Assembly: GCF_040938485.1 (NCBI RefSeq)
Contig: NW_027271913.1
Location: 1,302,001 to 1,366,000 of the forward strand
DNA: 64,000 nt
DNA from: Diadema antillarum
Taxonomy: Eukaryota
Reading direction: 5' to 3'
Part shown: in pieces, positions 1 through 64,000 of the stretch
Layout of the letters: each line of letters starts with the position of its first letter
How positions within the stretch are numbered: the first letter of the stretch is position 1
The notes under the pieces: generated by a model
The model's database searches: none
The model's input: only the letters and a program-made list of their open reading frames with translations
What the model was told of the DNA's origin: nothing
Translations under genes and position numbers: made by a program

Positions 1-13240: not shown

Positions 13241-15247
13241 ATGGCAGCTCGCAGAGTAGGAAAGTCCGTCGTTGACTGGGCAGCATTTGCCGAAAGAGTT
13301 CCTCCTAATCAGAAGGCACAGTTTAATGCGCTGAAAGGGAAATTTGACTCTCTAAATGCCAGGTGAGTTACAACCCGTGCACTTGAAATATTAAGCAATT
13401 TATACGTAGTCCCACTCACCTAAAACAGTGCGGTATGTAGACTACTTGCTGTAGACCACGGATTCAGACACTTGCGCCTGCGTAGCCATGATTATTGTCT
13501 TGATGACCTACTAACATCGTTAAACTTATTGATGAAGGTATTTGTTGGGATTACCAGTGGTCTACCAATGAATGGATTTAAAGATTGTACACAGATTTGC
13601 AGAAACACATTAAATTTACAAGAACTTGAAAAAGGGGTTACGTTGCCGTTGTGCGTTAATTTTAAAGCAAGTGGCCCTTGATTCGGCAGCTTCCATGAAT
13701 AGACCACTCTTACAAATAAAAATTCCCTGAAATTCATGAATAAGAAATGGTGCATATCAAGTGCGAAATTCAAACTATGTATGCAACTACCTCCACACGT
13801 GTTCCAAAGAGCACAATAGTGCGCCACGTCGCCGGACCCCCGAAATGATTGTCGCGACCCTCCCGGGTCAGCTCGCATGAGCAGTTCAACGGTTAAGTAA
13901 CGGGTAAGTAAAGTTGCATAGCAACACATATTCTATAGACTTGTTTCATTCCAAGTTTCAAAGTTACTAGTCCGTTTATCTGCATTGAATCTGTACAGTG
14001 TGCGCGTGTACACCTACATGTACAGCCACAATGGCAGCCGTTTTTGTTTATATTTTGCATGCCACCCGTGCCAGAATTTGCGGCATCGCCATGGTTTCGA
14101 TCACAGCGTGTTGTGTATGCGTTAAATCTCTTGCACAGCATGGAGTACGTGGAGTACCTCGCTCTCGTAGTGCGATGTACCATACATACAGTTTCACCCG
14201 CACATGGCACGCGCTCTACATTCACATAGTCATAGGCAGGGCGAGCACACAGAGCACTACGTCGCGAATGTCGAAGCGCGGGCATATGGGGTCAAACAAT
14301 GAGTACAGGCGTTCAAACGATGATCGCAGACGCGTGCGCAGGCGTTCGGATCATGCATGCTATTTTGCTTCCGCAATTTAGGATGTCGAACATTGGGTAA
14401 CTTGCTTCACCAGTTTGATGCAGAATGATAACTGTAACCGTTAGATGTTGTGGTTGAATCATGGGCCATGGGAGGCTTGCACTTGCGTTAATATGATCGT
14501 GACATGAGTGAAATTTCAGAATCCTAGTTAGGTCATGCCTGGGTACCTTACCTCCTCGACCGAGGACAGTTTTTAATGCAAGTAAATTAGATGGTGTCTG
14601 GTGAGGTAGGTGAAAATGAAATGGCAGCTGAGCTGTAGCAAGGGTAAGCCTACCACTCGGTCACCTACCGGAGTGGAATTTGGTCACTTATCACTAATCA
14701 CAAGCCAGCAAGTTCTGTTGTCACAACACATGCAAATCACTCATTTCACATACTAGCACTGGCTTGGGTCCTAGTCCAGAGTCCTGCTAAGCAATGTTGT
14801 GGGTAAGTCGGGTCATCAGGCCATCTCCTGTGGTAAATCTGTGCCTGTAGAGGCAAAAACACTTTGTCTTGGATCAGATCGATCAGATAGCTTAAACCCT
14901 GCATAGGACATTAAATGGAGGTCCTGAGAGAAATTGTGAGAGGGAGCACTCGTGGCCCATCCATGACTAAAAAAAAAGGGGGAAAAGGAGACCTCTTCAC
15001 TTTCTGCAAAGAGCAAGGTATGGATGCAAATCCAGCAAAGTGGTCTGCTCAACATACCTACAAATTTTACTCCAGACACGGAGGAATGATCCTGACCCCT
15101 CATGAGTCAGGGTTTGCCCCAAGCAGCCATCAGCAAGCTATCCATGCCTGGGTAGCTTTCTGAGTTAGCTGCTAAAAAGATTACCAGGTACTCTTCCAAG
15201 TACCACGTACATGTATCTTAGTGTTCATTGACTGTTACTATGATGTA

Positions 15248-15297
<50 letters not shown>

Positions 15298-18200
15298 ATA
15301 CCTAAAGGCTGTTGACCTTCAGCTGAGAAAAGGAAAAGTGTTATTTTTTCCCAAATGTTTTTTTCCAATCATGCAGACTATCCCAAACACCAGAGCAGGC
15401 TGCTCCAGTTGACTGGAACACCTACCGCAAGACTGTCCCTGTTGCAGGGCTTGTAGACAAGTTTGAGAAGGAGGTAAGTCTGAAACCACTTCTGTAGAAG
15501 TGGATATTTTGGCATAAGTAATTTTTTTTTTTGCGCTCAGCTGTGTAAGATGAATTTGGTGTGTTTTTGATTCTGTGGAATCAGATAATTATATACTGGA
15601 ACATATGGCATGCAAAAATATTCGGGTGCTTTTATTTTCACGCTAGCTTCTTAAATGTGTGAAAATTTCCACTTTTACAGTAATATCATTTTGCCTAAGT
15701 AACATACATTTAACACATTTTAATTTCCCCTTCAGGATTTCTATGCAGTGTTCTAGGATGAGTCTTAGTAATAACTATTTAATGTAGAATACTCATAATT
15801 AAACTAAGAAAAAAAATCCTGTTGCATACATATTCAAAGGAAGATCTTGATTTGCGTGATACATCTATGTAAGTATTTAACTATAAACACAAATGTGTTT
15901 TGAATGGAGTTCAGTATATATTTCATATTTATATGGAACTAACAATCTTGTGGCATGGGCCTTGTTTCTCACTGACTGTGTTTATAAGTTTATTTGCGTT
16001 GACTCAGATGTGATATGCTGATCTTGTTTTGTATTTTGCCACTAATGAATCTACTCCATACTAATCAGTGATATTCTTCTTGTTATTTACAGTTCAACGC
16101 TCTGAGTGTCCCCTACCCAGCTGACACAGCATCAGACTACATCAACAAGCAGGAAAAGTCAATGGTAATGAATCTATAATTCGTGTTTCCCACGCTGTAA
16201 TCAGTTATTTTAGGACTTATTGCATCCAAGATATGAACATGTTCTGTCTTGCACATGCACACACACACTTTTTGTTGAAGTTGGAAGGTTTTCACTTCAA
16301 GAAAGCTTAAATTTTCAAAGTCAAATTTCCATCCTGCACATATTATTTTCAAATATGAGAAAGTGATGGAAAGGGTAAGTCCCAAGAGTGATAGATAATG
16401 ATAATGTAAACACAATTACTGCAGTATATAATAATAATGCCTCTAAGACATGAATTATCAGACACTTTTTAGAAGCTCACTTTGACTAGCCGTTTGTGCC
16501 ATACATATTGTGGTGTGTGCAGTGGGTAAAAACTGTAATACTCTAAAACATGCCATATATTACTTAGAGTATGGAAAGTCAAAACAAATCTCAACTTTGT
16601 TTTTGTCTGAACTGTCATAAAAATTGTAGCATTTAAAAGGGTGCTACATAACTTCTTTTTTTTTTAACCCATTTGCCCTGTTGGGCAATCATATTTTCAA
16701 ATTGTTGCAAAAAACTTGCCTGAATATGAATTTTACTTGCCCAAAAAGAAAAACAAAAAATATATGAAAATGATATACAAACTTGCTTTTGAATGAAGGG
16801 CTTGGTAAAACACAATCATTTGAATAAACAGCACACATTGATTCACAAGCTTAAACACATTGGAGTATCAAACTTAGATCAAACGAGTGTTGGTATTTCA
16901 ATGCATTGGGGCTTCTTCACGTCAATGTTGGAAACTTGCTGGAATGAAATTAAAGTGCGTTGCATTACTAAACAGTCATTATCTTTGGGCTTCTGTATGG
17001 TTGACTTCGTGGGTAAGTAGGGCAATTTCAGTAAAAAAATATAAAAGTGGCCTCAAACCTTTCTACTTGCCCTATTCGGGCAAGTATTTCTTCTTATTGT
17101 TTCAAAACACTTGCCTGACTGTGATTTTCACTTGCCCTGGGCAGTCAGGCAAGCACTTATGCAGCACCCTGCACTTAAGTATTTTGGTACAGTATCTTTT
17201 TTTTTACATTTATGTGCTATAAACAAGCAAAGTTCAGTGAAGTTGGTCCAGTATGAGGTATTAAGTTTGCGCAAAAATTCTTCTTTTTACAGTATTTTAG
17301 GGAGAATTGAAATGACATTGCTGCATGGTTTTCATTTCCTCTCATTACTTCAGGACAACACAGCTGCAGAGTTTGTCAAGGCATCCAATACTCGCATCAC
17401 ACAATACCAACAAGAGGTGAGTTGTGAATGTTTACATGTCCCATAATATGAGGAGGGCATCATATGTAAGTGAAGCAATCTTTCACAAACGTCCTCCCCC
17501 CCCCCCCCCCCAATTGTTCTGTGTTGTGTGATCTATTAATGACATTCAGTAATACATGAGCATGTGCCACATTTTAGCGCTTCAGTTAACAATGAACAAA
17601 GACATTTTTATTACCAAAAGTATGATATTGTTAATTTTGAAGGCTTCTTCTGTATTTAGTAGTCTCAATAAATGAAGTGAATATCTTGCAAAAATGTTAT
17701 GTAACGTAATAAAGTCTTGTGCTTTGTATACCAAGTTAGCCTTCTTGTCAAGTCTATTTGGTGTGTGTGTGATGAAGAACCTCTTTGAGGCTTTACACAT
17801 TTGGGCTTAAAACTGCAAAATAGCTGATGATGAAAAGTTATTCTTACATTGGTGATTCATAACAAGTTTCAGGAAAATTTTACTTGTTGTATTGAACATG
17901 CAAGCAAGGTGTTCATTTTCCTTGTCTCCAAATTTCAAGTTGATTTCACTTTTAATTTTGAGGCTAAGTGAGAGGTCAACAGAAGAGTAAGATCCAATCC
18001 ATGTGATCTGTTTGTTGTTTTTCTTGTTCGTGCTAGTTTAGAATTGTATATTCATTGCTTTTTGGTCACATTCAAAAACTACTATGATGTAGCCCTAGAG
18101 GATGTGTTTACAGTGCGCTCCCATTATAACAAACACGGTTATAATGAAATTCCAGTTACAACGAAGTAAAAATTCAGGGTGCAACAATATCTGTGCTTTG

Positions 18201-18552
18201 TTATTTATTGTTTATTTTTTCGGTTTTAACAAAATTTTGATATAACAAAAGAAAATTGCTGGTCCCGAGGACTTCGTTATGATGGGAGTCCACTGTACTT
18301 TATCAAGAGTGCAGGTGTGTACTCGGATGTTCTGCAGTGTCTGTCTGTGTCTCTTAGTTCTCTTGATGAAATGTTGTAATCACCAACCTCCTGTCTGCCA
18401 CCTGTCATCACTTTGTCTAGGTGGACAAACTTCAGAGCATGACCCCGTTTGAGGATATGACGGTGGAGGAGTATGAGCAGATGTTCCCTACCAGCAAGAA
18501 GATGAAGGAGAAGTACCCATGGTGGCCCCACTTCCCAATCTGGGAGTTATAA
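13241..18552 (+). CDS. ATP5PD: ATP synthase peripheral stalk subunit d, 161 aa; exons 13241-13362, 15377-15473, 16093-16164, 17354-17416, 18421-18552
   Basis: Translation MAARRVGKSVVDWAAFAERVPPNQKAQFNALKGKFDSLNAR|LSQTPEQAAPVDWNTYRKTVPVAGLVDKFEKE|FNALSVPYPADTASDYINKQEKSM|DNTAAEFVKASNTRITQYQQE|VDKLQSMTPFEDMTVEEYEQMFPTSKKMKEKYPWWPHFPIWEL*. All introns are GT-AG. Exons of 122+97+72+63+132 = 486 nt. The DW..F/Y and PFE.MT.E motifs and the C-terminal YP.WPH are typical of subunit d. Confidence 0.97.
15249..15295. repeat. (CA)n microsatellite
   Basis: Direct reading. Confidence 0.95.
15491..15682. mobile_element. MITE copy related to 50970-51166, in ATP5PD intron 2
   Basis: CTGTAGAAGTGGATATTTT ... 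AAAATTTCCACTTTTACAGTA. Confidence 0.65.
16637..17171. mobile_element. hAT-like MITE in ATP5PD intron 3
   Basis: Ends AGGGTGCT(A/G)CATAA in inverted orientation, repeated ACTTGCCC/GGGCAAGT motifs, and a degenerate 8-bp flank match (catttaaa/cacttaag). Confidence 0.5.
18111..18295. mobile_element. Tc1/mariner-type MITE (185 bp) in ATP5PD intron 4
   Basis: TA|CAGTG...CACTG|TA with a ~20-bp imperfect TIR. Confidence 0.75.
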
Positions 18553-19072
18553 CCTCAGCATCCTGCTGACTCCATTGTCCGGAAGAAAAAAAAATTCATA
18601 GAGTTTTGATTGATCCTTCCAAAGGACTTAACTGCAACAATGTGTTGGTCCATATCTGAGCTTTAGGAGAGTGAATTCTTATCAATTCACTGAAACAGAC
18701 ACATATCCTTGTTACCGACAAGTTTGGTCCATGTCATATCCTGGCATGTACCTTTGCCAGCTCCTGGTCTTAGCCTAATGAATGCAGCATCGGCTGTGAT
18801 GTTTCACATTTGTAAATGTTTATGTGAAAATATAGAGTTTTATGATATTTATATCACTTCTCAAAATGGAATTCAAATTTTATGGACAAATGTCCTTCAT
18901 TCAGACCATAAATGATTAATCCTCAGAAAAATCATACACTGCATGACAAGAGAAGGTACTGTTTGCTTTTGTCACATCCCAGGTGGGGACCAACTACTGT
19001 ATTGTATAGCACTTTGGCAGAGATTATTTGTTGTGCAGAATGCCATTACAACATATTCTATTCATTGCGTGG

Positions 19073-19078
19073 AATAAA
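19073..19078 (+). terminator. Candidate polyadenylation signal of ATP5PD
   Basis: AATAAA about 520 nt after the stop codon, followed by GT/T-rich sequence. Confidence 0.5.
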
Positions 19079-20217
19079 GTGATATAAATTAAAAGAAATT
19101 TGTAGATGTGTCTTGATAGGTGACTCTTTGTTACATTCACTTACTTAAGACATGTGAATTAAATGTGAATCAGGAATGATGAGAGATTTTTGATGTTATT
19201 TTAGTTACCCGAAAGCACTGGGAACATAAGCAATAGCAGTGTTGATCCTCACTTTTCGCTCAACTGAGCTAGAGGTTTTTACAATCGCTCACAAAGATCT
19301 AGCCAGCGCAAATATATGCACATGTATATACATGTATGTATATTTTTTTTTGGGGGGGGGGGGGGGGGGGGGGGTGGGGGGAGAGATTAGAAAAATTGTT
19401 GAAACATCTACAATTTCATTGGTCTGGCTTTACTCATTTGAATATTATGAATGTAACGAATATAACTTGTACATAATATTGTGAATATTCTATATTATTT
19501 TGTAGCTGAAGAGCAAACAACACAGAAATTCTTATTTCTGTGGTGAAATGTATAGCACATGGAAAAGCTTGTGTGAACGTTTTTGCAAGGAGATATGTGT
19601 GTGTGTGTGTGTGTTTTGTATGTGTGCATTGGTATTTACATCATGAAATAGTGGAGCAATATAGATATGATAGATACATGTAGATGCATCAGAGCACAAC
19701 TGATTGACTACACACACACACACACAACATCAATTTTCTAATAGAGAGTAACTTCCACTCAGAGATATGTTCAAGTTTTTTGTTTTGTTTTTTTATTCTA
19801 AAACTGTTATATGTAACATACAAATGATATAAAGTCTGAAAGAGAATATGAATCTGATAAGAATCATTATTTTCTACTTAACAATAATTATTATTACAAT
19901 GTTCAAATAGTCTGTTTCTTGTTAACTGCTTTACCTTTTAGTACAGTCAACCTCGCCTAAGCCGAATCTATATGGACTGAAGAAATAGCTTCAACTTAGA
20001 AAATTTGTCTTATGAGGAATTAGAATCAATTAAGTATAAAGAGAAGAGGACTTGAAAAGACCTTCAACTTATTGACAAATGTTCAATGTACAATTGTAGT
20101 ACACTGGATATCAGCAGCAAGTAGAACTACGCAGGGCTTAATTGGAAGAAGTAGAAAGACATGGCAATCTTCAAAACATAGGGTTGCACCAGTGGTTAGA
20201 TGTCCTTTAAGCAAAAG

Positions 20218-20440
20218 TACTGTATACGCCATATATTTAGCAAGTCAAAATTTTCACGAATCTGAACTTCCCGACGATTTCGCGAGTGGTTAAATTTGTG
20301 ATCATGGAGCCCTGTACGTACGTCACATTCATAGCATGATCAGAGTCAATATTTTCGCATGTCTTTAATTTTGCGAATTGCACCTGACTCGCCAAATTTG
20401 TGAAAATAAAATCCTCGCGAAATATTCGGCGTATACAGTA
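20218..20440. mobile_element. TACTGTA...TACAGTA MITE family copy
   Basis: 13-bp TIR TACTGTATACGCC and internal TTTCGCG motifs. Confidence 0.8.
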
Positions 20441-21423
20441 TTCTGTATCTGAAAATTGTTTGTGGAAGTATACTGTGAAGTGAATGAGAAAGAGAGGGGG
20501 TGGGACATAGCAAGTGAATGAGACTACATTGTATTTTGGTAGAGTTTTAAGAAGAACTGTAAAGACAACTCTTGTCTTTTTCACATCACAGTCCTTCAAG
20601 GGACTTCACAACCACTGGGTGCAACCAGAAAACCTTGTAACATTAAAACATAACACAGAAAGTTTCAGCTATGGCAAGATAAGCCCATTTCAATGAACAC
20701 GATGACATTTAGTCACATTTCACACAGGATTTGGTCCTCTTCTTGTAAGTAAGAGTTTAAAGGAAGCTCATAATCAGTCTGTTTACCTTATGTCTGTCCA
20801 TTGCACTTTCACCATTTGACATTTCTGCATTGTCTCAACTCATCCTCTTTTGAGACACAGAACCACAGAACACACGTAGGATAAAAAAGATTTCATCACG
20901 TTTTCAAGACGCTTAATCCCACAGTAATGTATATCAAACAAAATGTATTAATGGCACTTCAAAAATTACTGCACATGCCTGCACTATATCATATTCAGCA
21001 CATTTAATATTTCAGTGCATCTTACAATGGAAGCACAGTGGCAGCCAACACTGCCCTCAGCAGTGACTTGCTGAAGCCACACTAATATCACAAATTCATT
21101 CTGCCACATCCATGGATAACAAACTGAGTGTTTGCATACAGCCTCACATGAGATATAGCAGAAAAAGACTAAGGAATGAATTTAATCACAATATCCTGTG
21201 ACAACTCATATTATGAGCAGTAAAGAGGGATTAATTTATGAATCTTTAAATGGAACAATCAATACATATGTATTGGGGCAGAGAATGGACCTTCATTGAA
21301 GGACAATCACATGCTAATTGCAACTGATTGACAAAAATATGGAAGAATTTTATGAATTTGAATAATTACGCAGTACCGCTGCATGCTATAAGGATTAGAA
21401 CCAACACTTGCTGTCGGGCGAAA

Positions 21424-21500
21424 GCTTGGTGGTCTAGTGGAAATGACGCCAGTCCAGAGATCAGGAGGTCATAGGTTCGAATCCTGCTCGAGTATGTACG
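21424..21500 (+). mobile_element. tRNA-like SINE head
   Basis: A box TGGTCTAGTGG (21430-21440) and B box GGTTCGAATCC (21474-21484); the cloverleaf stems are weak. Confidence 0.6.
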
Positions 21501-22548
21501 CCCATGATTTTTTTATCATGGCTACTATGTACTTAATCACTGATCAATTCAGTGCTTCTTTATGTCATGTCGACGTAGGGCAATTTGTCAATCAGTTGCA
21601 ATAAAAAAATCTCGACGGAAGAATTTCATGAAGTTGAATAATCACGTGCTACTTGAAATATTGGGTATGAGGTAGTCTTTAATCTCTACTAACTTGTTGC
21701 GTACTGGCCAGAAGCACCAGATTTAGCTTTCTTTGCCTTCTTTCCTCCTCTGGTTTGGACGGTTTACAAATCATTGCATTGGAGGATAAAAGACACTACA
21801 GTGTATAGAAAAGGGTTTCTTTTTCATTTCTTTTTTTCTTTTTTCTTTTTTACTACACACTATCTAATTAATGTTTAAAAAAGTACCTTTCTATTTACAA
21901 GTTACCGAGAGCTCTGTGGTATGACATTTGTGACTGTTCATAGATCCTATGAAAACACCAAGATACATTTCCCTTGTCAAATACGCTTCTTAGCCACATT
22001 TCACATGGTAGTAAATCATGGCATTGGTTTTTACTTTAGACTGGACAAAATTTCCTTACGAATTTGAGTTATTTCAGGTCCATTCTGTTTCATCAGTTTT
22101 TGGACAGAATATAGTGTTTCTGGGGGAAAAAAAGATACTGTGGACTCATACACTGAAACTATTGCTCCTGGGGAAGAGGTAACAGTTCATTAGTTTAATT
22201 TTTAATGGTTAGACTTTAAGAAACCTGGTGTATCTTGACAAAGTCTCATATAAAAGAAGTCCCAAAGACAATTCAAGTCAAAAAAATATACACTATAAAT
22301 ACAAAATATATATGCCAGAAAATTAAGGGCAATTGAAATACACAGAAACACTTCTTTTCCAGAAATGCCATAGGCAGTCGAAATATGGGTAAGTAGGATT
22401 TTGCTTACAAAAATTATTACTAGCATTGCCTGTAAAATCTAATACAATGATATTGCCCCTAGTTACATTTCAAAGGTGTGTACAAGATGGACAAGTTAAA
22501 GACAGTTAAGTTTTAGCCGCTGTAAGTGCTGGCAGAGATTGGTAGAAA

Positions 22549-25500
22549 TCACATCTGCGAAGACTGGTGACCTAACAGCTGTTTGGTTCGTCGACTGATG
22601 CTAAAACAGTTCTCCAGGGCAGCAGCATCTCTTGGGTCAGATGGCTACCAAGTGAAAGATGAGAAGAGAAGGAAAAATCAGGAAGAGCAAGACTGATTTC
22701 AGTGCTGCAGAAACATCTGCACAGTGCAAACAAGTCCTAAATTTACATATCTTTGAACCTTCGAAATCAACTTCTCTTCATACAATTAAGTTTTGTAATC
22801 GCTTTGTTCAGTCTCTCTGTTCTGAGAAGTTCTTTCATTCGTCCTGCATCCAACATGCAGCAATTCAATCTCACTGGAGTCAATGCACTTTGCCAAAGCT
22901 GAATGTCAGGGACTGGTGAATTACCTTAACTTCAATAATCATACACTAATACATGATACAATTACCATACACTTTTTTATTTAGGTCTGAGAAGGATTTC
23001 AACTGAGGTAGACGACATTCAACATAAGTGACTTAGACTCACACATAGAAGTGACTGTAGTTACTTCAATAGGTCCAAATGGGCTGGACACAAGGAAAGT
23101 GGACTCTATCTTCAAGTCTTCAATGGACTTTAACACAGGCAACTGAACACCAAAATAGTGGCAGCTGAGCTTTGTGACCATCGTTACTTACCTTCCAAGA
23201 ATGTCTTTTTGTGGCTTCTGTCATCTCTTTGATTTCTGCTTTGACCTTGACAATGTTGCGCAGTGCTGGACGGACCGTAACACCATCTTGTTTGGGTAAA
23301 CTCCTACAAGAAGGAACAAATGCTGATTTGTGAAACATGTGTTTGCCTTTACAATGATGAATGCACATATTCAACTTCATTAAAGTTCATTTGAGAATAT
23401 CATCATGTTGAGTCATTTTCATTCATTGTTATTGTTTTGTCTGCTCTAAAATTGATCACCTCCTCCCTCCACCCCCCCCCCCCCCCCACTGGAAAAAAAA
23501 AATGGTTTGAAAATGCTTTTATGTGAATGGTCCCAAATTCCAAGTATGACAACAACAAATATGCTGGAAGAACAATTTATTATAAGAGTAATTATCATAC
23601 TAACCCTTTGACTAAACTGTTGCATTCCTTTCCCTATACAGTCAACCTCGGATACCTCGAACTCGGATAAGCCGAATATCGCTTACCTCGAAGGCAAAAT
23701 GAAAGTCCCGATTGTTCCTATGGAGTTTTCGTGTGTTAAAATTTGCGTAGCTCGAAAAAAACTAACTCGAAGTTCGGTTACCTCGAAGGGAAATCTCATG
23801 TCCCGATCTTAATTAACTTATTGTTTTTCCCAGCATGTTGCTCGAATTGAAATTGCAAACATCACTCAGCATTTCTGATGAAGCGCGCGTGGACAGCGAA
23901 GACATGTCACAAATCTTTTCACACTCGATTGTAAATATTCTTAGCCCCCAGAACGATCGTGCGCTCAAAGAAATACCCGGTACACAGCAGACAAGGAAAA
24001 TCCCCAACACCTACTGTACCTACACACGTACACGGTATGCGTATAGCAGCCGTGCAAATGGAGTGCTTACAATAGCACTACGCTCTGCCCATCATCTTTC
24101 TTTGACCACTCTGTTTTGATTTGCGATCGTGATACTAGTATACCATAGTCATGCCGTGCGCGTACATTTCTTAACCGTCGTGGCGCACTTGCTGAGGTGT
24201 TGACAGTTGTATCTTTGGCATTAATCACGGTCCACTGTCCAAACATCAGTCTCCCGCTAGTGTTTTTTTTTTTTACTTTTTTTCCTTTCACGAAGTTTGT
24301 TTCATTAATTCTCCGCCGAGAACGCAAGCTCTGAATATTCTTTTTTTCCAGCAATGCGATTATGAAAATAGTGTGGTACTAAGTAGTATATGATCTGAAA
24401 GTATAGGCCTAGCATAATAAAGAATAGTATAGATATGATTTAACAACAGTTTATTCTGATAAATTTCGAAGTAACGGAATAATATGCTTTACGATTTTCA
24501 GACAAAAAAAAAAAAAATCATCATGTATTTTACCCCTGTTTTGACTTGAATCTTTTTTGAGTTTTCGGTATTTTTTTTTTCTTTTCTTTTCTAGCACAAT
24601 CGTCAAGGCCCCCTAAGATTGTTTCGCTTTTTTTTTAATGCGAACAATCCTCTTCGGTAAATGTTTATGATTACAGTAATAGCACTGTCCTCAGAAGCCA
24701 TAGCCGGAATCTGATCTTGCAATATTACTCACTACTCAAGTAGCCCATCCTTCATGTACTGTGCTGCACTTATTCAGGGCTCGACACTTACAGTGGCCCG
24801 GGGCCACCAAAACGCACGTCGGGCCACCAAAAAAAGTTGGATGTTTGCCTTTACTTTTGGAGATAAACAGCGGTAACAATCGGCCCCGAAAGTTGCTGCA
24901 ATGAATGTCAGATGATTGCTTTTGATTTTGGAAATGAATAACAGTAATATTCGACTCCATATACGATACTAAAATAAATGTCGGATGTTTGCTTATACTT
25001 TTGGAAATGAATAACGGTAAGATTCAGCTCTGTACAGTGCTTAAATTAATGTCAGATATTTGATTTTGTGTTTGGAAATAAACAAGGATAACATTCGGCT
25101 CCGAAAGATACAAAAATAAATGTCGAACGATCCCTTAGACGTTCGGAAATGAATAACAATAGTATTCAACTCCGTATGACGTTTGCTTTTATATTTGAAA
25201 GTAAATAGCAATAACATTCGGCTCCAGAAGATGCTAAAATAAATTTCGAATGTTTGCTTTGACGTTTGGAAATAAATAATAATATTCAACTCCGTACGAT
25301 GATAATATGAATGCCTGATGTTTGCTTTTACGTTCGAAAGTACATAGCGATAACATTGAGCTCCGGAATAGGCTAAAATGAATGTCGAATGATCCCTTTT
25401 ACATTTGGAAATGAATAACAATAACAATCAACTCCGTACGATGATTAAATAAATGTCGGATGTTTGCTTTTACTTTCGAAAGTAAATAGCAAGAACATTC

Positions 25501-28500
25501 GGCTCCGGAAGATTCCAAAATAAATATCACAGTCATGATTGCTTTTACATTTGGAAGTGAATAGCAGTAACATTCTGCTCCATACGATGCTAAAATAAAT
25601 ATCGGATATTTGCTATTATACATTTCGAAATTAATAACACTAACATTCAGCTGCGTTTGATGGTAAAATAAATGTCTGATATCTGCCTTGACGCTCAACA
25701 ATGAAAAACAGTAACATTCAGCTCCATTCGACGATAAAAATTTGTCAGATAATTCATTTCACTTTTGGAAGTGGACAGCAGTAATATTGGGCTCCGTATG
25801 ATAGTAAAACGAATGTCGGATGTTTGCTTGGAAATTTAGAAATGAATAACAGTAATATTCTGCTCCGTATGATACTAAAATAAATAACTGATTGTTGCTT
25901 TTACATTTGGAAATGATTAACGGTATCGTCTGCTGACTGTGAGTGCTGCTGGTAGACACATGGAAGACCGGTGCGTAGCGGTGCGTAGCGGTGCGTAGTT
26001 GTGTGAAATTTTAATAGTTTGCAAAGCTAAGACTGTGATTCTTGTGTTGGATATTGTGTAAGAGATGATGACTTAGAGAGAGAAAAGGAGGAAAAACGAA
26101 TAGTGATCGAGGGGGTACCTACGCCGACGCGACAATGTACATTCAGCACGCATGTTCTGCAACCCTGTCTTGCACTCGATTACGTACCGGTATTTTCTTT
26201 TTGTTTTTATGGTGATAAGTCATTAAATTGTCCACCAGAAAACACTGATGAAAGAAGAACATCGATTTTCATTCAATTCATTCATATTAAAGTCGATTCA
26301 AATCCAACTGACAAGCATACAAACAATCGGTAGGCACTGTAACAGATACCATGTTGAACATCGACAAAAATCGGATAAGTCGAAGAAAATTCGACGTACG
26401 CGTACCTCGAAATTCGCGTACCTCGAACCAATTTCTTCAGTCCCGACGACTTCGAGGTATCCGAGGTTGACTGTAGTTTTGTCTTGTATTCCTCCACAAC
26501 AATTTAGATGAAAAGATTGCATTTCACTTATTTAATTAATTCTAATAATTCCAACCACACTAACAAAACATGTCTGCATCATCTTGGCTCCTTGGTATCA
26601 AGAGCTCCATGTCAACAGACGTCCACCTCATTGTACTCTGTAGATTCTTCCAGAATCAGAGCAAACTTTCAGTTTGATAAATCAGCACTTTACATTATCA
26701 TACTCTCTACTTTGCTTAGAGACCTCAACGACAAGATCTACACGCACTGTAGGTTTCTCAGACTCACTGGGCTGTAACAATGAGGTCAAGGGTAATTTTG
26801 GCCAGCTCCATCAGGGCCAGAGCCTCGTCCCTGGACACCTGGAACTCCCCTGACCCAAGCCAGGCTGTCATAGGAAAGAAGACCTCCAGGGAGGGCCACA
26901 TGGAGTCCCATAGGTCCACCACGCTGCCAACGATGTGGAAGTAGGTTGGTTTCCGTGGCAACTTGAGGACCTGGCAGTTAGACGAGGATGGCAGGGATCA
27001 TACAATGGAAGGAAAACATGAGGTGGGAATACTGTGATCACACAAACATCAGAGTATGGCATAAATATGATTATGACACAATTAATATTTCATCCTTAAT
27101 GTTATTCAATGAATGGCAACACTTGGGTCATTTCACGTTAAGTGTACACTTTTTTTCTCACGGGGGGTCAAAAATGAAAGTTGTTGTTCGGGGAAAAAAC
27201 ATACAGATTCTAAAACCTTAGGGTATATTCAATCTATATCTAAAATTAAAGAGCGTCAAGTCCATGTTTACATCTTTAAATAGTTTCCTAAAATATAGTC
27301 ACAAAAACAGGCGTCTGGAGAGGACATTTTGTTTAACAAGAAACACATCAGCTTTATCAAGCCTGTAACTGCTACAAAAATGGTTCTCTGTGTATTTATA
27401 TGTTTGTATCTGTATTACTGATCCAATGTCAATGTACTCATTTAAACTTCAGTCTAGCCATATTTTGCCACAAAACTGATGTATCATGTGGCAAACTGAG
27501 ATATGGAGGGGTAAATTGTATTTAGTGACATAAAAAAAATATAATTTTTCTTCGTATATAACTTCAAATTTGATGCACAGTGTTTTATTTAAGTCTAAAT
27601 TATTTGTTGTTGTGTATAATGATTAAGTAATTGCAAGAACCAATCAGCTGTGAGCTTATAAACCTTAGTATATTCAGGGGTGTTGGAGAGGGCAATTATT
27701 TAACAACAACCTCTACAATTATGAACACCAACTATATGAGCTAATATGTGAATTTATACGATGCATCAATCAGTTTTAACATTTCTGCATAACTGTACTC
27801 CAGATGTTATTGCAATGCTCAAGAGCCAAATCACATTAAAACAGTAAAAAACTTCAGAGTGGACACCCAAGTACAGCTCCAATTACTTATAAGAAAATAT
27901 TGCCTGAAAATTTTGAAGTTAACGCACAATAACACGTTTATTAAGCAATGTTTTACTATAAAAGGAATGCTGTTGTTGTTCATTGATACATCATTGTTAA
28001 TATTGTGGTCTTATTATCTACCCAATGGGAACTCTCAAAGAATGAATAACTGATAAGTTCTGGAGAGGACATTTTGTTTAACACTAAAATTTGGAAGCAA
28101 GATTGCTGAAAGACCATGAAACTTGTTTGATCTCTCTATGGTCTTTCAGTGCACTTCTCTGAGGTCTTTCACAATTCCTGATTGATCTGTCAGGGGTCTT
28201 TGTGGTCTCCAAAACTTCTTGAAATGGTTCAAAGCAGTCTTTTAGTAGTCATTCACGAAAATGGTCTGCTGGTGATCTGTCAGGGATCTCTCAATTAAAT
28301 TGCAAAGGTGTTATTATTGTCTCTCCATGATCTTGTGACAGTCTCTCTTTTCTTTTGTTTTTTTTTTGTTTTGTTGTTGAGATCATTGAAAGACTGCTGA
28401 GAGATCATTGAGAAATCATTGGAAGACCAGTGAAAGTCCATAGAAACCAGTGATAGACATGCATGGAGATTGCGAAAAGATCTTTTTTGAATCCAAGATC

Positions 28501-31500
28501 CCTTAAAGACTGTTTAAAGACTGTTGTAGGACTAGTGTAAGTTCCGCAAGACAACAAATATCATAAACATAACAGCACTGCAATATTCCGATTCATATTA
28601 CAGGGATTTGTTATCTTGTTCTTTCACAATTCTTGCAGTAGTCTCAGTCTTTCTATTAGAATTCTCTCTGTGGTCTGCGGCAGTGCTTTAGATATCTTGA
28701 TTGATCTTTCAAAGATCTCTGGCACTGTAAGAGATCTCTCAATAGTCTTATTGGTCTTGATAAACTTTTAGCTGTCTGCAAGATTGGAGCAGGGATCTTG
28801 CTGGAAAAGTTGTTTTTGGTCTTTTGATGGTCTTGCAGGGGTTTCAGGAACCACTCCAAAGAGACAGCAAATTTCACTGATCCTGAAGCATTACTGAAAC
28901 AGCTTGGCAATTTTCAGTCTTTCAGTGGTCTTTCAATGGTTTCCATTCTGTGGAACAGGGGCTAATGGTAGTCTTTACTTTCGATTTTCATGTAAAGTTA
29001 TTACTAGGCAAGACAAATCTGGCTTTGCTTTTTCTGCTGTTGTTTAAAACTCAGTCAATACATTTCAGAACTAATGCTGGTAGCATAGTTAGCATCCAAG
29101 AATATTAACCCATTGAAAACAAACATGAAACACTAGACTGGGTAGCCTGTAATAAGAGGTTATACTGATTAGAGTTCTCTGTCAAATCACAAATGAAAAA
29201 GACAAATTCGAAGCTGAGATTTTCAAATTTCACAAATGTAACAGAATGCTTTAAACCATTATGTACATGATATTGTGAATTAGAATGTTTCAAGTGATAT
29301 GACACTTTAAACAACAAATTTTGAATGACATACATGGCGTGCAATTGTTGGACCAAGAAATTCATGCCACGGGGAATCACCATGTACTTGCATAATTATA
29401 TATACCTGCACATAAAGGCCTTTAATAGAAAGGAAAGGAAATCAAACCGAAGGTGCAAAACAGGAAAGCATGGGTAGCAGGGGTAGCATGGGTAGCAGGG
29501 TAGCATGGAGGAGAGCCATCAAGGAAATACATACTGTCTCATCCTACAATAACACTGGTAGAAAATGGTCTTTAAATGATGAATACCCCATCAATTTGTT
29601 GCAAAACTCTCTTAAGGGAGCATACTTCTAAGTGGAGTACAGCATATTAAAAAAAAAAAATGAATAGGCCAACTTATTTTGTACACAACATGAAAATGGG
29701 GAGTGAAACAGTGATGTATAGTGTTCCGGATTCGATTACCTGCACAAAAACCATTTATCTCTTGATTAAAGTGACCAAATTGTAAATGCAATCATGTGTT
29801 AAAATATGTGTCCTCTCCAGAACAACATGAAGGCATGCAGTATATTGTTTTCCAGGCTAGTAAATAATTGCCATGATCAGTAGATTTTGTCAGTTACACA
29901 GTTACAAACAGTATCACATTAATTTTTCTTGACTATCAAAATATGGTGTGAGAGTATTGCCGCCACTGACTTCCGATATTGCTCAATTACATAGATGAAC
30001 TAATGAAAATCAATTCTAGAATAAAATTCTAGCAGTTGAAATGTTAGTTTATGATTTCTGTTACAGAATGCAACAACAGACCATTATTTTCTTACATAAA
30101 AGAAGGAGTTTTACTGTTAAAATTTTTGTTTCTGTACATTGTTAAAAGATGAACTACCTTTGTTCTGGAGAGGACATGCTGTTTAACGCTGCATTAATGT
30201 AAGATACTGACCATCTATAAGAATTTAGAAAGAAAATCATATTTCATCATGTTGAATTGAAGTACACAATTATTTCTATACCACAATAATAGATATCAAA
30301 ATCCTTAGTGCTTCAAAAAATGAAAAATGTACGTGTTCTGGAGAGGACACACTTTTAACGGAAAATTTGCATATCAAAATAACCAAGCAGTAAAATAAAT
30401 CCAACACATTATGTTCATTGATGTGTCATATATTTTCACTTACAAACATTCTGAAGATTAAATCAGCAGCATTTTGGCACATCTTTATCGCTTTCATTCA
30501 CTGCTAGTGACTTATATGTTCTGGAGAGGACACAATTTTTTTGTTTAACGGAAAAGATACCTTTTACAAAAACATTCATAAGTTCCACATTTATGGGTCA
30601 AATTTCATCAAATAAGCTTCAAAATGCTGAATAATGGTTGTACTTATATAATAAGAGGAATATTCAGTACAACTTTCATTCAATTCATTTAAGATATCAA
30701 TGAACTTTATCAAAAATGTCGAATGAGAATCCATTTTCCGTTAAAAATACACAAAAAATCCAAAATTTAGGAGAAATAATACTTGAACTGTCCTGAAATT
30801 GCAACTAGTAGGTTGGTGTTGATAAGGTCCATCAAACAATACCGCCAGTACAATAATGGAAATTCTAAAAATGGGCTAAAATAGGGAAAAATCAGTTTTT
30901 ACAAAAGTGTACACTTAATGTGAAATAGCCCACTTGTAAATTTAATACAAAGTTGAACTGAATATTCACATATCAGAAAGGTCAGCTGAAATTTTATCAG
31001 TTGTGGGTTGCTGAAAATTCTAAAACCCAACTCTCGATTCCTTTCCACCTTCTCTCCAGATATCATTTGATCATCAGAATTAATTCTTCACTTGTCATTC
31101 TGTCTATGATCTCCTCACACTTGCAACAAGTTTGTGTTAAATATGCACTCTTCGTGAGAGTCCATCACACAAGTACTATGGTTAAAGTCTTTAAGACATA
31201 CCTGAACAGGAAGAAGCAGAGGGGCTTCCACCGGGCTGACCCTCTGCCGCCAGAGTGAGATGTGAAATTCTTCCACCTGCTTCGGTGACTCGATATAGTG
31301 TGGGGAGAGGAACGCCACGACATGCCGAGCATTCTCCAGCTGATCTCGTCGCTCCTGTTCGGAGGCAGCATCGATCCTGACGACGACACGAGGTGCAGCG
31401 AGTTCCAGCATGCGCTGGAAGAAGACAGCGTACCTCCGGTCCTGTGGGTGGAAGCTCAGGATGACCTCACCCACCACACCCTTGTAAGTGGAGTTTTCAG

Positions 31501-34500
31501 ACTCTTGCTCCGAGATGAAGCACTTCGGGGGGAACCGGTGCTGCAGCAGTAGGGAGGTGGTCTTGTAGCTGCACTTAAAGGTCTTCTTTCTGTGTTCCTC
31601 CATGAGAGCTGACACATTCAGTTTGTCTGAAACCTATAAGTAATGGAGTTCAAACAGGAGTTTTGATAGTCTCATGCGATTGTCAAACTTCCTGTTATCC
31701 TGGACAAAGAGCATTAACATAGATTACTTTAAAGGGAAGATAAACCCCAAGAGCAATGTGGATTGAGTGAAAGCAACAACATTAGTAGAACACATCAGTG
31801 AAAGTTTGAAGAAAATCGGACAATCGATGCAAAAGTTATGAATTTTTAAAGTTTTGATGTTGGAACCGCTGGATGACGAGACTACTTGAGGTTATGACGT
31901 ATGAGTGGACAACAATACCGAGAAAATATAAAGAAAATTCCGCAAAAATCCTTTTTTCATGAAAATTACAAATTCCATCAACTTGATGTTGACATATGTT
32001 AAGGGTAGCAATTATTCCCCCTGCTTTCTGAAAGCGGTTGGTCCATTGCTCTTTCATAATTCTAGAAAAGTGAATTTTTGTTGAATTTCCTTTACATTTT
32101 CTTTGTATTGTTGTCCACTCATACGTCATATCCTCTAGTAGTCTCCTCTTCCAGCGGTTCTAACACCAAAACTTTAAAAATTCATAACTTTTGCATCTAT
32201 TGTCCGATTTTCCTCAAACTTTTACTGATGTGTTCTACTAATGTTGCTGCTTTCACTCAATCCACATTGTTCTTTGGGTTTACCTTCCCTTTAATAATGC
32301 ATTCAAATTGAAGCATATTTCTGTCAAGAAATCATCCATGACAATTTAATATATTTGTTGTTGTTATTTTGATTTTTTTATGTGCATGAAATTCAGTTGT
32401 GAATATTTACAAATGGTACTTATTGTTTTGTTGAATTAAGAAGAGAAATATTCAAATAAAACTAGAAATATCGCTATGGCGACTGGTATGCCTCCGTCAT
32501 AATGCATGATTCTCCTAATAGGTCTATAGTTCATGTGGCCAATGTGTGATTACATTTTCACAAAATTGGAAAAATATTTAAAATTACATGTTTGTCACAA
32601 ATGTGTTGAATGTTCACCTTCCTCGACCTATGTTTAATTGGATGAATAGGAGAGCATGTATTTGGGGATTTAAGAACTTAACTTGACTTTGACCCTTTCA
32701 TAAGTTTATTCATTGAGTAATTTTCAAGGCATGGAGAAAAAATTTGAAATCACTTCCATAGACTGTGCTAGAATTATTCTCGGACCGAGAATAAATGCAA
32801 TTATCATAGATATCTTCATAGTTAAAGTGAAAACTAAGTTTCGGTAAGTGCTTGAGAAACCGTCTAGCACCATTTCATTTTTGCTTGCAATATATCGAAA
32901 GAGTCCACTAAGAAACTTACCTGGCTGACGCAGTTTGCCGGAATGATGAGTCGGTTTGGAGTATTTTGAGAAAAATAATAATAGTAGGAAAACCGACTTT
33001 TATTCCAGAAGGCTCCAGACTAACTCGGTCTCGGGAAAAATTCAACCCTACTTCAGACAATTCACACGCAGTAAGTGATCGCCACATTCTACTGGCCACT
33101 GCATAATACCAAATGAGGCCTAACTGAATGGACAGGAAAGTGCATGCTACGTAATCCTGTACAAATCAAAAAAAAATGACAGCGCGCGGTCCTCAGTTGC
33201 TGAGACGCGCGGTCTTTGGAGTTTTTGTTGTTGTTTATCAAGCGCCTTTGGTTGTTTTAGAGGTGCTTGATCGGCGCACACTAATTTTGCATGCGCGCAA
33301 AAGAGGTTTTTGATGCGCGCGTTGTAACAACTCGGACCATTACTGCGAGTAGCCAAAACACGAAGCGCTAGTTTATACAGGCCGCTCCCATAGGACAACA
33401 CGGTACAATCAGAGGGACAACCATTACAACTCATCTCGCCGTCAAAGCGAAGCCGAGTTATCCCCGAGTCCGAGTTTAGCCTGACCCCGTTCGGGTAAGT
33501 TCTGTGACTGAACCTTTTTGGTTAATGTTTCGCATTTTCGTCGTTACCCATCGAATATCTTGTAATAACATCGTTATCCTGCACATTTCCTAAGCATACG
33601 TTCACATTTGGGAGCGAAATTTGACAACTTTTGCAGGCGTACCAGAACTTTGTTTGGGCTTTAATGTGTTACTTTCATTATTTTTGCATTCTTGTTTGTT
33701 TTGTCATCCATCTGAACATAATTAGACTGGTCAGGCAGCTCAGTTTTAGAATTTTTTAAATCAATCAAACACAATGTTAATCAGTGGCTTTTAACTGAAG
33801 TTTATGGGTCTAACATCTGTAATATTATAAAAATATTTTATTTTTGTTATATCATAAGGACCTTTGTGACCTTTGACCTTTGACCCCAAAATACCAGTGA
33901 ATATTTGTCTTGTCATACTCTACCCTCACACCAAGTTAAACGTTCATGTCTAATAGTATGTAAAATACTGTATCAAAAGTTATTTTTTCACAAAATAACC
34001 TGTGACCTTTGACCTTTGACCCATGACCCTAAAATCCAAACAAAGTATTATCCCCCCAGGATATACCCTCATACCAAGTTTGATGTAAAACCACCACACG
34101 GTTCTTGAGATATCGACAAAAACAAAACGGGACGGACGTACGTACGGACGGACGGACGGACGGACGACCCGAAAACATAATGCCTCCGGCCACTTCGTTG
34201 GCGGAGGCATAAAAAAGCAATGCTGCATTATTACTGCAATTTTGGACATTCTGAACAGACCATCTTCACATATCACTGACGTTTGTTTGGTATTTTTTAA
34301 TGCTGGAAGTGTGTCTGACTTTGTAACAAGTTATGTATCCAAAGATAATTCTGAGATATTTGGCAAGAAAGCTTTCTACACACAGTATTACTTGCAGCAG
34401 GTGATGAACTTTGGAATCCATTTTGAAACTCATGCATATCTGTTTGCCACTTAGTTAGATACATAATATTCCAAAATACCATTTCTTGAATATTTCTTCA

Positions 34501-37500
34501 TCACTCCTAGCTCTCCTGTCAATTTCAGTAACCTTATGCATTTTATTGTACTAGGTGTTTTCGAAGAAATTATTCAAGAACTGATAATCACACTGCTCTT
34601 CAGTATGGATGCCATTTTCATGTGGTGATCCATCATGGCAACATGTTTAACTTTCCCATGATATAAAGCTACTTTATGAAAAAGATTATACATGAAAATG
34701 TGTTACATCATTATCACTTACCCTTCAATGAAAGGCAAAATTAACTTACTGTTGCCTCTGAAAATGTGGCAGTGAGTTCATCTATGGGGTATTTGACCTC
34801 TTGACCATGCAGCCATTGAACCAGGCTGGTGCAAACTTTCTCCATCATCGTCTTGAAGATGTCTGGTGTGGCTGTTACCATGGGAACCTCAGAGAAAGAT
34901 GCTATCTCTGTCTCAAGCTCTTCAATTTGCACTGGGATGAGTCTTAGTTTATCCTGCAGTGGTGAGAACAGAATTACTGATTACATGAGGAAACAATACT
35001 TCATCCTGTTATTTCATCTACATGTATTTTAAAAATATTTGTCCATTCCTTATCAGAGAAAATTCTAAATCCCCTTCTATTCCTCCATAATATTGATTAT
35101 CACAAACCTTAAGCACAACATCAATCTATATTCATCCCTCCATCTTTCCACCTATCTTGCTCCATAGCTCTCTATAGCACCCATCTAGCTATTCATCTAT
35201 TTATTGTAGCACCCATCTATCTATCCAATCTATCCATCCATTTATCCATCTATCAATTTAGCTATCCTTGATCTCCGCATCTATCTACACTCATCCATCA
35301 ACCCATCTTATCTATCCATTTGTTCATCCATTCACTTATCCATACATACATCTTTTCCTCCAAGTATTTACCCATCTATCCATTCATAAATCCATCCAGC
35401 CATCCATCCGTTCATATATCCATTCATCTATCAATCCATTCATTTATCCATCCACACATCCTTTAATCCATCTATTCATCCACCCATCCACAAATCTTTC
35501 CATCTTTCTACTCATTAACTTATCCATGCACGGCTATAGATACACAAACCAACACATATACCCTAGTAGATGTGACATATACAAACAGACACACATAATA
35601 TATTGCATGAATATATCAGCTTATCTATGAGATCAACATTTCTATAACGCCTGAAGAAATCCTTGTCATTTGATTGGTTGTTTGACATTGATCATTCAGC
35701 CCATTTCTCAATGACGTCATCATCCGTGCAATTGTGGCTCCATTTACCGTGCAATTTTGGATCCATACGATTTGCTCCATTGCACGCTCGCTGAGAGCCC
35801 GGCACACTACGCATGTAAAACTAGTGTAAAGTTCTCAGTGAGCACTCTCGCGATCTCAGATTCTCTCCTAGTTACTAAATTATTTCCACCATCAAATGAC
35901 AAGGATCTATTACAGGCGTTATATAAAATAAATAATAAATGTTTTTATTCATGCAATGGACAGAATATTTCATGAGGTGAAAGATGAAATGTTTGATCCA
36001 TTCAACTCGGTTGCACCTTGTTTGAATGGATCATTTCATCTTTCACCTCATGAAATATTCTGTCCATTGCACAAATGAAACACATTTATTATTTGTTTTA
36101 TCCATTCGACTTGGCTGCACCCCGCTGAATGGATCATTTCATCTTTCACTTCATGAAATATTCTGTCCATTGAACTCATAAACATTCATTATTTGTATAC
36201 TATTCCATCCTCACTAATTTCTCCCCTGGACCAACCATGAATGTCGGAAACGCTTATGAAGCACTCACCTGACAGAGATGTTTAGTCTGTGCCAAGCTGT
36301 ACTCCTCCCGACACACCGCAGACCTCAGATAACGATTGGACAGCACAGCCAGCATTGACCTTGACCCATCGATGGAGTGGTACAGGGTCTGCTGCCAGGC
36401 ATGACCTAGAGACAAACACAGCAGAAATCAGATTCAGATTTTTATGACAGATTCATTCATTTCACAACTGACCAGAGTGATATTGACAAATTCTCCAAAG
36501 AAAGGGGAGGGAGAATAACAAAAAACAATTTTAGATAGCTGTGAGTACATCCAGCCCATAACAATTTTTTTTTTTATTTCACATTACTTTTAACTATTTT
36601 TATTTATTTGGTATCTTCGATTGTTCACAAGTCATAATGTATTAATAACACAATATCTTAATTAACGATATGTATAAAATCACATCTAAAATGATATGAG
36701 TACATTATGGGGACATCACAGTTACTTGACACATTTTTAGACTGGACATCATTCATTTACTTTGCAATGACTGACATCCTATGGCAAACTACACTTTTTA
36801 TGCATCACATGTTGATTGGTACATCTGGCTCTGTATGAAAGATGATTCTAAAATATGTTACGTGCCCATTCCTCATCCTGATCTAAGCCAAATTATAGTA
36901 CTCCAAGAACCCACTCAAATGTATCGCAGATTATTCATCAAAATTAATATGCATCTAAAGAAAATTCTACATCTGAAATGGGTAAATCCATCATTCTAAT
37001 CAAACATGTTTTGTGCATGCAGCAGCACACACTGGTCCTTTTTGGCTCTATAGTTCAGAGATGTGTTAACTCACCAGTCTTCAGTTCCTGAATGTCGTAG
37101 AATATCCTGAGGTTGGGGTCAAGCCCCTGGAGGGTGTCTACAATGTGCTTGGCTGCCTCCGAGTCAGCGTGACTGTAGGAGACGAAGACGTCGTAGCAGA
37201 ATGGGTCACCATCGGACTCGGCCTCGCCCTCACCATCATCAGTCACCATGACAGGCAAGGTCTTGATAAGCTGCTGACAGGTACTGGCTATCTTCTCAGA
37301 TGAATCATCTCTGTTGAGGTGATAATCAAACAGACAGAGAATGCTACTTACAAACTTCAAAGACCAAACCGTAAGCCCCACTGCATGGATCCATCAAATG
37401 CATATAGAGTAGTGTAGACAAGAACTTTTGTGTGCACTTTAATTTTCGGAATATCGGTTCTCCTGAAATTCACAAAATAAAATGCATACAAAAATTTCTG

Positions 37501-40500
37501 GTTTTACAGCATGTAGAAAAAGTCGAACCAGGCTAGATGGTAATTACAGGTGTTCGTGTTATTACTAGTGTTATTAATTACTGGTAAGAAACTGTATGCT
37601 AACCCATTTTGAAACAGTCTTTTAGATTTTTAGAAATATCTCCTTGTTTGTGTCAAACTATCCAAAACAAGAATCCCAATTAACAAGCCCCACCTCCAAA
37701 CAACTGGAGACCTCTGTCAATTCATCTTCACATCTGTTTTAAATCACAATAAATCTATTTGGAATACCAATGTTATATTCAAAGACATTGAGTGAGTTCA
37801 TTGATTAGGGCTTAAAACTCCAAGACATAATGACAATCACCTTTATGATCAAAAGGACAGAAGACAAACCAAGCCTGAATATGAAATGAATGAGAATCAA
37901 TACATTCACATTTTTACCACAACAAAAACTGCAATCTGATGTTAAAACATGGCCCTGACTGTATTCCAATGTTAACCATCACCTACATTTTACTCACCTG
38001 CAGTCAGCATACTGCACAAGACCCATGTAAGTGGGCAAGGTGACAGTTTCCACAAAGAACGGTGCCAAAATATCCCTCTGAGCTTGGCGGTTACAGCACA
38101 GGGCAATGTTATACTGCTCCAAACAGTCTGGTGACTCCAAGTAGTTTGGACTCAACACTGTGACAGAAGACACAATTCTTTATGCATATTTCACTTATTT
38201 TGTGAAACACAGAGAACCCCTGTGTACCACATTTATATGAGAATTGATTGTATGGACAGAGAACTCACATAATTTTGAGGAACTGAGCTTTTGTCGGTAC
38301 TTCTTTGTGTGAAAGGAATTGTGAACAGTTCTCTGCTCAATAGTTCACCATATGACTTTCCTCTAAGCCCAACCTGGCCAATAAAATTCATCTAACTGTA
38401 CATATTTCAATACAAGTTTTGATGAATCATTTTGCTAAAACCTAGTTAATGAATAAATCAATTCTAATCTCTAGAGATAGAGGATATCTACAGCTGTAAG
38501 TCTGGGGGCTAATTTCATGAGGATTTTTGAAGCCATTTCAACTGATATATTATGAATTATATACAGTACCTCTATCTTCAAGCAACTTAGAGTTAGCGAC
38601 TGAATGGTTGTTTTCTAACTGTTGCCATAGTAACTGAAATCACTGATATGTACACTGACTGCAACCCCCCTTAACCTATTGAGGACGAATCCTGAGTATA
38701 CTCGGGCAAGTGTCTATGGGAAATGCCTGTTGTAGCAAAATCAGCCTGTCCTCAACGGGCTAAATATCTGGCCGCGTGGTGAATTTTACATCTATATAAT
38801 AAGACTACAACTGACCAGTGATGACCCGCGCACACCTGGTCATAACAGTGTAGATGTCCTGCTGCCAAATAGCGTCTCCGTCCACCTTCTGCTGCGAGGC
38901 GTAGATTCGTACGTCAGGCTTGAGCTGCTGTAGAGTGGCCTGGATGTCGTCGACTACCTTCTGGTCTTTGTTGCTGTACGACAGGTAGACATCGAAGTCC
39001 AGTTTGACTTCCTGTGGGAGAGAAACAATGAGAAACCCCTCGTCGTAACATCACTCTAATAACAACAAAAGCACTTATTCTCCTTTTCCTCTGGAGTAGA
39101 AGAAAGTCAAATGAGGATCACAGATGATAAAATGTCAATTTATGTTATATGCTTCCTTTCTGTTGACAGGAAGACTTGCATTGAGATACTTTATCACACA
39201 TTGTATCATTCATATTGCTACATACAATAAAACATTGTAAAAGTGTGATGAATTAGGTGACTTTATGTTCAACAAAGCACACATTTGTCAAAAACATTAC
39301 AGTAATGGCAGGTATCACTTTCATTCAATTTGTTTATGACGTTGTGTCTGATTAATTTGATAAATATGATTCACATGTCTGGGCAAAAGCAGACAGAAGT
39401 GACAATAATTCCATTCTGTATTATTGGCTGCAAAGTAAAGATTTGAAGAAGGTGCACAGGGTTGGTTGGTTTGTTTGTTTGTTGTTGTTGTTGTTGTTTC
39501 CCTTCACCTGCACAACAGCTATGAATGCATATAATCAACTCAGCACCATTGTAGTTCAGTGGTTACACACCAGTGCAGTGCAGAGCAGCTTGAAATCTTG
39601 TTTAATAATATCATATAGAATGGAAGGCATATCCACTGGTATGGAGATACCTTTTTAGACTCTTTATGGGACATTGAAATGACATAATTTATTGCACACC
39701 TTGCAGGGAATGAGTTATATTACCATGACACACTACCTTTGTGATGGAGAGTTTGGTCTCGAACCTTTCCTTGAGATCGGAGAAGAGCTTGAGGATGTCA
39801 TCATCGTTTGGTCTCTGGAGGATCATTGCTGCCTGCGTCTTGCTGAGGACCTTGGCATAGATGACAATCTTGAGGAGGCGGAGAGGAAGGCCGGCCTTCA
39901 TCCAGCTCACGGCGTTCTCCACCATCCCTTTTAGCATCTCACACTCATCACATCCCTGGGGTTATTCAAGGCAGTTAAGTTCACATCAAGTACTGTAAAG
40001 TCAAGTTGTATTCTTAGAACAAATGTACAATTGACTGTTATGGTAAAAAGATATTTTTCTCAACTCCAGGAGAAAGTTGTCTATTCCTGTCTATGACTCT
40101 TTATCCCAACAGCTTTCTTTACCATCTCTTTAAGCATTTTGCCTTCATCATATTCCTAATGTCATTTCAGCAGCAGATTCTACATGAAAGATAAGTCTAG
40201 CCTCCTGCCAGAGCTAAAGCTCCAAAAACTATTAATATTTTGTGGTGGTCCTTTTTGATCCAATATTCAAAGGCACGAGCAATGCACTTCATCCTATGAT
40301 TTCAATTACCTTATTCTTGATCCTTAGTAAACAAGACAGGACAAGACAAGAGTACTGCCCATAGAGAAGGCATCATATCTACACACAACAGTATCAGGCC
40401 ATTTATCAGTAATTTTCAATCTATCGTAACAATTTCTGTCATCTTCCAACTTTTTGCAGAGCTTCCCCAGTTTTCACTGAAAAATAAATCTTCATGGTAA

Positions 40501-42902
40501 TAGAGTATTTCCTTCAAGATTAGAATACTGCAAGAGTGGAAATGTTGAGGCAATTGTTTTTATTTTCTGTATAATTATTATACTGAAATATTTCCCAAAT
40601 TTAATAGCCCTAATTTACAGTGTGCAAAATTTGTAACAATTTTCACAATATGCATCATTTACAGTAGAATGAAACTCAGACACTAAATGACCATATCCCC
40701 TTAAACTAAAACATATCACAAACATCAAATTTGATCTGTTAAGCGAAGTCAATGTCCCACCTGGCTCCCAGCATTCAATAGTGGTGTGATGATCGAGCCG
40801 TCCTGGTTGTTTAGGATGGGGACAAGGCAACGGAAGGCGTGGGAAACCAACTCCTGGGGGCGCCCTCTTGCCCCTCTACTTGGGTCATAGTACCTTGACA
40901 ATCAAAATGAGAAGTTAGTCATGACTTGTCAATTGCTTCAGAGATTGTATCAAAAGTGTGATGTAATTCGATATAGTAAAGTTTACTGGACATATTGTTA
41001 ACATATGAATGTACAAACATGTACACATATAAATATATAGAAAATAATACAGATTAATCACCTTCCTCTCAGAAGATTCCCTACAAGAGCACAACACTTT
41101 TTTTCATTGGTATAACTATAGTCCTTGATAATCATGAGATAAGCACATAAGAAAATCTAAAGGACAGGTCGGGGTGTGGCATTTCATCAAGTGTTTTGTC
41201 AGTGATTTTCAGTGACGAATTTGCTCTTAGCAAATCAGATGTGAGGATTTCAGCTAAAAACAGTTGTAAGTGACTGACAAGTTTCATGAAATGCTGTTCT
41301 GATGTTGGATTGCGACTATAACCGCTTGTTTCATTGCTCCCAGCATCACCCTTTTATATTAGACCAGCACATTTCATCTTTACACCTGTGATACATTACA
41401 ACAATAAAAACACAAAACTTATTGTCTATGCTTCTGTACACTCGTTCTTTGCAATACACATACCCCCTTACAAACATACACACACATACACATTCTCACA
41501 CTACTTTACAACACTTTGAATAATGAGGGTGATTACCACAGACTGCACTTCACAAGGCAAACATACATAACCTTGGTATTGACTCTGTGCAAAATAACAA
41601 ACAATGTACAAGGAACACTTACAGTAAATAACCAGGAGACATCAAATCAATTCTCAAAAGAGTCTAGGAAATACTGTATATGCCGAATATTTTGCGAATT
41701 TCGTGAGTCAGGTGCTATTCGCAAAATAACAGACACGCGAAAATAATGACTCTGATCCCAATATGAATGAGACTTACACATAACAATTTCTCTGTTCAGT
41801 AAATTACTCCACAATCGCAAATTAAACCACTTGCAAAATCGTCGAGAAGTCCCGATTCACGGAAAATATGGCATATACAGTAGTTTACAAAATAAGATTT
41901 ATCAAAAACAAACAAAACAAAACAAAAAACAAGAAGACATTCTGGCAAACACGTCACACTTTTTTCCAGAAAATTCTCCCCCTCTGCTCTCAAAGCAAAG
42001 CAATCTATGATAAGGCAGGTGGTCAGGGAGAGGCTTGGTCCACCAGCAGGAATACAGGGCACGAAGATCCTCCTCTTGGTGGCTCCTTTTCAGCTCAGCC
42101 ACATCAATCTCAAGATTCTTATAGAGGGCGCCCATCACACCTATGCCTTTGCTGTAGCTTCCTACAAAGCAGAGAGAGAAATAAATTCCCAACAATTCTC
42201 CTTTGGACTAAGAGCACCTGTTGAATATGTCCTGATAAAGATATTGACAAGATTTGTCGATGACATGTCAGACTTTCCAGTCCTGACCACCTGAAATGTT
42301 TTAAAATATTACAAGCAAGTTTAATGCAAATACATGAAAAAACTTACCCCGAGTTGCATGTCAAGATTACAATAAAAGAATATCCTTTTGTGATAAAATG
42401 TATTTCAATAAAACTTGCTAGAAAAATGTATCAGATACTAAATAATGGCAGAGAATCATCACATGTTTACAGTGTATTGGGAAGAAATGTAGCAAAACAA
42501 ACAAAATTGCATGAAAATACTTAAAACAGAGTACAAAAAACAACAAACAAGCAAACAAACATACCATTTCCCTGGTATAGTTTTGCTTTGTAAAAAAATT
42601 AAAAAAAAAATTTGTTTTAAATATGGAGAGGCTCCATCTGCCCTTGGGATTAGTTAATCTTTTACGGATTCTACATGATAGGAAAAAACAAATTACAAAA
42701 CAACCTTACCTCCAAAGGCTGATACCAGGATGACATCTACTTTGTCTGAGTTAGGAAGCTTGGTGATATCTCCGAGGCAGAGCTCAATCCGACAGTCTCC
42801 TCCAGGTGTCCGCACGCACAAGGTGTCCTTTACAAGGAGGCCTGGAACTGGACCGTCCCCATCACTGGACCCCTCAGGACAATCGGTCAGGGTCGAACTC
42901 AT
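22549..42902 (-). CDS. Macro-like domain + three TIR domains, cytosolic, ~840 aa; coding exons 42710-42902, 41960-42161, 40761-40893, 39737-39955, 38816-39011, 37998-38157, 37075-37310, 36269-36405, 34750-34953, 31202-31633, 26768-26970, 23192-23303, 22549-22644
   Basis: Thirteen GT-AG exons join in frame (2523 nt). The N-terminus has Macro-like motifs [26 protein letters not shown] and [16 protein letters not shown]1: [11 protein letters not shown]...[18 protein letters not shown]2: [11 protein letters not shown]...[18 protein letters not shown]3: VILSFHPQD...[16 protein letters not shown]. No signal peptide or TM helix was seen. The least certain parts are the gtgtga donor at 41959 and the last exon. 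Confidence 0.88.
23639..26473. mobile_element. Non-autonomous pogo/Tigger-like (Tc1/mariner superfamily) DNA transposon, 2835 bp
   Basis: Perfect 23-bp TIR CAGTCAACCTCGGATACCTCGAA with TA on both sides and repeated subterminal TACCTCGAA motifs. No transposase ORF. Confidence 0.88.
24838..25925. repeat. Degenerate tandem array, ~70-bp unit x ~16, inside the pogo-like element
   Basis: Recurrent unit close to TTTGGAAATGAATAACAGTAATATTCRRCTCCGTACGATGCTAAAATAAATGTCGGATGTTTGCTTTTAC. Confidence 0.85.
27125..30931. mobile_element. Non-autonomous TIR element, Sola2-like (3.8 kb)
   Basis: Imperfect TIR GGG(TC/CT)ATTTCAC(G/A)TTAAGTGTACACTTTT with a 4-bp TSD ACTT (27121-27124, 30932-30935). GGG termini plus a 4-bp TSD fit Sola2; the superfamily call is an inference. 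Confidence 0.7.
31733..32290. mobile_element. Kolobok-like fold-back MITE (558 bp, long TIRs)
   Basis: TTAA|AGGG...CCCT|TTAA with about 200 bp of imperfect inverted repeat at the two ends. Confidence 0.8.
32458..34216 (+). mobile_element. Helentron-associated non-autonomous element (HINE/Tsp/pearl-like)
   Basis: 5' AAACTAGAAAT with subTIR TATGCCTCCG (32487-32496), TGACCTT-rich core, (GACG)n microsatellite, and a 3' hairpin ATGCCTCCG..CGGAGGCAT followed by an A-run. Confidence 0.75.
35185..35530. repeat. Degenerate (TCCA/TCTA)n low-complexity tract
   Basis: Direct reading; a similar tract lies at ~48170-48600. Confidence 0.85.
35643..36200. repeat. Composite fold-back interspersed repeat
   Basis: Inverted pair 35643-35674 / 35891-35923, a ~50-bp-arm hairpin 35952-36004 / 36022-36071, and a duplicated arm at ~36127-36172. 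Confidence 0.75.
38675..38759. mobile_element. piggyBac-like miniature element, second copy
   Basis: TTAA|CCTATTGAGGAC...GTCCTCAACGGG|CTAA; closely similar to 52585-52669. Confidence 0.7.
41672..41882. mobile_element. TACTGTA...TACAGTA MITE family copy (opposite orientation to the 20218 copy)
   Basis: TIR TACTGTATATGCC; the interior resembles the reverse complement of 20218-20440. Confidence 0.75.
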
Positions 42903-44899
42903 CTTGGCTCGCCTCCCTAGCCTGTATTGGTGTCATTTTCAAACCCAGATTCTCATACTGACCAAAAGTCAAGGGTGCAACCACTTTAAGGCAAGTTGAA
43001 CTGATTGAGTTTCAGTTTCAGTTTAATTTGTCCACTTGTACATGTGTAATCATTATGATAGATTGCCTACAATGTCCTTATCAAAATATAAATAAGAGTA
43101 CATAAAGACTTCTTTAGGAAATAAATCTAATTCCATGTACATGAGAACAGAACAATATCATATTTGAAGGTACAAGTGGAGGAATCATGTGACTGTCATA
43201 CAAGAGATGAGATCATTAGACAGTGAGTGCTAACCAATGAGAACCAGTAATAACTTGCACAGTATATGATTAAAGTATTCCTCAAATCATTCATGCTATG
43301 TTTACATTGATACCTTAAAAAAAAAAAATTGGGAGTAAAACAAAGTTTATATTTCATCCAGCAAGAAAAAGAATGACACTGAAACTGCTCTATCCTTGTT
43401 ATCAGTTTAAAATGATTATTTAGAGAATAAGTACTGGTAGACAGGATTTCATATAGGCCTATTTGTAATGTGTTGCATGACACTGGAATGAAAAAACATA
43501 AAAACAGATGACATTTCATTATACATTGTAGTGCTGCTTGTTAAAAAAATATACAGAATAAAGTAAGACCATTACTTATACTGCAAACATGTCTGTTTAT
43601 TAAACGAAGCTATTTTTTTCCCCAGGAATTTTTCCCATCTAGAGGAAAAACAAATCAGCTAAGAGTTCTCTTCCAGTGATTTCACAATAAAAGGAAAGTT
43701 TACCTCTCTTACTCATTTTTTTTTCCTTCTGTTGTAACATCAACTGTATGCCAGAGGATAACATTCTGAAGGAGTTCTAACTGCACAAGTCTACAAAATA
43801 TCTGTATTTTCCTGTCCTTCTACTTGCATTTTAATCAATTCAGCTATAACTTACAAATCCATGGTTTCCAGGCACTGCTTCTTTGACCTTCTGTGCTTGA
43901 GCTGGTGTTGACAAAACTGGTTTTACTGCTATACCTTGGTCAACTTTGGTACCACATTTCATGTCATGGCATTGGGAGGAATGTTGCTTCAAGATTTGTT
44001 GGCTTGTAAACAGATTTAGATGCCTGTTGAAATCAGTCAAAAGGAAAAACAAGAACAGCATACATAAAGTAAGCAATACGCTTCATATCTTACTATTTTA
44101 TCACACAGTCTCAGCTTTTTAAACAAGTTTATCACATAACTATCCATGTGTGAAATACCATATGGGCCATTCCACGAAAAAAAAAATAATGTTACTTTTT
44201 CTGAAAATCATAAAATTGCAATAATTTGAAAAATGAGCTGTAGATACAAATTTAGTATCAAATGCAAGAACTTATCAAGTTCTTTCATTTGAGTGGTATT
44301 TTGATACAACTGAAGTACATTTCAGCATCATTTTCTTCAAAAAGCTCATTTTGGGGCAATATTTTTGACATTTTTTTTTATTTTATTTTATTTATTTATT
44401 TATTATTATTTTTTTTTTTTTTTTTTGGGGGGGGGTAAAAACACACAATCTTTGACTCTCACTATTCCATGTATATTCACCAACACTTCAGAATTTGTTT
44501 CAAAGGGGTTTATGGTTAAGGATGGACAAAACACTAATATTGTAGTCTTGTCTTAGAAACAACTGTGTTGAGGTATGAATATCAGGACTTTAAATAGTGG
44601 ACAAAGTTGTAATGTCCGTAATGCTGAAAGTGTAATGTCCATAACGTAATATTTGTGAACCTGTAGAGTAAATGCTGAATCTGTTGTACACAATTATCAA
44701 TCTACAACTTAAATAGGACCGGAGTACTCATTTCAGAAGAAAATTTCCTTTACTTATAATGCTCCAATTCATAAATATTTCAACATATCCACATAAGAGG
44801 TAAATTATCGTGTCCTAAAAATGTAATGTCCGTAATGGCAAGTATTTTGTGTAATAACTACCAAATGATTCCGTAGTAACTAATCAAAACTGGAACAGC

Positions 44900-45407
44900 T
44901 ACTGTATATGCTATAATTTTCGCGTACATAAATTTTCGCGAATTGCCGCTGTCACACATTTTGGCGAGTGGTTAAATTCGCGATTGGGGGACTAGAGAAA
45001 ATATGAAGTGGCGAAGAAAGTGCGAATTTTCAACTTACTAGCAAATAAGAATGATACTAGTTATACACTGCATGAAAAAAACTTACCAAACTCTGCGAAC
45101 TAGTAAGTTAGAATTCAACATTTTTGAAGTAGTTAAGTCCATCGCGCTAGATTTCTGACGAGTGGTCCCCTTGCGATAATGGATTGGCTCTCTACAGTAG
45201 ACGTGGACGTGCGTAAACAAGCTTAGCCAGTATGGTCTGTTTGGTAAGCCGTGACATGGTATACTAGTACTGAAATGTTCGTATCATCAAGACAAGGGAT
45301 TCATTTTAGAAGGTAATATTTTCGCGTGTTGTTAATTTCGCGAATAGCTCCCGACTCGCGAAATTCGCGAAAATAAAACCCCCGCGAAATATATAGCGTA
45401 TACAGTA
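44900..45407. mobile_element. TACTGTA...TACAGTA MITE family, longer copy
   Basis: TIR TACTGTATA(T/C)GCTATA and several TTTCGCG/CGCGAAA repeats. Confidence 0.8.
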
Positions 45408-46115
45408 GTTAACACTTCAGGATGACTGGATTAGAATAAACCTAGTTGAATGGATTCAGAATGATTATGTTGAAATGTTGATATGGGGCCACAAAGCCAC
45501 AGAAAATTCTCTGAATGTAATGTCCATAACACTGGAATTGCCCATAACAGTAACTTTTTGTAAGAACAATCACTAAAGCAGCATACAGAAATTCTGTTCA
45601 CTGTTATGTCAGCTGTTTGTTGGAAGTCATTCTCAAAGCACATCTTTATAAAACAAGACCATGATCAAAATATTCTTCACGCAAGCTAGAAAGAACTACC
45701 TTGCATGAATTTTAATAAAAAGTTTGCTTTGAACTCTAAGCAACCTCAGTATTAAAAACAAATTAACATGACAAATCAAAGGACCATATTTATCAAAACT
45801 CAAATTAGATGAATGCATACAAAGAGAAATTGGCCAGAAATATATAACGGAATGAACAAAAAATGAGAAAAGACCCTCCTTGATGGAATTGCATTTTCTT
45901 TGATTATTTCTCAAGTAGTACATTAGTTTAAGTAAACATTTGTCTGTGCTTTATTTCCCTATCAAAATATGTCATATAATGAAATATCACTCTCTAATGA
46001 TATCAAATGTATAACACTCACTGTACTACAATGTACTAATCCCCTTGTAATCACTAGAACATCATCCTGCTCTCCTGGTACATTAAACACATACTATGTG
46101 TTTATACAACTTGTG

Positions 46116-46156
<41 letters not shown>

Positions 46157-47454
46157 TCAGTGGTATTTTGAGTGAGTGTAGTGTATGCAGGGAGGTGTGA
46201 GAGAGATCACCTCCCTGGTGTATGTATAAAAACATTGAATTTTTTTTTCATCCACAAAACATTTCAAAGACGAACATATGATGAAATAATATTCTTGAAA
46301 CGTCTGAGTAAATTATTTCTTTATTTTTAAGCCAACCATGCGTGCCATTTGTATACTATGGCATGTATTGTTTACTGAGACTTTCTTCAGTGTTGTTGCA
46401 GAACATACACTATAATTACTCCTTTTTACTCAAGGACTTACAATAGACAGTTCAATACATTATTCATGAGGTGACTTGAATAGTATGTCCAAATAAGGCA
46501 TTGGTGGTAGCATGCACAGCCAACACAAAAGCTTTTGTATGCCACAGCTTTCAGTATACATGGACTATTGCACCACACACCCCTCAACAACAACAAAATA
46601 AATGTCTAAGCAAAGGTATGACACTCTATGATACATCGCCTAACAATCACACTGACTAGTCTACTTAACTAGACTCCTTTAATGGTACTGTGCAGACTCT
46701 GGTAGTCTCTCCTATTATCTTTGCAATTTAATAGTTGTTTAATCTCCCTCTCTAATACTTTGAGATTATATTTTGCATTTCCAGCCAGTGTCTTTCCCTA
46801 CAATGCATTTTTAAAGAATCTTTCCTGCCTATAATGAGTCATACATCCAGTCCCTTATTAATTGTGTCTCTTCCTGTATGAAACAATAGCAAGCCATGAC
46901 TCAAATTCTGAGACAAGAAGCTGTGACAACACAATTTACAAAGGTACGCTAAAAATATTCAATAACTTGTCAAATTAACTTATGTAATTATGCATTCTTT
47001 TCTTCTAAGCTTCTTCTTCTTCAGGGTAATTGAATGTGCATACCTCCTTCAATCCTGAAAATTATTCCTGATAATTATCATGTGGTATGATTTGTTTGGT
47101 GTTGATCAAATTGGATTTACACTAAATCATACTGGTACAGGATTAACTAGACAGAAAAATCTGCCTGTCCGGAGGAGTTTTTGAATTATTTAATTTTTTT
47201 TTTTTTTTTTTTTTTTACATGTACGGCCCTCCTCCGTAGGTTTGAAAAGGATTCTGTGAATCAAGCCAGACGCAGTCTCCACTGAACATATCCATCACGA
47301 CAAGATCAAATTCAAAGATACAGACCGTTCTTTTAGTCAAATAAGGATTAACATCTTACCGTTTAAAACAGGAAAAGAGCATTAAATTACACAAAATCAG
47401 TAAAAATTCTGGAAGAGAGGAGATTAATTTGTAAAAGTACAATGTAGTACATAC

Positions 47455-47760
47455 CTCGTTCTGTCTGTCAGCAGGGTTAGAGTTGGAGGATCAGTGGTAT
47501 TACTCCACCGAACCGAGTGGCGAGATCAACATCACTTCCGCAGTACGACCTTGGCCCTTGCTGATGTGCCGCTGTAGCGGCTGCTCTGGCTAGCTACCGG
47601 GCTACTCTCCCGGAGGAAAGGGGCCACACGGGCGGGAGAGCTCGAGAGGCTAAACCAGTACGCGTGGGGAAACACTAATCCATGTCCAAACAGCTCAGCA
47701 GTAGAGTGTTTCAAGAGTGAATTATAGTATGGCGTCAACTCTTTCCTGTCCAACCCTGGC
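47455..47760 (-). other. Probable non-coding first exon of the Macro-TIR gene (upstream boundary uncertain)
   Basis: Donor GAG|gtatgt at 47454. The region is CpG-rich and is the nearest such island upstream of the exon acceptor at 42921. Confidence 0.5.
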
Positions 47761-48100
47761 ATTAGCCTTTCACCTGGCAAATCCTGTTCTTTCTATATTT
47801 ATTTACAGGAAACAACTTTAATCTCGTCTATGAGGTACACGCCACCGGCAGATGTTCACAGTTTAATATGACTGTATTAAAACGCTAGACTGATGACCAG
47901 TCGCAGCAGGTACGTCGTTGGCAAAATCCTCCGATATACTTCGTGGATCTCTCGGTTTTGGTGTCGGCGCGATCAGAGGATTCGCAATGTGCAGCTGTAC
48001 ATTTATGTAAAATTATGAGTACGTCCCCTTTCCCACCGGAAGTATCAGAATCGCAGGTGTACGGAATACGGTAGTCATGTCTGTGAGCTTATGGAGGAAG
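47500..48100 (-). promoter_or_regulatory. CpG-rich promoter region of the Macro-TIR gene with ETS motifs
   Basis: CCGGAAGT at 48036-48043, ACTTCCG at 47534-47540, and raised CpG content. Confidence 0.4.
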
Positions 48101-48778
48101 CTGCAAAAATAGGCCTACTTCGGATAAAAGTTATCGCTCTTTTATAAACCAAAATGGAGCTATCTATCAATCTCTCTCTCTCTCTCTCCCTCTCTGCTAT
48201 ACCTACTCTTTCCCATAAAATCAATTCATCTGTGTATCTTGTACATCTAAATGTATTTATCTATTTCTTTCTTTTTTTTTCTTTCTCTCTTTATTTATTC
48301 ATTTAGTCATCTATCTATCAATCTATCTGTCTATTTTTCTGCCAGTATCTACCAATCTATCTACAATTTATCTTTCTGTACGTTGATCTAAAGGTATCTA
48401 TGTATATGGTATATATCATGTATCTGTCTTTATATTTAGCGATCAATCTATATCCATCCATCCATCCATTCATTTTAATTTCCATCTAGCTATCTCTCCA
48501 GTGTTTTATACTGTTGTTCCAATCATCAATCTTCATTTTAATTTATGAACCTTCTACTTTATACCTATATAATCTACCTTCTGATCTATCTTCCATAAAA
48601 TCATCACTTTTTTATTCTTTCAACCTCTTTTTCCTTGCATAGTATGTAATCATTCTTCAATATCTCTGATGAACAGTATCTTTCTATCCATGTGCTGTAT
48701 TTTCCAAAGAATTATCTATATGTCTCCATATATGCAACATACTAACTCTCTATCAGAGTTTATTCCATTGTCCTTTAG

Positions 48779-48921
48779 CAGGGGCGGATCTAGGAATTCC
48801 GTAAAGAGGGGGCGTACACACACCCCTCCCCCCCCCCCATTTTTTCTCTTTATTTCTTTTGTTTTAACAAAAAATAAAGGGGAGCGCGCTCCCGGTGTGC
48901 TCCCCCTTGTATCCGCCACTG
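48779..48921. mobile_element. GGCGGATCC-type MITE
   Basis: CAGGGGCGGATCTAGG...GTATCCGCCACTG inverted ends; related ends at 49521-49541 and 61721-61862. Confidence 0.7.
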
Positions 48922-50969
48922 TTTTGTACTATTTCATCAATCTATGTTGACAAATCCACCTAGCCAGTGACAACTTTTGGGCGGTATTGATCAGTTAGAT
49001 GATTATCTCTCCATCATCTATTTATCACACTTTTTTTCACAGAGCAATGCACTACTTTTATAATTGGTCTTCTGATTATCTGAATTGTAAACTCATCTCT
49101 TGCGATTAAACCAAACCATGACTTTATTCAAGATTCTATACCCTCTAATACTACTTCATAAAACAGTGGCAGACCAGGTGCACCAGGCATGCGCCCCCTT
49201 TAATTTTGATTTTTGTTTGAATAAAAGAAAGAAAAAGATAGAAATTAAAATGGGCATGTGCACCCCCATTCAATTCCAGAAAATTGCACTGAAGTGGTTT
49301 TTTTTCACTTGTCAGCCGCTGAAACCAGCAAGTGGCACGGAAAAAGGGGGAGATTTTTGTTGTTCTTTTTGCTTGTCAATTGTCAGGCGATGAAACCCGG
49401 AAGAGGCTTTATCTTAATTGTGTGTGTGTGTGTGTGTGTATGTGTGTGTGTTTGTCACCTGATTAAACCCAGAAGTGGCACCAGAAATATTTTGCCCCCC
49501 CCCCCCCCCCCCCCCTTACTGAAATCCTGGATCCGCCCCTGCAACATTAATATCACACAGTGCGACTTAAATTTATGCAATTTATGTCTCATGTTTTACT
49601 CAAGAACTAGTATATCTCATCTTTTAATCAAAAACTTGCTTATACACAGGTGTATGCATATTGTTCATATACAGTATTGTCAAAGATCTAACAGAGACCA
49701 CAATATGGACCTATGGACCTATTTCAATATCTGATCCATAAAAGTACACAGAAAAATGAATTGTAATTTTGGTATCCTTGAAGATCATCTTGCAGATGAT
49801 AACGAGCACAAAAGTTTGTGTGTCCTTTTTGCAACCCTGGAAATGAGATTTCTTTCATATAAGCTGGTACAATTTAGAGGTAAGTAATTAAGACCTTTCA
49901 TCAGAAAAATAAATCTGGAAACATCTTTATGACAGAGGAGGTGCATTCATTGTATATTCAATAATAAAATATATGTCAAGTGAATTTATTGTGACCCTCA
50001 AAAATTCTCGGTGCAAAACAAAACTCTGAGGTGTATTACAATAAGTTTTCATTGGGAGACAATCCCATTATTCTTCAACCATGCAAAATTTTGTGATGTT
50101 TGCAAAAGGGATATACATTTGTACAACCTTTCATTCAAATCTAGGACATTGCTAAGATATAAGACAACAATTTATACAATCCGAGTGTTACTTCCACAAG
50201 AAGTGCCCAATACACTAGTTCTTATAGAGCCTAGTTTACATGGTTGCATGGCTTACAATAGTACATCTCCAAATCTGATGGTGAAACAATGCTTACAGTG
50301 CCTGTATCTTTGAACTAGAGCTAAGAGATAAAAACCTTGGGTTACTGGTACAGTATTTTAAAATAGGAAATAAAATTGCATATTTTTGTTTTCATCACTA
50401 CTCCACAAAGACAACAATACTTACAGGTTTGTGGCCAAATGACAAACACTATGTATTGATTATGATAATCATTATGAAAGGAATGCAATGTCTAGTTAAC
50501 CCTAATGTCTTATCATCACTTTTGATAAGGCAGCATGAATCTTGGGACACAGAAAATTCTGATATAAGGAGGCTCCCTGATTGTCGATAAAAGAATTATT
50601 TTACAACAAACCTAAATGTCACACAATACTGTTATAAAATGGCAAAGCAAATGGCACTTATTTTCTTAGCAATGATGACCGACACGATCAAAACATTAAA
50701 AATTGGTGGTACAGTATGTTGTTTGTTTTCCTTGGCTGTGGCAGTGGCATAAAGATACAAGTTTTGAAATTCTACAATCATAGTAAAAAAATTGTCATTC
50801 ATTTCAATTACTGCAAGGAATGTCAAGATAAATGCAACTGTTCTGAAAATATATGCTATGATTTATGCATAATGTTTACATAGGTAAAAAATGATCTGCA
50901 GTTACAATACTTACGCTAATGTATTAACCCTTTGCTTCTCATCTAACAACTTCATTACATGTAGTCATA

Positions 50970-51166
50970 TACTGTAAAAGTGGATATTTTCGCACTCGGC
51001 AGGGTAAGAAGAGTTTCACATGTTTTTAATTCCGCAGAATCAAGACGTCAACTACAGGCACATATGGCAAGCAAAATTATTCCAATGCTTTTATTTTCGA
51101 AATAGATTGTGGTTGCGGGAAATGTGTGAAAATTTCAACACCGCAAAAATTTCCACTTATACAGTA
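50970..51166. mobile_element. TACTGTA...TACAGTA MITE, second subfamily
   Basis: TIR TACTGTA.AAGTGGA.ATTTT; a similar copy lies at 15491-15682. Confidence 0.7.
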
Positions 51167-51407
51167 ACACATGTGACTCTCAACCTTCAAATTGTAATAT
51201 TCTCACTGTGATAATAATATGTTTGTTTTACTGCTTTGCACTGAGTGTGGGAGTTATGTGTAGCCAAGGAGGAATAAATGAAATTCACAACTGCCACAAA
51301 TCGACAGCATGACTGAGTATCATCATTGTGAGTTCCTGCAGATGTTTCATCCTGTGAAATTTGACATTAGAAGATACTGCATCTGTCTATTCACAGCCAT
51401 GGCACTT

Positions 51408-53372
51408 TCACATCCTCAAAATGTTTCTGGTTTTCCAGAACTGGTCTTGGCCAGTTTTGAGTGCTTCCATGGCCACCTGCCATGCTTGTTCCGGTCTAAA
51501 CCCAACCAAGGCAGTTCCAACCAGTTCGATCTGCTTCTCCGCAGCCAGCTCCCTGACTCGCTGTTCAATCATATCAGGCGGTGTGTAATCTAGAACAATG
51601 GGTGTGTCTTCTTGGGCAATCTTTTCACCCCTACCACCTTGGTCTGCCGCATCATTACCTCCAGAAGAGGCTAAATTGGTCGACTTTTGATCTATGCTGT
51701 CCACATTGCAGGCAATCTCAACCCTGCCTTCATGGGGGAAAGCCATGGCCTGCACCCCTGGGAGTCCCCCAGCACTGGTGGCCCGGATGGCAGCTGCTAT
51801 CTCCCTGCCTGCTTCCAAGTCCCGTGTGTCTATGGTCACATTGCAATTTGTGACATAGTGTGATGCTCCGACACCTGAATACAAAATATAAGTCACACAC
51901 ACAAGATTCTCACCTCAAGATGAAAAAATTCCCACCTAACTATTAAGAGTATGGGTAAATATCTGATTAAAATGTCGGAATGTGCTCTGGTAGTATCCAA
52001 CTAAAACCACTACCTCACTGCACAAGCTACTTATTGTTTAAGCTTCAATATTATGATGTCTTGAAGGATCATTGCTAAATGTAAACTGGCCTTCTCTAAA
52101 ACTGAATGAATAAAAAAAGACTCAAAACTGTTTTAAATGGACACACAAATAAGCTTTCTGATCTATGGTGCAACACAACTTCCTTGTTTTCATGCTTTGA
52201 ATACATTGTCACAAATCATACTCTTTTCCATTTTACTTTATACAATATACCACACATGTCAAAACTTTGAGATTAAAACATCACCGAAAGATAAAGAGAG
52301 AGATTCCACAACTTAAATTTACCTGTCAGTCCATATCTGCTTGATGGTCGCGCACCAAAGTCATGAGTGAATTTCGACCAATCAATGCCACTTTTCCCGC
52401 GGAACCAGCCGACGGCCTTCCTCCTAGGCACAAGGCTGCGACACTGAGGCAAATCTGCTGCCCCAAACAAGAAGAAAGAAGTTCCCTGGATGTTGTCACT
52501 CAGATACTCAGCAATGGCTATTAAATTCAAACAGAAAAAAAATTCACATTTTATTTGCAATGATTGTCAATTTCAAGTCATTAACCCATTGAGGACGAGA
52601 CCCGAGTATACTCGGGCAGGCGTTTATGAGAAATGCATGTTGTAGCAAAATCAGTCGGTCCTCAACAGGTTAATATATTCACATTTCATTTGTAATTCTT
52701 TACAAGCTTTCTGTTTCCTAACAACCATATTTCAATCATCTGGATCATAAAACAATGTGTAGTTAGATACGATAATAATGCACTGTCAAATGATATGTTA
52801 TGTTGACAATTGGTTGATAAGACAATGCGCACAAACATCCCCTACAAAGTTTCCATGAAATGTTAGCATAATCTCTACACTGTTATACACAATGAAATGA
52901 ACTCATTAATAGTACCTCTCAAGACAAACCTAAACTTAGGATTAACAAACTATGAATTGGGAAAAATGCAGGAATGAAAACATTAAGAAATAATCACATC
53001 ATATCAATTCTCCATTATATTGGATATGGTAAACAAAGTTAAAACATTTAAAAAATGTAAATAAAGTTTGAGGATGTATCTATTCTGAAACCCTGTGCAC
53101 TCTCTGAATTTGTACTCTCACTGCCTAGAAGTTTGCCCATATTACAACTCCAATCCTGACCCAGAGATGACATCGCAGAGCATTTTTGCATCCAGCAGAA
53201 GAGATACGTATGTGAAAACACATTGTTTCTTGTGCTTTTATATTTTACTCTGTATCAATTGTTTCTCCAGAGGACACCAATGATACCAATTATAATGTCA
53301 AAAATTTAATACAAGCAATGAACACACTACTTGCATCCCTCTAAGCATTTGATAGCTAATGTGACAGAAGTA

Positions 53373-53403
<31 letters not shown>

Positions 53404-53804
53404 CAAGAACTCTACTCACATCTTGCAATGGTTCCACATTCTTGCAGAGACACTGCAGCTGACAAGGGATAGACTGGGATGAGATCCACAGAGCCTAGTC
53501 TAGGATGAACACCCTCTTGTGAAGAAAGATCTATCAACCTGCAGACAAATACAGTAAGATAGTTTTCTCAATTAAATGAAAATATTACTGCAGCATCTTG
53601 TTTTCCTTCTCAGATATCAGCCATAGTTAGTTTCAGTGACAATCTTATGAAAGAGGATTGTGTGAGGACTACTATTCAGTACTCAGTTACCAGCATCAGT
53701 GCACAACATAATGTGGTCAGTACTGAAACTTGCAGCATTCAATTAAAGAGGGTGTTTGGTGAGTTATGTTTTGTTTCGTTTTGTCTTTTGTTTGTTTATT
53801 AGTT

Positions 53805-53839
<35 letters not shown>

Positions 53840-53847
53840 GATGTTGT

Positions 53848-53882
<35 letters not shown>

Positions 53883-54690
53883 TATTCAGCAATTACATAA
53901 AGGAAGAATGTGCAAGGCTTTGGATATTGTACTGGTAGTGAAACAACACTGTCCACATGGTGATATGTATGCAAACATAAACAAGGAAAAGTAGAAATTA
54001 CGCGGTGCGTAAAATATGTCCCCGCCGGAAGTAGCATTTAGTAGCAAAATGTACAATATCGGTAAAAAATCAAGGTCAAAGGTCAAAGAAGTCAAAGGTC
54101 AAAATTCTGTGTAGAAGTTTTGAAGCCCTCACCTAGTGCCATCACAAAAAGCAAACGGAATCGAAATCGGGTTAGAAATGGCGAAGGAGTAGCATTTTGT
54201 AGCCAATGTACAATATAGGTCAAAAATCAAGGTCAAAGGTCAAAGAAGTCAAAGGTCAAAATTCTGTGTAGAAGTTTTGAAGCCCTCACCTAGTGCCATC
54301 ACATAAAGCAAACGGAATCGAAATCGGGTTAGAAATGGCGAAGGAGTAGCATTTTGTAGCAAAATGTACAATATAGGTCAAAAATCAAGGTCAAAGGTCA
54401 AAGAAGTCAAAGGTCAAAATTCTGTGTAGAAGTTTTGAAGCCCTCACCTAGTGCCATCACATAAAGCAAACGGAATCGAAATCGGGTTAGAAATGGCGAA
54501 GGAGTAGCATTTTGAAGCAAAATGTACAATATAGGTCAAAGGTCAAGGTCAAAGGTCACAACTGAAATTCTGTGTAGAAGTTTCAAAGCTCCCATGTAGT
54601 GCTATCATATAAAGCAAACAGAATTAAAATTGGCTCATAAATGACAGAGAAGTAGCAAATTGAACATTTTGATCACACACGGACGCACAG

Positions 54691-54724
<34 letters not shown>

Positions 54725-56191
54725 ACACGGACACACACACGTACGGAGCCCGTTTCATAGTCCCCTGCTCGAACTCGTTCGGCGGGGACAAAAAAGACCC
54801 TGTTAATGATGGCATCAAATAGTAAACAGTTCATCATGGATTTAAAATCTTTTCTTCCAACAAAGGTATGAGTCAATGACGCATTGATCATGTGAAGTTT
54901 TAATTCATCTATTCCCAAGCATCTATTCTTACGAGTTTACGTTATGCATTCTTAAAGAGCAAAATAATATCGCACAAAAGAGTAAAACATCCATGGAGCT
55001 ATGTTCCAAAGAATTGCTACTTTTGACTTGCAATATCTTTCTATAATATCAGATTGAACCTTAAATCATTTCAGAATCAGCAAATGAGTTAGATTGGCTT
55101 ACTGAAGAGCTGTTAATGTGGCAATTCAGACATGATCAGCTGAAGTCACTTCATTTCCATGTCCAGTATGCACAGGTATGGCAACTAAAGCAACCCTCCC
55201 CCCCCCCCCAAAAAAAAGAAAGAAACAAAAGCAGATGAATGACTCTAAGACACTTACGACTCAAAACAGTGACACAGTTAAACAAATGCAACACACCTGT
55301 ATGCCTCTGTACATGCACCACACACAGCTGATTTGAGATGGGAGATTGGTGCAGCTATGGTGAGCACTGACCGGTTGTAGTCAATGTCCTGAAAGATATT
55401 TAGGACAGATGAGAGATGCTGAGGCCCTTCACCTGTGGATGAAGTGGAAAATGCGTACACGAAGTAGAACGTGGATATAATGATTTAAAAAATACAGAAG
55501 AAAGAACATTATCCAGAACAGATCCTCAAATAATCCAATATGAAATCAGAAATGATGAATAAATCAAATTGAACAATACAAGATATGAACGTGGCTGAGA
55601 TATTATAGGACTTGGTTTAGTGTGTGTGTGTGTGGGGAGGGGGTGTTTGTGTCTACAAGTATCATTAATTAGAAAAGTTTTAACAAATTTGACCAAAACA
55701 TGTTTTTGTGTGTTTGCTTAATCAATTTTAGACTGTAAACTCAAGTTCAAATTTCTCACACATCATTGCCATTCCCACAACCAACCTTAACAATATCAGA
55801 ATGATGAAGCATGGTTCTGTCTGGAACTATTAAATGTAATCCTAATTCTAATAATTGAGAACATCCAAAATCAATGGCAGGATATCATTTAACTAAAATC
55901 TTCAGAGATTTGATTTGTTGGTATGGCGCTCAGACTGTTGTATGAATTATCTAGTGTACGTACAATATGTTCCTAGTCAACTGATGTTAGATTCTGTGAT
56001 ATCTAAAATAGCTGGAATGTGGAAGAAGAAAAGAGAAAGTCAAACTGTCAGCAATGCACACAAAATGACTTACCAGTAGTAGTACTAGAAGCCCATGTTG
56101 TAGCTGCCTTTGCAACCCTTTCAATCACTTCATAATTTCTGGCCTCGGAAATGTTAAGGAGGCAAATCCCAAGCCTGCCAAGAGAAGACAT
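51408..56191 (-). CDS. FTCDNL1: Formiminotransferase N-terminal subdomain-containing protein (stand-alone glutamate formiminotransferase-like), 344 aa; coding exons 56074-56191, 55297-55432, 53420-53538, 52323-52517, 51408-51874
   Basis: Spliced translation MSSLGRLGICLLNISEARNYEVIERVAKAA..SVLNIFQDIDYNRSVLTIAA..IDLSSQEGVHPRLGSVDLIPVYPL..FFLFGAADLPQCRSLVPRRKAVGWF..GVGASHYVTNCNVTIDT..GVQAMAFPHEGRVEIACNV. The LLNISEAR, DYNRSV, G.HP.LG.VDLIP and GVQAMAFPHEG motifs are characteristic. All introns are GT-AG with matching phases (1035 nt). The first coding exon has an acceptor at 56241, so a 5'UTR exon lies further upstream. Confidence 0.9.
52585..52669. mobile_element. piggyBac-like miniature element (85 bp)
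   Basis: TTAA|CCCATTGAGGAC...GTCCTCAACAGG|TTAA. Confidence 0.75.
53808..53882. repeat. (GTT)n microsatellite
   Basis: Direct reading. Confidence 0.9.
53979..54795 (+). mobile_element. Helentron-associated non-autonomous element with ~158-bp core tandem repeats (~3.9 copies)
   Basis: 5' AAACAAG with subTIR TGTCCCCGCC (54017-54026) inverted to GGCGGGGACA (54781-54790). The TGTACAAT register falls at 54050, 54207, 54365 and 54523. (ACAG/ACGG)n and a 3' GTCCCC..GGGGAC hairpin follow. Confidence 0.85.
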
Positions 56192-56936
56192 GACGAGTCT
56201 TGATCTGTGTCACGAGCAGAACAGAACTTCTGCTGTCAGAACTGTGGGATTGAAATAAGAAGTTTTCATTGTCATCATCACTACAGCTAGCATATTGTGT
56301 CATATCTGGCCCAAAATGCTGTAATCATCTTTGTATGTGCTGTGATCTCCAGGGCTGTATATCATCTATTTTTTTTAATTTAATAATTTACATGTTTACT
56401 TTAAATGATTTGAAAAAGAATCGTAATTGTATCATAATTTAGTTTTGAATAAACTGCTTAGTATTAGAGCTCATTGTATTGCCATCAGAACATATCTTAT
56501 CAAATATTTAGACATAGTACACTTACAAATCAATTACCTGGTACAAGATTATAGTCTATTACTTTACAGGATCCTAGGAGGAGTTCAACTTACCATCCTC
56601 TTGTGATTTATTCAAAGATAAATAGATGTCATATTGTGATATAGCAAAGCTGACATCAGTCAGGTCACTTCAATAACCATGATAACAAGCAAAATAGAAA
56701 ATTAAATGAAAAACATTGAAATTTAATTTGTATTTTATGAGTAATGGGAGGATAGAGAATTCAGCCATTGGCTGCGCATTAGCCATTGGCTGAATTTGCG
56801 TAATATGAGAGGCCGTTCCGCGCGCAATCGCCATCTTTGAAAGCTGATGACTACTGTGAAAAAATATTTCGAGATAAAATAGATCTTGTATAAGCCACAT
56901 TTAAGGCTGTTCAGAGTAAGGGAGGGAGCGGAGGGT

Positions 56937-57085
56937 GCTGAATTCTCTATCCTCCCATTACTCATAAAATACAAATTAAATTTCAATGTTTTTCATTTAA
57001 TTTTCTATTTTATCTCGTAATGTACGGTAGAGAATTCAGCCATTGGCTGCGCATTAGCCATTGGCTGAATTTGCGTAATATGAGA
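56937..57085. repeat. DIRS internal complementary region (ICR)
   Basis: 56937-57011 is the exact reverse complement of 56691-56765. 57006-57085 is the exact reverse complement of 61570-61649. The two parts overlap at the CTA-TTTT-ATCTCG junction. Confidence 0.95.
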
Positions 57086-57150
57086 CTTCAAAGATTTTCA
57101 CAGTAGTCATTTTCACCGAATATATTGTCAGAGAAAGTTTTTGGGCAACT

Positions 57151-58167
57151 TTACCTATGTTTACAGGACTGAATCTTGTCCCTTCCTAGAGGTTGTCCCA
57201 GAACTGCTTGTCCAAAAGATGTTGCCTGGGATGCCGGTTTCAGGTAAAAATTCCTGAACGTGGATTCATTTTTCCACCCAGCATGCTTGAGAATGTCTGC
57301 TATTGGAAAATGATTCCTCTTGGCAGATGAGGTTGCCGCCGATCTCGTTGAATGTGCTTTGAAGAGATCGGTGTCGATACCTGATGCTCTCAACACAGTT
57401 TTTATCCATCGAGCGATGGTTTGCTTTGATGCCTTCCCATGGGGTTGCTTGTAGGTGACAAATAGTGCATTCACCTCCTTCCTCAATGTGCTTGTTCTGT
57501 TAATGTATTCTTTAACATAGTGTACAACACAGAGTTTCTTATCCTCGGGAAAGGCTTTCAGTGTTACTTTCACTCCCACATTCCCAGGTTGACTCTGCTT
57601 TATCAAATCAGCCACTGCTATTTCCACACAATCTTTGGACGCCTTCACATTGTTAAGGGTTAGGTATGAAAGTGTTTGCACTCTTTGGGCAGAAGTCAAC
57701 GCTAGTAAAAAACATACTTTGTGTGTCAGTTGACACAGCGAAATCTTATGAGCTGGAGTTACTTGTCTGAGGTAGCTCAGCACCTTGCCCACATCCCATA
57801 TGAAGCTGTATCTCGGAGTGGGTGGTCGGAGATTAAAAATGCCCCTGAAGTACCGGCAAATCCAAGGATGTGTAGAAATGGTGTATTTCTCGTCCCGTAG
57901 AAGAACAACTGATGCTAGTGCGCTCCTTGATGTATTCAAGGTGCTGTAGCTTGCTCCATTTTTGTACATAGAATTAAAAAACGCAAACAAATTTCCCACC
58001 TTCGTATGGGTCCAACATAAGTGACGCTCATGACAAAACCTTTGCCACTTCCTAATATACACCATATACTGCTCCTTGGTGGATTTCCTCCAAGACGCTG
58101 CCATTATATCAGCAGTCTCCTCCGTCAGTCCTTGAGCTATGAAATGTTTGCTCCAACCCTGCAACAT
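57151..58167 (-). CDS. DIRS ORF3: tyrosine recombinase with N-terminal SAM-like integrase domain
   Basis: Catalytic motifs AQR (R), KAHSTR (HxxR), AGW and RNFY (Y). N-terminal SWRKST..QY..Y..KW..FC is also present. Confidence 0.95.
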   Translation of the reverse strand: MLQGWSKHFIAQGLTEETADIMAASWRKSTKEQYMVYIRKWQRFCHERHLCWTHTKVGNLFAFFNSMYKNGASYSTLNTSRSALASVVLLRDEKYTISTHPWICRYFRGIFNLRPPTPRYSFIWDVGKVLSYLRQVTPAHKISLCQLTHKVCFLLALTSAQRVQTLSYLTLNNVKASKDCVEIAVADLIKQSQPGNVGVKVTLKAFPEDKKLCVVHYVKEYINRTSTLRKEVNALFVTYKQPHGKASKQTIARWIKTVLRASGIDTDLFKAHSTRSAATSSAKRNHFPIADILKHAGWKNESTFRNFYLKPASQATSFGQAVLGQPLGRDKIQSCKHR

Positions 58168-60197
58168 AAGAGGGAGAGATGTGTAAGTGGATGGGGTCTA
58201 CCTGTAATGGGTTGGGTTAACAACTGGTGTTTTCGCAATACCCAGGGCTCCTCCAATAGCATGTTACGTAGTACGGTATACCAGGGCTGTGTTGGCCAAT
58301 TTGGCACTATCAAAATTCCCCTAGCGCCATCTTGTCTGATTTTTTGGAGACACTTTGCAACCAAGCTAAATGGGGGAAACGCATAAAATACTAGGGGTCC
58401 CCAGTCAATAGTGAATGCGTCTACTGCCCATGCCCCTGGATCTGGTCTCCAGGAGACGTATGTTGGGAGCTGGGCATTCAGTCTGGTGGCAAAAAGGTCT
58501 ACATTTGGTAACCCATACCTCTGCACTATCTCATTGAATATTGTCTTGTCTAGCATCCATTCTATATTGTCATTGAATTTCCTTGACATCGTATCAGCTT
58601 CTGTGTTCTTAGAGCCTGCTAAGTGAGATGCTGTTATCCAAATTTGTCGTCTACTGCACCAATCCCAAATTTGCAACGCCATTTCGTTACATGCTTCAGA
58701 CTTGACGCCGCCCATGTTATTCAAGTATGTCACCGCTGTGGTGTTGTCTAATCTCAACAGTATATGTGCATCTCTGACATTTGAACAGAAGCTTTTGAGT
58801 CCCAAACCGGCTGCTAGCATTTCCAGATAGTTTATTTCATTACCTGCTGCTCTTGCTAATTCTTGAGCATTCCATCTACCCCCTGTCTTGGATTGCAGGT
58901 CTGTGGCACCCCAACCTTGTCCACTAGCATCTGTTCTTATTTCTTTTGATACTTTCCCTGGGTACAGGGGTTTAGACACGAGATGTGCATGGGATGACCA
59001 CCAAACTAGTTCCGCCTTGGCTCTATTTGATAGGCTCATATGTCTATCGAAATGTCCTTTCTGTTTTCTCAGGGCTCTGATTTTTTCCCTTTCCAGCTGC
59101 CTGTAATGCAAGGGGCCGTACTGAGATGCTGGTAAGGCAGCCACAATCTTCCCAATGACTTTAGCTACCTCCCGGATACTAGGTTTGTTATTAGCAAGTA
59201 AGGATCGACATGCATCTTGAATGTCATTGCTTTTACTGGCTGGGAGGGTGATTCTCATTTCAGATGTATTTAAATGGAAACCCAGAAATTCAATCTCACG
59301 GGATGGTTCAAGTACCGATTTCTCTGAGTGAATAATGAACCCTAGACTAGTCAAAAGGTCAGTGGTGGCTTGCACTGCTGAGCGAGTGTCTGCTTTATTG
59401 TTCCCAATTATCAGTGTGTCGTCCAAGTACGACAAAACTGTGTGCCCCTGTTGTCTTAGTAAGGCAAGTACTGGTTTCAGTATTTTGGTGAACAGTCTTG
59501 GGGCGGAAGATAAGCCATTTGGCAAAGCTTTGAACTGCCACAATTGGTTTCTCCATACGAAGCGGAGATATTTACGAGAGTCTAAGTGAATGGGAATTGT
59601 GTAGTATGCATCACGGAGGTCTACTGAAGCCATATAACACCCTTTTGAGAGGAGTAGAATACCAGATTGAATATTATCCATTTTAAAGTGTTGGTACTGA
59701 ACACTTTTGTTGAGTTCGGACAGGTCAAGAATTAATCGAACTCCTCCGTTCTTTTTTGGTCTCGTGAAAACCTCTGAAATAAATTCCCCTTCTTCATGGG
59801 CACATTTTTCAATGACCTGTTTTTCTTCCAGAACAAGAATCTCATGGTCAATCTTGGCTGTTTCTTCAGCATTCCGCTTGTAAGAACGCAGAGGTTTTTC
59901 TCGAGAAGGGGGAAATTTTTCTGGGTCAAATTCTATTGTATAGCCTTGAACTGCTTGAATAATGTGTGAGTCTCTCGTGATATTTTCCCAAGCAGGGAAA
60001 AATGGCTTCAGACGACCTCCGACGACAGCTGGTGTTGTAACTAGATCGTTGTCTATGTTGTGTTCATAGTCACCTACCTGTTCTATTTCCTCCCCTGGCT
60101 TTGGCTCTGCCTGTGGTAGGTTGGCTGCTTGTTGCCACCCTCCCTTGCTGCTGTCGGTGTGTAAGTGTGAGGAGGATCTCGAGGTCTCCCCCTCCAA
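58137..60197 (-). CDS. DIRS pol ORF2: reverse transcriptase, RNase H and Dam-like methyltransferase domain
   Basis: RT motifs RLILDL, DLRDAY, LPNGLSSAPRLF and SYLDD. RNase H residues TDAS, NYLEMLA, RLDNTTAV and ADTMSR. MT-like DLFAT and YAFPPF. The track start is TTG, and the first ATG lies inside the RT domain. Confidence 0.95.
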   Translation of the reverse strand: MEGETSRSSSHLHTDSSKGGWQQAANLPQAEPKPGEEIEQVGDYEHNIDNDLVTTPAVVGGRLKPFFPAWENITRDSHIIQAVQGYTIEFDPEKFPPSREKPLRSYKRNAEETAKIDHEILVLEEKQVIEKCAHEEGEFISEVFTRPKKNGGVRLILDLSELNKSVQYQHFKMDNIQSGILLLSKGCYMASVDLRDAYYTIPIHLDSRKYLRFVWRNQLWQFKALPNGLSSAPRLFTKILKPVLALLRQQGHTVLSYLDDTLIIGNNKADTRSAVQATTDLLTSLGFIIHSEKSVLEPSREIEFLGFHLNTSEMRITLPASKSNDIQDACRSLLANNKPSIREVAKVIGKIVAALPASQYGPLHYRQLEREKIRALRKQKGHFDRHMSLSNRAKAELVWWSSHAHLVSKPLYPGKVSKEIRTDASGQGWGATDLQSKTGGRWNAQELARAAGNEINYLEMLAAGLGLKSFCSNVRDAHILLRLDNTTAVTYLNNMGGVKSEACNEMALQIWDWCSRRQIWITASHLAGSKNTEADTMSRKFNDNIEWMLDKTIFNEIVQRYGLPNVDLFATRLNAQLPTYVSWRPDPGAWAVDAFTIDWGPLVFYAFPPFSLVAKCLQKIRQDGARGILIVPNWPTQPWYTVLRNMLLEEPWVLRKHQLLTQPITGRPHPLTHLSLLCCRVGANIS

Positions 60198-61414
60198 GCC
60201 TTCCCTAAAAAAGGCTGTGCAGATGAACCGGCCATGGGGTTGGAATGTGATGTTCGGCGGTCATAACCCCTCCCCAACGGGCGGGTGAACCCAGTCGACG
60301 TGTATTGACGGCGAGATGTCACATCCGGTTTCTTGTACGGCTGGAACCGTGATTGCTCTCGTGTGAAGCGTGATTTCATCATGCCTGACATTGTTTTCCT
60401 TTGTTCTTGGATCTCTTTCACTTGGCGCCCCAGGTCATCTCCAAACAAGTACTTAGTCACTTTGTGAGAGGGCTTGCACAGGTGGTGGAAATTTGAGTTC
60501 ATGTCAGGCTTTATGCTGTCCTTTCTCATGCAGTTGAGGGAGAAGTTTGCATCGCAGAGAAAAGCCATAGCATCCTGCTGAGCTTCAGACAAAGTTGCTG
60601 GAAGGGTACGAGCAAACGCGTTTATCCCTTTCAAGAGGGATGATTGGATCATTTGTAGTTTCAGATCCCTGTGTCTCGTCCCCGTCGAGATGTTCTCCCA
60701 GATAGTGCTGTTCACTTTAGGGGTTTCTAGACATGTGCAGTTAGATGGGCAGGGGTAGCGAGTTGCTGCTTCGTCGAGAGATTTCTGGTCAAGTTTTTGT
60801 CCCATCATATACACAATGGTGTCCGCGACATCCTCATCTAGTGGTTCCCCTATCCCGGACGGAGCCACGAATTTCTGAGCCATTCGTGGTATCTTGAATT
60901 CTGGCCGTTTGTCTTTATCTGCCTCCTGTAGGCCTACGTCCGAAAACAAGCTGACCGCGTCATCGCGGTTTGCCGATAGGAAATCAGCCACGCTGCGATT
61001 ATCCGCCAATTCTATGACGGGTGGTGAGCTGCTACCCCTTTGTGTGTCGCAGTCGCCATATTCACTAAAACAATCCCGCGGCGTGTTGGCATGTTGTTCT
61101 CCATGATGAGGAGTGCTCAAAGTCTCGATCATTTTTTCGAACATTGACTCGAGTTTCCCAATGCGGGACATAACCTCCGTGCTATTTTCCGCTGTAGTCA
61201 CAGTCGGGTTGGGAGCGGTAGCAGCTGGTGCGGGCGGGTTCGGCTGTGCCTTCCCCGAAGCCGCGGGGCGGGATGCCTTAGGCCTCCCGCCGCTAGACAG
61301 AGTTTTGCCTGCAGCCTTCTTCTTTGCTGCCGGAGCTGGGCTGGCCTTAGGCTCACACAGCTCGGTATCTTTTTTGGCTTTTGCCTTCTCCGATTTGTCA
61401 GCTGGTTCATCCAT
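60083..61414 (-). CDS. DIRS gag-like ORF1 (443 aa from first ATG)
   Basis: Long open frame. The C-terminal half (LETPKVNSTIW, D.KLQ.IQ, AFLCDANFSLN..RK..IKP, YLFGDDL) is typical of DIRS ORF1. The track start at 61432 is GTG; the first ATG is at 61414. Confidence 0.85.
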   Translation of the reverse strand: MDEPADKSEKAKAKKDTELCEPKASPAPAAKKKAAGKTLSSGGRPKASRPAASGKAQPNPPAPAATAPNPTVTTAENSTEVMSRIGKLESMFEKMIETLSTPHHGEQHANTPRDCFSEYGDCDTQRGSSSPPVIELADNRSVADFLSANRDDAVSLFSDVGLQEADKDKRPEFKIPRMAQKFVAPSGIGEPLDEDVADTIVYMMGQKLDQKSLDEAATRYPCPSNCTCLETPKVNSTIWENISTGTRHRDLKLQMIQSSLLKGINAFARTLPATLSEAQQDAMAFLCDANFSLNCMRKDSIKPDMNSNFHHLCKPSHKVTKYLFGDDLGRQVKEIQEQRKTMSGMMKSRFTREQSRFQPYKKPDVTSRRQYTSTGFTRPLGRGYDRRTSHSNPMAGSSAQPFLGKAWRGRPRDPPHTYTPTAAREGGNKQPTYHRQSQSQGRK

Positions 61415-61720
61415 GCTGAGAACGATAATCACGCTTGTAAGAGAGCACGAATTCAGTTCCGTATTTCCGCAGATTTCGATGATATTTTCCGATTTTTCGG
61501 TCAGATAAAAATCGCTTCGCGATCGAACATTGCGCTGGAACGAAGATGGCGATTGCGCGCGGAACGGCCTCTCATATTACGCAAATTCAGCCAATGGCTA
61601 ATGCGCAGCCAATGGCTGAATTCTCTACCGTACATTACGAGATAAAATACATGTGTAACTATACACGTCATCTGATCTCTGGTCAGGCTAGATAACAAGC
61701 AGTCGCAAAATACACAGCAG

Positions 61721-61862
61721 CAGTGGCGGATCCAGAGGGGGGCCGTCTTTATTTCTTGTTAAAACAAAAGAAAGAAAAAGAAAATTATGGGGGGGGGGCG
61801 CGTGCGCCCCCTTTAATTTTGTATAGGCGCCTGCCTTTACGGAATTCCTGGATCCGCCCCTG
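61721..61862. mobile_element. GGCGGATCC-type MITE, opposite orientation
   Basis: CAGTGGCGGATCCAG...CTGGATCCGCCCCTG. Confidence 0.7.
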
Positions 61863-63139
61863 CAACAGTACTCTCTTTGCACCAAAAGAATCTCGATTTG
61901 AATTTCATGGCTCTTGTTTCTTTCCAACAATCACATATATGCGCATGTGACCTGGCAGACTGTTTACTCTTTGACTATTTGTCATTGTTGTTGATGTTAT
62001 GTTCAGCTTCAGTGAGCTTCATTCATTCAGCCTGAGTTCATCAAACAGGTAAGACTTGCTCGAATGGTGGGGCATTTACGTACCTGGTGTAGCTGGCTGG
62101 TAACCCCGGGGCGCTCCTTCAGTGGGCTTCACACAGTAGAACGCTCCCCTTCGCGTTCGGGCTGGTCGTAGTTAGTCGCAGTGCATCAGTAACGTTAGTA
62201 AATTTTACTTGTAGTTGATCGGCATGGTTACCGTGGGTCTTCTCACGGCCACGACGGGAGGCACTGTGTGAGCTTGCTTGATCATGAGCATATTTCTTCC
62301 CGATCCAATACCTTCTAATCTGTAATCAGTGTTCAGGTGTCTTTCGAGTTCAGTAGTCGGTGTTCGATACTTGCAGCAAGAGCAAAAGTCAAACTCTGAG
62401 ACGACGACGCGTCAGCGCAGTAGTCTGGGCCTGGTATGTATCACGTGCATGGTATCAGTGTCACCTGACAGTTGCTAGCGTTTATTGAAGGTGTCACCTG
62501 ACACACTGAGTACGAGTAGTCAAGAGCGAACGAATCCACGTTTCGATACTACGCTGGATAATGCTATCTCCACGCACTGATGCCGATGTCGTGAGTATCA
62601 CCATATTTTAAGTTCGGTGTCTCACTCACTGTGCTTAATTTTTTCATGTAAGACGCTATGTAACATATTCATCCAACGTTTTAACTACTACTTACGGGAG
62701 TAGGTGCCGAGCAGAGTATGGAAGTGCGTAGTCCCATATCTTAAAATCTGTGTAATGTTCGCTGAGTACCGGAACACCACACCATGGCCATCCCTTGTCC
62801 TATTACCCCGACGCGGGGCATCGGCACTGTAACTTTTTTGGGGTCGCCATGTCCATGCACCACCAGCAAACATGCATTGCATGCATGCAGCAGTATGATA
62901 AGTCACTAGACCTTAAAGGACAAGTCCACCCTTGTATACATATGGATTGAGTGAATGCAGCAATAATAATATTTGTACAGTAAATTAGAGGACATCATAG
63001 CCCGACCAGACGCTGTTACGCTATGCGAAAACAGCGTCTGACGAGCGCGGCATGCAGCCTCAAAGTGAGGAACCTCAACACAACTACAAAACTTAGGAAA
63101 ATGTATACTTTTCTCCTTTAAACAGAATACTTTACTCAC

Positions 63140-63621
63140 GTTAAATGCATGTTTCTATTACAGAAGAATAGTTCGCCACACTGGGTCCATGGAGACCACT
63201 TGCGATAAGTCCGTGGAACAAATAAAATGACACTTTCTGGCGCAATTCCTGACCGTCGGGCTTCGTCGTTGCAGGATTCAAAATGGCGCCTTGACTTATG
63301 CGCATGCGTGACCGGATGTGCTCCAGAGCGAGCGCGTGTGCGTTGAAAGTGTCGAACAAACCTTGGCGTCTGCTACACAATAACCGTGGTATGGAGCTCA
63401 ATGCTCCTCGCCCGACCAGAGGCCAGCCGCCGCCATAAGCCCAGTACAGTTTATAGCTGTATACTGGTAACAGTGCGTACGCTGCTTGAGTGTAGCAGCA
63501 CGGTCAACAGCGCGACCTTTTGAAAGGGCATTCACATCACGTGACCACCCGATATCTGAATTTGGCCTGGCGTGAAAGATTGTGTACGGTGTGGACATGC
63601 TGGATATGATGATCAATTTTG
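63140..63621. promoter_or_regulatory. CpG-rich, possibly bidirectional promoter (FTCDNL1 first exon on -, unknown gene on +)
   Basis: YY1-like CAAAATGGCG at 63279-63288, NRF1-like TGCGCATGCG at 63299-63308, and E-box TCACGTGAC at 63537-63545. There is a minus-strand donor gtgagt at 63139 and a plus-strand donor gtaagt at 63622. Confidence 0.45.
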
Positions 63622-63842
63622 GTAAGTTTCATTACGTACATTTGAATACTGATAGCATCAGATGTAGAGTAAATATTGAAGAGTATACTCGATGAGTTTG
63701 AGGTGACAAAAACGAACGTAAGTATCGAAAGTCAAAGCTATCGTGATACAATTACGTCGCTCTCCTAGTGGTTGGTGGTCGCGCTCGTACAGCCCTGTCG
63801 CGACGTACCATGTACAGCGACTGGGCTGTGTATAGTTAAGGA

Positions 63843-64000
63843 CATCAGTAAAAGTTTGGGGAAAATCTGACAATCTGTTCAAAAGTTATGAATTTTTTAA
63901 GTATCTGCACAGTCACTGCTGGATGAGAAGACTACTAGAGTGTATGATGTCACATGCGTACAACGGTATAAGGAAAATATAAAGAGAATATCACAAAATG
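63843..64000. mobile_element. Partial copy of the same Kolobok-like MITE family, running off the window end
   Basis: Shares catcagt..aaagttt..gaaaatc.gacaatc....caaaagttatgaattttt and gctggatga..agactact with 31790-31930. Confidence 0.7.

What the first reader, a model, noticed from the sequence alone, without database searches (positions are those of the whole stretch)
22549..42902. Single-chain Macro + 3xTIR protein: a possible animal counterpart of type II Thoeris (TIR signal maker plus Macro ADPR sensor)
Seen: after splicing, the N-terminal ~215 aa show the Macro-fold motif order: IELCLGDIT (GDIT), [17 protein letters not shown] (GGGV.GAI-like loop), [13 protein letters not shown] (SIA.P.I.TG..G loop) and a terminal helix-strand LKIVIY. 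Three TIR domains follow, with no TM helix, LRR or death domain. Established: TIR domains can be NADases that make ADPR-derived signals (SARM1, plant TIRs, Thoeris ThsB), and in type II Thoeris a Macro-domain ThsA binds the TIR-made ADPR conjugate. Inference: this cytosolic protein may make and read (or be auto-regulated by) an ADPR-type messenger in invertebrate innate immunity. Multi-TIR invertebrate proteins are known, but the Macro-like N-terminus is easily missed because it is split over four exons.
Basis: partly seen in the sequence, partly recalled or inferred. Interest (0 to 1): 0.85.

Follow-up and report, generated by a model that had tools for sequence, protein, structure and literature searches.

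The report
Macrodomain plus triple-TIR immune-type gene
This sea-urchin gene encodes a protein with an unannotated ADP-ribose-binding-type (macro) domain followed by three TIR domains; it belongs to an old, unnamed animal family whose macro-TIR unit also exists as a single small protein in many bacteria, which suggests a bacterial-type nucleotide-sensing immune module kept in marine invertebrates.

Summary
On the minus strand, 42902 to 22549, lies an intact 13-exon gene. All introns are GT-AG and the product is 840 aa, 95% identical to an 'uncharacterized protein' of Diadema setosum.

New here:
- About 340-aa bacterial proteins (51 species, more than 10 phyla, no conserved neighbour gene) carry the same macro domain plus one TIR.
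- HMMs built from the bacterial proteins alone hit the urchin Macro, TIR1 and TIR2 at E 1e-35 to 1e-42.
- The animal family spans cnidarians, echinoderms, hemichordates and spiralians, and its tree follows the species tree.
- The catalytic Glu is invariant in bacteria and in TIR2, mostly kept in TIR3, and replaced by Gln in TIR1.
- Most family members end in a CaaX box; this gene does not.

The Thoeris type II analogy is only partly supported: the domain is not the ThsA-type Macro, there is no TM segment, and there is no two-gene system. My best reading is a single-chain sensor-effector in which an ADPR-type ligand gates a TIR NADase or signal maker. That mechanism is inferred, not shown. I found no paper describing the architecture.

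The parts
42710..42902 (-). Coding exon 1 (aa 1-64 plus 1 nt). Start ATG at 42902. Holds GDIT (D45) and VSAF (S61) of the macrodomain.
41960..42161 (-). Coding exon 2 (aa 65-131). Macrodomain remodelled loop 1 (GIGVMGAL), the DLR..CWW hairpin and LLCFE (C120, E122).
40761..40893 (-). Coding exon 3 (aa 132-176). Helix and strand leading into diphosphate-binding loop 2 ([10 protein letters not shown]).
39737..39955 (-). Coding exon 4 (aa 177-249). End of loop 2, helix, last strand LKIVIY (Y209 aligns with the tyrosine of Af1521's IY motif, which I recall as the adenine-stacking residue), C-terminal helix and linker.
39836..42839 (-). Macro-like domain, aa 22-216 (spans exons 1-4 with their introns).
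   Evidence: A bacterial-only HMM hits aa 22-216 at E 1e-42. AF2 model and fold matches. Profile against PDB.
38816..39011 (-). Coding exon 5 (aa 250-314). N-terminal half of TIR1 (FDVYLSY).
37998..38157 (-). Coding exon 6 (aa 315-367). C-terminal half of TIR1. Gln329 (38116-38114) sits at the catalytic-Glu position. Holds the LPTYM..YADCR motif shared with the bacterial proteins.
37075..37310 (-). Coding exon 7 (aa 368-446). Linker and N-terminal half of TIR2 (YDVFVSY).
36269..36405 (-). Coding exon 8 (aa 447-492). TIR2 core with G..WQQ and SAVCREEY. Catalytic-position Glu481 is at 36304-36302.
34750..34953 (-). Coding exon 9 (aa 493-560). C-terminal part of TIR2 and linker.
31202..31633 (-). 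Coding exon 10 (aa 561-704). Linker and most of TIR3. Catalytic-position Glu682 is at 31270-31268.
26768..26970 (-). Coding exon 11 (aa 705-771). End of TIR3 and a conserved helical segment.
23192..23303 (-). Coding exon 12 (aa 772-809).
22549..22644 (-). Coding exon 13 (aa 810-840 plus stop at 22551-22549). The tail lacks the CaaX box found in most family members.

Best explanation
Shown: the locus is an intact 13-exon sea-urchin gene for an 840-aa protein with no TM helix. The protein is a divergent macrodomain (aa 22-216) followed by three TIR domains (aa 252-388, 404-542 and about 614-770). It belongs to an unnamed animal family present in cnidarians, echinoderms, hemichordates, molluscs, annelids, nemerteans and brachiopods, with a structural match in a placozoan. 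The Macro-TIR unit is homologous over both domains to a roughly 340-aa single-chain Macro-TIR protein scattered through many bacterial phyla as a stand-alone gene. Inferred: the protein works as a self-contained sensor-effector, by analogy with TIR-STING, TIR-SAVED, ThsA and SARM1. The macrodomain keeps the adenine-binding Asp (GDIT), diphosphate loop 2 and the terminal aromatic residue. It has lost the NAAN asparagines and the Gly-rich loop 1 that MacroD-type hydrolases use. It is therefore more likely a binder of an ADP-ribose-type nucleotide, with an altered distal-ribose side, than a hydrolase. Ligand binding would control assembly or activity of the TIR array. TIR2 keeps every residue that is invariant in the bacterial TIR, including the catalytic Glu (E481), and would be the unit that cleaves NAD+ or makes a signal. 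TIR1 (Glu replaced by Gln329) would be a non-catalytic partner. TIR3 is divergent but mostly keeps the Glu. The likely setting is innate immunity or regulated cell death. The confidence given (0.5) is for the whole statement including the inferred mechanism; the shown part (gene model, macro fold, three TIRs, bacterial homology) I hold at about 0.95.
For: Gene model and identity. Macro fold; the bacterial full-length model (pLDDT 90.5, pTM 0.79) matches macrodomains at its N-terminus and TIRs (MAL, AbTir, Hydra TRR-2) at its C-terminus. Sequence-level link to Macro: with 43 PDB hits that are nearly all named macrodomain-containing proteins; GD aligns with GD, the PllatGnqG segment aligns with PAISTGVYG, and the IVxY tyrosine aligns with the Af1521 IY tyrosine. 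Bacterial homologues: the A1 profile finds about 40 proteins of around 340 aa with the same domain plus TIR at E 1e-33 to 1e-51; their alignment shows shared motifs in both domains; 51 loci in species-representative genomes of more than 10 phyla; no conserved neighbour gene (contexts). HMMs built only from bacterial sequences hit the window protein at Macro 1e-42, TIR1 6e-42, TIR2 2e-35 and TIR3 1.5e-10, and hit all 68 animal proteins scanned. The same macro subtype is fused to other effector-type domains, as expected of a sensor module: DUF4145 and an ADP-ribosyltransferase (AFDB hit). Catalytic-Glu column: bacteria E in 30/30, TIR2 E in 38/38, TIR3 E in 34/38, TIR1 Q in 27/38. The column aligns with the WCxxE glutamate of TLR2. 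Vertical descent in animals: the animal clade has 100/100 support, cnidarians are sister to bilaterians, and the phyla are recovered. T1, T2 and T3 are each monophyletic. Background: ThsA macro domains bind ADPR, IAD and His-ADPR and oligomerise (PMC11204291; bioRxiv 10.64898/2025.12.03.692087). Many animal TIRs make cADPR in a manner that depends on the catalytic Glu (bioRxiv 10.64898/2026.04.20.719644).
Against: No ligand-binding or enzymatic data exist for any member. Loop 1 of the macro pocket is remodelled, so ADPR-type binding is not assured. Invariant Cys/Glu (LLCFE) and Asp/Arg/Trp residues of unknown role could mean a different chemistry. A Glu at the catalytic position is necessary but not sufficient: the TLR2 TIR has it and is inactive. 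The closest solved sequences to TIR2 are scaffolding TIRs (TLR15, TLR2, MAL, MyD88). The bacterial genes show no consistent defence-island context, and no bacterial member has been tested against phage. What would produce the ligand is unknown.
Confidence: 0.5

Rival explanations
1. Scaffold or adaptor reading. The three TIRs are non-enzymatic interaction modules that plug into the very large sea-urchin TLR/IL-1R-type signalling network. The macrodomain is a reader that recruits the adaptor to mono- or poly-ADP-ribosylated proteins, for example PARP products made during infection or stress. This would be ADP-ribosylation-dependent adaptor recruitment, with no NAD+ cleavage by this protein.
For: The best solved sequence matches of TIR2 are TLR15, TLR2, MAL and MyD88. 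The closest structural relatives of the macrodomain are the non-catalytic readers macroH2A1.1, PARP9 macro 2 and PARP14 macro 2/3. The macrodomain hydrolase residues are absent. TIR1 has lost the catalytic Glu. Cytosolic multi-TIR invertebrate proteins (ecTIR-DC) have been proposed as adaptors (PMC6321704).
Against: The whole Macro-TIR unit is shared with bacteria, which have no TLR pathway, at E 1e-35 to 1e-42. The catalytic Glu is invariant in 30/30 bacterial TIRs and 38/38 animal TIR2 domains, which is hard to explain for a pure scaffold. Many non-TLR animal TIRs are now reported to be enzymes.
Confidence: 0.22
2. Enzymatic macrodomain reading. The N-terminal domain is a hydrolase that uses family-specific residues (invariant Cys120/Glu122, Asp96, Arg98). 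It would degrade or convert the TIR product, or remove ADP-ribose from a target. Under this reading it acts as a built-in off-switch or antidote, like DarG to DarT, or as a second step in making the final signal.
For: C103/E105, D79, W87 and S44 (P0001:18-250 numbering) are invariant or nearly so across bacteria and animals. Macro-plus-NAD-using-enzyme pairs such as SirTM and DarTG are known toxin/antidote or writer/eraser pairs (my knowledge; PMC9503650). The same macro subtype is fused to an ADP-ribosyltransferase in an AFDB cluster.
Against: The MacroD-type catalytic asparagines and the Gly-rich loop are missing. The nearest structures are non-catalytic macrodomains.
Confidence: 0.15
3. Strict type II Thoeris analogue. 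The TIRs make a histidine-ADPR-type conjugate on infection, and the protein's own macrodomain reads it in cis or in trans, driving a feed-forward assembly.
For: Both required domain types are present. ThsA macro domains bind ADPR, IAD and His-ADPR and oligomerise on binding. Protein-language-model neighbours include a few ThsA_Macro clusters at a lead-only score of 0.80.
Against: There is no HMM or PDB-profile link to ThsA_Macro. There is no TM effector part. The bacterial homologues are single genes, not thsA/thsB pairs. A sensor that only reads its own enzyme's product needs a separate trigger, and none is evident.
Confidence: 0.08

Closest known systems
Type II Thoeris (ThsB TIR plus ThsA TM-Macro)
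   Same: A TIR and a macrodomain act in one NAD/ADPR-centred system. The macrodomain has a non-hydrolase-type pocket. The closest structural neighbours reported for EcThsA Macro (OiMacroD, PARP14 macro 2, macroH2A1.1, Af1521) are the same as those found here.
   Different: Here both domains are on one chain. There is no TM effector and no PF20016 or PADLOC ThsA match. No ThsA structure appears among the hits. The bacterial relatives have no partner gene.
Bacterial and oyster TIR-STING; bacterial TIR-SAVED (single-chain nucleotide sensor fused to a TIR NADase)
   Same: A ligand-binding sensor domain is fused to TIR in one polypeptide. The fusion is shared between bacteria and marine invertebrates, and invertebrate versions have duplicated TIRs (my knowledge of the oyster TIR-TIR-STING proteins).
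   Different: The sensor here is a macrodomain, pointing to an ADPR-type ligand rather than a cyclic oligonucleotide. The sensor is N-terminal. No upstream signal synthase is known.
SARM1 (ARM-SAM-TIR NADase)
   Same: An animal intracellular TIR protein with bacterial-like TIR affinities, in which a non-TIR domain binds NAD-related metabolites to gate the NADase (my knowledge; notes the bacterial affinity of the SARM1 TIR).
   Different: The regulatory domain differs (macro instead of ARM). There is no SAM octamerisation domain. There are three TIRs instead of one. The family was not found in vertebrates in my searches.
macroH2A1.1, PARP9 macro 2 and PARP14 macro 2/3 (non-catalytic macrodomains); Af1521 and YmdB (MacroD type)
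   Different: 10-20% identity. The NAAN and GGG motifs of loop 1 are replaced by VSAF...Y...IGAL. The family has its own invariants (DLR, CW, LCFE). Scores are below Pfam Macro thresholds.
Evolutionarily conserved cytosolic TIR proteins of invertebrates (ecTIR-DC families, Gerdol et al. 2017)
   Same: A cytosolic, multi-TIR, invertebrate-wide family absent from vertebrates. The Trichoplax relative (B3S091) is probably among the placozoan ecTIR-DC proteins.
   Different: I could not read the defining paper, so I could not establish which ecTIR-DC family this is, or whether its N-terminal domain was recognised there. Public records name these proteins only 'uncharacterized' or 'TIR domain-containing'.
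Bacterial fusions of a canonical Pfam Macro (PF01661) to TIR or to the TIR-like DUF4062
   Same: Same domain combination in bacteria (ESM Atlas clusters).
   Different: Those carry a canonical macrodomain that Pfam recognises. The family here is a separate, divergent macro subtype. None of these fusions turned up as characterised in the literature I could search.

Membership tests
Macrodomain superfamily | Three-layer alpha/beta/alpha macro fold | tested here: met
Macrodomain superfamily | Detectable sequence homology to known macrodomains | tested here: met
   Profile A3 against PDB: PARP14 6.9e-6, YmdB 2e-5, Af1521 2.1e-5. There are 43 hits and nearly all are named macrodomain-containing proteins. 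The Pfam Macro gathering score is not reached by any single sequence.
Macrodomain superfamily | Adenine-contacting Asp after strand 2 (GDIT) | tested here: met
   G27 and D28 are invariant in 41 sequences. They align to the GDIT of YmdB and Af1521. This is D45 in the window protein.
Macrodomain superfamily | Diphosphate-binding loop 2 (P-x-x-S/T-x-G-x-Y/F-G) | tested here: met
   PLLATGxQG aligns to PAISTGVYG. P152 and G157 are at least 90% conserved. The aromatic residue is replaced by Gln in animals and is variable in bacteria.
MacroD-type ADP-ribosyl hydrolases | NAAN asparagines and Gly-rich loop 1 (GGGV) used for distal-ribose binding and catalysis | tested here: not met
   The aligned segment reads V-V-S-A-F, followed by P.DY......IGAL. 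There is no Asn and no Gly run.
ThsA Macro of type II Thoeris (PF20016) | Match to ThsA_Macro models or to solved ThsA Macro | tested here: not met
   No PF20016 hit at E up to 10 in 26 members. No PADLOC ThsA hit. No ThsA chain among the 43 PDB profile hits or the top 50 structural hits. There are only lead-level embedding neighbours.
ThsA Macro of type II Thoeris (PF20016) | N-terminal TM helices, and an adjacent thsB TIR gene in bacteria | tested here: not met
   No TM segment. The bacterial homologues carry the TIR in the same chain and have no conserved neighbour in 51 loci.
TIR domain | Pfam TIR/TIR_2 above the gathering score | tested here: met
   Exon pieces hit TIR_2. The ortholog P0001 scores TIR_2 at 156.6 bits in 3 stretches. 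The window protein has three hits with the bacterial TIR HMM.
Enzymatic (NADase or signal-making) TIRs | Catalytic Glu in the alpha-C motif (W/C-x-x-E) | tested here: met
   TIR2 E481 (38/38 animals) and TIR3 E682 (34/38) carry it; bacterial homologues do so in 30/30. TIR1 has Q329 (Q in 27/38), so TIR1 fails this feature.
Enzymatic (NADase or signal-making) TIRs | Measured NAD+ cleavage or cADPR-type product | not testable with these tools
   This needs biochemistry. Presence of the Glu is not sufficient, since the TLR2 TIR has it and is inactive.
Bacterial stand-alone Macro-TIR family (unnamed, defined here) | Divergent macro domain with the GD[LI]T, VSAF..Y, DLR, CW and LCFE motifs, followed by a TIR with the F.SY, G..WQ, S..C..E and DCRE motifs | tested here: met
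   HMMs built from 30 bacterial sequences only hit the window protein at Macro 1e-42 and TIR1 6e-42 (hmm positions 3-135 of 142). TIR1 keeps DCR and TIR2 keeps G..WQ and the Glu. The animal form differs by having three TIRs.

The most novel reading that the evidence does not exclude
Macro-TIR is a bacterial single-gene sensor-effector immune module that animals already had before the cnidarian-bilaterian split. It has been kept, with a triplicated TIR and usually a prenyl membrane anchor, in most marine invertebrate phyla. It acts as a receptor for an ADP-ribose-derived ligand and answers by TIR-catalysed NAD+ cleavage or cADPR-type signalling. That would be another bacteria-to-animal nucleotide immune pathway alongside cGLR-STING, with a ligand class (ADPR derivatives) not yet known to be sensed in animal immunity.
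Probability: 0.33. Interest if true: 0.87.

Novelty: new variant of a known kind. Interest (0 to 1): 0.74.

Why it matters
TIR enzymes and the nucleotide signals they make are a current link between bacterial anti-phage defence and plant and animal immunity. In animals only a few sensor-TIR combinations are understood (SARM1, invertebrate TIR-STING). This gene shows that a macrodomain, the classic ADP-ribose reader, is fused to TIRs in an old family that is conserved across animal phyla and carries no functional annotation. It also shows that the same two-domain unit exists as a compact single gene in many bacteria. That gives a testable candidate for ADPR-type ligand sensing in animal innate immunity. 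It also gives a tractable bacterial model (about 340 aa) for working out the mechanism, and a built-in contrast between TIRs that kept the catalytic Glu (TIR2, TIR3) and one that lost it (TIR1). The family appears in none of the vertebrate or arthropod hits I obtained, which would help explain why it has been overlooked.

Tried and rejected
- Pfam on the single exon translations found the TIRs but nothing for exons 1-4.
- Pfam on full-length orthologs and on 26 isolated N-terminal domains also found no family. There was one sub-threshold Macro hit at E 0.3.
- PADLOC found no model for the N-terminal domain.
- An animal-only profile (A1) against PDB gave only E about 0.8 to PARP14. The link became significant only after bacterial members were added.
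- I looked for a conserved partner gene next to the bacterial homologues by all-against-all clustering of ORFs within 5 kb in 51 loci. The only recurrent clusters were the gene itself, ORFs overlapping it, and synteny among closely related Accumulibacter genomes. I therefore rejected a two-gene system.
- Five bacterial contexts read with Pfam are heterogeneous. One has other TIR and nuclease genes nearby, and one has AAA_14/DUF4143 and HNH genes. The others look like housekeeping regions. No defence-island claim is made.
- I rejected bacterial contamination as the origin of the animal gene. It has 12 GT-AG introns, and the family tree follows the animal phylogeny.
- The direction of transfer between bacteria and animals could not be resolved. 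The animal clade sits in a polytomy with the bacterial sequences, and the node joining T1, T2 and T3 against bacteria has support of only 48/7.
- Literature searches for Macro-TIR terms and for TIR + macro domain + invertebrates + NADase found nothing.
- The paper defining the ecTIR-DC families is not held.
- The AF2 tools return no coordinates or PAE. I therefore could not map the invariant residues onto the cleft or read the Macro-TIR interface.
Full report
**Anatomy of the gene**

Stop-to-stop reading of the minus strand between 43 kb and 22 kb shows a series of protein-like pieces. A phmmer search of 1.84 billion representative proteins, using the 66-aa exon-2 piece as query, returned 67 proteins. 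The best is a 841-aa protein, P0001, at 95% identity. One source names it 'uncharacterized protein [Diadema setosum]'.

Aligning P0001 back to the window with tblastn placed 13 coding exons. A script confirmed that all 12 introns have GT-AG ends. The joined exons give one 840-aa open frame from the ATG at 42902 to the stop at 22551-22549, and the product is 95% identical to P0001 over its whole length.

No 19-residue stretch is hydrophobic enough for a TM helix (maximum mean 1.44). Pfam finds only TIR and TIR_2.

**The N-terminal domain is a macrodomain**

Sequence libraries do not see this domain. There was no Pfam hit on the exon pieces, on ten full-length relatives or on 26 isolated N-terminal domains, apart from one sub-threshold Macro hit at E 0.3. 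PADLOC also found nothing.

Structure does see it:
- An AF2 model of aa 18-250, built with a 26-sequence family alignment (A1), has pLDDT 87.6 and pTM 0.88.
- All top 50 Foldseek hits in the PDB are macrodomains or macro-carrier fusions: macroH2A1, Af1521, YmdB, MacroD2. The best E is 3e-8 at probability 1.0.

After I added bacterial relatives to the profile (A3, 41 sequences), plain hmmsearch against PDB sequences also became significant. PARP14 scored 6.9e-6, YmdB 2e-5 and Af1521 2.1e-5. There were 43 hits, and nearly all are named macrodomain-containing proteins.

The printed alignments show what is kept and what is changed.
- Kept: the GD of GDIT (invariant G27/D28 in A3; D45 in the window protein). 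From my own knowledge, this is the adenine-N6 contact.
- Kept: loop 2, where PLLATGxQG aligns with PAISTGVYG.
- Kept: the aromatic residue in the last strand. IVxY aligns with the IY tyrosine of Af1521, which I recall as Y176, the adenine-stacking residue.
- Changed: the NAAN segment reads V-S-A-F, and the Gly-rich loop 1 is replaced by P.DY......IGAL.
- Added: the family has its own invariant residues in DLR, CW and LCFE.

So this is a real but divergent macrodomain. It lacks the MacroD-type catalytic residues, and its nearest structures are the non-catalytic reader class.

**The three TIRs are not equivalent**

I used an HMM built from the TIR half of the bacterial relatives (described below) to cut out and align the three TIRs of 38 animal proteins.

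| Column | Bacteria | TIR1 | TIR2 | TIR3 |
|---|---|---|---|---|
| Catalytic Glu (S..C..E) | E in 30/30 | Q in 27/38, E in only 3 | E in 38/38 | E in 34/38 |
| Window residue | n/a | Q329 | E481 | E682 |

This column aligns with the WCxxE glutamate of TLR2. From my knowledge it corresponds to the catalytic Glu of plant TIRs.

TIR2 also keeps F.SY and G..WQ, which are invariant in bacteria. TIR1 instead keeps the C-terminal LP.YM...Y.DCR motif of the bacterial proteins. TIR3 has lost the G..W region.

On a tree, T1, T2 and T3 are each monophyletic (support 96/96, 100/99 and 100/98). The triplication therefore predates the split of deuterostomes and spiralians sampled in that tree.

A Glu at this position is necessary for TIR catalysis but not sufficient. 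A 2026 preprint reports Glu-dependent cADPR production by many animal TIRs, including an echinoderm one. It also notes that the TLR2 TIR has the Glu and is inactive (10.64898/2026.04.20.719644).

**A bacterial single-chain counterpart**

Searching the 5.8-billion-protein collection with profile A1, restricted to proteins of 128-408 aa, returned about 40 proteins of roughly 340 aa from metagenomes and MAGs. They carry the same N-terminal domain (28-44% identity, E 1e-33 to 1e-51) followed by one Pfam TIR.

Their alignment (A2) shows the family motifs in both halves. Several TIR motifs also occur in the urchin TIR1 and TIR2.

HMMs built only from these bacterial sequences hit the window protein strongly:
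- Macro: 1e-42
- TIR1: 6e-42
- TIR2: 2e-35
- TIR3: 1.5e-10

They also hit all 68 animal proteins scanned, with the same domain order.

A pattern scan of one genome per GTDB species found 51 loci. They include Anaerolineae, Acidobacteriota, Actinomycetota, Gemmatimonadota, Alpha-, Beta-, Gamma- and Deltaproteobacteria, a planctomycete, Verrucomicrobiota, Bacteroidales and a clostridial MAG. Isolates among them include Thauera sinica, Methyloceanibacter and Primorskyibacter.

Clustering all neighbouring ORFs found no gene that travels with it. Five contexts read with Pfam are clearly bacterial and heterogeneous.

An AF2 model of one full-length bacterial protein has pLDDT 90.5 and pTM 0.79. Its N-terminus matches macrodomains and its C-terminus matches TIRs, including AbTir and MAL. 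No solved chain among the top 50 hits covers both halves as a Macro-TIR protein.

The same macro subtype is also fused to DUF4145 instead of TIR. In one AFDB cluster it is fused to an ADP-ribosyltransferase. Canonical Pfam-Macro fusions to TIR and to the TIR-like DUF4062 exist as separate bacterial clusters. A constant N-terminal domain with swapped C-terminal effector-type domains is the usual signature of a sensor module in conflict systems. That is an inference.

**Distribution and descent in animals**

Named hits come from the following groups:
- All five echinoderm classes.
- Three hemichordates.
- Lingula.
- Two nemerteans.
- Two annelids.
- Gastropods, bivalves and Octopus.
- The cnidarians Nematostella and Rhopilema, plus a Porites fragment.

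The best AFDB cluster hit is a 1015-aa TIR protein, accession B3S091, which I recall as a Trichoplax entry (E 5.5e-20, TM 0.76). No vertebrate or arthropod protein appeared. The searches are word-filtered, so that absence is not proof.

Several members sit on 2.4-3.2 kb contigs that are barely longer than their coding sequence. These are most simply read as transcript assemblies, which would mean the Macro and TIR parts are on one mRNA.

A maximum-likelihood tree of the macro domain puts all 23 animal sequences in one clade (100/100). Cnidarians are sister to bilaterians (98/94). Echinoderms, hemichordates, spiralians and molluscs are each recovered. The window sequence sits next to the Diadema protein (an earlier version is).

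That pattern indicates vertical descent since before the cnidarian-bilaterian split. The animal clade joins the bacterial sequences in an unresolved polytomy, so the direction and date of any transfer are not shown.

**How it most likely works**

Shown: the fold, the motifs, the domain order, the bacterial homology and the pattern of the catalytic Glu. Everything else in this section is inferred.

The comparison cases are:
- ThsA macro domains, which bind ADPR, IAD and His-ADPR and oligomerise on binding (PMC11204291).
- TIR-STING and TIR-SAVED, from my knowledge.
- SARM1.

By analogy with these, the macrodomain would bind an ADP-ribose-type nucleotide whose distal part differs from plain ADPR. 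Binding would switch the TIR array on. TIR2 would be the catalytic unit and TIR1 a non-catalytic partner.

Three rivals remain open:
- A pure adaptor role, with the macrodomain reading ADP-ribosylated proteins.
- A hydrolytic macrodomain that uses the family-specific Cys/Glu.

I could not map the invariant residues onto the pocket, because the structure tools return no coordinates.

**Comparison with what is known, and novelty**

The type II Thoeris comparison holds at the level of domain types only. The domain is not a ThsA_Macro member, there is no TM effector part, and the bacterial relatives are not thsA/thsB pairs.

The closest working analogy is the single-chain sensor-TIR class shared by bacteria and invertebrates (TIR-STING). 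The closest structural relatives of the macrodomain are the macroH2A/PARP9/PARP14 readers.

The proteins are probably among the 'evolutionarily conserved' cytosolic TIR proteins (ecTIR-DC) of invertebrates. I could not read the defining paper.

Public records call them 'uncharacterized' or 'TIR domain-containing'. Full-text searches for Macro-TIR terms found nothing. Three recent TIR surveys that I checked do not mention a macro fusion of this kind.

I rate this a new variant of a known kind. The gene models are already public, but the domain, the bacterial counterpart and the asymmetry among the three TIRs appear not to have been described. The earlier notes of this scan on this window concern a DIRS retroelement elsewhere and do not touch this gene.

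Noticed in passing
window 22549-22644 (last exon); family members P0070-P0200: 32 of 54 full-length family members end in a CaaX box (Cys at position -4), usually after a basic/Ser-rich stretch. They include echinoderms, hemichordates, molluscs, nemerteans, Lingula and Nematostella, which points to prenyl membrane anchoring as the ancestral state. The window gene and its orthologs lack it. The Diadema setosum and Lytechinus orthologs instead have a Cys-rich CCCIIC/CTCIVC patch about 20 residues from the end, which in the window copy reads CFSIS.
   Followed up: partly
window exons 5-8 (39011-36269); P0004, P0069, P0073: Annotated 'isoform X2' proteins of paralogs in S. purpuratus and Lytechinus join the N-terminal half of TIR1 directly to the C-terminal half of TIR2 (hmm positions 3-62, then 43-135). 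That makes a hybrid TIR which regains the catalytic Glu. In the window gene the same skip of exons 6 and 7 would keep the reading frame, because the introns after exon 5 and before exon 8 are both phase 1.
   Followed up: partly
window 24840-25925: A 71-bp (also 142-bp and 262-bp) minisatellite of about 10-15 copies, 69-77% matching, lies in the intron between exons 11 and 12. Smaller repeats lie at 35370-35490 (period 28) and 35990-36196 (period 103, two copies).
   Followed up: no
window 57151-61432, minus strand: Three long ORFs carry a tyrosine recombinase (Phage_integrase, E 1.6e-11), a reverse transcriptase (RVT_1, E 6e-23) and an upstream 449-aa ORF without a Pfam hit. This is a DIRS-type retroelement, already noted by this scan.
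   Followed up: no
P0175, P0176, P0179 (bacterial, about 345 aa); AFDB A0A365XW13: The same divergent macro subtype occurs in bacteria with DUF4145 in place of the TIR. It also occurs in an AFDB cluster named NAD(+)-protein-arginine ADP-ribosyltransferase. So the C-terminal effector-type domain can be swapped.
   Followed up: partly
contig of P0133 (ENA ERZ25039591, no DNA fetched): One bacterial Macro-TIR gene lies next to a TIR_2 + Endonuclease_NS gene and within 5 kb of another 321-aa TIR gene, together with WD40 and TPR genes. This looks like a possible conflict-system neighbourhood and was not seen at the other loci.
   Followed up: no
L057/L058 6880-8004: In an actinomycete MAG a 374-aa ORF with no Pfam hit overlaps the start of the Macro-TIR gene by 4 bases, which looks operon-like. 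It is flanked by AAA_14/DUF4143, DUF7662/DUF6884 and HNH genes. This arrangement does not recur in other loci.
   Followed up: no

What the first reader, a model, noticed from the sequence alone, without database searches (positions are those of the whole stretch)
58159..60077. DIRS element hides a phase-0 intron that would swap RT/RNaseH/MT for the recombinase (Gag-YR vs Gag-Pol switch)
Seen: a strong donor CAG|GTAGGT at 60078/60077 lies only 5 nt after the gag stop (TAG 60083-60085) and exactly between pol-frame codons (E-I-E-Q|V-G-D). A textbook acceptor (branch-like CTTAC, then CATCTCTCCCTCTTATGTTGCAG|GGT) at 58159/58158 lies exactly between YR codons 3 and 4 (M-L-Q|G-W-S-K). Removing this 1919-nt intron joins ..EIEQ to GWSKHF.. 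in frame. Inference: with the -1 frameshift (next finding), unspliced RNA gives Gag (443 aa) and Gag-RT-RH-MT (~1092 aa), and spliced RNA gives Gag and Gag-YR (~781 aa). Both enzymes would share a 43-aa transframe linker and could be packaged via Gag. A junction 5 nt after the gag stop would also avoid EJC-type NMD. I recall splicing being mentioned for some DIRS elements, but I cannot confirm that this combined frameshift-plus-splice logic is described.
Basis: partly seen in the sequence, partly recalled or inferred. Interest (0 to 1): 0.86.

Follow-up and report, generated by a model that had tools for sequence, protein, structure and literature searches.

The report
Spliced intron inside a DIRS retrotransposon
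A sea-urchin DIRS retrotransposon has a real intron, conserved across related families, that cuts out its reverse-transcriptase gene and joins the region after gag in frame to its recombinase, which would explain how these elements express the recombinase.

Summary
The element is an intact DIRS1-like retrotransposon of Diadema antillarum on the minus strand.

- **Splice sites.** They are the best donor and best acceptor in the whole element.
- **RNA evidence.** In one polyA RNA-seq run, 4 split reads with 3 start points skip exactly 58159-60077. This was the only joint found.
- **Conservation.** Eight further DIRS families (YR 40-69% identical) keep the same layout. The donor lies 11-41 nt after the gag stop on a pol-frame codon boundary. 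The acceptor lies exactly 22 codons before the conserved Trp of YR, on a YR-frame codon boundary.
- **Start codon.** Seven of the nine families have no ATG upstream of the acceptor. Four have no AUG in the YR frame at all before that conserved Trp.
- **Frameshift site.** A gag-frame slippery heptamer (U UUU UUA or A AAA AAC) is kept in all nine.

The best reading is a spliced subgenomic RNA that gives Gag and, by -1 frameshift, Gag-linker-YR (781 aa). Translation, packaging and the NMD idea remain inferred. No searched paper describes this. Two unchecked notes from this scan propose the same for other DIRS copies in this genome.

The parts
61543..61651 (-). 5' inverted terminal repeat of the DIRS element
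   Evidence: Inverted-repeat pairs I1 and I2 match 56729-56837 and 57006-57085.
60083..61414 (-). gag ORF: 443 aa, ATG at 61414, stop TAG at 60085-60083
   Evidence: Translation. No Pfam hit. Homologous gag ORFs lie upstream of pol in the related loci.
60206..60212 (-). Slippery heptamer T TTT TTA in the gag frame, followed by GGG; putative -1 frameshift site
   Evidence: Position and frame. The same heptamer in the gag frame occurs in L002, L010, L011, L015, L016, L018 and L019; A AAA AAC occurs in L017 and in oyster L014. The fold of the downstream 128 nt is not significant, z = -1.35.
60078..60205 (-). Transframe linker at the end of exon 1: 43 pol-frame codons from the slip site to the donor, shared by Gag-Pol and the predicted Gag-YR
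   Evidence: The pol frame is open from the stop at 60263.
60072..60080 (-). Splice donor CAG|GTAGGT, cut between 60078 and 60077, phase 0 in the pol frame, 5 nt after the gag stop
   Evidence: rank 1 of 181 GT. Used in 4 split reads.
58159..60077 (-). Intron of 1919 nt holding almost all of RT/RNase H/MT, plus the ATG at 58167-58165
   Evidence: Joint 'skips 1919, CT..AC (cut +1)' in run X12. RVT_1 Pfam hit in the pol ORF.
58137..60197 (-). pol ORF (RT, RNase H, MT-like domain); its last 22 nt lie in exon 2
   Evidence: Translation. Pfam RVT_1, E = 6e-23.
58159..58187 (-). Acceptor region: CTTAC (58187-58183), pyrimidine tract, TTGCAG| ending at 58159
   Evidence: rank 1 of 318 AG. Used in 4 split reads. 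In the pol frame it encodes ..LSLLCCR.., so it is dual-coded.
57151..58158 (-). Exon 2: tyrosine recombinase from G4 (GWSKHF..) to the stop; the first in-frame AUG after the junction is Met22 (58104-58102)
   Evidence: Translation. Pfam Phage_integrase and Phage_int_SAM_1.
56691..57085 (-). Internal complementary region and 3' terminal repeat
   Evidence: Repeat families D1 and I1-I4.

Best explanation
Window 58159-60077 (minus strand) is a genuine, alternatively spliced GT-AG intron inside an intact DIRS1-like retrotransposon of Diadema antillarum.

Unspliced RNA is the genomic RNA and the mRNA for Gag. By a -1 frameshift at U UUU UUA (60212-60206) it also gives Gag-RT/RH/MT (1092 aa).

Splicing removes RT/RH/MT. 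It joins the 43-codon pol-frame linker that follows the slip site, in frame, to codon 4 of the tyrosine recombinase. The spliced RNA still makes Gag as its main product. Ribosomes that slip at the same site read on into YR and give Gag-linker-YR (781 aa).

Shown here: the junction exists in polyA RNA, and the sites and their phases are conserved. Inferred: frameshifting, synthesis of the fusion protein, and its use.

My odds for each step: the intron is real, 0.9. It is maintained by selection, 0.85. It is the route to YR expression, 0.7. YR is made as a frameshift fusion to Gag, about 0.55-0.6.
For: (1) Run X12 holds four split reads with 3 start points that skip exactly 58159-60077, with GT..AG on the element strand. 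It was the only joint in the element. X12 depth is about 12-16 over gag, 13-33 over YR, and 3-7 over the 3' two-thirds of the intron.

(2) These are the best donor and best acceptor of the whole element.

(3) Nine families share the layout. They are the window, L002, L010, L011, L015 (D. setosum), L016 (Holothuria) and L017-L019 (metagenomes), with YR 40-69% identical.
- The top-ranked donor lies 5-41 nt after the gag stop, at phase 0 of pol.
- The acceptor ranks 1-2 and lies exactly 22 codons before the conserved Trp, at phase 0 of YR.
- The introns are 1898-1958 nt.

(4) The residues after the donor vary (VGD, VGE, VST, VNM, VSE, VSL, VSA, VGK). The sequence NAG|GTRNNT is nevertheless kept, so the constraint is on the RNA signal and not the protein.

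(5) Only the window and L002 have an ATG before the acceptor. L015, L016, L018 and L019 have no AUG in the YR frame between the upstream stop and the conserved Trp. The stretch after the junction is a conserved part of YR (..GLS/T....I..SWR).

(6) A slippery heptamer in the gag frame is kept 37-47 codons before the donor in the seven families measured.

(7) No conserved slippery site lies in the pol/YR overlap, so a Gag-Pol-YR read by a second frameshift is unlikely.

(8) The annotators' models P0035 and P0079 use the same acceptor.

(9) A 2885-nt contig of the probable DNA run X4 crosses both sites unspliced, and no contig carries the joint.
Against: - RNA support is only 4 reads in one of three runs. 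The other two runs had 49 and 114 reads on the element.
- Reads were accepted at 90% identity or more and carry fixed differences from this copy, so they come from sibling copies.
- The library looks unstranded.
- The junction has 4 nt of microhomology (CAGG). That is expected at consensus splice sites but is also compatible with reverse-transcriptase template switching.
- Depth in the first third of the intron is as high as over gag, so depth alone does not fit a single simple intron.
- The acceptor also encodes Cys-Arg of a conserved pol C-terminal motif, which could account for part of its conservation.
- The phases are inherited within one clade, so the nine families are not nine independent tests.
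- No significant RNA structure follows the slip site.
- No protein data are available.
Confidence: 0.65

Rival explanations
1. The splice is real, but its role is to make a gag-only mRNA that raises the Gag:Pol ratio, as the spliced RNAs of copia and BARE do. On this reading YR is translated separately, from its own AUG on unspliced RNA.
For: The gag stop precedes the donor, so Gag is the main product of the spliced RNA in any case. The window and L002 do have ATG-TTG-CAG in front of the junction. RefSeq models call the YR ORF as a stand-alone 336-aa protein.
Against: The ATG is missing in 7 of 9 families, while TTGCAG| is kept. The acceptor sits exactly at the start of the conserved YR region and in frame with the donor in all nine families. 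A gag-only RNA would need neither feature. An AUG about 3.2 kb into an unspliced RNA has no evident route to translation.
Confidence: 0.15
2. YR is made from the spliced RNA, but by termination-reinitiation rather than as a fusion. After the gag stop, ribosomes restart at the next in-frame AUG. In the window that is Met22 at 58104, 59 nt after the stop on the spliced RNA.
For: The gag stop is always close to the junction, at 5-41 nt. The window, L002 and L011 have Met22, L010 has a Met at +6 and L017 has one at +9.
Against: L015, L016, L018 and L019 have no AUG between the junction and the conserved Trp. The residues upstream of Met22 are a conserved part of YR across DIRS families. The kept phase-0/phase-0 match would then have no purpose.
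Confidence: 0.1
3. The split reads are noise. They could come from rare cryptic splicing, from a template-switch artefact at the CAGG microhomology, or from transcripts of a genomic copy that carries this deletion. None of these would have a role in the element's life cycle.
For: There are only 4 reads in one run, and 4 nt fit both sides of the joint. The acceptor tract is partly forced by pol coding.
Against: It is the only joint in 5 kb, and it uses the top donor and top acceptor with canonical GT..AG. The same pair is kept in eight other families although the neighbouring residues are not conserved. No DNA contig carries the joint. A deleted DNA copy with these exact ends would itself be a product of splicing.
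Confidence: 0.06

Closest known systems
Retroviral subgenomic spliced mRNAs, for example the avian leukosis/Rous sarcoma virus env mRNA, which joins the first gag codons in frame to env (from my own knowledge)
   Same: One primary transcript serves as both genome and mRNA. A 5' donor near gag is joined to an acceptor in front of a downstream gene, removing pol. The downstream protein is read in frame across the junction.
   Different: Here the donor lies after the whole gag ORF and its stop, not near its start. The downstream gene is therefore reached only through the gag/pol frameshift, and it is the integration enzyme, not an envelope protein. DIRS elements have no protease, no DDE integrase and no LTRs.
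Spliced gag-only RNAs of LTR retrotransposons, such as the Drosophila copia 2-kb RNA and barley BARE (from my own knowledge)
   Same: Splicing of a retrotransposon transcript removes or disables pol, and the spliced RNA yields Gag in excess.
   Different: In those elements splicing only tunes the Gag:Pol ratio. Here the acceptor also brings a second enzyme, YR, into the frame used for Gag-Pol.
HIV-1-type Gag-Pol -1 programmed ribosomal frameshift at U UUU UUA (from my own knowledge)
   Same: The same heptamer lies in the gag frame, followed by GGG, inside a gag/pol overlap.
   Different: No significant downstream structure was found. The frameshift has not been tested. One slip site would serve two different downstream reading frames, depending on splicing.
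Dictyostelium DIRS-1 and the DIRS1-like elements surveyed by Piednoel et al. 2011 (PMC3266345) and Malicki et al. 2020 (PMC7192593)
   Same: [quoted passage not shown]
   Different: Neither paper mentions a natural intron or splicing. The survey has no occurrence of 'intron' or 'splic', and the 2020 paper deals only with an artificial reporter intron. The overlap is described there but not explained.

Membership tests
DIRS1-like retrotransposon (DIRS order) | Encodes a tyrosine recombinase in place of a DDE integrase | tested here: met
   Pfam Phage_integrase (E = 1.6e-11) and Phage_int_SAM_1 on the 338-aa ORF. 308 homologues at E <= 1e-10.
DIRS1-like retrotransposon (DIRS order) | Reverse transcriptase/RNase H ORF lying between gag and YR | tested here: met
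   Pfam RVT_1, E = 6e-23, in the 686-aa ORF. RNase H was not scored separately.
DIRS1-like retrotransposon (DIRS order) | Methyltransferase-like domain at the C-terminal end of pol | tested here: inconclusive
   No Pfam model matched. The region aligns with pol of the other DIRS loci at 38-68% identity, including the FPPF and HPL motifs.
DIRS1-like retrotransposon (DIRS order) | Inverted terminal repeats plus an internal complementary region | tested here: met
   Arms 61543-61651 against 56729-56837 and 57006-57085; internal repeats at 56691-57085.
Spliceosomal GT-AG intron | Canonical GT..AG ends with a consensus donor, a pyrimidine tract and a branch-like site | tested here: met
   CAG|GTAGGT, CTTAC, and 17 pyrimidines in the 21 nt before AG. 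Ranks 1/181 and 1/318 (the PWM is approximate and taken from memory).
Spliceosomal GT-AG intron | The joined exons are found in RNA | tested here: met
   4 split reads with 3 start points in polyA run X12. None in X10 or X11, which had low depth.
Spliceosomal GT-AG intron | The sites are conserved in relatives | tested here: met
   Eight further families keep the position and phase of both sites.
Retroviral-type -1 programmed frameshift | X XXY YYZ heptamer in the upstream frame, inside the overlap | tested here: met
   T TTT TTA at 60212-60206 in the gag frame. Conserved, or replaced by A AAA AAC, in relatives.
Retroviral-type -1 programmed frameshift | Stimulatory stem-loop or pseudoknot 5-9 nt downstream of the heptamer | tested here: inconclusive
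   MFE -35.6 kcal/mol and z = -1.35 against shuffles. Pseudoknots were not modelled.
Retroviral-type -1 programmed frameshift | Measured frameshifting, or a detected fusion protein | not testable with these tools
   Needs a reporter assay, ribosome profiling or proteomics.

The most novel reading that the evidence does not exclude
The intron running from just after gag to the start of YR is not special to this sea-urchin family. It would be an ancestral feature of animal DIRS1-like elements in general, so every such element would use a retrovirus-like subgenomic RNA. One frameshift site would then deliver either Gag-RT/RH/MT or Gag-YR, depending on splicing.

This would explain how YR is expressed. 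It would also explain why half of the known DIRS1-like elements carry a long YR/pol ORF overlap: that overlap would be exon 2, starting at an upstream acceptor.

Support so far is limited. In five 'long-overlap' families (oyster L014, L023, L048, L050, L067) a top-ranked donor (rank 1 in four, rank 4 in oyster L014) lies at phase 0 (8-32 nt after the gag stop where the gag ORF could be placed). An in-frame acceptor ranked 1-4 lies 86-94 codons before the conserved Trp, with the YR frame open from there. That acceptor also encodes the conserved FPPFS motif of pol, and no RNA was examined for these families.
Probability: 0.4. Interest if true: 0.88.

Novelty: new variant of a known kind. Interest (0 to 1): 0.8.

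Why it matters
How DIRS elements express their recombinase has had no clear answer. The YR ORF lies about 3 kb into the RNA, overlaps pol in another frame, and in many families has no start codon. A conserved splice that puts YR behind the gag/pol frameshift site gives a concrete answer that can be tested.

It would add a third order of retroelements, after retroviruses and LTR elements, that uses subgenomic splicing. The novelty is that one frameshift signal would feed two alternative enzymes.

It would also mean that both enzymes are made as Gag fusions in an element with no protease.

There are practical consequences. Genome annotation currently calls gag and YR as separate 'uncharacterized proteins' and omits the intron. 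TE curators could use the donor/acceptor pair as a diagnostic feature.

Tried and rejected
- **Own-ATG model for YR.** Rejected as the general route, because the ATG is absent in 7 of 9 families.
- **Second -1 frameshift from pol into YR.** No slippery heptamer lies in the pol frame of the overlap in 7 of 8 families checked (L016 was not scored). The single one found, in L017, lies far downstream.
- **Read-through of the gag stop on the spliced RNA.** The gag frame runs into another stop (TAG at 58139-58137) a few codons after the junction (read).
- **Spliced contigs among YR homologues.** Members of the 90% clusters are all 302-338 aa with no linker extension. The 357-410-aa hits carry N-terminal extensions with no resemblance to the gag end or the transframe linker; they look like upstream YR-frame sequence of long-overlap families (frame not checked).
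- **ENA contigs L097 and L098 of this family.** Both are unspliced DNA.
- **P0031.** This 573-aa protein joins mid-gag to mid-YR of a Strongylocentrotus-like element at a different junction. It was not followed up.
- **Look-ups that returned no DNA.** P0010, P0016 and P0028.
- **RNA structure after the slip site.** Not significant.
- **Literature.** Eight full-text searches and six papers read gave no report of natural DIRS splicing. The Goodwin and Poulter papers and reviews are not in the library, so an earlier mention there cannot be excluded.
- **DNA copies without the intron.** This could not be tested directly.
Full report
**What is in the window.** On the minus strand, 61651-56691 is a complete DIRS1-like retrotransposon.
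- gag runs from ATG 61414 to TAG 60085-60083 and encodes 443 aa.
- A 686-aa ORF at 60197-58137 carries a Pfam RVT_1 domain.
- A 338-aa ORF at 58167-57151 carries the Phage_integrase and SAM-like domains.

The host is Diadema antillarum. The window's own YR belongs to a 90% cluster of RefSeq 'uncharacterized proteins' from that species, and the family also occurs in D. setosum. A second copy, L001, is 98.8% identical and has identical splice sites.

**Checking the observation.**
- The donor CAG|GTAGGT is cut between 60078 and 60077. It lies 5 nt after the gag stop, on a pol-frame codon boundary.
- The acceptor TTGCAG|GGT is cut between 58159 and 58158, between YR codons 3 and 4. CTTAC and a pyrimidine tract precede it.
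- Removing the 1919 nt joins ..EEIEQ to GWSKHF.. in frame.
- The sizes given are exact: 443, 1092 and 781 aa, with 43 linker codons.

The sites stand out from the background. The donor is the only 8/9 consensus match among 210 GT dinucleotides in the element, and the acceptor ties for the richest pyrimidine tract among 351 AG. With an approximate position-weight matrix that I wrote from textbook frequencies, they rank 1 of 181 and 1 of 318.

**RNA evidence.** I laid three polyA RNA-seq runs of the same species label, plus one run kept as contigs, on 56650-61700.
- Run X12 had the most reads on the element (386). It holds four split reads, from three start points, with 68 nt on the shorter side of the best read.
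- These reads skip exactly 1919 nt and end CT..AC on the + strand after a 1-nt shift. That is GT..AG at 60077 and 58159 on the element strand.
- It was the only joint listed anywhere in the 5 kb.
- Runs X10 and X11 had 49 and 114 reads on the element and showed none. At that depth this says little.
- X12 depth is about 12-16 over gag and 13-33 over YR, but 3-7 over the 3' two-thirds of the intron. The first third of the intron is as deep as gag, so depth alone is not clean evidence.
- Judged from neighbouring depth, roughly a fifth to two-fifths of the reads crossing the sites are spliced. These are very small numbers.
- Run X4 looks like whole-genome DNA: 13.9 million contigs and flat depth. 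One 2885-nt contig crosses both sites unspliced and no contig carries the joint. An abundant DNA copy without the intron is therefore unlikely, although contigs cannot prove absence.
- The reads carry fixed differences from this copy, so they come from sibling copies of the family.

**Conservation.** I collected related elements through YR homologues, the contigs that encode them, and one metagenome scan. Nine families with YR 40-69% identical share the architecture. They are the window, L002, L010, L011, L015 (D. setosum), L016 (Holothuria leucospilota), L017, L018 and L019.
- The best donor of the whole element ranks 1 of about 190 GT in eight families and 3 in L015.
- It lies 5-41 nt after the gag stop, at a pol-frame codon boundary.
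- The best or second-best acceptor lies exactly 22 codons before the conserved Trp of YR (W26), at a YR-frame codon boundary.
- The introns are 1898-1958 nt.
- In L018 and L019 the top-scoring GT is the second of a tandem pair (AG|GTAG|GTRAGT). The first GT is the homologous phase-0 site and matches the window's donor.

The amino acids after the donor differ between families (VGD, VGE, VST, VNM, VSE, VSL, VSA, VGK, VGE). The nucleotides NAG|GTRNNT are kept all the same, so the constraint is on the splice signal. The acceptor is less clean as evidence, because TGC-AGG also encodes Cys-Arg in a conserved pol C-terminal motif.

**Why this looks like the route to the recombinase.**
- Only the window and L002 have an ATG in front of the acceptor. 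The other seven families read YLQ|, CLQ|, VLQ|, LLQ|, GLQ|, CLQ| and ILQ|.
- L015, L016, L018 and L019 have no AUG in the YR frame from the upstream stop through to the conserved Trp.
- The 22 residues after the junction belong to a motif conserved across DIRS recombinases (..GLS/T....I..SWR..T..QY). Translation must therefore enter from upstream of the junction.
- On the spliced RNA the only open path into that frame is the pol-frame linker. That linker is reached from gag by a -1 shift.
- A slippery heptamer in the gag frame is kept in all nine families: U UUU UUA in eight and A AAA AAC in L017. It lies 37-47 codons before the donor in the seven families where the distance was measured.
- The pol/YR overlap holds no conserved slippery site, which argues against a Gag-Pol-YR read by a second frameshift.
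- Read-through of the gag stop on the spliced RNA runs into another stop a few codons on (read).
- Two annotators' models, P0035 in D. setosum and P0079 in Holothuria, independently use this same acceptor, though with other donors.

**Mechanism.** Shown: the element's RNA is spliced at 60078|58158 in vivo, and selection keeps both sites and their phases.

Inferred: unspliced RNA gives Gag, and by frameshift Gag-RT/RH/MT. Spliced RNA gives Gag, and by the same frameshift Gag-linker-YR. Both enzymes would then be Gag fusions in an element that has no protease.

Whether echinoderms use junction-dependent NMD is unknown to me, and the short distance may simply reflect a short linker. No significant RNA structure follows the slip site.

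**Wider pattern (suggestive only).** Among 20 families where a gag ORF could be placed, 11 have the element's top-ranked donor 5-42 nt after the gag stop, and 4 more have a donor there ranked 3-4. L027, L079, L082 and L095 have none.

In five 'long-overlap' families (oyster L014, L023, L048, L050, L067) the donor is at phase 0. The acceptor ranks 1 in four of them and 4 in L048. It lies 86-94 codons before the Trp, in frame, with the YR frame open from there.

That acceptor (TTTCCTCCTTTCAG) also encodes the FPPFS motif of pol. The window has a similar unused site at 58366. Coding constraint could therefore explain the acceptor signal, and no RNA was examined for these families.

**Comparison with what is known.** The logic resembles three known systems: retroviral subgenomic mRNAs, the gag-only spliced RNAs of copia and BARE, and HIV-type Gag-Pol frameshifting. 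These comparisons rest on my own knowledge.

Several features differ. The donor sits after a complete gag ORF. The gene brought in is the integration enzyme. One frameshift site would serve two alternative downstream frames.

The DIRS1-like survey (PMC3266345) contains no mention of introns or splicing and only describes the ORF overlap. The Dictyostelium DIRS-1 study (PMC7192593) deals only with an artificial reporter intron. Eight full-text searches found no report of natural DIRS splicing. The Goodwin and Poulter papers are not in the library, so an earlier remark there cannot be ruled out.

Two unchecked first-reader notes from this scan propose the same kind of intron, 1981 and 1973 nt long, in other DIRS copies of this genome.

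**Verdict.** The protein-level steps are still untested. I file it as a new variant of a known kind, namely subgenomic splicing of a retroelement.

Noticed in passing
window 58343-58366 (minus strand): A second strong acceptor-like site, GCGTTTCCCCCATTTAG|C, encodes the FPPFS motif of pol. No split read uses it. In 'long-overlap' DIRS families the homologous site is the best acceptor and is in frame with the donor after gag.
   Followed up: partly
L010:185-3388: In this Logan contig gag and pol form a single 1067-aa ORF. The true gag C-terminus, including the slippery TTTTTTA, lies in another frame. A 1-nt difference upstream has therefore fused gag to pol. A sister contig is 1 nt shorter (P0138).
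   Followed up: no
P0031 (573 aa, metaclust): This protein joins the middle of a DIRS gag (..KDLKIQYIQKSLTKGL) to the middle of a YR (HNASYSAINTARS..) of a Strongylocentrotus-like element. The junction differs from the intron described here. It may be a gene-model artefact or an internally deleted element.
   Followed up: no
window 57155 and 57191: RNA reads and the DNA contig differ from this copy near the YR stop. There is a 4-nt insertion after 57191, and reads diverge at 57155. This matches the different C-terminus of the RefSeq 336-aa YR, so the window copy carries a minority 3' end.
   Followed up: no
window 59601-59639: Contigs of run X4 break away from the element at 59601 and 59639, and RNA depth drops about threefold near 59520. 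Some genomic copies seem to be truncated or interrupted here, which blurs the depth profile across the intron.
   Followed up: no
L014:3926-3932 (oyster) and L017:1860-1866: These elements carry A AAA AAC in the gag frame where the echinoderm families have U UUU UUA. Two classical slippery heptamers are thus exchanged at the same place.
   Followed up: partly

Follow-up and report, generated by a model that had tools for sequence, protein, structure and literature searches.

The element and its reading frames

The window analysed here is a stretch of 64,000 nt of Diadema antillarum DNA (assembly GCF_040938485.1, contig NW_027271913.1, positions 1,302,001 to 1,366,000 of the forward strand) and carries on its minus strand a whole DIRS1-like retrotransposon, whose features are collected in Table 1. 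The element is placed among the DIRS1-like retrotransposons by its inverted terminal repeats (ITRs), by an internal complementary region (ICR) that is complementary to both ends, by an NTT trinucleotide at each end that agrees with the circular junction, and by open reading frames (ORFs) for gag, for pol (RT, RNase H, MT) and for a tyrosine recombinase (YR). Ten left-end flanks and eight other right-end flanks diverge at the ATT end points, the exceptions to ATT among copies being one right end with AAT and one left end with GTT. The family is young; the assembly holds 33 copies with the 20-mer of the splice donor discussed below, and about 25 copies of the element are 99-100% identical. The same set of features (gag, RT/RH/MT and YR ORFs, ITRs, ICR, ATT ends and overlapping ORFs) is described for DIRS1-like retrotransposons in the relevant passages of PMC3266345, which report the ORF overlaps but give no frameshift site, splice or fusion products.

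Table 1. Features of the DIRS1-like element (positions in the window)
Feature	Positions	Strand	Basis or remark
Whole DIRS1-like element, 4,956 nt	56693..61648	-	ATT at both ends
Left inverted terminal repeat	61543..61648	-	91% complementary to 56729-56837
gag ORF, 443 aa	60083..61414	-	ATG 61414, stop ends 60083; 25 homologues
Slippery heptamer U UUU UUA, gag phase, codons 401-403	60206..60212	-	frame and conservation analysis
-1-frame linker, 43 codons, from shift site to splice donor	60078..60206	-	common to the predicted Gag-Pol and Gag-YR
Predicted hairpin, 8 bp, 11 nt past the heptamer; candidate stimulator	60169..60194	-	P 0.93-0.95
pol frame with RT, RNase H and MT-like tail, 707 codons between stops	58137..60260	-	first AUG 59681
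GT-AG intron, 1,919 nt, removing RT/RH/MT	58159..60077	-	predicted from sequence, then RNA reads
Tyrosine recombinase (YR) exon, 335 codons past the acceptor	57151..58158	-	own first AUG 58104; PF00589, PF02899
Internal complementary region (ICR)	56937..57085	-	complementary to both ends (100%); repeat pairing, junction
Right inverted terminal repeat and extension	56693..56837	-	repeat pairing, copy flanks

A protein identical to gag is present in NCBI under the label Diadema antillarum, and all 17 of the gag homologues that were retrieved (of 25 found) have Phe-Leu near the C-terminus. The pol frame matches RVT_1 and has at least 120 homologues among the matches listed, and the YR frame (58197-57151, minus strand) matches Phage_integrase in Pfam and overlaps pol at 58197-58137. 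RNase H and a Dam-like MT fall below threshold in this copy, and exceed it in 8/44 and 22/44 aligned relatives, respectively.

The slippery heptamer at the gag/pol overlap

The pol frame lies at -1 relative to gag, opens after a TGA at 60263-60261 and overlaps gag by 178 nt. Its first methionine is residue 194, past the start of the Pfam RVT_1 match at residue 168. Within this overlap the only heptamer of the form X XXY YYZ is U UUU UUA, which stands in the zero-frame phase, gag codons 401-403 reading CCU UUU UUA and being followed by GGG AAG. A preliminary description, made from the sequence of this locus, had reported the -1 frame opening at about 60261, the lack of an ATG in pol until inside the RT domain and the correct phase of the heptamer, all of which we confirm.

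For a census of related elements we examined 97 loci, 22 from the same genome and 75 from metagenomes; one distant locus on a viral contig was left out. After removal of eight loci with no RT start and of 22 with a broken junction, 67 remained; at 80% RT identity they fell into 34 families, whose RT shares 43-70% identity with that of our element. All 31 families with separate ORFs include an intact member with pol at -1; among intact loci pol is at -1 in 61 of 63, the two exceptions (L043 and L096) having siblings at -1. The overlap of every one of the 31 contains a slip-type heptamer in gag phase (UUUUUUA in 25, AAAAAAC in three, the near-canonical UUUUUUG in two and UUUUUUC in one), although the families have a common ancestry and such counts are not independent trials. 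Conservation of the heptamer and its phase was one of the checks that the preliminary description had proposed. In-phase UUUUUUA occurs 25 times in the 1,498 overlap codons and never in the 10,833 codons of the gag bodies of these families, and no out-of-phase UUUUUUA was found in their overlaps. The heptamer is more than a conserved Phe-Leu, since U UUU UUA encodes 25 of the 27 such dipeptides at the site and one of the 98 elsewhere.

From the heptamer to the RT start the -1 frame is open for 108-300 nt, as it must be given the definition of the overlap; the +1 frame is open across the same stretch in none of the 31 families, nor is the -1 frame across an equal stretch upstream. In five families the -1 frame opens within 6 nt of the heptamer. 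Both main clades of the family tree contain UUUUUUA and both contain AAAAAAC, which must therefore have arisen at least twice. Judged from this tree, the putative slip site is an old feature of these DIRS1-like families and not, as had been presumed, the product of convergence in one copy. Fourteen loci fetched later served as a held-out set, from which L150-L152 (no RT start), L153 (another element, 23% identity), L156 (broken gag; its sibling L158 was used) and L157 (of the family of L155) were dropped, leaving eight usable families. Pol lies at -1 in all eight, and seven have both the in-phase heptamer and a phase-0 donor; the remaining one, L149 (40% identity), lacks both an in-phase heptamer and a good donor. 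Because the families agree in the frame, the phase, and the class and position of the heptamer, while different slip-type heptamers replace one another, a gag-pol shift is the best reading of the site, and U UUU UUA at 60212-60206 is very probably a programmed -1 frameshift site that would yield Gag-Pol, as had been proposed.

Downstream of the heptamer, the GGAGGG and UCCUCC strands noted earlier are predicted to pair with each other, in a shifted register: the 6-bp stem as first drawn (-8.0 kcal/mol on paper) has an ensemble probability of 0, and the favoured form pairs 60194-60187 with 60176-60169. The stimulatory structure of eukaryotic -1 frameshift sites usually lies about 5-9 nt downstream of the heptamer; the hairpin of our element is modest (z -1.3) and has a long spacer, and the 81-nt region 3' of the heptamer is not unusually stable (z -1.29). 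Over the families, the mean folding z of the interval 5-55 nt past the heptamer is -1.45 and six control windows gave -0.72 to +0.15; stems of at least 5 bp show a slight enrichment (25/31 families, against 17-22/31 in controls). The hairpin would probably assist the shift, as far as the folding predictions go. The suggested pairing of the CCUC loop with GAGG is not supported: its arm has just 4 bp and the loop side is altered in the diverged copy L056, and an H-type pseudoknot as drawn, with a second stem of at most 4 bp, was rejected.

A splice joining the overlap to the recombinase

The preliminary description missed a splice by which the recombinase comes to lie in the same -1 frame. The donor lies 5 nt past the gag stop, its last exon base (60078) at phase 0 of the pol frame, and the acceptor lies at the YR start, its first exon base (58158) at phase 0 of the YR frame. 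This splice was first predicted from the sequence and was later matched at its exact size in RNA reads, where it is the one joint seen across the whole element, with GT..AG on the minus strand. Four reads with three different starts support it, in one (X12, poly(A) RNA) of three RNA runs chosen by species label, of each of which about 12% was read; the other two, X10 and X11, have lower coverage and yielded no junction reads. The RNA source is 95-99% alike and is not the sequenced individual, and DNA run X4, whose contigs lack the junction, likewise comes from a different individual. Presence of the junction in RNA and its absence from DNA identify a spliceosomal GT-AG intron. We considered an intron-less genomic copy as the origin of the joined reads and ruled it out in the assembly, where all 33 donor sites run on into the intron and of 37 candidates none has its start at the acceptor. 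A second -1 shift leading from pol into YR was also rejected, there being no heptamer in the 58197-58137 overlap while the RNA shows a splice. The RNA runs hardly cover a second family, L041.

In most families the predicted sites of this intron keep their phase. The best-scoring donor, by a matrix of textbook frequencies, is at phase 0 in 29 of 31 families, compared with 85 of 205 other GTs, and lies 2-44 nt past the gag stop. A blind choice of acceptor falls at phase 0 in 23 of 30 families (all AGs, 119/486); the misses fall in the TGCAG clade, where the site homologous to the RNA-confirmed TGCAG is at phase 0. There are two types of acceptor, each linked to a clade: TGCAG within Cys-Arg codons of pol, in the clade of our element, and a pyrimidine-rich AG that lies within or close to the FPPFS motif of pol, about 215 nt further upstream than the TGCAG type, at which the YR frame opens exactly in six families. 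The conserved SWR motif of YR has no AUG before it in 14 of the 31 families and a Met before it in 17.

In a clade of three families (L062, L076 and L077) gag and pol form a single ORF of 1,150-1,254 codons; the slip heptamer is absent from it and the phase-0 donor is kept. In each of these families two donors stand 5-8 nt from each other; after the one at phase 0 the YR frame is open for 392-398 codons, and the one at phase 1 runs at once into a stop. On these predictions the clade would give Gag-YR, free Gag and, from unspliced RNA, Gag-Pol, with no shift.

A model for three products, its rivals and its precedents

From the sequence, the frames, their conservation and the junction seen in RNA we infer the following course of expression. 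Most ribosomes would end at the gag stop and release Gag of 443 aa, and a minority would slip by -1 at the heptamer, probably aided by the hairpin downstream, and go on to translate the linker. On unspliced RNA these ribosomes would continue into RT/RNase H/MT and make a Gag-Pol of 1,092 aa, and where splicing had joined 60078 to 58158 they would enter the recombinase and make a Gag-YR of 781 aa. Since the splice joins the -1 frame in phase to YR, one shift would likely yield both fusions, and we consider it likely that this full model, with a single -1 shift serving Gag-Pol and Gag-YR, is correct. More broadly, we are inclined to think, with some reserve, that animal DIRS1-like elements have an ancestral and previously undescribed three-product switch, in which the shift would set the ratio of Gag to enzyme and the splice would pick Pol or recombinase, and that one clade dropped the shift, fused gag with pol and rebuilt three products through its two closely spaced donors.

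The main rival to this model accepts the -1 shift for Gag-Pol alone and has the spliced RNA translated into YR, unfused to Gag, from the recombinase's own AUG at 58104 through reinitiation or leaky scanning. This codon is in frame and, once the RNA is spliced, no AUG comes between it and the gag stop about 60 nt before it, so YR could arise by reinitiation, and the 17 families with a Met ahead of the SWR motif would permit the same. The 14 families lacking such a Met speak against it, a fresh YR start would not require the conservation of phase-0 donors, and the fused clade is predicted to join Gag to YR in frame through the same donor phase; we regard this reading as unlikely. Pol might instead start internally, at the near-cognate UUG at 60197 in the pol frame just past the slip site, at a downstream AUG or on a subgenomic RNA, the heptamer being then a conserved Phe-Leu. 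The pol frame has an AUG before the RT start in 14 of 31 families and before the RT core in 23, which would suit internal initiation, but the eight families with none before the RT core include that of our element, AAAAAAC substitutes at the site with other residues, and the choice of codons there is fixed (25/27 against 1/98), making an internal start very improbable.

Two further readings take the U-run itself for something other than a slip site. If the run and a following AG were a 3' splice acceptor for a spliced pol mRNA, no frameshift would be needed, and the acceptor-like UUUUUUAG is indeed present in 20 of 31 families. There is, however, no AG at that place in the other 11 (UUUUUUAU, AAAAAAC, UUUUUUG, UUUUUUC), the strict gag phase would be left unexplained, and splicing would not by itself supply pol with a start codon. 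The preliminary description had held that a spliced pol mRNA would count against frameshifting: no joint that would form pol was seen at the slip site above a 3-read threshold at a depth of about 16, and the splice that does exist removes pol, all of which leaves the acceptor reading slightly less credible again than an internal start. Finally, polymerase slippage on the six-U run might add a base to some transcripts and so merge the gag and pol frames; in the genomic copy L054 the run is longer by one base and the frame is fused, and the run is therefore slip-prone. Among the RNA reads, which are of low depth and were held to the same 3-read threshold, there is no insertion at 60212-60206, and slippage of this kind would account neither for the fixed phase nor for the seventh base, which would be irrelevant to it, so that we give it next to no weight. 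A programmed -1 shift feeding both fusions remains our preferred account of the overlap.

Frameshifting at -1 between gag and pol is known; what is new is that the DIRS1-like families of the census share its signal and that the probable shift is coupled to a splice by which recombinase takes the place of Pol. The relevant passages of PMC4373837 give U UUU UUA with GGG as the next codon as the HIV-1 gag-pol signal, and our element resembles HIV-1 in the in-phase heptamer, the GGG codon, the downstream stem-loop and pol at -1. Past the heptamer, the likeness to HIV-1 that had been pointed out earlier is incidental, and a special kinship in the 3' context was rejected: GGG comes next in just seven of the 31 DIRS families, which makes the GGG AAG of our element incidental. 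The stable stem, moreover, begins only after a spacer of 11 nt. Also unlike HIV-1, the DIRS -1 frame branches through splicing into a second enzyme. In Drosophila copia, which has a spliced gag RNA, and in foamy virus, which has a spliced pol RNA, splicing likewise decides which proteins are made from one genomic RNA, but there it replaces frameshifting, while the DIRS element appears to stack the two. Among animal LTR retrotransposons, 28 of 51 elements have pol at -1, with a gag-pol overlap and classical heptamers as here, according to the relevant parts of PMC5009743; their integrase lies within Pol, whereas the recombinase of the DIRS element is a separate exon, and the word 'DIRS' has no match in the first 300,000 characters of that article. 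For Ngaro elements, whose YR ORF is at -1 to pol, a frameshift from pol to YR was suggested by Poulter and Butler (2015), as quoted in a passage of PMC13003380. Frameshifting is invoked in both cases, but our element has no heptamer in the pol/YR overlap, reaches YR by a splice seen in RNA and would shift at gag/pol. Neither a slip site between gag and pol of a DIRS element nor a splice from gag to YR was found in the literature searched, of which passages of PMC3266345, PMC7192593, PMC9210276, PMC6681497, PMC3783388, PMC5633606, PMC9940879, PMC5009743 and PMC13003380 were checked; Repbase entries, subscription reviews and supplements might hold one.

DIRS elements are widespread in animals, and the passages searched leave unexplained how their overlapping pol and YR frames, which often have no start codon, are translated. 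Our model offers an exact and testable answer, naming where the shift would take place and which donor and acceptor are joined; this splice has already been seen in RNA. DIRS pol contains neither protease nor integrase (PMC3783388, in the passage concerned), and Gag fusions would therefore remain uncut. If the model is true, the recombinase travels as a Gag fusion, and this would account for its packaging with the cDNA in elements lacking a protease. The families also make up an extensive natural collection of putative -1 signals whose stems differ, and the arrangement would be a rare instance of frameshifting and splicing acting in series.

Leader of the studied element and other repeats in the window

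The 5' leader of the studied DIRS1-like element carries an upstream ORF that terminates ahead of the gag AUG; where the transcript starts decides if this ORF is part of the mRNA. Elsewhere in the window there are further repeats (see the table), and pieces related to the inverted repeat lie at 62913-62971 and 63833-63902.

Coordinates of the upstream ORF, paired splice donors and other repeats
Feature	Position	Strand	Description
Upstream ORF	window 61635-61501	(-)	44 codons; three AUGs sharing one frame, 5' leader
Two donors, L062	77-72 nt upstream of RT start
Two donors, L076	104-99 nt upstream of RT start
Two donors, L077	371-363 nt upstream of RT start
Degenerate tandem array	window 24803-25948		period ~71 nt, at least 13 copies
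Tandem repeat	window 54030-54664		period 157-158 nt, ~4 copies
Inverted repeat, MITE-like	window 31729-32294		235-nt arms (90%) flanking 96 nt

Length variants and a divergent element

Among the compared DIRS1-like loci, a longer T-run joins pol and YR into one 1,034-codon frame in the single copies L027 and L028 (G000 C253 and C2109) and joins gag and pol into one frame in the single copy L054; these runs are mutations or assembly errors. In the more distant element L149 (RT identity 40%) pol is at -1, an in-phase heptamer and a good donor are both absent, and the YR overlap is much longer; this element may rely on a different strategy. L145-L152 are DIRS elements found within records titled as bacterial MAGs, and are likely host DNA binned into them.

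Splice sites across clades

At the pol 3' end of L041-L135, the acceptor site switches with clade. Where the FPPFS motif supplies the AG, the YR frame opens at that AG; in the other clade the motif is mostly FPPFC and the acceptor lies ~215 nt downstream, within Cys-Arg codons.

L062, L076 and L077 form one clade in which gag and pol are joined in a single frame. Their two donors are spaced 5-8 nt apart, and from the sequence we predict that one would yield Gag-YR, while the other would lead at once to a stop, giving free Gag.
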